This document shows, one piece after another, positions 1-64,000 of a stretch of 64,000 nt of DNA; the stretch's first letter is position 1; every line of letters begins with the position of its first letter. Source of the stretch: Eledone cirrhosa (Eukaryota). The notes beneath the pieces were generated by a model. It had not been told where the DNA came from. It made no database searches and worked only from the letters and a program-made list of their open reading frames with translations. The translations under genes and the position numbers were made by a program. The stretch covers positions 83,142,001-83,206,000 of the forward strand of contig OZ024740.1 in the NCBI GenBank assembly GCA_964016885.1, given 5' to 3'.

Positions 1-325
1 ACTAGCCTGAAAGCATTGCCTTCGCTGCCGGTCATGTCCAGCACCACCGACTTACCTTCTGGGTCCAGCCAAGATGGCCCGTATGGCGAGATCCCAGCTT
101 CTCCGAAAAAGCAGGGCAACCCATCACCCGATCCTGACGGCTGGGAGATGCGTATACGTTGTAGCCGCCGAAGGTAGGTGCGAAGGCTCATGCTTCTGAG
201 ATTCTGGTCTTGCTGATGGCCGCCACATCTATGTTTAGTGACCTGAGGTCGTTGAGCAGGTGACACTGCTTACAAGATGACTCCAGGCCACATACATTTA
301 TACTGCTTATTCCAAGTACAGCCAT
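1..325 (-). pseudogene. ORF2 N-terminus, apurinic-like endonuclease (APE) domain
   Basis: The reverse strand from the ATG at 325 reads MAVLGISSINVCGL..HLLNDLRSLNIDVAAISKTRI, matching APE motifs I-II (SxNvRGL; DvxxlqET). Confidence 0.8.
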
Positions 326-361
326 GTTGGATGAGAAACGGGGAAAGTGAGAAAGGATCAC

Positions 362-1900
362 TTACCTTCATCGTGTGGTGAAGGGACAGTAGAACCTTAC
401 TTTTGGCTGGTCATGGGTGTTTCCAAGAGGATGTCGGTGTATATGGTCTTGGTAAACAACCTTCTAAATCTCCAACTGTGTTGGGGAATTTTTGTTTTAA
501 AAGTTTGTAATGTTCTGTTTTAATTTGAATGATGTTTATGCTTGTCGGGAGAGTTCTTGGTGTTGGTGGGGTGTAGTAGTTTTTCTGTGATGTCTGTGTG
601 CTGCTTTATATGTTATAAGATGTTGGTGTTTTGGGTGATGCTGCTGGTGGTGGTGTGGTTATTGTTCGTGGTGATGCTTGTGGTGGTGATGGTGATAGTG
701 GTGGTGTTTCTGCAAGTCTCCTTGCAGCCTTTACCCCTCTTCGTTTGCCTTCGCTTTTCGAGCGTGAAGCTAAGGGTTTCCCTTTTTGTTTTCTTTTTTT
801 TTGCAGACCATTTGTCACTTCCCTCCCGCTTCATACTCCATATCGGATTATGTGGGGTTATGAGTTCCACTGATGTTGGTGTAGGTAGTGGAGCCCGCTC
901 TGGCGATTGTGTCGCCGGTGTAGCTACTGCGACTGTTGGTGTTGCCGCCACTGCTCCCGTTGCTTTAGTTGTCCGTGGCCTTTGTATGGGTGCCATGGAC
1001 TTTTCCCTCCTACTCACCATGAAGTATTCTGCTTCTGTTGCCTGCCCTGCTCTTGGTAGCAGTGGATCAGGCCTCGGAAGTCGGGTGGCCCTCGTCTTGA
1101 CTGTCTTCTGCGGGCAGAAGTCCTTGAGTGACCCTTTTGCCCACAGATATAGCACCTTGGGCGCCTTCCTTCCACGTTTATAGGGAGTTGGAGACCTTCC
1201 CGAGGTCTATGATATCTGGGATGGCCTCGATGCACTCCTGGTCAGTTTGTATTAGCAGTTGCATGCCTATACCTGACCAGTTCTCTCCTCCCATTCTCTG
1301 TATTTGCAGTATGGCGGTCCTGTCCTCGATTCCAGCAAGTACAGATGCGGCCAGCCAAGGTATGGGCACGTCGGACGGAACCTGGGTCACAATTTTCTGC
1401 CCGCAGTAGGAGGGCACCAACACTATCTCCTCAGTCGTTAGGGTTTCCAAAGAGTGAGACCTCGTCTCTTGGAGGGTGGCGAAAAGTACGTCTACTCTGG
1501 CGTACTTTTTGCCTCGGGTGATGTGGGTTTTGCCCGCCCGGACGCACACCCGACCCTTTTTGATTTGAGCCTCCGTGACTCTCTCCACCCGATGTGACAT
1601 TTTACTTACGGTGCGGTAAGTCACCGTGCGGAACTGCTGGTCTTTGAAGAAATCGGGTTGAGGTTTCAGGAAAACACTATTGTTATTTCTTGTCACTATG
1701 TCTCTTGCGACTGCCATTTCCTCCTCCGTAACTAGCTCTGTCTCTATATTTCGGGCCACACCTGCGAAAGAATTGGCCGCTTTTTCAGCGGCACCATTAT
1801 TGCTGACGCTAGTGCTGCTACTGGTATTGTTTTTGGTGCTGTTGCTGTTGCTACTGCTACAAACGGTGTTGTTGGTGTTGTTGCTGTTATCACTGTTGTA
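362..1900 (-). pseudogene. Gag-like ORF1 with CCHC zinc knuckle, frameshifted
   Basis: ORFs 1178..1759, 1014..1235 and 613..1155 align with 31933..33577 (TVTYRTVS, HITRGKKYA.VDVLFAT, LVPSYCGQKIV, QECIEAIPD). Confidence 0.75.
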
Positions 1901-3023
1901 GTTGGTTGTGTTTTTGGTGCCATCGTTGTTGTTTTTTCGGTGTAATTTGTATTGTTGCTGTTGGTGTTGTCATTGTTTATTTTCTTGTTAGTGGTGTTAA
2001 TATCGTTGTTGCATTTGTTGTCATTTTTTTCTGTTGTCTATATTTTGGTTGTCGCTGTTATTGTTGTAGTTGGTGTGGTATTTTTTTCTAAATTAGTGTT
2101 CTCAGTGTTGTTGTCTTTGTTCATGTTGTTTGGGGATATGTTTGTTGTATCTATTTTTGTAAGCCTGCTCTCAACCTTTACGCTGTTGTCGCACGACAGC
2201 AGACATATTAACAATGTTCTTTTAAAATTTTTAAAAGTAAAATTTTCAAATATTTTAGCGAAAAGACCCAAATACTATACATTCCCCTTTACAGGGTAAA
2301 GTCGAAGGGCTTATATTCCTTACACAACAAGAACAATTTAACAACAGATAATTATAACAGGTTAATAAAGCGACTTACTGAGAGCGATCAAAAAGACTTC
2401 CGAACAGAGCAATAATAATAATAATAATAATAATAATTATTATTGTTATTATAATAATAATAAGCGAGCTGGAACTGGAGGAACTCAGCAGAAAGATTAG
2501 ATTGGAAATGGAGACTGGAGTATGCCAGATGAGTATTGACGTACATGTACGTCAATACTCATCTTTTTCCATTTCTCCGAGGGTTCTTAACCCCACTAAC
2601 AGGCTAAATAATTTCTTTAATTTCTTTAGTCGAAATACGGCGATAGCTTACATTTCTAATAATTTCAAACCCCCTCGCGGTTTCGAAAATATTCTTACAC
2701 ACATATATATATATATATATTATATATATATATGTATACAAAATTAAGATAAATTAAATGAATTTAATCTAAATCGAAATTGTGGGTGTCATGTCATAAC
2801 GGCATACGCCATATCGCCTGGAAATAAGCCCAAAGATAAATATGAGCATTTTATAATAACTAGAAATTGATTAACATATAAATATACATGAATAATCACA
2901 GGAGATAACTTTTACACGCGTGTAAACACGCATAGCTAGTTTGGGTAATAATTAAATTTATACCTTTAAGTATGATTAACCTTCCTTGTATATACATATA
3001 TGTATGTACGTATACACACTCAC

Positions 3024-3061
<38 letters not shown>

Positions 3062-3180
3062 GTATGGGTTTACCGAACAGTTATTATAATGTTCGGTTTG
3101 TTTGTAAACAAACAGCCCCAATTAAGCCGTACAGTGTTCGGCAACGATCGTTGCACTTTTTTTCAACACTGACAAAGGAA

Positions 3181-3221
3181 CGATGAACTAGTTTCGAGTT
3201 TCTTAGCTGTCATCAGCACCG
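3181..3221 (-). ncRNA. Minimal type I hammerhead ribozyme motif
   Basis: The minus strand reads CGGTG-CTGATGA-CAGCTAAGAAACTC-GAAACTAGTT-CATCG. Stem I is CGGTG/CATCG, both core boxes are intact, and stem III is palindromic (AACTAGTT). Stem II is weak. Confidence 0.65.
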
Positions 3222-4174
3222 TATACCTTCCTGTCAGTTGATTGAACGTTTGAAAGTATATACTTTCCTTATGCATATTAACGGCTGAGCAGACTAATTT
3301 GCATATCGAGTGAGGTAGTCGGCCGGGCGCACCAAAACAATAAATGGAAAAAAAAATGAAATTTCCTTTCTCACTCTTGGTACGGCTGATACTTAAATGT
3401 AAGTATGTATATGTACATACATATATGTATACAGACGTACAGCAGTATGTATATACATACATACATGCACACATATATATATGTAGTATGGGTTTAGAAA
3501 GCGCTTTAATAGAAGTTGTCTCGGCATTGATGACAACTAGCTTTGTTGCCGTCTATTCGTCACAAGTTTTTTTTCCATAAATTGCATCGTTTCAGGCTGT
3601 ACACGTATGTTGGGCCAGCTTTTCTGAACTGGTACAAATTTGGCAGTTTCGAGAAAACATTCCATGACCCCTGATTAGTTTTATCTTGAATAGTTCCGTA
3701 CTTTTCGCAGTATGTTGCCTTCGTCGCTGTTGCTTCTGTCGTTGTTGATCTTCTACTGCCGTTCTTTGCTGATGTTGCAATTATTTTTGTTATTTTTGAC
3801 GTTGATTCAATTACTGTTGGTCCTTGCAGTTGTGTTTGGTGTTGAAAACGTTGTTGTTGTTGATGATGTTTTTGTTGCTTCTGCTGTCACACTTGTTGCT
3901 CTTTCTAATTATATTGCTGTTGTTGTAGCTGTTGTCGTTTCTGAAATGTTGTTGTTGTTTGTTTCGGTTATCTTTGTCGCTAATGGCGGTGGCCTTGTTG
4001 GTGATGTTTATAGCGGTGGTGATAATATTGTTACTATTACTCTTCAGATTCCAGTCCGAATTTCTGTCACGACGCACGCTTTTCTCGAAGAATATTCTGC
4101 CGTTCTATATTGGAATATCTCCTCTGAGATATCAAAATAATAATACTGAAAATAATAATAATAAGAAGAATTTA

Positions 4175-4705
4175 GACACCTCGGGGAGTCACTGAGAACG
4201 ACATATATTAAGTTCAATTTTGAAAGGTCAGAGAATTCCCCACTTACTAGATCGTGCGGTGAGAAAGGTGAGACATAAACCACATTACTACTGAATGTAA
4301 GATGCTTGCTCAGAAAGAGTACAAGCGAGGGTACGACAACATTACGGTATTAGTACATTGGAATTTCTGTCATAAGTATGACATGAGCAGAAGTGAGAAA
4401 TGGCATTAATACCAACAGGATGGGGTGGCTGAAAGTGAACTGTATAAAATCTTGTGGGACGTGAGCGTCCAGTTCGACCATCTTATCGTGGCTAGAAAGC
4501 CTCACATTTCTGTTGTAGAAAAGAAGAATAACAAGATATGTATTGGAGATATTGCTTCACCGTCAAGCCGAAGGTTGATTGAGAAGGAAAGTTTGAGATT
4601 TGGGAAATACCAGGAGCTGAAGAGAGAAAACAGGAGACCGTGGAGAATCAGACACGTACAAGTGATGATACTTGTGGTTCTCGTACTGGGAACAGTTACT
4701 TAACA
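4175..4705 (+). mobile_element. Decayed 3' fragment of an R4/Dong-like element (CCHC and RLE region), a fourth family
   Basis: Translations give ECKMLAQKEYK and YKILWDVSVQFDHLIVARKPHISVV..GDIASP..KYQELK. It is preceded by (AAT)n. Confidence 0.7.
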
Positions 4706-4723
4706 ATTGGATGCATACAAAAC

Positions 4724-4990
<267 letters not shown>

Positions 4991-6129
4991 GTCATGATTA
5001 TCCAATTACGAAACACAGCTTTTGGGTTATGATAATGTCATCATCAGTTTCGTTAGACAAAAAATAGAAAAAGACATTAACTTTGCAATTTTATATTAAT
5101 AGTTATTATTCTTATTTATCCCCTTCTCTACTTAATAAACCCCTTATCCTGGCTAGAAAACGTTTTTATCTAAGTAGACAATTTATCTATAGATTGTTTG
5201 CCGCTTGACGCACAATTATCGAATATGAGGGTAGTTATTTAACTTGAAATGTTAGTCTTAGCATCTTTGATATTCTGTTTATGTACTTTCCACCTTAAAT
5301 TCGATCGTTGTTATGGTAGACTATACAATGTCGATGAATTATTTTCCCTTAAAAACCTAAGTCAAGTAAAGTGTTAGGAAAATAAATGTAGTTCTTTTTT
5401 TTATCATCGTTTATATATTACTCGTTATAACAATACTAAAATTGTTCACCTTTTGTTATATAAGTGTAAATTGTAAATTTTAGAGGCAAGGATCATGTTA
5501 TGTAGACCTTATCATAAACCGAGTGATGTATTACGTACATAGATTGGAAACCCGTCTTAGATCTCCAATTAAGACATTTTAACAGTTATGATGTCTGGTA
5601 TGATGACGATTTAGCTAGGTGTTTTCACAAATATAAAATTACATATTTTCCATGAGATAGTAAATATTTGAAATTAATGTATCTAATATTATCATCATTA
5701 CGAGTAAAAGTAACAGAAAACAAAATACAAATCGAAGAGTTGATAACAGTTTATTCTTTCGAATTATATTATGTAGGATGCCATATGTCAGTGATATACA
5801 GAAGACCACAAAATATTTATCAAACCCAACGAACAAACTGTATACTAAGCGAATAAAATCAAAGATTCTTACAATATATAATACATGCATAAATAATCAT
5901 AATTTTGATATAAAACTCTCTGGTAAGCCGAAAATTTACTTGAAACAAAACTCCGTACGGATTTAAGTATCATCTAATGTTTTTAATATCCTTTCATCCA
6001 AATCACATTGTTATCAATAAAAATATTAAAATTCCTTTTCAACTTTATCTAACATAGCGGATTCTATATTCTTTATGATAGGAAAACTACAGAAAAATTA
6101 ATATGCATGCCGATAAGTCTAACGTCTCG

Positions 6130-6292
6130 AAAAACATAAATATTCCAATTAATGGATTTGCAAATATATATAATGACTTCTTTCTTTATTTAGTTTTTAT
6201 TTAAATAAAGAAATTATTATATATATTTGCAAATCTATTAATTGGAATATTTATGTTTTTTCAATTAATAGATTTGCAAATATATATATAAT
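6130..6292. repeat. AT-rich inverted repeat with arms of about 45-60 bp, plus a partial third arm
   Basis: aaaaacataaatattccaattaatggatttgcaaatatatataat is followed by attatatatatttgcaaatctattaattggaatatttatgttttt. Confidence 0.85.
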
Positions 6293-6599
6293 GGGACACA
6301 AGTTGCGAATATTGACTCTCATGAAAATATGAGTCCTAATTCTATTCTAAACACTTCTGTCTGACAATATAAAGAGACTTCTACATCCATTAATGCCAAA
6401 CTTTATTATTTCGAGTGCAAATTTAATGGCCATTGTGATAGAGAAAATGGTACTTAATCCCAATTTTGATTTCCACTTGATAGGAAAATATAAACTGTGA
6501 ATTTATTAATATTAATATAAAACACAGGCATAATGATAGCTTTGGCATTATTATATAGAAACAATGTAATGTGTTAGCTGTAGCTTAATACGACCTGTC

Positions 6600-7180
6600 T
6601 TCCCATTAGGAACATGTTGTGGTCTGGTTGCATGTTTGGGATGATGGGTTGACTGCGTTTGAAGGGCAGGCATTTTCCTCCTGTCTAATGGACGTATCGA
6701 AAGAGGTTGTGAGGTGGACCAGGTTGAAAAGACTGAAGAGAGGCACTTTTCTCTTCGATCAATCCTTCATCAACTTTTTCAAGTCTCACTTGCAAGGAAA
6801 TGTCAGGTTGGAGAGAAGTGTGTTGCCCCCAGTATATTTGCTAAAATATTGGTGAATCTGGCTAGTATGGCCCGTGTGAAGGGGTCTAATCTGATCATGT
6901 GCCTGTAGGGTGGCTGATTCGAGGAGGAGAAAAGTATGCCTTTGCCGGGTGCCCTCGAAACATCGGGTTATTCAGTAATGGTTGGTTACCTGAGTCACCC
7001 CATGGTAGTTAACCCGACTATTGAGAAATGTTCATTGTTGGTTGTATTTCTTTCCTTAATTGTTATTGATTTTATAAACATTTTTACTCGCTGTTTTTTG
7101 TAAGCCCGTATTCCTGTATTTTTATATTGCCCCCTATATGTAGGCCCTAGTGGCCAATAAAGACATTATTACTATTATTA
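6600..7180 (+). mobile_element. 3' end of a Tx1/L1-like element (ORF2 C-terminus, 3'UTR, AATAAA, (ATT)n tail)
   Basis: It encodes KEVVRWTRLK..FINFFKSHL..VRLER, homologous to 19728..19943, and ends gccAATAAAgac-attattactattatta. The link to the 5' Tx1 pieces is inferred. Confidence 0.65.
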
Positions 7181-7390
7181 TCGGCAATATTGGTAGGGCG
7201 TTGGACACCATGCTTTGCAGCATAGATTTACGACCCTCTTACGTTCTGAGATTAAATCCCGCCGAGGTTAGCATTGCCTTTCATCCTTACAGGATATATA
7301 AAATAAAGTACCAGACACGCACTGAGGGTGGTTTAATCGACTTTCCCCTCCCCTAAACTTGCTGGCCTTGTGCCTATATCAGAAAATATT
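7181..7390 (+). mobile_element. tRNA-derived SINE
   Basis: It matches the other copies, with core gccgaggtta..ttgcctttcatccttac.gg...ataaaataaagtaccag and tail gctggccttgtgcc. Confidence 0.85.
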
Positions 7391-7572
7391 ATAATTTAAA
7401 TATTATATTTTATATTGGGGAATTTTTCCTTGTTTCTGTTTTTATTACATCATCTGTTCTTGTTTTTTACACGTACAAATGCCCATTTATACCGTCTTGT
7501 ATTGTCCTGTGCTGTCCGTAATGTTATATTTTATGTCACACTGTGCGGTTAATAAAGAAAGCGTTATTATTA

Positions 7573-7603
<31 letters not shown>

Positions 7604-7743
7604 TGCATTTATCTTGCTTTATGTTTATACGAGTTATCACCAAGTCACAACCAGTGACCTCAAGAGACAACAAGGTCCGCCATGTTCAAGAAAGAACATA
7701 CATATTCACACATGCATCCTTAGTGTTTAGACTTGTGATGTAC

Positions 7744-10700
7744 TTATATTGACAGGATCTTCCTTAGTATATGGGCAGTTCCCATTAGTACTATCTTTTG
7801 TATTTCTGCTATACGCGGGTTTCCTGGGATTTGCGATAAATAGTCGTTAGACACCTTAGGTATCATTCCCAGAGCGCCTACAACCACTGGTATTGTTTTA
7901 GTTCTCAATTTCCACATTTTTCCAATTTCTATCGCCAGGTCCTTATACTTGCTCAATTTTTCAAATGTTTTTATAGATACATTCTTGTCTATTGGAACAG
8001 ACATATCAATTAGCAGACATACCCTCCTTTGAAAGTCCTTCAATATTATATCAGGTCTATTTGCATCTATTTTTCGGTCTGTTTGGATGCTAAAGTTCCA
8101 CAAGATTGAGATGTGATCTTTTTCAAGTATGGGAGGTGGTTGATGCTCCCACCAATTCTTTTGATGGGGCAGGTCAAAATGCTTACACATTATCCAATGT
8201 ATGTATTGTGCAGCTCTGTCATGCCTGTTTAGGTATTCGGTTGGAGCTATAGGACTGCACATTGAAATTATATGGTCAATGGTCTCTGGTTGTTTTTTGC
8301 ATACACGGCATAATGGGCTGCACCCATTTTTTATTATGTTGGCTTGGTGATTTTTGTTGGCAGACACTGATCTTGTGCTGATATAATCAGTCCTTCAGTC
8401 TCCGATTTCAGGGCAGAGGATGCCAACCACTGATGGGTTAAAGTTTTGTCAACATCAGGATTGTTAGCTCGCTCTGGGTATTTTCCATACAGAGGCTTTT
8501 CTTGCCATTTCTTAGCCAGTTTCTGTAGCAGTTCTTTCTTTGCAGTTACTTTTACCTGCTTTGCTTTTTCTGTGTTTTCCATTTCAGCAGTAAATGGGAC
8601 TTCTGAAATTTGTAGTCCATTACTGTATCTTTGTGCATCTTTTGTAATGGAATATGATCTTTTGGTGCTTTCGTGTTTCAAAACGAGTTTGATCATCCAA
8701 TCATATGATTCCCTTAGATATGTGGATAATCCAATTGATGCAGTTTTCAACGCAATGTCTAACTGGATTAACCCACGTCCTCCTTCTTTCCTAGGGATAT
8801 ATATTCTATCTATGTCTGCCTTAGGGTGATGCATTCTGTGCATGGTTAAGAATTTTCGGATTTTGTATCGAGCCTACGGATCTCTGTGCTTGACCAGTTG
8901 ATGACATTGTAACTGTTGGTTACTACTGGTATGGCAAGCGTGTTTATGGCATCGATCCTATTCCTTGCATTCAATTCCATTCTTAAGATTGCTCTGACTC
9001 TGCGGTAACATTCCTTCCTTATCCTTTCCCTCATTGTCGAGTGCTTGATTCCGTCTCCTTCACAAACACCTAGATATTTGTAAGTGTTGTCTTGATCAAG
9101 CTCTCTTATCACGTTCCCCCGATCAAGATTAATGTCTGAACTCTTCAGCAGCTTTCCTTTGGTGAACGCTGCTTTGGCGCATTTATCCAGTCCAAACTCC
9201 ATTTTAATGTCATCACTGAACTGCTTCACAGTGGATAATAGCTCTTGCAATTGTTCATCATTTTTTGCAAATAGTTTCAGGTCATCCATGTAGAACAGGT
9301 GATTAATGGTTTTGTCATAGACTCTATATCCATGTTTTGTTTCATTGAGCATTTTACTTAATGGTATAAGTGCGATGCAGAATAAAAGCGGTGATAAAGA
9401 GTCACCCTGAAAAATTCCACAATTAATGTTAACTTCTCCAGCTTCCAGTGATTTTGTTTCACTATTCAAAAGGAGTGTCGTTCTCCATGTCCTCATACTG
9501 AATGACAAAAACCTCCTGACAACGGGGGATATTTTGAAAATCTCTAAACATTTTTCAATCCAACTGTGTGGCAAACTATCGAATGCTTTTTTATAATCTA
9601 TCCAAGCAATCGATAGATTTTTGTGTCTATTATGACAATCTTCCAGTATCATTTTGTTAACCAGAAGCTGATCCTTACAGCCATATGAGCCTCGTTTACA
9701 CCCTTTCTGCTCAATGGGAAATAGGTCATTTGTTATCAGGTGGTCATATGTGTATTCAGTTAGGACTGATGTTAAAATTTTATACATTGTGGTAAAGCAA
9801 GTTATCGGTCTGTAATTTTTGGGATTGTTTGTCTCATCATTCTTCGGTAGCAGGAATGTAATGCCCTTAACTAGCCATGATGGTATCTTTTCTGCTCCTT
9901 AACTATTTCATTGTAAAGTTGGGCTAACAGCTCATGAGACTCTGTGAAGGCATTTATCCAAAAGTTTTGTATTTTGTCTTTTCTTGGCGATTTCCATTTG
10001 CTGGTTTTTCTTAGAGCCAAGCGCAGCTGTTCAACTGTTATAGTTTCCCTTGTTTGTTCTTCAAAGTGAGCTGTTTCTTTCATTTGTCTGTCTATCCATG
10101 GGGCATGTATGTTATGAACTTTTTCTTCGGCCCAGATCTTTTCCCAGAATTCTTGCACTTCCTCCTTGGGTGGTATTGATTTAGCAGTTATTGTTGACTT
10201 ACCAATTTTTCTGTAGAAGTATCTTTGGTTGTTTTAGAACATATTATTGTCCTTATAGAATCTAGATCGTTTTTCAAAGCGCCTTATACGAGCAGCTTTG
10301 GCCGACACTTTTTGCTTGATTGTTTCTATCAGCATGTCTATATCACATGTTGATCTTATACTGAACTTTTTTTTCAATTTTCTAAGTTTAGTTTATTTAA
10401 CATGTTCACCTACTTTATAGTTTGTTAAAATTTCTATGTCAGATCGGAGAAGGTTTATTTGGCGATTGATGTTATCTTGCCAAGTAGATTTCTTGTGGGA
10501 ATTCCTTTGTTTTTTCATCTTCACTCCACATAAGTGAGTGGTGACTTTAGCCGATGTATAATAGAGATGATTTAAGTCAGTAATGTTTAGTTTGTTTGTG
10601 ATGATAATGTTTTTGAGAATTATGTTAGTCTTGTGTATTATCTCTTGGTTCTGTTTGGAGTTCTGGATCTTAGGGAGGGTGTCTCGTTGCCCCATGTCAG

Positions 10701-11401
10701 ATTCTTTCATTTTCATCCATTCGATCATAATTTCATCCTTCAAGTTGGCAAGTTCATTCTCATTCATTTCTTTATCATTTACGATCTCATTATTTTCATT
10801 TGGAGTTTCATCCTGAGCATGCACTCCCTCCACTTTTTCGCTCCTTTCTTTAATTTGTTCTGTTGCCAGTGATTCCGCCCCAACCCCGGGATTCGAAGTG
10901 TTACAGTTTACCTCGTTTTCACTGACACATGCTTCCTTTTCCCTTCACTGACTTTGTGCTACTAGCTTGATCTGATCAATTTCTATATCAGTTAGTAACT
11001 TTTTTCTTACAATATTTCTTCGTATATTGGCTAGTTTGTTACTGTCAATATAGCCTCTGTTTTCGGGAAGTTTCTTTTTTTTTTTTTTTCCAGTTGATAT
11101 ATGTTTGTTCTGTATTCGATGTATTTGATGGGTAGTACATGGCAGTGTAGAAAGCCTCAAGGACTTCTTTATTATCTTCCCTTGACCATTTTTCTCTCTT
11201 TTTCTTTGGATTTCTTGGTGGTGAGCATGGAGGGCCAACAGTAGGAGTATTCCGGTTATGGGAGGTCTCCAGCTCCGAAGTGATGGGAAGGTTTGAACCA
11301 TTAGCTGATTGTTCGACCCCAGTCTGGTTCCTCTCTGAGGGACGCGGCCCTTTTTTACCCGGGTGACGGCCGATCCGGTATGAGATTTTATCATTAGACA
11401 T
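7744..11401 (-). pseudogene. RT-CCHC-RLE polyprotein of family A, broken by frameshifts
   Basis: RT motifs [37 protein letters not shown] and YKYLG; zinc finger CRVC..ETIDHIISMC; endonuclease RPDIIL..LIDMSVP..EKLSKYKDL. Confidence 0.92.
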
Positions 11402-11466
11402 TTACTTTATTTTGTCGCGTTTTATCCTTATCCGCCAAGGGGTAATCATTTCGTGTTACCACTTCT

Positions 11467-11555
11467 AGAACGAGTGTCAACCAAGACTAGAGGGGTCGTT
11501 CTCCCCTAGAGACATGGCTATTCCCCGCCGGCCGCCATCCCGGTATTTCTTGGTC
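11467..11555 (-). ncRNA. Candidate HDV-like self-cleaving ribozyme in the family A 5'UTR
   Basis: P1 is GACCAA/TTGGTT with a G-U first pair, P2 is AGAAC/GTTCT, P3 is GAC/GTC closing a 7-nt L3 (CCCTCTA), and a G follows P1' for P1.1. J4/2 is atypical. Confidence 0.5.
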
Positions 11556-11649
11556 ACGGGGTTTTCTTTTTGTTGCTTTTTTTAAATTGTTATTATCATG
11601 AGTGGTTCCTTAATGTGAGCATTGCGTGGCTTAAGAATGAAATTATTAA

Positions 11650-11700
11650 TAATTGTCTCCACTCCAGGCACAAGGCCAGCAATCACCCAGTGCATTACAA
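11650..11700 (-). mobile_element. SINE 3' tail fragment
   Basis: aggcacaaggccagcaatcacccagtgcattac matches the SINE tail at 54670-54705. Confidence 0.7.
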
Positions 11701-11839
11701 TAATATAATATACTTTTTGTTGTAGTTGGCTGTTATTGTTGTTGGCTATGTCGGTGGTGGTGCCGGGGCTTTTTATATTGTTGGTGAGGAAGGGGTGAGC
11801 CAGCAGTCCCATAATTGTTGATGTAGACGTTTGGCCGTG

Positions 11840-12385
11840 GCAAGGTCACCAAGTCAATCTATTTATATATTTTGCTAGCCTCTCTCTTGGCTAGTGCTAC
11901 CGACACCTTCCCTTTTCTCTCTCAAGTTAACAGGGGAATAGTGTCAGTAGCATTGAATGAGTGGTGGCGGCGATGATGGATGTGGTGGGGTGGTGGCAGC
12001 GGTGGTGTTGTGGTTACTGATATAGTATCTATGAGTTTGTGTTCGTAAGTTTAATATATATTTTTATTATATTTTGTGTTGACATATACCCGTAAAATTT
12101 GAATTAAACATTTTTTAAAATTTGAGACAATAATAATAGTAATTATTATTATGATGCCGGTGAAATTGCCGTTATCTGGCTGTTATATTTAGTGTGATGG
12201 GATAGGTAGTGTATCAAGTTTCTGGTGTTGGTGAAATTGGAATTGCTGCTGTTCTATATAGTGTAGACAGAGGGTGTTTTGTTCCATTTATAACCATTTT
12301 CTTTTTTTGAATACAAAATATATAATACAAAATTGAATATTTGAGCGATACAACAATATAATATGGATCCGAAACTTGATGGGAC
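11840..12385 (-). mobile_element. Family B 5'UTR fragment
   Basis: It is the reverse complement of parts of 35680-36250 and 36660-36690. Confidence 0.75.
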
Positions 12386-12392
12386 ATCATTC

Positions 12393-13540
12393 GAGCAACT
12401 ACCTGCAGCCTCAGATATTCAGGACGTATCGGAGGGTTGTTGCTGTTCCCAGCAAGCATGCATTTTGAAGTGTTCCAAAAAGCGGGGCGGGACCAATCTT
12501 CTTTAACCATCCTTGGAAACTCTTTGAGAGAGTACCTAGTGCGCCTATGACAATCGGGACCACTTTGACTTCATGTCAGTTCCAAATCCTTTTTATCTCC
12601 CAATTTAAATCCTGGTATCGGTTAATTGTCTCCCTCTCCTTCTCTTGCACTCTCGTGTCGAATGGGCAGGCTTCATCCACAATCAGGTACGATCGTTTTC
12701 CCTTGTCCAAAACCACCAGTCAGGTCTATTTTGTTCCAGTTTCTTGTCCGTCTGTATCCTAAAATCCCACAGCACCTTCACCTGATCGTTTTCTATCAAC
12801 GACTCTGGCTTATGCTCATACCACTTCTCAGAATGTAGTAAATTGTTTACTTTGCATAGGTGCCAGTGGAGCGCCCTGCACATTACATCATGTCTCCAGC
12901 CTTTATAGTGAGTCTGGCTAGGTGTTTACACTCGGATACAATGTGAGCTACAGTCTCCTCTCTCTCTCCAGAGATCCTACACAGTGGGCAAGTCTCCTCT
13001 TTGTAAATATGGTGTTTCACCCACTTCGTTTTGAGGGCCTGCTCTTGCGCAGCCATTAGCATTCCTTCTGTAGCCTTTTTAAGGTCTCCTCTTTTCAACT
13101 AGTTCCATGAGAATAGCGGCGGAGGCGATAATGATGCAATGGTGGTGGTGGTGATGTGATAGTAGTACTGTAGTGATGTGTTGAAGTCGAAGTAGAAGTA
13201 GAAGTTGAAGAAACAGTTGGTTTGGCTAGATTTCTTTTGTGTGGTAGTGGTGATGGTGGCGGCGGCGGTGTGGGTGTTGATGGTGAAATTATTTGCCTAT
13301 CCACGTAGCCATTTTCCTCTATTTTGACTATAACATTTCTGATCCAAAATTAAATATTAAATATTGGGGACCTATGCCGTAATGTGATGCGCTGTCGGCT
13401 GCTGAGGGTGAAAACTGTAATCTTATATTTCATTTGTAATAAGAATTATTCTATCACAGATGTTTTAAATAAGTAAAAATCAAAATCTTACGGGAGCGAT
13501 TCCATAACGATATATATCGCCCGTGTGCGTTTTCTTCCCT
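12393..13540 (-). mobile_element. Internally deleted family B element (5'UTR joined to the CCHC/RLE 3' end)
   Basis: 13110-13540 is 5'UTR, including the terminal gggaagaaaacgcac..cgctcccgtaag motif. 12393-13108 is the WLKRGDLKK..RYVLNI region. No RT is present. Confidence 0.8.
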
Positions 13541-13591
13541 ATTATTAATATTATTATTATTAATATTATTATTATTATTATTATTGTTGTT

Positions 13592-16500
13592 ATTCCTTGA
13601 ATCTCATTCATTGATGTTGGTTAACTAGAAAGTCCGTTGGAATGAATATCAAGCCACTACCTGCAGCCTCAGATATTCAGGACGTATCGGAGGGTTCTTG
13701 CTGTTCCCAGCAAGCATGCCTTTTGAAGCGTTCCAAAAAGCGTGAAGGGGCCGATTTTCTTTAACCATCCCTGGAAACTTTTGGAGATAGTCCCCAGTGC
13801 GCCTATGACAATCGGGATCACTTTGACTTCATGGCAGTTCCAAATCCTTTTCACCTCCCACTTTAGGTCCTGGTATCGGTTAATTTTCTCCCTCTCCTTC
13901 TCTTGCACTCTTGTGTCGAATGGGCAGGCCACATCCACAATCAGACACGATCTTTTTTCTTTGTCCACAACCACCAGGTCAGGTCTATTGTGTTCCAGTT
14001 TGTTGTCCGTCTGTATCCTAAAATCCAACGGCACCTTCACCTGATCGTTCTCCATCACCGCCTCCGGCCTATGCTCATACCATTTCTCAGAATGTGGTAA
14101 ATTGTTTACTTTGCACAGGTGCCAGTGGATCACCCTGCCCATCACATCATGTTTCCAGCCCTTATAGTGGGTCTGGGCTAGGTGTTTACACTCGGATACA
14201 ATGTGAGCCACAGTCTCCTCTCTCCCTCCACAGATCCTGCATAGTGGGCTAGCCTCCTCCTTGTAAATATGGTGCTTCAACCACTTCGTTTTGAGGGCCT
14301 GCTCCTGCGCAGCCATTAACATTCCTTCTGTAGCCTTTTTGAGGTCTCCTCTTCAAAACCAGTTCCATGTCTGTGGATCTCTAAATTCAGTTTTCTCAAA
14401 GAAGGTACTATGAAGGGATATTCCCTGAAGGCTGCTCGTTCTCCTTGATGTTATTTCCTCATTGGACATCCCCTGGCCTACTGTCCCCTCCTTCAGTACA
14501 GTTCTGTGCATTGGCTCCTTACTATCTGTCACGTATTTGTATAGGTTGTTTTTCTCCATCTGAACACAGTCCTCTATGCTGATAAGACCTCTTCCACCCT
14601 CAGATCTCCTTAGGTAGAGTCTATCGACATCACTCCTCTTGTGGAACATGTTGTAGATAGTCAATAGCTTCCTAGTCTTCCTATCCATTTCTTTTTGTTC
14701 AGCAACATTCCATCTCAGAATACCCGCACTGTACCTACTAATAGACACAGCTCGGGAATTTACTGCGCTTATAGCATTTCTGCTGTTCAGATGTGACTTC
14801 AATACGCTCCTTACTCTCCGAATGTATTCAGTTCTTAACAATTCCTTCATTTTTTTGTTCTTTATGCCATCAGCCTCCAGAACGCCCAAATATTTGTATC
14901 CTTCCTCAGAGTCAATTTCCTTTATCATCTCACCTGTTGGTATCTGGATTCCGTTACTTCTGCTCAACCTACCCCTCCTCATCACAATGACTCCACATTT
15001 ACTAATACCAAACTGCATACATATATCACTGCTGAAAATAAGGACAGTGTCAACAAGCACATCCAACTCCTTCTCACTCTTCCCGAAGAGCTTAAGATCG
15101 TCCATGAAGAGGAGGTGATTGGTGGTAAGCTCTCCCTTTCCCAACTTGTATCCTGCTCTCACTTTTCGCAGCATAATGGTCAAGGGCATCAGGGCAAGGA
15201 CAAACAACAGAGGGGACAGGCTATCTCCCTGGAAGATACCTCTCTTGATCTTCACGCATCCCAAGGATTCTCCAGTTGATGTCAACTCTGTCTCGCAGGA
15301 CCCAATACTCCTGCCCAGCAACTGTCTGATGTTATCTGCCACCTTGAAATTCTCCAGGCTTTTTGTGATCCAAGAATGAGGCACCATGTCAAATGCCTTT
15401 CTGTACTCTATTCATCCCATGTCAAGATAAGTGTGTCTCCTCCTGCAATTCCCCATTACCATCTTATCAATAAATAACTGGTCCTTTGTACCACGTGACT
15501 TCTTTCGGCATCCTTTCTGTTCGTCCGGTAACAAGTTGTTTGTGTGGAGGTGATGGTAGATTTCCTCAGACACAATGCTCGTCAACAGTTTCCACATTAC
15601 GGACAGACATGTGATAGGTCTATAGTTGGTAACATCATTACCCTTGATTCGGTCTTTCATTATCAGCACTGTGGTACCTTTTGTCAACCACTCTGGCACC
15701 TCACCCGACACCAAGCAGTCTTTGAACATGGCCGTCAGCTTCGGGTGGAGGGATGTTTAAGTTTTAATCCAATACCCCTGCACACCATCTGGGCCTGGTG
15801 ATTTCCAGTTGGTTATTTTTTGGGCCTGCCCCTTAAGAGTTTCAACTGTGATACTCAAATCAATTTGTTGGTGTGCCTGCTCACCGATCTCCCTCTGTAC
15901 TGTCTCAATCCACCCTGCCTGGTCATTATGTCTAACATCCTGCTCCCATATTCCTCTCTAGAATGTTTTAGTTTGTTCCGCCCCAGGGATCAAGTCGTTG
16001 CCTCTTTCTTTCCCCTCAAGCTGTCCAAACAGCATCTTCTGGTTGTTGTCGAACATGCGGTTCTGTTTATACTGACTGACTCTGTTCTCGTATCGCTTTA
16101 TTTTTGCACTCTTTGCTACAATGCGTTGCTTCAGTTCCTCTATGATAATATTTAGCTTTTTCCTCCTAGTTTCTTACTTTATTTCCAGTCTATTTTTAGT
16201 GCCTATGTTTTTTAGTGTTTCATTCAGTAGTGACTCAAGCTTTCCTATGTCATTTCTCATTTCATTGATTTGACCACTCAGTCGTTTCTTCTACCAAGGC
16301 GCTGCTCTTTCTTGTCTGTTGTTTCCTCTCGCTTTTATACCAAGTAGTTTCCTCACCGTATTTGCTGTTGCTTTGAGGATTTTGTTGCACTGGTGAAGGC
16401 TCCTCGCCTCAAGGTATGGGATGACTTTGTTTACATTAGCTGTTGTTTCTTTTAACTTTTTCCTGTCTACAAATCTTAGGTTCATAGGTCTCCCACTATC

Positions 16501-18054
16501 ATTGTTTAATTCATCTACCACTAAATTTAGGATGTCAACCGAATCTTGTCCTAGCCCGTCAGCATTCATCTCCTCAGTGGCCGTATCTCTGTTCCAGGTA
16601 TTATTTATCTCAGTATTCAGATCATTGTCTGCTTCGGGTGGTTCCTCCGTTCTCTCGACCTCTTTACCTTCATTTCCCACTGGCTCGTTTGTCTGGCATA
16701 CTACACCCTCCATCTCCAAGCTATTCTCTCTGCTCAGTTCCTCCAGTTCCAGCTCGCTTATCCACCCATTAGTTCTTATTACCCGAGCCTGCCCGGCCAA
16801 TTTTTGTTCATCTAATTTAAATAGACCAATCTCGTTCCAGATGTTATGCATCCGTCTCCTATAGCTCCTCTCCTTGGGGTTACTTTTCAGGTAACATTGC
16901 ATAACATTTCTATTCAATTCTTTCGTCCAGTTGGTTCTGGCCCCTTTCCTTCTTCTTCTTCCTCCAACATCAGCAGTATTTGGTTGACAGTCAGGTTACT
17001 GCTGCTGAGCCAGGGAGCACCTGTTGGGTGAGAGTCTGTCACATGACGTTTTAGTCTCCATTTCACCGTTATTCGAACTGTTTAGGTTCGATATTTAAAC
17101 ACTCTTATCGAGGATTGGCGAATGTATCGTTACATAGCCATCTGTGGATTCACCGTCGCCGGTGTTTGCGCCGCTCCACTTGGCACTTGTGTGGCATTAT
17201 CACATTGTAATGTAGTGTTCGAATGTCTGACTTAGTTTTTCCCCCCCTCTTCTCTGTCCGTCCGCTTGTTTCTCTCTTCATTCTTATTTTCATTACGTTT
17301 TTTCTGTTTTTTTTGTTTTTTTTGTTTTTGTTTTTCTCTGTTTGTTTTTCTCGTTTGTTGCTGTTGTTGCTGTGCTGCTTTGGTTTTGTTTGTTTTTTCT
17401 TTTTTCTTTTGAGTCTATCTATATATTTTGATGCTTTCCTCTTTTTTAGTAGTAGGAATTCTATAATGTGGTGGCAGCAGCTAGCAGGGAGCTGTGGGAG
17501 ACAGTAGCGGCGGTAGCGATACTGAGACAGTGGTGGCGGTGATGTCGATACCGAGGCAGTGGTGGTGGTGATGTGATCGTATTACTGTAGTGATGGTGTT
17601 GTAGCGGTGGTAGCATTGAAGGAGTGGTGGCGGCGGTGATGGGATAGTGGTGGTAATGATGGCAGTAGTGAGTGGTGGTGGTGAAATTGCCGTTATCTGG
17701 CTGTTGTGTTTAGTGTACACAGAGAGGTGATGGGGTAGGTGGTGTATCTAGTTTCTGGTGCTGGTGAGATTGGTGTTGTTTGGCTGTTCTATATAGTGTA
17801 GACAGAGGGGGGGGGGGGTATTCTTCCATTTATAGCCATTTTCTTTTTTGACTATACAATGTACAGTTGAATATTTGAATATTTGAGCCTTATAACAATA
17901 TATTTTGGGTCCGAATTTTTTGGGGCTCAAGCCGGATGCTTTACGTAGCATTTGTACTAAGAGTTGTTATTTCACAACTGATTTAAATATGTTAAAAAAT
18001 TGAAAACTTACGGGAGCGATTTCATGATTTCACCACCTCGTGCGTCTTCTTCCC
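13592..18054 (-). mobile_element. R4/Dong-clade retrotransposon, family B, full length
   Basis: It has (TAA)n on both sides, a 5'UTR of about 1 kb starting gggaagaagacgcac, and ORF fragments covering the N-terminus, RT, CCHC and RLE. Confidence 0.92.
13669..17061 (-). pseudogene. RT-CCHC-RLE polyprotein of family B, frameshifted
   Basis: Motifs [55 protein letters not shown] and RPDLVVVD..IVDVACPFD..EKINRYQDLK. Confidence 0.9.
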
Positions 18055-18103
<49 letters not shown>

Positions 18104-18106
<3 letters not shown>

Positions 18107-19727
18107 ATTTGCATTTATCTTGTTTTATGTTCATACAAGTTATCACCAAGTCACAACCTGTGACCTCAAGAGACAAGATCCGCTATGTCCAAGAAAGAAC
18201 ATACATACACACACTCATGCATCTTTAGGTGTTTAGACTTGTTTTGTACTTATATTGACAGAATCTTCCTTAGTATATAGGCAGTTCCCATTAGTACTAT
18301 CTTTTGTATTTCTCCTATATGCGGGTTTCCTGGGATTTGCGATAAGTAATCATTAGACCTCTTAGATATCCTAGAGCGCCCACAACCACTGGTATTGTTT
18401 TAGTTCTCAATTTACACAGTTTTCCAATTTCTATCTCCGGGTGCTTATACTTGCACAATTTTTCAAATGTTTTTATAGATACATTCTTCTCTATTGGAAC
18501 GGACATATCAATTAGCAGGAATACCCTCTTTTTAAGTCCTTTAGTATTATATCAGGTCTATTTGCATCTATTTTTCGGTCTGTTTGGATGCCAAAAGTTC
18601 CACAAGATTGCGATGTGATCTTTTTCAAGTATGGGAGGTGGTTGATGCTCCCACCAATTCTTTTGATGGGGCAGGTCAAAATGTTTACACATTATCCAAT
18701 GTATATTTTGTGCAGCTCTGTCATGCATGTTTAGGTATTTGGTTGGATCTATAGGACTGTACATTGAAATTATATGATCAATGGTCTCTGGTTGTATTTT
18801 TACATACACGGCATAATGGGTTGCATCCATTCTTTATTATGTTGGCCTGGTGATTTCTGTTGGCAGACACTGATCTTGTGCTGATATAATCAGTCCTTCA
18901 GTCTCCGATTTCAGGGCAGAGGATGCCAACCACTGATGGGTTAAAGTTTTGTCAACGTCAGGATTGTTAGCTCTTTCTGGGTATGTTTCATACATAGTCT
19001 TTTCTTGCCATTTCTCAGCCAGTTTCTGTAGCAGTTCTTTCTTTGCAGTTACTTTTACCTGCTTTGCTTTTTCTGTGTTTTTCATTTGAGCAGTAAATGG
19101 AACTTCTGAAATTTGTAGTCCATTACGGTATCGTTGTGCATCTTTTGTAATGGAGTAGGATCGTTTGATGCTTTCGTGTTTCAAAACGAGTTTGATCATC
19201 CAATCATGTGATTCCCTTAGATATGTAGATAATGCAATTGTTGCAGTTTTCAACGCAATATCTAACTGGATTAACCCACGTCCTCCTTCTTTCCGAGGGA
19301 AATATATTCTAACTTAGGGTTATGCATTCTGTGCATGGTTAAGAATTTTCTAATTTTTGTATCGAGCCTACGGATCTCTGTGCTTGAATAATTGATGATA
19401 TTGTAACTGTTACTACTGGTATGGCAAGCGTGTTTATTGCATCGATCCTATTCCTTGCATTCAATTCCGTTCTTAAGATTGCTCTTACTCTGCGGTAACA
19501 TTCCTTCCTTATCCTTTCCCTCATTGTCGAGTGCTTGATTCCGTCTCATTCACAAACACCTATATATTTGTAAGTTTCCTCTTGATCAAGTTCTCTTATC
19601 ACATTCCCCCAATCAAGATTAATGTCTGAACTTTTCAGCAACTTTCCTCTGGTGAACGTTGCTTTGACGCATTTATCTAGTCCAAACTCCATTTTAATGT
19701 CATCACTGAACCGCTTCACAGTGGATA
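18104..19727 (-). mobile_element. Family A copy, 5'-truncated
   Basis: It is colinear with 7602-9238 and carries more indels. Confidence 0.9.
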
Positions 19728-20082
19728 ATGGTGAAAGATATTGTTTGGTTGACAAGGTTGAAAGGGTTAAATACAGACACTTTCCTCTTCGGCGAATCCA
19801 TAATTAACTTTTTCAAGTTTCACTTGAAGACGAAAATCAGGGTGGAGAGGCAAGTGCTGCTTTCTAGCAAGTTTGTTGAAAGTTGGGTGAATGTAGCGAG
19901 AATGGTCCGAGTGAACGCGACCGCTCGGATTATACGTCTGTAGTTTGAGAGATGGAAAAATAGAGAGAAGGCGCTTGCCCTGGTGGTCAGGGTGGCCGTG
20001 GTCTTTTGTGTGGTTTTCGCCACAAGTAACCCTCGGAGGTTTCCCCTCTATTGTGGAATTTTTCTTTGTTTCAATTTTCATT
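19728..20082 (+). mobile_element. Tx1/L1-like 3' fragment without its tail
   Basis: ORF 19728..19943 (VKDIVWLTRLKGL..IINFFKFHLK.KIRVER) is homologous to 6690-6908. Confidence 0.65.
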
Positions 20083-23054
20083 TTATTATCAGTCATGTAT
20101 TTGTTTAGGTTGTTTTTCTCCCTCTGAACACAGTCCTCTATGCTGATAAGACCTCTTCCACCTTCAGATCTCCTTAAGTAGAGTCTATCGACATCACTCC
20201 ACTTGTGGAACATGTTGTAGATAGTCAATAGTTTCCTAGTCTTCCTATCCATTTCTTTTGTTCAGCAACATTCTATCTCAGAATTCCCAAACTGTACTTA
20301 ATAATAGACACAGCTCGAGAATTTACTGTACTTATGGCATTCCTACTGTTCAGATGTGACTTTAATACGCTCCTTATTCTCCGAATGTATTCAGATCTTA
20401 TCAATTCCTTCATTTGTTTGTTCTTGATGTCATCAGCCTCAAGAACACCCAAATACTTGTATCCTTCTTCAGTGTCAATTTCCTTTATCATCTCACCTGT
20501 TGGTATCTGGATTCCGTTGCTTCTGTTCAATTTACACCTCTTCATTACAAGGACTCCACACTTGCTAATACCAAATTGCATACATATATCATTGCTGAAA
20601 ATACGGACAGTGTCAACAAGCACATCCAACTCCTCCTCACTCTTCCAGAAGTGCTTAAGATCGTCCATGAAGAGGAGGTGATTGATGGTAAACTCTCCCT
20701 TTCCCACCTTGTATCCTGCTCTCACTTTTCGCAGTATAATGGTCAGGGGCATCAGGCAAGGACAAACAATAGAGTGGACAGACTATCTCCCTGGAAGATA
20801 CCTCTTTTGATCTTCACGCCTCACAAGGATTCTCCAGCTGATGTTAACTCTGTTTTCCATGACTTCATACTTTTACCCAACAACTGTCTGATGTTATCAG
20901 CCACCTTGAAGATCTCTAGGCTTTTGGTTATCCAAGAATGAGGCACCATGTCAAATGCCTTTTTGTAGTCTATCCATCCCATGGCAAGAGCCGTGTGCCT
21001 CCTCTTGCAATTCCTCATTACCATCTTATCAATAAGTAATTGCTCTTCTGTACGACGGAACTTCTTTCGGTATCCTTTCTGTTCGTCCGGTAACACGTTG
21101 TTTATGTGGAGGCGATGGTAGATTTCCTCAGACACAATTCTTGTTAACAGTTTTCACATTACGGACAGACATGTGTCAAGCCTATAGTTGGTAACATCTT
21201 TACCTTGATTCGGTCTTTCATTATCAGAACTGTGGTACCTTTTGTCAACCACTCTTGTACTTCACCCGAGATCAAGCAGTCATTGAACAAGGTTGTCAGT
21301 TTCGGGTGGAGAGATGTAATATTTTTAATCCAATACCCTTGCACACCATCTGGGCCTGGTGATTTCCAGTTGGTTAGTTTTTTTGGCCTGCCCTTTAAGA
21401 GTTTCAACTGTGATACTCAAATCAGGTTGTTGATGTGCTTGTTCACTAATCTCCTTTTGAACTGTCTGAATTCACACTGCCTGACTATTATGTTCAACAT
21501 CCTGCTCCAGAATGTCTTAGCCTGTTTCGCCTCAGGGATCACGTCGTTGCCTCTTTCTTTCCCTTCAAGCTGTCCAAACAACATCTTCTGGTTGTTGTCA
21601 AACATGCGGTTCTGTCTATACTGACTGACTCTGTTCTCATACCGCCTAATCTTTGCACTTTTTGCTACAATGCACCACCATGATAATATTTAGCTTTTTC
21701 CCCATAGTTTTCATTTTATTTCCAATCTATATTTAGTGTCTAAGTTTTGTAATGTCCCATTCAGTAAGGACTCAAGCTTTCAAATGTCTTTTCTCATTTC
21801 CTTGATTTGACCATTCAGTCGTTTCTTCCACCAAGTGGTTTCTTCCACTGATCTTGTTTGTTGTTTCCTCTCGTTTTTATGCCAATTAATTTCCTCACCG
21901 CATTTGCGGCTGCTTTGAGGATATTGTTGCATTGGTGAAGGTTCCTGGCCTCAAGGAATGGGATGACACTGTTTACCTTAGCTGTTGTTTCTTTTAACTT
22001 TTTCCTGTATACAAATCTTAGGTTCATATGTTTTCCCCTATCATTGTTCATTTCATCTACCACTAAGTTCAGGATATCAACCAAATCTTGTCCTAACCCA
22101 TCAGACTTCATTTCCTCAATGGCCGTATCTTTGTTCCAGGTATTATTTATCTCAGCATTCAGATCATTGTCTGCTTCGGATGCTTCATCAGGTCTCTCAA
22201 CCTCTTAACCTTCATTTCCCACTGGCTCGTTTGCCTGACATACTCCACTTTCCATTTCCAGCTTAATCTCTCTGCTCAGTTCCTCCAGTTACAGCTCGAT
22301 TATCCATCCAATAGTTCTTATTACCCGAGTCTGCCCGACCAATTTTTGTTCATCTAATTTAAATCGACCAATCTCGTTCCAGATGTTATGCATCCGTTTC
22401 CTATAGCCAATACCCATGGGGTTACTCTTCAGGTAACTTTTCATGACAGTTCTATTCAAAGTATTCGTCCAGTTGGTTCTTGTCCCTTTCCTTCTTCTCC
22501 CTCCAGCACCAGCAGTATTTGGATGACAGCCAGGTCTCCGCTGCAAGGTCAGGCAGCACTTGCCGGATGAGAATCTTTCACATAACATTCCAGTCTCCAC
22601 TCCACCGTTATTCGAACTGTTTAGGTTCCACATTTAAACACTCATATCGAGGATTGGTGAACGTGTAGTTACATAACCACCGGTAATTTCATCACCCCCA
22701 GTAATTTCATCACCACCGATTATTTTAGCGTGGCACCATCACGCTGTAGACGAACATAAACAAATAAACAAATAAATAAATAAAAACATAAACAAATAAA
22801 CATAAGTTTCATTGTAATGTATGTATGTCTGACTTAGTTTTTTTCTTTTTTCCTTTTTGTTTTTCAAGGCCAGTAACATCAGTCACTATTGTTGTTGAGC
22901 TGCTGCTGCTGTTTTTGAATTTAGATACGCTAAGCTCGTAGTCATAGCAACGAGGAAGGTACGGGGCTTTGCGTTCAAACTTTTGAAATTCGTTTTTCTT
23001 TTGCCGTTGTGTTTGTTTTTGTCTGAGTTCTGTTCAGTAACTTTTCGACTTGAT

Positions 23055-23220
23055 TGGATTGGCAGTATCGGTAGAGGGTCGGACGCCATGCTTTGACGCA
23101 TATAGTTACGACTCTTGCCATTCTGAGTTCAAATCCCACCGAGGTTAACTTTGCCTTTCATCCTTACGGGGTCGATAAAATATAGTACCAGTAATGCCTT
23201 GTGCCAAAAGTAGAAACAAT
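23055..23220 (+). mobile_element. tRNA-derived SINE
   Basis: A box TGGCAGTATCGG, B box GAGTTCAAATCC, and conserved core ttgcctttcatccttacggggtcgataaaa (resembles the MetaSINE core, from memory). Confidence 0.9.
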
Positions 23221-23293
23221 TATTATTATTATTTGACATCGTTTAAACTAAACATTTCGAAAGAGTTTAGAGATACAGCGACAATAATTAGTA

Positions 23294-23480
23294 TGGTGGA
23301 TTGGCAGTATCGGTAGAGGGTTGGACACCATGTTTTACAGCAAAGAGTTACGGGCCTCGCCATTCTGTGTTCAAATCCCGCCGAGGTTAACTTTGCCTTT
23401 CCTCCTTACGGGGTCGATAAAATAAAGTACCAGTAATGCACAATGATAATTGCTGGTCTTGTGCCAAAAGTAGAAACAAA
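23294..23480 (+). mobile_element. tRNA-derived SINE
   Basis: It has the same A/B boxes, core and tail. Confidence 0.9.
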
Positions 23481-24029
23481 TAATTATTATGGTACTGTTG
23501 TTAGCTGTTTGACTGGGTCACTAAATCAGTCTATTTATATCTGTTGGTGACTCCCTCGTTTCTAGTCATGTGTAGTGGCACTACTACCTTCCCTCCCCTA
23601 ACAGGAGGTAGTGAGAGAATAGTGGTGGTAGCGATGATGGTGACGCTGGTTATAGAGTAGTATTACTGTAGTGATGGTGTTGTTGCTGCTGTTGGTTTGC
23701 CCCTAGCTAAATTTTGTGGTAGTGATGGTGGTGGCGGCGATGGTGGTGGTGTTGGTGGTGAAATTATTTGGCTGTTGTTTTCTTCCATTTGTGACCATTT
23801 GCAGCCATATTCTTTTTTGACAATAACATTTCTGATACAAAATTAAATATTTCAGCCCTGTGCTGTAGTGTTATGTGTTGGCACATCCTGAGACTTGATA
23901 CTGTCCCATTTGTAATAAGAATTAGTCTATCACAATTGTTTTAAATATATAAAAAATCAAAAACTTACGGGAGTGATTCCATAACACTCTATCCACCATG
24001 TGCGTATTTATTATTATTATTATTGTTTT

Positions 24030-27000
24030 TATTTTCTTTCTTTATTGTTTCTGAGATATATGCCGAGTTTCTGGCTGACACCTAGGGCAAATAAATTCAC
24101 AGTGTACATTGGTAAGCCAGTTAATACAGCACATTGATTATAATTTTTTAAAAAAACAGTATACACATGTGCATATGCATATGTAAATACAAGAAGGGAT
24201 ATCAATCTTACAGTGATAGTGCTCTTCTCAATACGTGTGCAGTACCAGTCAAAACAATTTGTGGCACCTCGTTCAGAGAGGGTAAACCAGAAATCATTCG
24301 AAATTATTGTTCTGTCCCTTTCTTGATCATTATCAGTCCTCCCACAATCACTGGTATTGTAACGGCCTTGAGGTGCCACATTTTCTCAATTTCAATAAGC
24401 AGATCTTTATATTTTCGTAGCTTGTCAAATTCTTTTGCCGCGATATTGTGATCACATGGGATGCTCATATTTATCAATAAACAGACCTTGTTATGTTGAT
24501 CTTTTACAATGATGTTAGGTTTATTTGCTTTTATGGTCATGTCAGTATGTACAGGAAAGTCCCAGAGAATTGTTACTTTCTCTCCTTCAGTTACAGCCTC
24601 ACGTGATGATTGTACCATTTGTCTTCAGCTTTGATTTTGTAATGCCGACATATTATCCAGTGTAGATATTGGCCAAATCTGTCATATCTATGTTTGTATT
24701 CTACTGATACTAACACTTTACATTCAGTGACTAAGTGACCCACTGTTTCAACCTCAACATTGCAGAATTGGCACTTTGGGTTTATTCCGTTTCTCAACAC
24801 ATTGGCGTGGTAATTGAGAGTCAATAAGCTTTGATCTTGGGCAGCTAAGATGAAGCCTTCACTCTCCGCCTTTAGCCCTGAACTACGAAGCCACTGATGG
24901 GTGTGCTTTTGGTCAACATCAGCTTCTTTGCTAGGGGCGACATATTTGCCATCCAGACGTTTCTACTCCCAATTTGATGCTAATTCTCGTTGCCCTTTTG
25001 ATTTTACCAGTGATGTTATGTGCCTAGCCGCATCAGTTGCAACAGTTTCTTTAGTCTGTCCAGTCTGGATATCAAGCATGAGATCAGTAGCATATTTTTT
25101 GCTCTCCTTCAAGATAGAATGAAGCTTCTTACTTATCTCATGGTTTTCAATAAGTTTCAGCATACAGTCGTTAGTTGTTTCAAATTGGATCAGGTAGGGC
25201 CTATTTGAGTTCTAGGAAGGTAAAGACAATCCACATCTGCTTTTGGGTGGTGCATCCTATTACAGGTCATTAGCTTACGGACTTTGATGTCAATTCTTTT
25301 GATTTCACTCATATTCCAGTTCAACACACCGAAGCTATAAGTGACAACTGGAACTGCCAAGGAATTTATGGCTAGAGCCTTTTTATGAGCGTTTAGTTTT
25401 GATCTCAGAACTGCACGTACTATCCTGTAACATTCTTTCCTTATCTTCTCTTTCATACTTGCATGATGTATGCCAGAGCCCTCATTAATCCCTAAGTATT
25501 TATAGGTTTGTTCCTGTTCAAGTTCTTTTATGATTGTTTCAGCATCCAATTCAACTGAGTCTGAGTTGACAAGCTTCCCCTTCTTGAAAGTGGCTTTTGC
25601 ACACTTGTCAAGTCCAAAATCCATCCTAATGTCATCGCTAAACGTTTTTACTGTTCGCAAAAGGCCTTCCAGTTCGTCATTATCTTTGCAATATAGCTTC
25701 AAATCATCCATATAAAATAGGTCGCGTATGTTTTTGTTGTCATTTCCATAACCGTACCCTGTTCTATTAAGTTCGGATGTAAGGGGTATTAAAGCTATGC
25801 AGAAAAGGAAGGTTGAAAGTGAGTCACCCTGGAATGTACCACAGTTGATGTTTATATTCCTAGAGCACAGTACCCCAGTGGAATGAGACAATTGGAGATT
25901 TGTGGTCCATAATGACATATTTTGTTTCAGGAAGTTTGAGATCACAGGTGAGATTTTGAAGATGTCTAGTGATTTCAGAATCCATGAGTGTGGTATGCTG
26001 TCAAAGGCTTTTTTTACAATCGATCCATGCAGAACTGAGATTTCTGTGTTTATTATGACACTTCTCAAGGATCATACGATTAATCAAAGGTTGATCTTTG
26101 CAATAATATGAACTTCGTCGACACCCTTTTTGTTCAATGGGGAAAAGATTGTTCTCCTCCAAAAACACGTATGCTTTTTCCATGAGAATAGAGATGATAA
26201 GTGGTGGGCAAGCAGGTTATGGGCCGATAGTTTTTGGATCTTTGGTTTCGTAGAAGGTAGGTAATGCCACTTGCTATCCAATCAGGTGTATTTTTGGGAT
26301 CTTTCATAATTCCATTAAACAGCTTGAACAATATATTGTCAGTGCACGGCAGTGAGGAAAGCCAGAAATTGGGCACCCTGTCTCTACCAGGAGATTTCCA
26401 TTTATGAGATTTATTGAGTGCTGTCCTTAAGTCCGCGATTGAGATGTCTTCCCACGCCCGTTCTTCTAAATTTGTGTAGGATTTTTCCAGGCGACTAATC
26501 CAATCTATATTAGCATTATATGTCTTCTCATCACTCCAATCTTACTCAAAAAGTTTTCAACTTCTTCTATGGACGGGGGAAGGGATCTTCAATAATTATT
26601 ATGTTCTTCCATACTTCTCTATAAAATGACTTGGCATTGGATGAGTACAACTTATTTTGCCTGTAGAAGTTGTTTCGCTTCTCGAATCTACGAATCCGTT
26701 GGGCTTTGACTTGGACGTTTTGTTTCAGAGATTCTTTTGTTGAAACTAGAAGACAGTCCATATTTTCTTTTTAGTTTTCTTATCTTCTTGGATCTTATAT
26801 CATTTCCAGCGGTTACTCACTCAATAAAGATATTTCTCCTCTCATTACGTCAATCTTCTTTTCGAATCTACTCCTCCAAATTGGTTTACCTCAATGGTTC
26901 GACATTTTTTTTTTTTTTTTTGGTAAACAACTTGTTTCAATTACTCTAGCAGATACATAAATGATTTCATTTAACTCAGTAAGATCAGGTTATAGTTCTT

Positions 27001-27900
27001 CTATGATTTCGTTTGTCACAGGATTACCAATCATTATTTGTTTTCTATTTTTGATTGTATTTGGGAGATTTTTAAATGGTTTTCTATCATTTATACTAGA
27101 ATGTCTTACTACATACTGCAAGCTGATTCATTATTTTTTGCTTTAATTCCTTCATAGTCTTCAGCAGATGTTTGGCTTTCAATTACTGTTTGTAAATCCG
27201 TCTCCTGGCTATTTTCAGCGGATTCAATAGGGCTTCTCATTTCTACAAACCTATTTGTGATTTGGTCAGATGGAGGTCTTTCAGTAAAGACTTGTGACTG
27301 GTTACTATCTCCAGGAGATTCTTCAGTTCTTTCATCATTTATATTTATGTCATTCTCCCCAGCCTGCTTGATCGCAGTTAGTTCAGTGTATGTGAGTCTA
27401 TTATTTCTGAAGATATACCTCCTTACATTTGCCAACTTATTTCCATCCATATCACGTCTGCTAGCTTGATTCCGAGTTTTCCAGATTTTGTAGGAGTTTA
27501 AAGTGTGTCTCTCTTGTGATGGATTACCTAATGCATAGTAATATGCATATATTATTTCTTTATACTCTTCTCGGGTCCATTTCATCCTTTTAGGATTTTC
27601 TTTTTGAGGTGGTTTGGGTGGTGTATCTGGAGGTCTCGATTTTGTGCAATCCGCGATCAAGTGACCATCCAGGTTCATAATTGGAGAAGGGTTTGTGCCA
27701 GAGGAGGACTTTTCGATCTGAGGTTGGCACCTTCCTGAGGGACGTACTTCCTGATTAACTATAGGAAAAGCGATTTGGTATTGTGTATTCATTTTTATTT
27801 GTTCATCTCGCAGTACATGCTTGCGTTACGCATGGTATTGGACGTATATGGAAAGTTGCCTTCTCTTTGGGTAGTGCATTTGCTGGCTGACACTGAGATA
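24030..27900 (-). mobile_element. R4/Dong-clade retrotransposon, family C, near full length and decayed
   Basis: N-terminal ORF 27109..27792 (KWTREEYKE..NKLANVRR, as in family A), RT 25190..26068 (FYMDDLKLY) and RLE 24304..24618. It has (TAA)n at both ends. Confidence 0.88.
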
Positions 27901-27946
27901 ATTATTATTAGTATTATTATTATTATGGATATTATTATTATTGTTA

Positions 27947-28880
27947 TTTGAGACTCAGTCATTGATGTTATTTAACTGGAAAGTTTGTCGAAATGAATAT
28001 CAAGCCGCTACCTGCAGCCTCAGATATTCAGGACGTATCGGAGAGTTCTTGCTGTTCCCAGCAAGCATGCCTTTGAAGTTTTCCAAAAGGCGGGGCTGGA
28101 TCTACTTTCTTTAAGCATCCTTGAAAACTCTTTGAGATAGTACGTTGTGCGCCTATGACAATCGGGACGACTCTGACTTCATGGTAGTTTCAAATCCTTT
28201 TTAGCTGCCAATTTAAGTCCTGGTATCGATTAATTTTCTCCCTCTCCTTTTCTTGCACTCTCGTGTCAAATGGGCAGGCTAAGACTACAATCAGGCACGA
28301 TCTTTTTTCCTTGTCCAAAACCACCTGGTCAGGCCTATTGTGTTCCAGTTTCTTATCCGTCTGTATCCTAAAATCCCATCGCAGCTTCACCTGACCGTTT
28401 GCTATCAGCGACTCTGGCTTATGCTCATACCACTTCTCAGAATCACCCTGCCCATCACATCATGTCTCCAGCCTTTATAGTGAGTCTGGGCTAGATGTTT
28501 ACACTCGGATACAATGTGTCCCACAGTCTTCTCTCTTTCTCCACAGATCTTACACAGTGAGCTAGCCTCCACCTAGTAAATATGGTGTTTCACCCACTTC
28601 GTTTTGAGTACCTGCTCTTCCGCAGCCATTAGCATTCCATCTGTAGCCTTTTTTAAGGTCTCCTCTTTTTAACCAGTTCCATATCTGTGGATCTCTAAGT
28701 TCAGTTTTCTCAAAGAAGGTACTATGAAGGGATTTTCCAAGTAGGTTGTTCTTCCTCCTTGTTGTTATTTCCTCCATGGACATCCCCTGGTCTATGTTCT
28801 CTCCTTCAGTACAATTATGAGCATTGGCTCCCTACTGTCGGTCACATATTTGTGCATGTTGTTTTTCTCCATCTGAACAC
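27947..28880 (-). mobile_element. Family B copy, 5'-truncated
   Basis: It contains the 3'UTR, RLE and CCHC regions, with (TAA)n on both sides. Confidence 0.88.
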
Positions 28881-28899
28881 ATTATTATTATTATTATTA

Positions 28900-29697
28900 T
28901 TGCATTTATTTTGCTTTATGTTCATACGAGTTATCACGAAATCACAACCAGTGACCTCAAGAGACAACAAGGTCCGCCATGTTCAAGAAAGAACATACAT
29001 ACACACACATGCATCTTTATTTGTTTAGACTTGTGATGTACTTATATTGACAGAATCTACCTTAGTACTATCTTTTGTAATTCTCCTATACACGGGTTTC
29101 CTGGGATTTGCGATAAGTAATCATTAGACCCCTTAAGTATCATTCCTAAAGCACCTTCAACCACTGGTATTGTTTTAGTTCTCAATTTCCACATTTTTCC
29201 AATTTCTATCTCTAGGTCCTTATATTTGCTCAATTTTTCAAATGTTTTAATAGATACATTCTTGTCTACCCTCTTTTTAAAGTCCTTCAGTATTATATCA
29301 GGCCAATTTGCATCTATTTTTCGGTCTGTTTGGATGCTAAAGTTCCACAAGATTGAGATGTGATCTTTTTCAATTATGGGAGGTGGTTGATGCTCCCACC
29401 ATTTCTTTTGATGGGGGAGGTCAAAATGCTTACACATTATCCAATGTATGTATTTTGCAGCCTGTGATGGTTGTTTAGATATTCGGTTGGAGCTATAGGA
29501 CTGCACATTGAAATTATATGACCAATGGTCTCTGGTTAATTTTAGATACACGGTATAATGGGTTGCACCCAGTTGTTATTATGATGGCTTGGTAATTATT
29601 TGTTGGCAGACATTGATCTTGTGCTGATATTATCAGTCCATCAGTCTCCGATTTCAGTCCAGAAGATGGCAACCACTGATAGGTTAAAGTTTTATCC
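28900..29697 (-). mobile_element. Family A 3' part
   Basis: It is colinear with 7602-8450. Confidence 0.88.
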
Positions 29698-31512
29698 ATG
29701 TTCTCTTTCTCCTTGTTATTTCTTCCTTGGACATACCCTGGTCTATTCTCCTCGCCTTCAGTACAATTCTGAGCATTGGCTCCCTACTATCAGTCACGTA
29801 TTTGTGTAGGTTATTTTCTCCATCTGAACACAGTCCTGTATGCTGATAAGACCTCTTCCACCTTCAGTTATCCTTTAGTACAGTCGATCGACATCACTCC
29901 TTTTGTGGAACATGTTGTCGATAATCAATAGCTTCCTAGTCTTCCTATCCATTTCTTTTGTTCAGCAACATCCTATCTCAGAATTCCCGCACTGTACCTA
30001 ATAATAGACACAGCTCGGGAATTTACTGCACTTATGGCATTCCTCCTGTTCAGATGTGATTTTAATACACTCCTTAATTTACGAATGTATTCAGTTCTTA
30101 TCAATTCCTTCATTTTTTTGTTCTTGATGTCATCAGCCTCCAGAACACCTAAATATTTGTATCCTTCTTCAGTATCAATTTCCTTTATGATCTCACCTGT
30201 TGGTACCTGGATTCCGATGCTTCTGCTCAATTTACCTCTCTTTATCACAAGGACTCCACACTTACTAACACCAAATTGCATACATATATCATTGCTGAAA
30301 ATACGGACAGTGTCAACAAGCACATTCAACTCCTCCTCACTCTTCCAGAAGAGTTTACGATCGTCCATAAAGAGGAGGTGATTGATAGTAAGCTCTCCTT
30401 TTCCCAACTTGCATCCTGCTCTCACTTTTCGAAAGTATAATGGTCACGGAGATCAGGGCAAGAACAAACAGCAGAGGGGACAAACTGTCTCCCTGGAAGA
30501 TACCTCTCTTGATCTTCACGCCTCCCAGGGATTCTCCAGCTGATGTTAACTCTGTTTTCCAGGACTTCATACTTTTGTTCATCAACTGTCTGATGTTATC
30601 TGCCACCTTGAAGATCTCTAGGCTTTTGGTGATCCAAGAATGAGGCACCATGTCAAATGCCTTTTTGTAGTCTATCCATCCCATGGCAAGACCAGTGTGT
30701 CTCCTCTTGCAATTCCTCATGAACATCTTATCAATAAGTAACTGGTCCTTTGTACCACGGGACTTCTTTCGGCATCCTTTCTGTTCGTCCGGTAACAAGT
30801 TGTTTGTGTGGAGGTGATGCTAGATTTCCTCAGACATAATGCTTGTCAACAGTTTCCACATTACGGACAAACATGTGATAGGTCTATAGCTGGTAACATC
30901 ATTACCCTTGATTCGGTCTTTCATTACCAGAACTGTGGTACCTTTTGTCAACCACTCTGGTACCTCACCTGACATCAAGCAGTCATTGAACATGGTTGTC
31001 AGTTTCGGGTGGAGGGATGTTATATTTTTAATCCAATACCCCTGCACACCATCATGGCCTAGTGATTTCCAGTTGGTTAGTTTTTGGCCTGTCCCTTAAG
31101 AGTTTCAACTGTGATACTCAAATCAGTTTGTTTTTGTGCCTGTTCACTAATCTCCTTTTGTACTGTCTCAATCCACACTGCTGGTCATTATGTTTAACAT
31201 CCTGCTCCAGTATTCCTCTCCAGAAATTCTTAGTTTGTTTTGCCTCAAGGATCATGTCGTTGCCCATTTCATTCCCTTCAAGCTGTCCAAACCGCTTCTT
31301 CTGGTTGTTGTCAAACATGCGGTTCTGTCTATACTGACTGACGCTGCTCTCGTCTCGCCTAATGTTTGCACTCTTTGCTACAATGCGTTGCTTCAGTTCC
31401 CCTATGATAATATTTAGCTTTCAGTTCCTCTATGATAATATTTATCTTTCAGTCATTCTATGATATTTTTTTATCTTTTTCCTCCTAGTTTTGTACTTTA
31501 TTTCCAGTCTAT
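29698..31512 (-). mobile_element. Family B RT-containing middle part, fused directly to the family A 3' part
   Basis: ORFs 29973..31318 match the family B RT. There is no tail or (TAA)n at the 29697 junction. Confidence 0.88.
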
Positions 31513-31514
31513 TA

Positions 31515-31552
<38 letters not shown>

Positions 31553-31932
31553 GAATGCCATGGTTGACGGAGGCTCGGCTCTGTAAGGTATAGTAAATTT
31601 TAACCGTTAAAACAATTGTAAATTGTTTAAAACTTGAACCAAATTGTTGATAAAGACACCCTCCTCCTCGTGAGAGGGGTCTTTCTGTCCGTTATTTGGC
31701 CCTTCGGGGTTAAATAACCAGTTATTGGGATTTTGTACCCAACATTTCATTTTAAACAAAAAAACAACATGGCTACGAAAAAGAAATTTCATACGTCACT
31801 CCCACTCATTCCGTCTTCTTCTTCCTCAATCATCACTACAGCAGAGAGAAGATTGTCTCTCTCCCTCCCTTCTTTAAATGTGTCTCTCTCCCTCCCTTCT
31901 CTTTCTCAAGTGACGAAAGAAATAAAAGTCTC

Positions 31933-33869
31933 GTGCAAAGCGTGCAAGGTTTCTCCACGACGACGACGACAGCGACGAAACAGGTGTGCGGGAAATACGA
32001 AAACCCAGTTCATTCGTCTGACGTCAGGAATAATAGCAGTAGCAGCCGTAATAACAACAGCAACAGTGACAATGAAAACAACAGTAGCAGCCGCAACAGC
32101 ATCACCAGCAGCATAAACAACAACAGCATTAGCAGCAGCAACACCAACAACAACCACAGCAACAGCGGCGGAGGCAGTAGTCGTAGTACCTGCAGCAACA
32201 ACAAAAGTACCAGCAGCTCTGACGACAACAACAACAGCAGAGAAAAACCAATCTCATTTGCAGGTATTGCGAAAAACTTGGAAACAATCCTCATAACAAA
32301 TGAGGAATTAGAGGAAGCGAAGAAGATGGTGACAAAGAACGGACACCGAGCAATCTGCAAGGCAGCGACAAAATTTTTCGAAACCCAAGAGCACTGTACG
32401 GTCACGTACCGTACAGTAAGTACAAAATCCCGTAGGGTGGAAAGAGCCACAGAGGCCCAACTACAAAAAGCCTTGGGGTCTGTGTGGCAGTGGAAAACGC
32501 ACATCACCCGAGGCAAAAAATATGCCACCGTAGACGTACTTTTTGCCACACCCCAGGAGGCAAAGGCCCAATCAGTAGTGACCCTAAGGAGCGAGGAAAT
32601 GGTGTTGGTGCCCTCCTACTGCGGGCAAAAAATTGTGAGGGTCAAACTGACCCACGTCCCCCCCCGGAATGACCCCTTCTTGGCTGGCCGCGTCTGTCCT
32701 CGTCGGAATCGAAGACAAAACAACTGTACTGCAAGTACAGAAAAAAGTAAGAGAAGATTGGGTCGGCTCCTCCATTGAGATGCTAATCCAAACCAACCAG
32801 GAGTGCATCGAAGCTATCCCGGATGTGATAGACTTCGATAACGGCACTCAACTGCCCATAAGTGTTGAGGGCAAACGCCCGAAATGCTTTCGCTGTGGAT
32901 CGAAGACTCACCTCAGGGCCTTCTGCAACGAGAAGACCCTGAGAAAGGAGAAAACCCCCCTCCTTCCGAATCCGGCTCCACGGCTACCAGCAACAGGACA
33001 AGCGGCAACCAGGAACGATAGGCCCGTGGCACCCATACCCACTCCACGGAAATCAAAAACAGCAGCAGCAGTGGAAATATTAACAACAACAAAAGCAATA
33101 CCAAATGCAGCTGCAACAGAGACTCCAGTGCAAACATCACCAACAACAACAAGTGAAAGAGTGGAGCTGGTACCCCTCCCCGACCTCACAGAATCAGACA
33201 TGGAGTGTGAGGTGGGAGAGAGATGGCAAAAGGTCGTAAGAAGGCACAAACGCAGAAGCAGCGCATCGTCGCCTTTGAAAAGGGAGGAAGGAAATGAGAA
33301 AAGGGTAAAGTCTACTGCAAAGAGACCCACAGCAGCAACAACACCAACACCATCAGCACCCACACTAGCACCACCATCACCACCGGCGACAACCCCACCG
33401 CCAACAACACCTTCAACACCACCACCACAAGCACCAACATCGCAAACACAACAACAAAACACACACACCCAGCAACAACGACAAGAAAATAGCAGAACCA
33501 CACCCCACCCGCAGAAAAACAAATGCACGGCAATAAATACACACAACAAGAAACTAATAATTGAAACTAATAATTGAACACACAGACATTTCACAACAGG
33601 ACTACATAATACCAGCACCAATCAAAACGCCAACTAACATAAGACTGCTAAAAATAGCACAGAAACAATACACAAATATTAAAACGAAATTCCCCAACGC
33701 AGTTGGTGATTTCAGGGACCTAGGAGGAACCATCAATCGAAGAGTATACTCAGACATTCTCTTAGAAGAGCCGACGACCAGCCGAAGGGACGATTCAACG
33801 GTCCCTTCACCAGACGATCAAGTGAAAAGGGATGTAAAAACCATCCCTCCTCTACCAAAAGTACGGTAA
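31933..33869 (+). pseudogene. ORF1, gag-like with CCHC knuckle, in three frames
   Basis: ORFs 31933..32778, 32669..33577 and 33561..33869. The first frameshift lies near a C7 run. Confidence 0.8.
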
Positions 33870-33904
33870 GTGGTCTTTCCCATCCTTTCCACTTTATTTT
33901 AAAC

Positions 33905-34190
33905 ATGACCTCACTCAGAATAGTCAGCATAAATGCGCGTGGCTTGGGGTCGTCATGGAAGCAGGGTCACCTGCTCAACGACCTCGGGTCACTAAACATA
34001 GATGTAGTGGCCATCAGCGAGACCAGAATCTCCGAAGCACGGGCCTTCGCACCGATCTTCGGCGGCTACGATGTGTACGCATCTCCCAGCCGTCCTGGAT
34101 CGGGTGGAGGAGTTGCTGTGCTTTTTCGGAGAGGTTTGGATCTCGCCATACGGGCCATCTTCCTGGACCCAGAGGGTAAGCTGGTGGTGC
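33905..34190 (+). pseudogene. APE endonuclease N-terminus, truncated
   Basis: SINARGL, ISET and GGGVAVL motifs are present. The sequence switches to antisense family B at about 34190. Confidence 0.85.
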
Positions 34191-34380
34191 TCTTCTGGTT
34201 GTTGTCAAACATGCGGTTCTGTCTATACTGACTGACTCTGTTCTCGTATCGCCTAATGTTTGCACTTTTTTGCTACAATGCGTTGCTTCAGTTCCTCTAA
34301 GATAATATTTAGCTTTCAGTTCCTCTATGATAATATTTAGCTTTTTCCTCCTAGTTTTGTACTTTATTTCCAGTCTATTA

Positions 34381-34410
<30 letters not shown>
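34190..34410 (-). repeat. Direct duplicate of 31297-31552 (family B segment plus (TTA)n)
   Basis: It has the same truncation point (ccagtctattattgttatt) and the same internal 28-bp tandem unit. Confidence 0.9.
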
Positions 34411-34412
<2 letters not shown>

Positions 34413-35531
34413 TGAGTCTCAGTCATTGATGTTAGTTAACTGGAAAGTTTGTTGAAATGAATATCAAGCCACTACCTGCAGCCTCATATATTCAGGACGT
34501 ATCGGAGGGTTCTTGCGGTTCCCAGCAAGCATGCCTTTTGAAGCGTTCCAAAAAGCGTGAAGGGGCCAATTTTCTTTACCCATCCCTGGAAACTTTTTGA
34601 GATAGTACCTAGTGCACCTATGACAATCGGGACCACTTTGACTTCATGACAGTTCCAAATCCTTTTTACTTCCCACTTTATGGTATTGGTTAATTTTCTC
34701 CCTTTCCTTCTCTTGCACTCTCGTGTCGAATGGGCAGGCCACATCCACAATCAGGCACGATATTTTTCTTTGTCCACAACCACCAGCTCAGGTCTATTGT
34801 GTTCCCGTTTCTTGTCGGTCTGTATCCTAAAATCCCACAGCACCTTCACCTGATCGTTTTCTATCACCGACTCTGGCTTATGCTCATACCACTTCTCAGA
34901 ATGTGGTAAATTGTTTAATTGCATAGGTGCCAGTGGATCACCCTTCCCATCACATCATGTCTCCAGCCCTTATAGTGAGTCTGGGCTAGGTGTTTACACT
35001 CGGATACAATGTGAGCCATAGTCTCCTCTCTCTCTCCACAGATCCTGCACAGTGGGCTAGCCTCCTCCTTGTAAATATGGTGGTTCAACCACTTCGTTTT
35101 GAGGGCCTGCTCCTGCGCAGGCATTAACATTCCTTCTGTAGCCTTTTTAAGGTCTCCTCTTTTCAACAAGTTCCATGTCTGTGGATCTCTGAATTCAGTT
35201 TTCTCAAAGAAGGTACTATGAAGGGATTTTTCATGAAGGCTGCTCTTTCTACTTGTTGTGATTTCCTCCTTGGACATCCCCTGGTCTATATCCTCTCCTT
35301 CAGTACAGTTCTGAGCATTGGCTCCTTACTATCAGTCACATATTTGTGTAGGTTGTTTGTCTCCATCTGAACACAGTCCTCTATGCTAATAAGACCTCTT
35401 CCACCTTCAGATCTCCTTAAGTAGAGTCTATCGACATCACTCCTCTTGTGAACATGTTGTAGATAGTCAATAGATTCTTAGTCTTCCTATCCATTTCTTT
35501 TTGTTCAGCAACATTCCATCTCAGAATTCCC
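34411..35531 (-). mobile_element. Family B 3' part
   Basis: It covers the 3'UTR, RLE, CCHC and RT thumb, colinear with 13595-14725. Confidence 0.9.
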
Positions 35532-35534
35532 CCG

Positions 35535-37033
35535 AGGGAAGAAGACGCACATGGTGGATAGAAGGTCATGAAATCGCTCCCGTAAGATTTTGATTTTTAA
35601 CATATTTAAATCAATTGTGAAATAACAATTCTTAGTACAAATGATGCATAAAGCACCAGACTGAACTATCAGAAAAATTCGGATCATAATATTCTGTTAT
35701 ATCACTCAAATATTTAATTTTGTATTATAGATTTTATATTCAAAAAAGAAAATGGTTATAAATGGAAGAAAACCCCCTCTGTCTACACTATATAGAACAG
35801 CCAAATAACAGCAATTTCACCAACACCACAAACTAGATACACCACCTATCCCATCACCTCTGTGTACACTAAATACAACAGCCAGATAACGGCAATTTCA
35901 CCACCACCACCACCAATAATCCCAGAATAATAATAATAATTACTATTATTATTGTCTCAAGTTTTCACAAAATGTCTAAATCCAATATTAAGGATTTATG
36001 TCAACACATATATTAAACATACGCGACTAACCGCATAGATACGGCGATCAAACGATCAAACAACTACAGTCTATTCAACAAAACTCAGGAACGACAACGC
36101 CATCACTATAGTCACCGCCGCCACCACTCCATCCATCATTGCTACAACTATCCCATCACCACCGCCACCACTCCTTCATTGCTACCACCGCTATTCCCCC
36201 CATTACTTCTGTTAACTTACGAAAGGGGAAGGTGGCGGTATCACTAGAAAATATTAATATTTAATTTTGGATCAGGAATGTTAGAGTCGAAAAGGAGGAA
36301 AATGGCAAAATGACTAAATGACTAAATGACTAAATAGCTAAATAGCTAAATGGCTAAGTGGGCGGAGAAGATATTTTCACCACCAACACCACCACCACTA
36401 CCACGCCAAAAACTCTGGTCAAGTTACCTCAACTTCTATTTCTACTTCAACTTCAACACCAGTACTACGATCACATCACCACCACCACTGCGTCATTATC
36501 GCTACCGCCGCTATTCTCTCCCACTACCTCCTGCTAAGTACTACTATCACAGCACCACCTTCACCACCGCCACCACTGCCTCATTATCACTACCGCCGCT
36601 ATTCTCTCCCACTACCTCCTGCTACATCGTAGTGTCTCCACTAAAAGAGGAAGGCATCAAAATATATAAATAGACTGATTTGATGACCCGGTCAAAATAA
36701 AAAAAACAAAAATCAAAATCAAAGCAGCACAGCAACAACGAAAAACGTAAAGAAAAGAAAAATGAAGATAAAAACAGACAGACGGTCAGAGAAGGGAAGG
36801 GAAAATCTAAGTCAGACATTCAAACATTACATTACAATGAAACCTATGCTTATTCTTTTTTGTTTTGTTTTTTGCCTGTTTGTTTGTTTGTTTATTTATG
36901 TTCGTCTACAGCGTGATAGTGCCACACAAAAATCACCGGGAGTGACAAAATCACCGGAGGTGATGAAATCACCGGTGGTTATGTAACCATACATTCACAA
37001 ATCCTCGATAAGAGTGTTTAAATGTCGAACCTA
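35535..37033 (+). mobile_element. Family B 5'UTR, inverted relative to its adjacent 3' part
   Basis: It begins with the element 5' terminus gggaagaagacgcac and ends tgtcgaacctaaa, just before the ORF start, followed by (TTA)n. Confidence 0.88.
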
Positions 37034-37057
37034 AATTATTATTATTAATGTTATTAC

Positions 37058-37748
37058 TCTTTGAGTCACAGTCATTGATGTTAGTTAACTGGAAAGTTTG
37101 TTGAAATGAATATCAATCCACTACCTGCAGCCTCAGATATTCAGGACGTATCGGAGGGTTCTTGCGGTTCCCAGAAGCATGCCTTTTGAAGCGTTTCAAA
37201 AAGTGTGAAGGGGCCAATTTTCTTTAACCATCTCTGAAAACTTTTTGAGATAGTCCCCAGTGCGCCTATGACAATCGGGATCACTTTGACTTAATGGCAG
37301 TTCCAAATCCTTTTTACCTCCCACTTTAAGTCTTGGTATCGGTTAATTTTCACCCTCTCCTTCTCTTGCACTCTCGTGTCGAATGGGCAGGCCACATCCA
37401 CAATCAGGCACGATCTTTTTTCTTTGTCCACAACCACCAGGTCAGGTCTATTTTGTTCCAGTTTCTTGCCCGTCTGTATCCTAAAATCCCACAGCACCTT
37501 CACCTGATCGTTTTCTATCACCGCCTCTGGCTTATGCTCATACCACTTCTCAGAATGTGGTAAATTGTTTACTTTGCATAGGTGCCAGTGGATCACCCTG
37601 TCCATCACATCATGTCTCCAGCCCTTATAGTGAGTCTGGGCTAGGTGTTTACACTCGGATACAATGTGAGCCACAGTCTCCTCTCTCCCTCCACAGATCC
37701 TGCACAGTGGGCTAGCCTCCTCCTTGTAAATATGGTGTTTCACCCACT
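37058..37748 (-). mobile_element. Family B copy, 5'-truncated
   Basis: ORF 37291..37743 covers CCHC and RLE. It has (TAA)n on both sides. Confidence 0.9.
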
Positions 37749-38283
37749 TATTATTATTATTATTATTATTGTTATTAATATTATTATCTAATTATGGTTT
37801 GGTTTTGTAGTTTCCGAGGAATGTTATTCAAGACTAGAGAGCTCTACTGCCATTATTACTGTTGTTATTTTATATAAGACAAACACCTCGAATAGGAAAA
37901 CATCCTTTAATCCACTTCCACAATTCTCGAATATTTTTGTAAAATTCAGTGCACTACATAGAAACATCAACTACATAACATCCAATGTAAGCAACAGCAA
38001 TGTTTTGCTATATTTGATATTAAATTGATGGTATATCCAAACAGTTATTATAGGAACATAGGTGACGGTGTAGGTGTCTAAGACTTGTTGTTTATGGAAA
38101 GGGATTTAGTATATTATGTGAATTGAAATTGTGAAAAAAAAAACGATTGCAAATATGTTGATCTCTTTTACCTTTTTGTTTTTTCTTTGGAAGGATGTCA
38201 GAAAAGTATTGATATCATTAATATCTGTTCCGCCACGTCAATGATAGACGCCAATCTTTATGATGATAATCTTGATTACCACA

Positions 38284-38331
<48 letters not shown>

Positions 38332-38374
38332 TTTAGGAATAACCAAAGAGTGCTTAGAAATACATTGTTTTATT

Positions 38375-38421
38375 AGCTAACAGTGTTTCATCCGTACCCT
38401 AAGGCAGGAATCATCAGAGCC
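38375..38421 (-). ncRNA. Minimal type I hammerhead motif, probably in a Penelope-like pseudo-LTR next to (TA)n
   Basis: The minus strand reads GGCT-CTGATGA-TTCCTGCCTTAGGGTACGGAT-GAAACACTGTT-AGCT. Confidence 0.6.
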
Positions 38422-41342
38422 TATGAACAAGAGTATATCAATAGTTGCATGCTCCATCAGGCTGCGTCACCAGAACAAGGTTAAAGGACCAGCAGGGGGT
38501 CCCGAAGCCACCGCTATATAGAAAAAGACACAATACATGACGCATATAATGTCATAAAATGTCATAAAATATGTCATAGAAAATTACATCAAAGATCACA
38601 TCAAAATGTATCACTTAGATGGTGCACTCGATGATAAGGAGGTTGGGAGAGGGTAGCAAGGATTGAGTGACGGTGTTACTCAGCATGATCAAAAACAATA
38701 AAAAAAACAATATAAAACAGAGAAGCTAAAAACAAAAAACAAACAAACAAACAAAGCAATGTATAGATACATCAAAGCACAAGCAGTGTAAATACTGGAT
38801 GTACAGGCAGATTAAGAGAGCTTGCAAGGATAGTTGGTTAGCCGTGGTGCAGTTTTACATGTAGGAATGTCTATAGGATGGTTATATCGCCTTGTAACAG
38901 GTCGATCCTCCGTATCTTATCAGCACACTACGGACAACATCCATTGGTTCCAGTTCCGAGCGTTGTCTGGGCACATTGATATATTTGTCAACGAAACTAT
39001 ATATATACATATACATGTGTGTGTGGGGGGGGGGGGTATAAATATAGCTCTCAGTAGCGTTGAACAATCTGTAAGCAGCTTTCTGCGTCGGTCCCTGCAT
39101 AGACAGCATAACTTTTGTGATTATAGACTTGCATCCATTCACAGATACATACGCACATACATGTCTTTGTATCTTTAAATATATTCTCCCCCACCAAAAA
39201 AAAAAATAAAAAATGCATGCTTGTTGGGGTTGCCGCTTTGTGGTGTAGGTGAAAATTCAAAGCAGAAAATAAAGTTTAGAGCAAATATGCCGAAAACGGG
39301 CGCTAGATATCAGTCAAAGGCTCTGAAATAATCTTTCCTGTGGAGAAAACGAACAAGAGAAAATGTATAGAAGAATTCGAAGAATGAAGACGGGATGTAG
39401 ACCTCAGTGGTACTAGTTACACCAAATACAAATGGTGTCAGAGCAGAAAATGACGGTTAAGAGATAGGTTTTTAGTCAGCGCTTGAAGGAAAGGCCTACA
39501 ATATCTGCTCCATGTGTGCGGTGTTCATCATTAATTGACGATAAAAAACATTTTGAAAATAGGTCTGTAATTTAATATTATTCAAGAAAAATAAAGGAAT
39601 TGCTCACATGGCCATCTTGCCGACAATAAATATATATTTGTGAGTTCCATCAGAGGATCAGTTTACCTTTTCAATTATGCCTTGATTCTCATAATGTAGG
39701 AAGGTGCACAATATTTCAGAGACAGGTACAGAAGGTTTATTCTATCACTTTTGATTAGCTCACTAAATGTTTCTCCTTAATATGGATTCATAAGCCACAT
39801 ACACTAAAATTATTTTCTGTTACTATGTGATAAAGTTTGAAATGTTACACGATTGCATACGCTGACATTAATAATAATGTTATTTGTTGCTTATGTTAGG
39901 TAAAGACGCAACGTGTTGATGATGGTGACAGGGATGGATACAGTGATGGTAACAGTGATGTTGATGATGATATAAATAACAAAAATTATGAAATGAAGTG
40001 CTTCTTATAAATATTTACATTCAAATCTGCCCCGAACCCCTTATACAGTTAGCAATATCGTTATTTTGCATTTTAGGGAAATATTGATCAGCTATGCTGA
40101 TGACTTAATCAAAGTCTATCCAGATCGATGAGACTTGTACTCATCATTATAACCTGGTTGTCTTTTTCACAAGCACAATAAATCCAATTCTACATAATAC
40201 AGTGAGATCTTTCCATGCTTGTAATTTATGACTCGATATATTTGGCCGCAAATTTAAGAGAACACGTAAACGCTGTCTATTTATCTCTTGATCTTTCCAT
40301 CGCTGTTTTTATTTTAATGGTACCATTTCTATGTATTCAGCAGTCATTTTAGGATTACAAAAGCCAGAATATGATATTTCCAATAAATTATAGCGTACGT
40401 CAAATGTGTGTTTTTGTAATTATACTATACTCAAATTCGTTTGTTGTGAACAGATAAATGACTGATTATTATATATTTGTCGAAGATTGTCTAGCAGTGT
40501 TTGTAGGTTTTATGTGATATTAGCCAGAATTCTCACGAAGCACACGTGCTTTGCAAACGAAATTTTATTTTATTATATCGTGTATAATTATATATTAGTA
40601 GATAGTTTGAAATAGGAAAAAAACTCTGGCCACTGGAAGCTGTCGTCGGGAAAGCAATATATACAGTAACATTGTTATCACATGGTTCTAAAAGGGAAAG
40701 AAAAAGTTATTCATGCATTAAGGAAGAGTAGATAAATGGAGTATGCATAATTACGCATACTGAATTTAAGGGATATAAAGAAGATCGATATGCATTTCCG
40801 TAAATACTTGACGCTTTAGAAGGAGTAATATCGAAATACTTTTAAATCAAAGAATATATAGTGTCTGGTATCGATAGTAGGGGTTCAAATATGAAAATGC
40901 GTATCTTTAAATAACTGTTAGAATAATTGAACTTGTGAGTCATGGCATTAAAGTGTAGTATTCATGTTATTTCTTAGAAACGTGGAACCATAATCTAATA
41001 TCCACATAAATCAATAAGCCGAAATGCGTGAAAAATTTATTTATTTGCAAGATGTGTACCGGTCATCATATGGATTTATGCCATCGATAACCTGAGAAAC
41101 AAAAGACTGATGGATGGCATAAAGGTCAGTGAGGAAGAGCATAAGAATAAGATGATGAGCTTAAAGGAGAAGGTAGAAGATAGGGAAACAAGAAGAGAGA
41201 GAGAGAGGGGGGGGCATACAAGGATAGAAGGTGAAATAGAGGAAAGAGAGGGTCACGCCAATAATGTCGAAAAACACGCAAGTTTTCCTCTCCATTTTTT
41301 GGTTTTGATTTCGCTTCACATAACCCACCATCCACCACCAGC

Positions 41343-41640
41343 AGCTGATTATACAGAGCGATTGCCGGTCCAGCAAAAATGAGGAATTAGGATTGGTGCT
41401 ATGAAATAGCGATGTATACATGAATGTATGTATCGTATATTTGGCAACATAGCGTATGTTGTAAGTGACATAATCACTACTTTAAAACTGATAGCGTATG
41501 GTCTTCTAAATGTGTTTAAATAAACATACGGTATATTGGCAAATATACTATACATACATTCATGTATTCATCGCTATTTCAGAGGACCAATCCTAATTCC
41601 TAATTTTTGCTGGACCGGCAATCGCTTTGTATAATCAGCT
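41343..41640. repeat. Foldback or MITE-like inverted repeat, arms about 90 bp, spacer about 118 bp
   Basis: The arm agctgattatacagagcgattgccggtccagcaaaaat.. pairs with ..atttttgctggaccggcaatcgctttgtataatcagct. Confidence 0.9.
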
Positions 41641-41762
41641 TCTGATTATTTATCGGCGGAAGCAGGTGGGTTCGTGGTTCACATACACGCACAGACACAC
41701 GGAAACACACACACAAATACAGACACAGACACGCACACATGTATATATACAATTATTTATTT

Positions 41763-41827
<65 letters not shown>

Positions 41828-42003
41828 TAAACGGAATAGAAAATGCTGACAAATTGTTCACAGTTGAAAAATGGTTTAATTAGGAATAAAAGAGTATTAG
41901 TGATTGTATGGGTTAGTATTCAGTTGTGGTTTTAATTTTTTAAGTTTTTACCGGTTGCGCATTTCTAAATGCTTTTCAAAAATAATTTTGAGATAGAGTG
42001 TCC

Positions 42004-42295
42004 GTGCTGTTTGCTCTGATATATATTGTTATACTTGGGGAGGGTCATATGTTTGTCATAATATTCCCAGAAATAATAACAGAACACACTCAGTGCTGTT
42101 TGCTCTGATATATATTGTTATACTTGGGGAGGGTCATATGTTTGTCATAATATTCCCAGAAATAATAACAGAACACACTCAGTGAGTGTGTTCTGTTATT
42201 ATTTCTGGCAATATTATTACAACAATATGACCCTCCCCAAGAATAACAATATTTGTTTCGTCACACGATTTCATATCAAAAGCCTCGCAAAACAA
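42004..42295. repeat. Tandem duplication of about 89 bp followed by an inverted copy (palindrome centred near 42182)
   Basis: tgttatacttggggagggtcat..cagaacacactca occurs twice, then its reverse complement. It is the same family as 46870-47602. Confidence 0.9.
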
Positions 42296-42554
42296 ATATA
42301 TATATATTAAAAAAGGAAAAATAATTACTTGTAAACAATTTTATTTAATTTTATAATATTTGTTAACTTCGGTGCGGTGATGTGTAACATTCCTGGAGAA
42401 CTTTCTCGCATACATCGGTGGCAATTGTTACACTGATCTCAGGTTGTGCAGTGATGTGTGATTCTATATATGAGAGATTTGGATGTGTCAGAGTGGGGAT
42501 TGTTAATGTTGTGTTGGAGTGAAGGAGTTTTGGTGAAGATTTAAAGGAATTAAA

Positions 42555-42601
<47 letters not shown>

Positions 42602-43479
42602 AAATTAGAGGATGATAATTGATTGGGAATGGGGAAATGGGTGGTGTTGGAGTGTTTAAGGAGTGTTTTATAAAGGTGTTGTAAAGGTGCCCTCATGCTG
42701 GTTTTATTTCAATAAATGACCTTTAATGAATATAATGGAAGGATGTTTTTCAAATTCTTTGGTTATAGCTGAACAGCAAATATCTTAAATTTATAAAGAA
42801 TAAATTGAACAATTTCCTGTATTAAAGATGAATTTGAGTGTGCGTCTGCTGCGATAATGAGGTGTAGGGAGACGTGTTTTGCTAAAAAATAGGTTGACAA
42901 CAAAGAAAAAAGTAAGGATAGTTTTGGAATATTTGTTGATAGAAATGTATGTTGTTGAAATTGCTTTGTGAGATGAGGTGGGGATCAAGCTTGCACACAT
43001 ATTTACTTCCCTACAAGTAAACATACATCAGCCCACATATATATATAATTATATACAAACACACACACACATATATACACACACGCACATATATCCACAT
43101 ACATACACATATTTACGCATATATGCATATGTATATACATACGTATATATGTATACACACACGTATATATATATACACACATACATGTATATATACATAC
43201 ACTCACATGCATACACGTACCTGTACACATACAGACATACATACATATACGTAAATACATATCTATACACACATAAGTATATCTTCTGAAATATTTAAGT
43301 TCAAATATACATTGGATGAAGGGTATATTAGCGAAATGGTAGTGTACCTCCGTGGGTTTTTCACTTCAACGATGAAATGTTTGAAAGTGCGGGTGTCATC
43401 CACTTCTATTTGGATATTTTTTTCTTTTTTAGATGTGCGAGAATCCCGTTATTTGGAGATGGAATTTCATTTTCTATTT

Positions 43480-43795
43480 TTTTTTGTATGTGTTCAGTAG
43501 CGGTTTGTACATACTAATGAAGAATTCTTCTTCATATTTCCGGAAATGTTCGTTGTCCGACCATATCTTAAAGATGGGGGAGATTTGCATTTTCACTTTC
43601 CACATGCTGTGAAGTGTTCACTGCATGTGGTGCTTCTAACAGAGGGGTCTCTAAATTGATGTTTACGTAAACGAACTCTGTCATGGAGACCCGTCCCATT
43701 GTCACCATTGTAGTATTCTTTACATTGTGGGCAGGTTACACAATAAATTAAGTTTTTTTGTTTTGCAATTCATGTTTGCATTACCTTTGAAAATC
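43480..43795 (-). mobile_element. Decayed GIY-YIG domain of a Penelope-like element
   Basis: The reverse strand gives MNCKTK..IYCVTCPQCKEYYNGDNGTGLHDRVRLRKHQFRDP..CSEHFTACG. Confidence 0.65.
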
Positions 43796-43977
43796 TCAGC
43801 ACACAAATAAAAATATATATCTCTATTTTCTTTATTTCAATAGAACGTCTGAATTTTAACACCCCAGCACATCAGACATACTCACTGAACCAGAACAATT
43901 CTCCCCATCCCTTTTTTCTTGACTATTATATTTTCTATGGCTCAACATTCTCTAAATGGCTACAAAGAATTCCCAAA

Positions 43978-44285
43978 TACGGCGGCGAAATCTAATGTTC
44001 GTATTCACTTGACAGTCATAACCAATCAAATTACAACTATAGAAAAAACTTTTTTGAGACACTTGTTTAAGTGAAAAGATCCCTCAAACACGAACTGGCG
44101 CGAAAGTTGATGTGTTTATTCACGTAACTGCATCAACCAACCAAATTCCACTCAATATGAAAAAACAATCTGAGTCCCACCCCCCTTTTTTTAAAGGCAA
44201 TTATAATAAGAACTTTGCAACGCAAATTGGCGCGAAATTTAATAAACTTATTCTCGTGACAGTCATTAACCTACCAAATTACTAA
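43978..44285. repeat. Three diverged units of about 115-130 bp, each GGCGCGAAA..tattc..ccaa(t/c)caaatt
   Basis: The units start near 43981, 44097 and 44228. Confidence 0.7.
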
Positions 44286-44489
44286 AAGAATTCTAAAAAA
44301 ACCTAGCGTTTCGAGCCACTTTTTTCCACATAGAACAGAAGTAACATTCGAACACCAACCAGATCCATCTCAATTCTACTTTTGAAAAGCATAAAAAATG
44401 CGAAACCGGTAAAGGAACCAAATAAATACTCTGAAAAGACTCCAGTTGCATTTTAGGTTTCATCTTTTCTCATTATATATATATATATA

Positions 44490-45430
44490 ATGATAAACAA
44501 CTAAACAACATTAACAATAACATACAATTCACAAGGGTATCCAACTCTAAGGAATTAGCCTTCCTGGATATCCTTATTTAAAAAGAAACCAGATGGTTAA
44601 ATGCAAACAGACATCGTTTATAAAGCTCCAAACAATACTTCCTCTTCACAGCAAATCACCCAAAGAATACAAAACTGAACATTCCTTCTAATTTAGCCAA
44701 AGGTATATGCACCATAGTATCAGACCTAGCTAAACGGGAATAAAGACTAAATGGACTAAACAACACACTTACGTTAAGAGATCATCCCACTTCATATAAT
44801 TAAAAACGGAATAGACAAAGCAAAACACGCAAATTTACATCAAGCCAACAACGCAAAGCACAGAACCAGAAACAATACTTTACCATATGTATCCACTTTG
44901 AATCCCAGAATCACCGAAATGTTCGATCTCCCACACAAAAATCTCCCCATTCTATTTAAAGATGAAAAAAATGAAAAAAAGCCCTAGAAACACATTCTAA
45001 AACACATTCTCACTGGAACAAATATACACAAACCAATCTCCAGCCTTACGATAACAAAATGTGGAAGAACAAACTGTGGCACATGCCTACACTTAATTGA
45101 AGAAGAACAATTCACGTTTAAAGATGGCCAAACTTTGACAGTGAAAAACAACTTTACTTGTAACTCAGAGAACATGATCTACGTAATCAGATGCAATGGC
45201 TGTCGACATAGCCTATAGGACAGACGGGTGTGTCATTACGCAAAAGTATGACGATCCATCGCCAACAGTTCTCCTTAGGTAGCCACATTGCAGATTGTGC
45301 AGGAATGACCTTACCCAACGTTAATATCTTCCCCCTTTAAAAGTGCCGCGATTCTTTCACTTTACAACAAAGAATATATAAATAAAAACTATTTATTAAC
45401 AAATTTAAATCCAAATTAAGTAAGATTATG
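44490..45430 (+). mobile_element. Decayed Penelope-like element (RT thumb plus GIY-YIG)
   Basis: Hand translation gives NIQFT..ELAFLDILI..TDIVYK..NHPKNTKLNIPSNLAKGICTIVSD, then KCGRTNCGTC..FTCNSENMIYVIRCNGC..IGQTG. Confidence 0.8.
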
Positions 45431-46482
45431 TAAGATTAGATTCTCTTTCTCTCCCCCACACACACGAAGCCCCACACACATACACAAACGCGCGCACACC
45501 ACGAAATAAGAGATAAAAAATTGCTCATATACATATTTTCCAAAACATCCTGATTGAAAGCCACCACTAATGATCTGCTCTGTTTTTTATTAATTTCCTA
45601 CCGCAAAGGGATCGGTGACAGACAATCTGAAGCACCCCACCCCCCACCCGACGCACACACAAACATGTGTTTATGTTATACATACACTCTCACACGTACA
45701 TACACTCTCTAAAACCATATTCCAAGAATATAATTTCTTTTAGAACCCTACTCTTTCGAATCCCATAGAATTTGCCTCTAGTTTACAATTCCCCCATCTC
45801 GCCACCCCCAACTGAACTCTTGACCAGTCCATTAACACAATTGAAATACACACATATTTACAGAATATTTCCTTTGTCCATAAAAACAATTTTGTTCTAT
45901 ACAAAAACACACCTACCACCACTGTTGCTACTACTTTATAACTACGCCCCTCTCTCTATAGACAAGAGTTCATTTTCTAACAAGGAAAAACTTACCTCAA
46001 CACTTCATCTTTAAATTTTAAATGTTTAATTTTTAGTTTTTAATTCTTATTACTTCTCTTTAATTGTAATGCTCAAATTACATATCACTTATATTATGAA
46101 CCATGGTTCATAATATAATGTGCAGTCTACACTGTATAAATTTCAAATTTACCACTAGTATATTCTTCCAAAATACATTTTAATACGACCGACACCATAT
46201 TGTTTGAACTATGATATTTGTTAACTACATTTTTTTAACTATGATTTGTTAAATCTCATTTATTTTAATATGTTGATAAGTGATATATGTTATCTGTTTT
46301 TTCTTGAATGATTTGTACATTTATTGAACTCTGATGACAACTATAATTTATCCTAACTGATATCCAATAGTTAAATAAAGTAATGTGATATATGTGGTAT
46401 ATTATTATGGAAATAAACAATTATCAGTGATCAAATGCCATGAACTATTCATTTTCGGCTTGTAAGCAAATTGTAAATGTAC

Positions 46483-46562
<80 letters not shown>

Positions 46563-46608
46563 AGATAAATCTACCAAAATATACGGTAGTTTCCAATCCG
46601 TATATATG

Positions 46609-46765
46609 CTGAAGACAGCATATATATGTGTAGGTATGTATATTCACACTGATAGTTTGTAAATTTTTTTACATAGATCTATATGATACACATACAACAC
46701 ACACATATATATCCTAGAAACGATCGTAAAATGATAAATTTTTTTAATATAAGGAACTGTTTCTT
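46609..46765 (+). repeat. Diverged copy of the long-stem-II hammerhead-bearing repeat at 58168-58351
   Basis: It reads CTGAAGA-cagcatatatatgtg...cacatatatatccta-GAAACGATCGTA. Stem I is disrupted. Confidence 0.6.
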
Positions 46766-46869
46766 TGTTTTTATTCATTGTTTTTATTAATTTATATATA
46801 TATATATATAGCGGCGATGAATTAGTTTAGCGAGGTTTTTTATATGAAATCGTGTGTCGAAACAAATAG

Positions 46870-47598
46870 TGTTATACTTGGGGAGGGTCATATTTGTGTA
46901 ATATTGCCAGAATTAATAACAGAACACACTCACTGTTTGGTTGGTTTTCGCTTCTCGCTGTCATTTATATCTGTAATCTAGCTTACTCGGTCCTCAATGT
47001 TGCCATTGACTGGCCGACGGTCAAAAATATTACAGATACAATATAGACATAAACACATATATATAGTTTACATAATTTACATAAATCTTTCCTTGCACAT
47101 CTGCAACATAGCCAGTGGTGTTATATTTTCCTCCTGTTGTGTTGTATGTCTACGCCATTTTTTATTCAGTCTGTCTATATATTTATTTATTTATTTGCTT
47201 GTTTGTTTATTTTATTTTGTCTTCTTTGCGCATGCGTTTGCGTGTGTGTATAGTGTTATGTCTGCTGTGTGACTAGTGTGTATAGTGTTATGTTTGCTGG
47301 GTGACTAGTGTGTGTTTATATGCTTGTTGCGACAACAGGAGGAAAATATAACACCAGTGACGATTTTGCAGATATGCAACGAAAGATTTATATAAATTAT
47401 GTAAACTATATATATGTGTTTGTGTCTATATTGTATCTGTATTATTTTTGACCGTCGGTCAGTCAATGGCAACATTGAGGACCGAGTAAGCTAGATTACA
47501 GATAGAAAAGACAGCGAGAAGCGAAAACCAACCAAACAGTGAGTGTGTTCTGTTATTAATTCTGGCAATATTACACAAATATGACCCTCCCCGAGTAT

Positions 47599-47602
<4 letters not shown>
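46870..47602. mobile_element. Foldback element with inverted arms of about 270 bp and a spacer of about 190 bp
   Basis: 46870-47140 is the near-perfect reverse complement of 47332-47602. The termini are TGTTATACTTGGGGAGGGTCAT and ATGACCCTCCCCGAGTATAACA. Confidence 0.9.
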
Positions 47603-47650
<48 letters not shown>

Positions 47651-47654
47651 TTAT

Positions 47655-48570
47655 ATATCACCCCTAGAGGTGAATTAGCTTACACATTTACAAGGGCCCT
47701 AGATAAACATAAACTTAATATTAAGATAGTAGAAAGACCAGGTACCTCCATAAAAACACATATTAGCAATACATACCCTTTTCAAAGACCTCCCTGTATA
47801 GATAAGAAATGCATAATCTGTAAACTAAGCCCCCATATTAACTGTAAAACTAGAAATGTAGTATATAGCAAAGATGTACTGAAGGACAATGTAAAGATAA
47901 GAATATAGTGTACATAGGTGAGACGGCTCGTAGTATAGGAGTACAGTTAAATGAATACTGGCGAGAGCTTCAAGATAGAAAAGAATCATCTGTACTCCAC
48001 CAACATGCTAAAATAGAACATAAGGGCAAATTAGAGAACATAGGAATAAAAATAGAATCTACACACAGAAAAGACGCAATGTTTAGACAAATCACAGAGG
48101 CAATAAACATAAATGAACTCCAACCAAAATTAAATAGAAAACATCAATGGAATAGCAACATCACAACTTACAATTAAGGACAAAATTAAAACACACATAC
48201 ACATAGAACAAACAACCAACCAGTTACATGTAAATAAACAAATAAATAAACAAATATAAACACACACAGACTCCCGGATGTAACACATACGCAATCTAAG
48301 CACACAACACACAGAAAAACAAGATGGCGTAGGACAGAACAAAGGAGAGGCACAAAACAAAGAAAAGAATCCCCAGTCACTATAAGATGGTCACAGAATC
48401 TGTGACGAAAGAACTTTGACAATATATGAACAACCGTCTGATTATGGAACCAAACAACCGGAAATTTATAATTTCTTAAATTTATGAATTGAATTTATAA
48501 TAAATTGGGGTGCAATCGACTGGTGCGTGTGTTTCTTATTGGCAACATGACCCTCCCAAAGCATAACATT
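47655..48570 (+). mobile_element. Penelope-like element 3' part (GIY-YIG plus downstream pseudo-LTR), bounded by (TA)n
   Basis: It encodes KIVERPGTSI..CIICK..NCKTRNVVY..YIGETARS..SVLHQHA..FRQITEAININELQPKLNRK. Confidence 0.82.
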
Positions 48571-48596
48571 ATATATATATGTATGTATGTATAGCT

Positions 48597-48636
<40 letters not shown>

Positions 48637-49647
48637 GGAGAGAGAGAGAGAGAGAGAGAGAGAAAGAAAGTGTGAGAGAGAATCAGAATTACTTATTGCC
48701 CAGTTTTCCCATATGATAATAATGGGCTAACTTCCTTTAACGTCTTCTGTCTCATTTTTAAACTTCGAAGGAAGGCGAAATGTCCGAAACAATGGCAGTT
48801 GTTTTCCACACAAAACTAATACTTTATTGTTCCATTGTATTTCTACCATGTTTTACGTCGTTGGGTGGCAATTGTGTCATTTTAAACAAGACAACTTGAG
48901 GATACTCGTTATCGGATAACACTGCACGATGTTAAATCTATGAATGATATTGAAATAATTTACACATCACAGCTTGTATTTTGTTGTTCAAAAATACATT
49001 ATTTCAAGTAGAATAAATGGAAAAAGCTTTGCAATAACATAAATATTTTACATATTTGTGATTACATTCTGATTCTTAATGCATTTATTTCCATATTTTC
49101 TAAAATAAAAGATAATTGATAAAACATTTATGAATGCTTTCCATTTGAATTTTCGATTTCTTACAGACTATCCTACAATATTTAAACATGTTCTTGGTTC
49201 AAAACGCACTTGAATTAGAAACATATCAACGCATATGTAAGTGTCATTTAATAATTCTAATGTAATATTTTCAATTAATTTAATTTGTGATTGACGCATG
49301 TATAGTTTCCAAATTTAGTATGTTTAAATTGATATTTCTCATAAATATTTTAACTTAGGCTTTTCAATAATGAAACTAAAGTTTTGAAAACAAGTGAATA
49401 TTAACATAATTCTGTTTAACAAAGTTAACATATTGTTATCGTGTTAATAATATTGCAATGTAAATTGAGTTAATGTTTTACACGTTGAAATCTGTTTTTA
49501 CTAATGATATTACACTATTATTGAAGCTTTCTCTTATCTCAAGTGTACTCAATAAATGTTATCTTTATACATCTGGCTACTCACACAAACACACACGTAC
49601 GCACGCGCACAAACACACATACACTCACACAAACACAAACACACACA

Positions 49648-49777
<130 letters not shown>

Positions 49778-49888
49778 CATATTGTATATGAATTTTGTTC
49801 GAATATGGTAATATGTAAATGCCTCTATATGTCAATGCCATAGATGCATATTCATATACATATACATGGACATACACATAAATTGTAT

Positions 49889-50663
49889 TCACCTGCTGAT
49901 AGGTGTTATATTGCCATAGAGATCCTTATTTGTTGGGTGTTCTCTACAAGACACGTTTAAAGCAGCACGGAGCATACGTGTGTATGCCCCGTCTAGCTTT
50001 TTCTCCAGTTTCGACGTTAGCATCCAAGTGATAGAGCCATGAACAAGCACAGATTCCACAGCAGCTCTGAAGAAATTCCTTCTCAGTTTGGCCGACATGT
50101 TTGATTTCCATATCTTTTCCATGTCATTCAATGCTCCCCAGGCTTTTCCCAGTCTGATGTTAACATCATGTTCTGTGGAGGCGATATAGCTACCCAGGTA
50201 TTTGAAATCATCAAATGGCTTGATTATATCGCCGTTTAGACTTCGCATACCAACTGAGGAGTCTTGGTTCAGGCAAATATATTCTGTTTTGCCTGCGTTG
50301 ACATAGAGTCCGATTTCCTTTGCAACTGATTCGATGTTGTGAAGTAGTGATGTTGCATCCTTAAGGTAGTCAGCGAGGACCGCTAAATCATCCGCATAAT
50401 CAGCATCGGTGATTTTCTGAGCTGCATGGCGTCTACACTTTCGCTTTGTGAGAGTGAAACCAAGCTCTAAGTTTTCGTCCAGGGCTTTTCTCAATACATA
50501 GTCGAGGCAGACGATAAAAATATTTGGCGCAAGGGTATCCTCTGGGAGTACACTTGCACTGATGTCAAAGAAGTTGGTATCTCCATCAGGTGAGCACACC
50601 ATTACGCGGGTGTTTTTATATAACATCATGATGGCATTTACTGTTTCCCTTGGCAAGCCGTAG
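49889..50663 (-). mobile_element. RTE-clade retrotransposon RT fragment
   Basis: A 255-aa ORF contains DTLAP.IF..CLDYVLR, DADYADDLA, GLYVNAGKTE, FKYLGS and VESVLVHG. Confidence 0.88.
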
Positions 50664-50835
50664 GCTAGAAGTATCTATTCGGCGTATCTTGGAAGGCGTA
50701 AAAGCCAAAAACCTCCCAGCAACTCTCCTGTTTATTGACTTTTCAAAAGCATTCGATTCCATCCATCGTGGGAGGATGAGAGAGATACCTCTAGCCTTCC
50801 GCTTGCCAAGGGAATCAGTAAATGCCATCATGATG
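50664..50835 (+). mobile_element. Inverted upstream segment of the same RTE RT
   Basis: It encodes RRILEGVKAKNLPATLLFIDFSKAFDSIHR..LPRESVNAIMM, the part immediately N-terminal to the minus-strand ORF. Confidence 0.85.
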
Positions 50836-51365
50836 GTATATACAATACAACCACATATGTGGAAATGAAGCGATTATACATGGTTACAGTCGAAGAGTTG
50901 AAGCATTACTATATATGTCCTATAGCCAATATAATTGTATTGTTATAGAAAAAGAATGATGCTTTGATTTACATGTTTAAACATGTGGGCCACAGCATAT
51001 TGAAACATTGAATACCTAAATACCTAAATCTGAGCGTGAATCTATTTAGATTAAACACGGTGTCATCAAAACGTCAAAGTCAACAATCATCTCAATGTCT
51101 ATGTTAGATCAGATCCCAGATATCAAACAACTTTCCTTACAGATATATAGCGCAAACCAACTACAGATCTGATCTGATTACTAATAAATGTAAATGTACT
51201 TGATCAAGCTGTAGCTGCATTATTACGTACTTTCTGTGTAATGATAAACAATTCACGTTATCATCATACATTTCCAGAGGGAAATTACGTCTTCATGACA
51301 GGCCCATGTCAAACAAAAGACACAGCGCTAATCATGTAGAGATGATATTATTTCTATATATATTA

Positions 51366-52018
51366 GGGCGGTAGATTGGCAGTATAGGTAGAGGGTCGAA
51401 CGCCATGCTTTTCAGCATAGAGTTACGGCCCTTTATGATCTGAGTTCAAATACCGCCGAGGTTATCTTTACCTTTCATCCTTACGGGGTTGATAAAATAA
51501 AGTACCAGTCACGTACTGAAGTCGATTTAATCGACTTTCCCCTCCCTCAAAATTGCTGCCCTTGTGCCTATATAAGAAACCATTATTTTTAGGGCGGTGG
51601 ATTGGCAGTATCGGTAGAGGGTCGGACGCCATGCTTTGTCGCATAGAGTTATGGCCCTTCATGATCTGAGTTCAAATCCCGCCGATGTTACCTTTGCTTT
51701 CATCCTTACGGGATCGATAAAATAAAGTACCAGTCACCCACTGGAGTCAATTTCATCGACTCCCCCCCCCCTCCAAAAGAAAAACATTGCTGGCCTTGTG
51801 CCTAAATAAGAAACCATTATTTATATATTATGGCAGTGGATTGGCAGTATCGGTAGAGGGTCGGACGCCATACTTTGACGCATAGAGTTACACCCCTTGT
51901 CATTCTGAATTCAGATCCCGCCGAGATTAACTTTGCCTTTCATCCTTACGGGGTCGATAAAATAAATTACCAGTAATGCACTGGGTAATTGTTGTCGTTG
52001 TGACAAAAGTAGAAACAA
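51366..52018 (+). mobile_element. Three SINEs head to tail (about 51366-51582, 51592-51815, 51831-52018)
   Basis: Each has the A box, B box, core and tail, and they are separated by short attatt linkers. Confidence 0.92.
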
Positions 52019-54423
52019 TTATTTATATTTATTTGAATTCTTCTGACAAGGAAATAAGAATATGTTATTACCCTTAGATGCTCCAAATTTTTACTGAAGC
52101 AAACGTGATTTATTTGTTCTTCTTATTGAATAATTACGAAAATGAGTAATGTAATGCATACCTGTATGTTTGTGCTCCAACGAAAACTATTGGTGTTGTG
52201 CAATGTGACAATGGGAAATTACACAATTTGGAATGCTTGACTGGTTTTCAAATTATGTTTTTGCTTTGTAATGTAACTTAGTGACATTTGCTGAAACGCA
52301 AGCGATTATGTATGATTATTATAACATTTCACATGATGTATGTATTTAAATAAGAAACACGTAACGAATGTCAAGAATTGGGCTAGAGTAATGAGAGATG
52401 AACAATCTCCGATCCTACTGTATATGCGTGAATGTATACAGTCAGTATATCACCCATGTAAGTAATTTCATTAATACAGTTTAAATACAGATATCTTGCT
52501 TATATATTTGTTCATCTAAAATTCGAATATACAAGCTTTGAAAATACACGATATCTGTAACTAGGGTTTACTATCTTTGCCAGCGACAATATATTTATTA
52601 TATGTTCTACAAATGACAACATTACTAGGAATATGGCGTTTACAACAAATGATGTTTCCTTTCGCTGTGAATAACTATGATTATTATTCTTTTCTTAACA
52701 TTTTTACAGAAAATTGCGAAATAATTAAATGATGAAATAATTGAACTGATTTTAAGAAAGCGAATTTTTATGTATTGTATCTACTTAATTCTGAAAATAT
52801 AAAGAACGAAGCGAATAATGAATATAAATGGGTGATACGTTTCTTGTGACTCATAATATACACCTTTGCTGTTCACGTGCGAACATTTTTCGCATGTTAC
52901 TAATTAAATGATTTCAGTTTGCTTTTCAATTAAGTAATATACTGCTACCAAATCGGCATGGAAAAATGCACGAAAAACAAATTGTCAATGAGAAAGCCAA
53001 CACCTAAGCTTGATGATTCGATCCTAAAATCCAAGAAAAATGTACATAATTATTTAATGAACATCATGGTGAATAATTCATTTTCATGTTATTTATATAT
53101 ACGACAGAAGTTTTTTTTCTTTTTTTTTTTTGCAATTCAGAATTCTAGTTTATTTAATAAATGGTGTGTCATTTAACTTAGTCAGTAAACCACAAATAAG
53201 TCTTGATACGCCATGTTTAAGCTCCACGAAGATTGAATTGGACAATAATATATTATCGGTATCCGTATAATGTATCCTTTTGAATAGAGTAATATTGTTG
53301 AATCATATTCAAGTGGTATCACGAAGTATTTTAAAAGGTTTGTTAATGAAACTCAAACCTACAATTATTTAATGAATATTGCATCATAACATTTAGCTGA
53401 TTAGTTACACAATTCAGGTAACATAGCCAAGTTCTTTTTTTATTGCTAATATTCAATACGTTTAATATCAGAAATCATTGTTTGAATATTGCCATTTCCA
53501 AACGTAAAGAAATCTTGTACCGTTAGAGATTGGGTAAGGATTTTAATAAAATGCCTATTTCATACCAACAATCGTATTTATTCTGTTATAAAATTGACCT
53601 GATAATAAACTATACATTTCACTTCTAATATGGGTTTACATCACCGTATAATCATGTTATTATCCGTAGTATCAATTCCATTTTAAAAAGAAATAAAAAT
53701 TGCATGTTTCTCCTAAATTCCATCTCGTCCAGCATGTCGATAGAATATTTAATTCTAGCCTGCCCATCATTATTTTGTACAAAACCAATTCTAGAACATA
53801 TTATGTCATAGTATTGTAAATAATTCAATGGAAATGATTTCATAACATTTCAATGCCGGTGAAAATAATACGAAAACATTCAAAGAAATAATTCTAAATA
53901 ACAACATGCAGTTACTTATTGTTCAATATATTCATTGTCTTATTTTCCTATAATATTACACAATATTCTAGACAAAATGACGTTCGTTAATTCCGATAAA
54001 TAATGCTCTAACGCAGTGACCCATTAATGCGTGCTACATGATCTTTACAATCTCTGATTCGTCAAAGGCCAAGCTAATTTAAAATAGTTGTAAATAGTAG
54101 ATAATTCGATTTACACGAAACCAGCAATGCCTTCCTTCCGACGTTCTAACGATTCTGCACCCCACTATTTTTAATGCCTTCAGCATGAAAAACTAGAAAA
54201 TAATTAAAAAAAACAAAAAAGGTAAATATAGCGATCCATGTAAAAATGCCATGAATTATCCTGTGAGTCTCATTTCTAAGTAAAACATTCTGTTGTTTAC
54301 ATTCATTGTTTAATGCTTTTGAAACAATACACTATGAATTTGCAGCATAATTGATAAATTTGATATTTGATTATGTAGCAATACGTAAAACGTAGATGTC
54401 ATGTATAGGCATATTATTATTAT

Positions 54424-54610
54424 CGGTGGATTGACAGTATCGGTAGAGAGTCGGACACCATGCTTTGAAGCATGGAGTTACGTCCCTTTATGATCTGAGA
54501 TCAAATCCCGCCGAGGTTAACTTTGCCTTTCATCCTTACGGGGTCGATAAAATAAAGTACCAGTAATACACTGGATAATTTCTGGCCTTGTGCCAAAAAG
54601 TAAAAACAAT
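54424..54610 (+). mobile_element. tRNA-derived SINE
   Basis: It belongs to the same SINE family. Confidence 0.9.
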
Positions 54611-54656
54611 TATTATTCAAAGTAAAAGCATACTTCTCACAATTTAAATTATGATA

Positions 54657-54845
54657 ATTGTTTCTACTTTAGGCACAAGGCCAGCAATTACCCAGTGCAT
54701 TACTGGTACTTTATTTTATCGACTCCGTAATGATGAAAGGCAAAGTCAACCTCGGCGGGATTTGAACTCAGATCGTAAAGGGACGTAACTATGCTGGAAA
54801 GCGTGATGTCCGACCCTCCACCGATACTCCCAATCCACCGCCCTA
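54657..54845 (-). mobile_element. tRNA-derived SINE, inverted relative to its neighbour
   Basis: It is the reverse complement of the SINE consensus. Confidence 0.9.
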
Positions 54846-55330
54846 ATCTAAATTATGATAATGCCTCTGATTCTCCACAGGCATGGTAAGAATAATTTAT
54901 ACAATTATTTATTTTCTTGATAATAGCATTACATTGATATGGATCCCTACTAAGCTCGCATATTTTATAATTATGAATTAGAAAGATTTTAATAGAGTTT
55001 TCATAGAGATACGGCTTAAATATACGATAAATAATATAGCCTAGAGGTACAATTAACAATTTATGTAGCTTAGAGACATAATTAAACATATTGAATACAT
55101 GCAGGTTTATTTGAATTGCTTGCAGCTAACTTGCTGGTGTAAACTGCAATATTTGCATAAATATAGATTATACATATATATATTCTTATATATCCGCTGA
55201 TTATCGAATGCTTTCATTTCTCGTGTCTAAATAGGATTATAGAGATTTTGAAATACAGGCACCAAGTGAAATTGTACTGCACAGTAGTGTAATCACATAT
55301 AACTTAATAAACATATACTCTTAAGATTTC

Positions 55331-55376
<46 letters not shown>

Positions 55377-56914
55377 CATACACATGCACAAGCACACACA
55401 CACACACCCACATACATCCCCCACATACAACCCCCACACACACGCACATACACCCCCACACTCACACACACACATCGCCCCACCACATACACATATATAT
55501 ATATATGTACCAGAGTAAACGAGGTGTCGTTTAATTTTATCCAGGAGAGGTTGCGAGTAATATGTACCACAGGGAATTTTAGCGTGTGGCGTTGGTTGAA
55601 TCAAAAAGATGTTTAATTAGTTGTGGTGTTTAGAGGGACGTTTTCGGGCAGTTCCTAAGTAAGCAATTCCTACAATATTTCATTGATTAGTATGTAATCG
55701 ATTGCCCTATCGACAATGTTATTGTGAAATTTGGTTTTAAATACTGTTTATTCCAAGCAAATTATCAAAACACATCAGTATTTTGAAGATTTGTCAGGTA
55801 TAAACAGCATTTAAAACTGAATTTCACAATAATACGGCACGTGCATAATTCTTGGAGCATGCACGCTGTCTTTCACGTCGGTTACTCTTGCTAGCTCATG
55901 GCATCCATGAAGCAATACATCACGTGCCGATTGCCTGGTTGTTTACTTGGTAACCTACTCTGACGCTTGGATATGATTCCTACTTTGAGTGCTTGGAGAA
56001 AAATTCAACTTACTGTTCCATTATTTTCTCCACTGTTTTCATGTTTAAACTATTCGAAATAATGGAGTCCATTCCGGGTCACTTTACACCATCAACTTAA
56101 TATAACCCATACATATACGATTGCATTTTTAACTATTTACTCATAATTATATCTATTCACGTTTCGTAACTATTTACTCATTTAATGTATTTACTTTCAA
56201 TAATGTATTTAATTTATACAATTCTTTACACTACACTACACACACACACACACACACACGCGCACACACACAGACACACATAATATAATATATATATATA
56301 TATATATACGATTTAACACTCTTACTTTAATGCTAATTTTCGGACAAAAACAAGCGAAACTGTCATAGATAGTATGGAGCGTACAGAAAATGGTTGAAGA
56401 TATTAAACTAATAGTTTCAAATGACCATGCGTAGTAGTTGCATTACTATCCGTAACCAAATTAGGATTTCTGAATTAAATCTTTTAAATCTGCTATGTTC
56501 ATTACATCTGATGACGCCACGGATTGCATCATAATTTTATGATTCAAACTGGATATAGAAATGAGTATCATGTAATTGTGAAACTTTACATATTGGATCC
56601 GATCTTCATGTAACTATAATGATATATTATAGACACGCACAGAAAATACACACACACACAAACACACGCACACACCCACACCCACCCACACACACATATA
56701 TATATATATAAGAAAGATTATCAGCGAATGATATATTTAATCTCTGTATTTATGTCATGATAGATAAAGGAGAATGTGACTTATATAACACAGTGCCTAC
56801 AATACATTCAGATGTCTGGGATGAATTCTTAAACATGTAATGATTTACGTGTTTCAATACATCACTCAAGAATATATATTGCCAGGATGAACATAATAGA
56901 AAAAGAAAATTAAG

Positions 56915-57003
<89 letters not shown>

Positions 57004-57914
57004 AACCTAGTAAATAGGTTGTTGTTGCATTATGTTAGAAGCATAGTAAGAACCAAATCAACGAAAACCATGTAGAAAATAGGGGATGTATTTCCCGATT
57101 GTAGACACATTGAAAGTATCGTATCTCATTTGCTCGTCAAAATAAGTTTATACGCAATATTCAATATAAAATGGATCGAATAGAATTTTCACTGGGTCAC
57201 AGTAAGTCATTTCCGTCAACAAATGCGATATAACTGTACTAGAAAGATTCTATTTCATGAGGATCGAAATTTATTACAACAAACAGATCCACGAAATATC
57301 AAGTTGTAAGGGCTTGCCATTGTTTCAAGAAAACATCGATCATACTTGACTACGTAAAAAAATATATTTATAAAGAAAAGCAGTCCTCAGCCCGAATCAA
57401 CTTTAACATATAAATCGACTAAAAATGTAAACAAAATGCTTACACCTATTCACACACAGGCATATACGTATAAATAAATGCATATACGTTTAAATAAATA
57501 AAATTGTTGTTTATACTGTTATATGAGGTATTCATTAAATTTAGCCAGCCTCAGTATTTGAATTGTAGTTTGACACTATAACGGGGCCATGAAAATCATC
57601 AATGTTTGACGGAGCTGTGTTAAAATGACATAACTGAGTCCTTGGCCATTTACAAGCAAATAAACCTGCGCATTTAGCAATGAGAATCATCTCACCATGA
57701 ATACGAAGGGATTTTCAATTTCTATTACGAGACATGACTGTTATGACATTGATTCACCTCTGTTCATTTCAGACTACTTTTGAAACTGTTCTAGAAAATG
57801 TAATACAAATTATTTACAGAGTTCATATGCAATTTGAAATTAATTTTTCATGGTCCACCACATGTCCAAAATAGTTCGTTTTTTGGTTCATCTATTTATG
57901 CATGTAACTATTTA

Positions 57915-58143
<229 letters not shown>

Positions 58144-58197
58144 TAAAAAAATAATGAATAAAATAATGAAACAGTTCCTTATATTAAACAAAAAAAG

Positions 58198-58351
58198 TTC
58201 ATTATTTAACGATCGTTTCTAGGATATATATGTGTTAGAATTGGCATGCATATTCAACAGATCTATGTACAAAATTATACAAAATTATACAAACTATCAA
58301 GATTAAATATACATACCAACACATATATATGCCGTCTTCAGAAATAATGAA
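58198..58351 (-). ncRNA. Hammerhead ribozyme motif with extended stem II
   Basis: The minus strand reads TTCATTATTT-CTGAAGA-(about 115 nt)-GAAACGATCGTT-AAATAATGAA, giving a 10-bp stem I and a palindromic stem III. Confidence 0.6.
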
Positions 58352-58944
58352 ATATATTTATTGATAATAACAACAATTCAAAATTACAGGTCTGTTTGGG
58401 AACAGAGTTCAAATTAACCAAAGAAAACACAAAAAGTTTATACAGTTAGGTGTATGTATATATGTAAGTAACTTCGTTCACAGATATGCATAAAAATATA
58501 TATGTTCACATGCATGCGCATGCCGAAAAGATGTATGTAAATACAGAAATTCAGGGCTAATGTCTCTGTATGTTTATAATCTACAGATAAAATACGTATA
58601 CGCATATAAACATATAAATATAAAAATAAATATATACACATTCATATACTCCCACATATACATACATTCACACACACACGCGCGTATACGCATAAACATA
58701 CACACAACCACGAACATACATACACACACACACCCCCACACACATATATGTGTATATACTATTATCATAAGCATATGGACATTAATGCGCGCACATAAAC
58801 ACTGCCACACACATTAAGATCCAGATACAGAAAGTAGGTGGGGGGGAAGAGGTCAGTATTTACTGGTGTCAGCAAACTGCCTATTTATAAATGTATCTAT
58901 GAATTTAGAAATAAAAAGAAAAAGAAAAAAGAAAAATATTAAGA

Positions 58945-60232
<1,288 letters not shown>

Positions 60233-60235
<3 letters not shown>

Positions 60236-60600
60236 AAAGTTATATTTAAATTGTTGGGTTACAACTAGTAAATATTTATAACTGATATAAAAGCACTCAA
60301 CAAGTATTTGGAGTATATTTACGATATTAAATAAATGGAAACTACATCTACAAAACCATATCCATTTCATCATACATACCTCAGGGGCATCACACTAACA
60401 ATATGCTATGCCTTCCTCAGACAAAATACTGCCAAATCAACTTTTCAAATACAAGTCGATGTTGAACGGTATGTCAAATCTATTTATTTATAAAACTGTC
60501 TATATTGTATTTTGTCTGAAGAAGGCACAACACATCGTCAATATGACATCCCTGAAACATATATAATGAAACAAACATGGCCCTACAAATACAGCCTCCA
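60233..60600 (+). repeat. Dispersed repeat with a degenerate hammerhead-like motif at 60510-60571; related copy at 62163-62420
   Basis: The two copies share gttatatttaa..tataactgatataaagcactcaac. The motif reads tttgt-CTGAAGA-agg..cct-GAAACATATATA-atgaaa. Confidence 0.5.
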
Positions 60601-60771
60601 TTCATCTAATATCGTATATATATATATATATATATATGTACATATATATATATACACACACTCACATATACATGCGCACATACGTACATATATACACATA
60701 CACACATATACACATAGACGTATATATGCGCATACATATTCATACACACATATACCCACATAAATACATAG

Positions 60772-60866
<95 letters not shown>

Positions 60867-61119
60867 ATCATACACCCTTATTTACATGCGCACATATGTA
60901 TTTTTATACAAACACCCAAACATACATACCTACCTACATATACATACATACATCCACGCTTACAAATACAAATAATAATAGGGGGAGGGGGGGGGGGATT
61001 ATAGTAAATATAGGTTTCAAGAAACATAGAATATTAATCTGCATCTAGATCATAATATGTGTTTACATAGTAGTTTCAGTATTAGGAAATGTAAGAAAGA
61101 GGCAAAATTATGCATTTTA

Positions 61120-61515
61120 ATATAAGTAGACTATTAATTATAGGTTAACTAAATTAAAGATAATTATTATATTGATTTCTAAGGTGTATACTACTTAGGT
61201 TTATAATATTTGAAGCGGAATTTTGAAGTTAAATAGTAGTAGAGTATTAATTATAGTATAACTAAGTTAAAGTTATTAACGTTATGGTATCAATATTAGG
61301 AAATGAATTTAGTAATAGGGAAAAAAACCAAATAAAGTATTACATCGGTAGTAGAATATAAATTATAGGTTAACTAGATTAAAAATTATATATTAATTTC
61401 TATAGTATATGTTAATTAGGTTTATAATAATTAAAACAGATATTGTATTTTATCTATAGTAGAATATAATTATAGGTAAACAGAAATTAAAATTAATATA
61501 TACACATATACATAT

Positions 61516-61600
<85 letters not shown>

Positions 61601-62040
61601 CACATATATATATATATATACATATTTTTTCAAAAATTGCAAAGAATATATTAACTAGGTATACATCCAAAACCTATCTCAGTCTATGATTACATGACAC
61701 TCTGCAATCCATCTGTATTAGGATTTTAATTTTAAGTCAATTAAATTAAATTTTTAGGTTAACCAAATTAAAACCAAATTATAAATATATTTCTAAAATG
61801 TACAATAATTAGGTCTATAATATTAAAAAATATTTCTCTGTCATTGAATACACGATATTTTGTTATATTTTATCTGTAAAGGAATTTTAATAAAAGGTTA
61901 AATAAATTAAAATAAATCTATAAATTAATTTACGAAGTATATATTTGTAATATTTAAAAGTTTTTCACAATTTATGATTACACAATATTTTATAATCTCA
62001 TCTGTAGTAGAATTTTAATTAAATTAAATTTATAGGTAGT
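61120..62040. repeat. Diverged AT-rich minisatellite with units of about 100-130 bp
   Basis: The motif tagtagaatataaattataggttaac(t/c)aaattaaa..ttaggtttataata recurs near 61125, 61350, 61455, 61750 and 62005. Confidence 0.6.
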
Positions 62041-62101
62041 GCTTTATATCAGTTATACAAAATTTTAAGCTTGTTGAATCCCACAAATTAAATATAACCT
62101 C

Positions 62102-62165
<64 letters not shown>

Positions 62166-62229
62166 GAGGTTATATTTAATTTGTGGGATTCAACAAGCTT
62201 AAAATTTTGTATAACTGATATAAAGCACT
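62039..62229. repeat. Perfect palindrome of about 190 bp centred on (AT)n
   Basis: gtgctttatatcag..taacctctgc-(AT)n-gcagaggtta..ctgatataaagcac. Confidence 0.92.
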
Positions 62230-62501
62230 CAACACTTTTGTGGAGTAAATATTCATTATACTAGTAATCCTGACTATCCAGGAAGCTTCAAACGTTAAGG
62301 TTGTCTTTATAGAGTATGTCAATATTTATTTATAAAGCAAATCTGTATTTTATGTGATGGAAGCGCGCCATAATTTGCCTTGGTTGCCGTTGAATATACA
62401 TAATAAAATAATTATGGTTTCATAAATAGTTTCTATTTATTAATATAATGTATATATATATATTTATATATAGCTACATATATATATATATATATATATA
62501 G

Positions 62502-62710
<209 letters not shown>

Positions 62711-62721
62711 TATACACACAC

Positions 62722-62758
<37 letters not shown>

Positions 62759-62908
62759 AGGGTTAAAATACCGGAGTGTGTTGGAGTTAAACACCCTCTT
62801 CGTATTATAGAAATGACAGTAAAATGTATAGCTCAATGTAGTTAAACAGAGCCGAAGAATTATGGAAGTAAAACAAAGAAGCCTTCAATACATCAAAAGT
62901 CTTTATTA

Positions 62909-62946
62909 GCCAACAATGTTTTGTCCTATTAAAGACTCACCAGGGC
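62909..62946 (-). ncRNA. Degenerate hammerhead motif related to 38375-38421
   Basis: The minus strand reads GCC-CTGGTGA-GTCTTTAATAGGAC-AAAACATTGTT-GGC. The stems are intact, with two core substitutions. Confidence 0.45.
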
Positions 62947-64000
62947 AATTAAAACAACAAGAAGTATTATCGGCGAATACAAGCCGGAAACTCCGTAGAA
63001 TATGGAGTGTACATACACTAAAGTATTGCAAGATTATGGGTAATAATATATAATAAAAATATATAATAAAAATATATAATAAAAATTACTAAGGAGGTGT
63101 ATAACATTAAGAACCATATTACAAATATAGTCCAAAGCAAAAAAAACCTGGAGCTAAACAAAGGTGGTTATATAGAGCAGGAATTATATATAATACAATG
63201 TAATATAATATAATATACCTTTACCAATATTAAAATTACAATAAAAATCAAAAGGTACAATATACATATGTATATATGTACGCACACGTACGCACACATA
63301 CACATACATCAATACACATATCCATCTTCAACTGTACAAATTAAACCTTATTAAGAGTTTAACTATAAATAATCATGATAAGAATAAAAATAATAATAAT
63401 AATAATAATACATATACCCAATATACATGAGGTAATAATATGATATTATTATAAGTAGCACATATAATATATAATAAACTATACAATTATATACTATATA
63501 ATATAATATAATAGAAAATATAATCTCCGGTTAATTTACACAAACAATATAGATGTCACAATAATACTATAATAATAATATACTAACATTTATAATATAC
63601 GATATATAATGGCATTCAAGTTAACAAATCAATTCATATAGAGTTACAGAGTAGCTGAGGAAAAATAAATTGTACAATACCCAAAAATGATGATGGTACA
63701 AAAATATAAACATCTTACATGATATATAAAGTTTAACATATCATAATGTTACATATAATTAACGGTAAGGAATAAGGATCGATATTACAATTAGAAATAC
63801 AATATAATATAATATAAAATAATTAACATAATATAATATATAATTACTTATAATTACAAGGTTGGTAAACAGACATGTATGTGGATGAGTGACTAAGGGC
63901 CAGACAGTAAATATAATGCACAGTAGTATTACAAATAAAATATAAAATATAAAATAAAATAAAATAAATAAATAGTATCAACCGGAAAATAAAAAAACAA

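What the first reader, a model, noticed from the sequence alone, without database searches (positions are those of the whole stretch)
7602..37750. About 30-kb unidirectional head-to-tail array of three R4/Dong families
Seen: about a dozen copies or fragments of families A, B and C, all with coding regions on the minus strand. They are mostly joined by short (TTA)n runs with almost no unique DNA between them. Inference 1: serial insertion into the tail or flank of the previous copy grew the array from one microsatellite. Inference 2: one plus-strand transcript would be antisense to all three families, which is the architecture of a uni-strand piRNA cluster. Target polarity alone could build such a silencing locus.
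Basis: partly seen in the sequence, partly recalled or inferred. Interest (0 to 1): 0.75.

Follow-up and report, generated by a model that had tools for sequence, protein, structure and literature searches.

The report
Microsatellite-seeded retrotransposon stack, two polarities
This 30-kb stack of jumping-gene copies is real, but it is one of many such stacks across this animal genome, it also holds an unrelated jumping gene facing the other way, and its direction is likely set by a short TAA repeat used as landing site rather than by a role as a silencing (piRNA) locus, which remains untested.

Summary
The array is real: 13 Dong-like pieces of three families fill 7602-37750, and 10 of 17 junctions carry (TTA)n. 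It is not strictly unidirectional: 4,502 of 30,149 bp face the plus strand. These are two pieces of an unrelated APE-type Tx1-like LINE, which uses the same repeat in opposite polarity, and the inverted 5' arm of one B copy. Independent insertion is supported: every copy tested has closer relatives elsewhere in the genome than in the array, with no age order. One 250-bp block is a local duplication. The layout is genome-wide: 1,432 exact Dong 5' ends, 712 forward and 720 reverse. Same-strand Dong lies upstream of 25 of 38 B copies, against any Dong in 1 of 40 random 10-kb windows. Polarity holds under 11 kb (14 of 14 pairs) and is random at 11-200 kb (13 of 26). Target polarity therefore explains the strand bias; nothing here supports a dedicated uni-strand piRNA cluster, and no small-RNA data were available. 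This scan has already noted the same Dong/Tx1 arrays on other DNA of this genome.

The parts
6661..7560 (+). Old Tx1-like 3' remnant (two pieces, 70-80% to a young copy, SINE between); its AATAAA lies at 7551
7564..7601 (.). (TTA)n run, left end of the Dong array
7602..12393 (-). A1: near full-length Dong family A, 97.6% to a young copy, first 123 bp missing, ORF broken
12391..13109 (-). B0: family B 3' fragment without tail, fused on both sides without (TTA)n
13110..13540 (-). Loose A/B-type 5' UTR piece starting right after a TAA run
13584..18055 (-). B1: full-length family B, 96% to a young copy in the body; 17140-18055 is its 5' UTR, linked to B at 39 other loci
18108..19729 (-). A2: family A 3' part, 91.6%
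19728..20087 (+). Tx1-like 3' fragment (76%), opposite strand, fused between A2 and B2
20083..24008 (-). B2: family B with 5' end, 3' end lost, 85%; two SINE pieces in its 5' UTR (about 23055-23490; SINE identity recalled, repeat nature from self-BLAST)
24023..27901 (-). C: near full-length family C, best dispersed relatives 93% at the 5' end, TAA on both sides
27938..28881 (-). B4: 5'-truncated B with TAA on both sides, 83%
28900..29696 (-). A3: family A 3' part
29703..31515 (-). B5: internal B piece, 5' truncation at a TAA run, 3' end lost
31551..34191 (+). Young Tx1-like LINE, 5' 2,635 of about 6,030 bp (5' UTR, ORF1, start of APE), 98-99% to dispersed copies; 3' part and its AATAAA missing
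34191..34410 (-). Local duplicate of the B5 5' junction (31297-31546) with its TAA run; the junction occurs only at these two places in the genome
34399..35531 (-). B6: 3' arm of a 5'-inverted B insertion
35535..37035 (+). Inverted 5' arm (element start to about position 1365) of the same B insertion; twin-priming-like
37049..37749 (-). B7: 5'-truncated B with TAA on both sides
37748..37787 (.). (TTA)n run, right end; low-copy DNA follows
1..2529 (-). Neighbouring array of opposite polarity: Tx1-like on minus, (TAA)n on plus at 2411-2463, B fragment on plus at 2460-2529; three more minus-strand Tx1-like copies in the 10 kb before the window

Best explanation
The locus is a stack of independently related Dong-like (RLE) and Tx1-like (APE) retrotransposon copies joined mostly at TAA/TTA repeats, Dong on one strand and Tx1 on the other, which likely grew because each insertion leaves repeat on both sides and so adds a landing site. 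Shown: fixed opposite polarity of the two clades relative to the repeat, here and genome-wide; copies closer to dispersed relatives than to their neighbours; no age order; polarity lost beyond about 11 kb. Inferred: the Dong endonuclease nicks the (TTA)n strand and primes on an RNA ending in (UAA)n, while the Tx1 endonuclease nicks the (TAA)n strand and primes on an RNA ending in (AUU)n; insertion into any spacer gives positive feedback; later deletions, one small local duplication and one twin-primed insertion scrambled 7 of 17 junctions. The array is most likely a by-product of target choice with no host function needed to explain it.
For: TAA before 36 of 38 B 5' ends and 52 of 54 further A/B 5' ends; (TTA)n before 25 of 25 Tx1 5' ends, the window's own included. 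3' ends: A 26 of 26 TAA, B 62 of 71 TAA only (1 both, 8 none), C 1 of 1, Tx1 42 of 43 ATT. 10 kb upstream of 38 B copies: Dong same strand 25 loci (86 kb), opposite 2 (4 kb); Tx1 opposite 22 (68 kb), same 1 (4 kb); random windows: Dong 1 of 40, Tx1-like 5 of 40. 1,432 exact 5' starts, 712/720 by strand. Among the first 100 on C1, neighbours 0.1-11 kb apart are same-strand 14 of 14 (0.9 pairs expected), 11-200 kb 13 of 26. Chained arrays of at least 13 kb at 25 of 37 loci, at least 19 kb at 8 of 37, 17 of 37 running off the fetched edge, one at least 29.6 kb. 11 of 11 comparisons: best relative outside the window. Dong targeting of (TAA)n is in print (PMC7998251, PMC3812793; passages read).
Against: 3' tails can be element-encoded, so they do not prove the target; the 5' junctions carry that argument. 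The 38 B loci were the best BLAST hits (39 of 4,168 candidates scored as 40, one dropped as the same array as another) and are length-biased towards big arrays. 7 of 17 junctions lack TTA, and one block is a local duplicate, so not every piece is one insertion. Tree placement of the copies was mostly unresolved. C 5' ends are less clearly in long TAA runs, and fewer have array neighbours within 1.5 kb. No empty-site haplotype and no enzyme assay were seen.
Confidence: 0.85

Rival explanations
1. The locus is a dedicated uni-strand piRNA cluster: one plus-strand transcript from an outside promoter is cut into anti-Dong piRNAs, and selection keeps insertions antisense.
For: 85% of the interval is minus-strand Dong of three families. 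Molluscs have PIWI genes and piRNA clusters, and oyster class 1 clusters are 149-fold enriched for R2 elements (10.1101/250761, passages read).
Against: The strand bias is the genome-wide default for these families. An opposite-polarity array lies about 5 kb away. Only TAA-targeting families, plus SINE pieces, are present. A young plus-strand Tx1 copy and an inverted B arm are tolerated. 13 plus-strand AATAAA lie inside the interval and one at 7551 just before it (weak evidence). Described flam-like clusters are hundreds of kb, with their own promoter (PMC10643416, passages read).
Confidence: 0.07
2. The arrays arise by targeting, but are a dispersed class of piRNA or siRNA source: read-through from an internal Tx1 or inverted Dong promoter, or from a host intron, is antisense to the other clade.
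For: The 31551-34191 Tx1 piece keeps its 5' end and lacks its 3' AATAAA, and points into antisense B6/B7; the inverted B 5' UTR at 35535-37035 points the same way. Tx1 sits opposite to Dong near 22 of 38 B copies.
Against: No transcript or small RNA was seen. These two promoters would cover only the right 3.5 kb, family B only. No host exon was found by Pfam among 77 flanking ORFs (short exons would be missed).
Confidence: 0.2
3. The array is mainly a product of segmental or tandem duplication of an ancestral unit.
For: One junction with a shared 28-bp duplication is present twice, and only here in the genome.
Against: 11 of 11 comparisons find closer relatives outside the window; 5 to 31 outside copies beat the best in-window partner each time. 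The apparent shared flank is the elements' own 5' UTR.
Confidence: 0.04

Closest known systems
Dong (R4 clade; B. mori, A. gambiae, B. glabrata, D. stevensoni; PMC7998251 and PMC3812793, passages read)
   Same: Single ORF with RT, C-terminal CCHC and PD-type endonuclease motifs; (TAA)n at both ends; active Dong-R4 families are reported in Octopus vulgaris (PMC13282606, passages read).
   Different: Three families co-occupy the repeat in multi-family stacks of 10-30 kb at many loci, shared with a Tx1-like family. My searches showed no paper describing this, but Kojima and Fujiwara 2004 was not held and Repbase could not be searched.
SART and TRAS in Bombyx (TTAGG)n (PMC7265360, passages read)
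   Same: Two site-specific LINE families insert into one short repeat in opposite orientations.
   Different: SART and TRAS are both APE elements of the R1 clade (clade recalled) at telomeres; here an RLE and an APE element share an interstitial microsatellite.
Kibi (TC)n and Koshi (TTC)n, Tx1 clade (PMC4494074, passages read)
   Same: APE-RT two-ORF elements that target microsatellites.
   Different: The target here is (ATT/TTA)n, which these passages do not list for Tx1; supplements were not read.
flamenco and flam-like unistrand piRNA clusters (PMC10643416, passages read)
   Same: Dense transposon content with a strand bias.
   Different: There the bias is ascribed to selection under an outside promoter, over hundreds of kb of Gypsy elements, with piRNAs shown. 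Here the bias follows from targeting, ends within about 11 kb of an array, and no RNA is shown.
Drosophila telomeric HeT-A/TART/TAHRE arrays (PMC6043984; search listing only, rest recalled)
   Same: Head-to-tail LINE arrays that are also piRNA sources: a precedent for rival 2.
   Different: Those grow at a chromosome end in order (recalled); this array is interstitial and shows no age order.
L1 twin priming (Ostertag and Kazazian 2001; not read, cited in PMC6895275, passage read)
   Same: Inverted 5' arm whose internal end meets the target, RNA 5' end at the inversion point.
   Different: Seen here in an RLE element, twice (window 35535-37035; L051/L202).

Membership tests
R4/Dong clade | Single long ORF with non-LTR RT | tested here: met
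   Intact 1,216-aa A ORF in L044 with RVT_1, E 9e-27; best PDB matches are R2 proteins, E 2e-25.
R4/Dong clade | C-terminal CCHC knuckle and restriction-like endonuclease, no APE | tested here: met
   CxxC-H-C, R[HY]D and NRPD..D..K motifs in A and B (motif definitions recalled); no Exo_endo_phos hit.
R4/Dong clade | No N-terminal zinc finger (unlike R2) | tested here: met
   No C2H2/CCHC pattern in the first 430 aa of A or B.
R4/Dong clade | Diverged N-terminal Myb/SANT-like domain | tested here: inconclusive
   No Pfam Myb hit at E 0.05; a W-containing block is shared by A, B and C by eye; the paper needed HHpred.
R4/Dong clade | (TAA)n target | tested here: met
   36 of 38 and 52 of 54 5' ends.
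R4/Dong clade | RT tree groups with named R4/Dong elements | not testable with these tools
   None of the 120 listed homologues carried an R4/Dong name.
Tx1 clade (L1 group) | ORF1 plus ORF2 with APE, RT and C-terminal zinc finger | tested here: met
   1,195-aa ORF: Exo_endo_phos E 3e-14, RVT_1, zf-RVT; 702-705-aa ORF1 frames in young copies.
Tx1 clade (L1 group) | RT tree groups with named Tx1 elements | not tested
   The label Tx1 rests on domain order, target specificity and recall.
Uni-strand piRNA cluster | 24-32-nt 1U phased small RNAs from one strand | not testable with these tools
   No data to lay; see Tried and rejected.
Uni-strand piRNA cluster | Antisense bias beyond what insertion preference gives | tested here: not met
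   The same bias at most B loci genome-wide, on both strands; 15% plus-strand here.
Uni-strand piRNA cluster | Large domain with one polarity and many trapped families | tested here: not met
   30 kb; opposite polarity about 5 kb to the left; only Dong, Tx1-like and SINE pieces.
Uni-strand piRNA cluster | Upstream Pol II promoter or read-through host gene | tested here: inconclusive
   0 of 77 flanking ORFs hit Pfam; no RNA or chromatin data.

The most novel reading that the evidence does not exclude
Two unrelated LINE clades that share one microsatellite in opposite polarity build hundreds of dispersed arrays in which any read-through is antisense to one of them, so the elements write their own mutual silencing loci (Tx1 promoters making anti-Dong piRNA precursors and the reverse) with no selection on orientation. 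This array, with a tail-less young Tx1 and a twin-primed inverted Dong promoter both pointing into antisense Dong, would be one such source.
Probability: 0.18. Interest if true: 0.72.

Novelty: new variant of a known kind. Interest (0 to 1): 0.38.

Why it matters
It warns that a strand-biased transposon pile is not by itself a sign of a flamenco-like cluster: targeting gives the same picture, and here the control is built in (Dong and Tx1 face opposite ways, and polarity resets between arrays). The genome-wide system, an RLE and an APE enzyme on opposite strands of one trinucleotide repeat with young intact copies of both, is a ready test of how strand choice and self-renewing targets shape a large genome. 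The 5'-inverted Dong copies suggest twin priming is not confined to L1-type enzymes. If junction-spanning antisense piRNAs were found, the arrays would be a route to piRNA sources that needs no trapping by selection.

Tried and rejected
RNA search: no RNA holder listed, so expression and piRNAs were not tested. Laying contigs of X1 and X2 (one sample, perhaps the assembly's own) on 27500-38500 gave only fragmentary multi-copy matches and no usable junction or haplotype information. 'X' blocks first looked like shared unique flanks (segmental duplication); they proved to be the A/B 5' UTR. Age order: none (identity was to one young reference per family, so subfamily differences blur it). A subfamily of pre-truncated B copies as the source of the twice-seen junction: rejected, 2 matches in the genome, both here. 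A target-site duplication made by the young Tx1: unlikely, the duplicates are about 96% alike while the Tx1 is about 99% to its relatives and lacks its 3' end. More 5' inversions: 0 of 54 fetched starts; the other 44 of the first 100 were judged by their TAA junction only. Host exons: 0 of 77 ORFs. ESM Atlas gave only RVT_1 clusters. Kojima and Fujiwara 2004 was not held. No supplements were read; those of PMC4494074 and PMC13282606 may list ATT-targeting Tx1 families or Dong arrays.
Full report
What is there. Self-BLAST, ORFs and Pfam and annotation against single young copies of each family resolve 7602-37750 into 13 Dong-like pieces on the minus strand: three of family A, eight of B, one of C and a loose 5' UTR piece. 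A, B and C are 34-60% identical in protein. An intact A copy elsewhere has one 1,216-aa ORF with RT, best PDB matches among R2 proteins, C-terminal CCHC and PD-type motifs and no N-terminal zinc finger (motifs recalled). With the (TAA)n target this fits Dong of the R4 clade as described in PMC7998251 (passages); no tree with named references could be made. No window copy is intact (longest ORF 352 aa). The host is likely an octopus-like cephalopod; this rests on a recalled SINE motif and was not tested.

The array is not unidirectional. 4,502 of 30,149 bp face the plus strand. 31551-34191 is the 5' 2.6 kb of a second kind of LINE, about 6 kb long, with ORF1 and an APE-RT-zinc finger ORF2, 98-99% identical to at least 39 dispersed copies; I call it Tx1-like from domain order and targeting. 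Older pieces lie at 19728-20087 and 6661-7560. All 25 of its 5' ends examined follow (TTA)n on the sense strand and 42 of 43 3' ends run into (ATT)n. Dong copies read (TAA)n on their sense strand: 36 of 38 and 52 of 54 5' ends; 3' ends A 26 of 26, B 62 of 71, C 1 of 1. The two clades thus face opposite ways in the same repeat. The third plus-strand part, 35535-37035, is the inverted 5' arm of a B insertion.

How it grew. The block that recurs after several TAA runs looked like a shared flank, but it is the A/B 5' UTR, linked to B at 39 other loci. In three alignments (B 3' end, 5 window and 49 outside copies; B middle, 3 and 26; A 3' end, 3 and 31) each of 11 window comparisons found its closest relative outside the window, and 5 to 31 outside copies beat the best in-window partner; copies covering under 88% of the test segment were left out. 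The trees were mostly unresolved. Identity to the young reference does not follow position (Spearman -0.24, p 0.51, n=10). Truncated B4 and B7 have TAA on both sides, as single insertions should. Against a purely serial history: 7 of 17 junctions lack (TTA)n, and the B5 5' junction occurs twice, at 31.5 and 34.4 kb, and nowhere else in the genome, with a shared 28-bp duplication. I infer insertion at any spacer, each adding a new target, followed by deletions and one local rearrangement that also cut off the young Tx1 copy.

It is one of many. In the 10 kb upstream of 38 dispersed B copies, same-strand Dong occurs at 25 loci and opposite-strand at 2; Tx1-like occurs opposite at 22 and same-strand at 1. 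Of 40 random 10-kb windows, 1 held Dong and 5 held Tx1-like DNA. With 10 kb downstream added, chained arrays reach at least 13 kb at 25 of 37 loci and at least 19 kb at 8 of 37; 17 ran off the fetched edge, and one extended reaches at least 29.6 kb (Tx1-like relatives at 70-80% counted, gaps up to 1.5 kb allowed). These loci were chosen by a full-length B copy and are length-biased, as is the window. The exact A/B start occurs 1,432 times, 712 forward and 720 reverse, 650 of them directly after ATAATW. Among the first 100 on C1, neighbours 0.1-11 kb apart share a strand in 14 of 14 cases (0.9 such pairs expected), those 11-200 kb apart in 13 of 26. In the window itself an array of opposite polarity lies at 1-2529 and continues before the window.

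The piRNA idea. In flam-like clusters the antisense bias is ascribed to selection under a promoter, over hundreds of kb, with piRNAs shown (PMC10643416, passages). Here the bias is the default outcome of targeting, resets between neighbouring arrays, covers only TAA-targeting families and tolerates young sense insertions for a plus transcript. So the architecture gives no support for a dedicated cluster. It does not exclude piRNA output: molluscs have piRNA clusters, some rich in R2 (10.1101/250761, passages), and any transcript crossing a mixed array is antisense to one clade. The tail-less Tx1 at 31551 and the inverted B UTR at 35535 would both read into antisense B, over the last 3.5 kb only. 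This is the novel case; it is untested. Unchecked notes of this scan name other, 127-160-kb multi-family one-strand loci in this genome as cluster candidates; I did not examine them.

Twin priming. In the window the B insertion reads TAA run, inverted positions about 1365 to 1, then 3720 to the tail. At L051/L202 a second B copy reads target run, inverted 3071 to 1, 12 extra bases, then about 3084 to the tail, with a 3-base match between target and internal priming site. This is the layout of L1 twin priming (recalled; cited in PMC6895275, passage). It is rare: 0 of 54 further starts. One search found no paper reporting it for RLE elements; that is thin coverage.

Comparison and verdict. Dong on (TAA)n is known, Dong-R4 and L1-Tx1 are recently active in Octopus vulgaris (PMC13282606, passages), microsatellite-targeting Tx1 elements are known for (TC)n and (TTC)n (PMC4494074, passages), and two families facing opposite ways in one repeat are known from SART and TRAS (PMC7265360, passages). 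The combination, RLE plus APE on an interstitial (TAA/ATT)n building multi-family stacks, did not appear in my searches; the key 2004 paper was not held and no supplements were read. I reached the two-polarity reading before opening the scan's notes, which report the same on other DNA of this genome and supplied two paper leads. Verdict: real array, partly misdescribed; serial insertion largely right; cluster reading unsupported; a variant of known site-specific retrotransposition, of moderate interest.

Noticed in passing
window 35531-37049; L051/L202 (G000:C3 about 38,470,500-38,475,200): Two 5'-inverted family B copies with the layout of twin priming, in an RLE-type element.
   Followed up: partly
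L214, L227, L234, L236, L237, L247, L249, L251, L254, L258 (5' junctions): Full-length Dong 5' ends often follow (TAA)n then (GAA)n or short repeats of the element's first bases, which suggests repeated template jumps or slippage at the 5' junction.
   Followed up: no
L016, L022, L033, L036, L054, L172, L178, L184, L185, L187: Many Tx1-like copies stop matching the reference at the same position (2265), just before ORF2, and carry another 2-kb 5' part: a subfamily with a swapped 5' UTR/ORF1.
   Followed up: partly
window 17203-18055; A and B references: A and B are 34% identical in protein yet share the same first bases and 74% identity over the first 320 bp; B copies carry several UTR variants, which suggests 5' UTR exchange.
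   Followed up: partly
L077/L078, L069/L070, L087/L088, L094, L099: The young Tx1-like family forms its own head-to-tail tandems at about 6.07-kb spacing; many copies have intact ORF2.
   Followed up: partly
L059 and L060 (G000:C1 217.57 and 217.48 Mb): Two Tx1/Dong loci 96 kb apart with the same flanks on both sides: a segmental duplicate or an assembly duplicate.
   Followed up: no
L183 and L190: Family A copies with short internal inversions.
   Followed up: no
window 49889-50674 (-): RT fragment of another LINE kind (RTE-like by recall) outside the array.
   Followed up: no
window 42004-42184: Perfect 89-bp tandem duplication.
   Followed up: no
window 58947-62758: Very long degenerate (AT)n tracts, the longest about 1.3 kb.
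   Followed up: no
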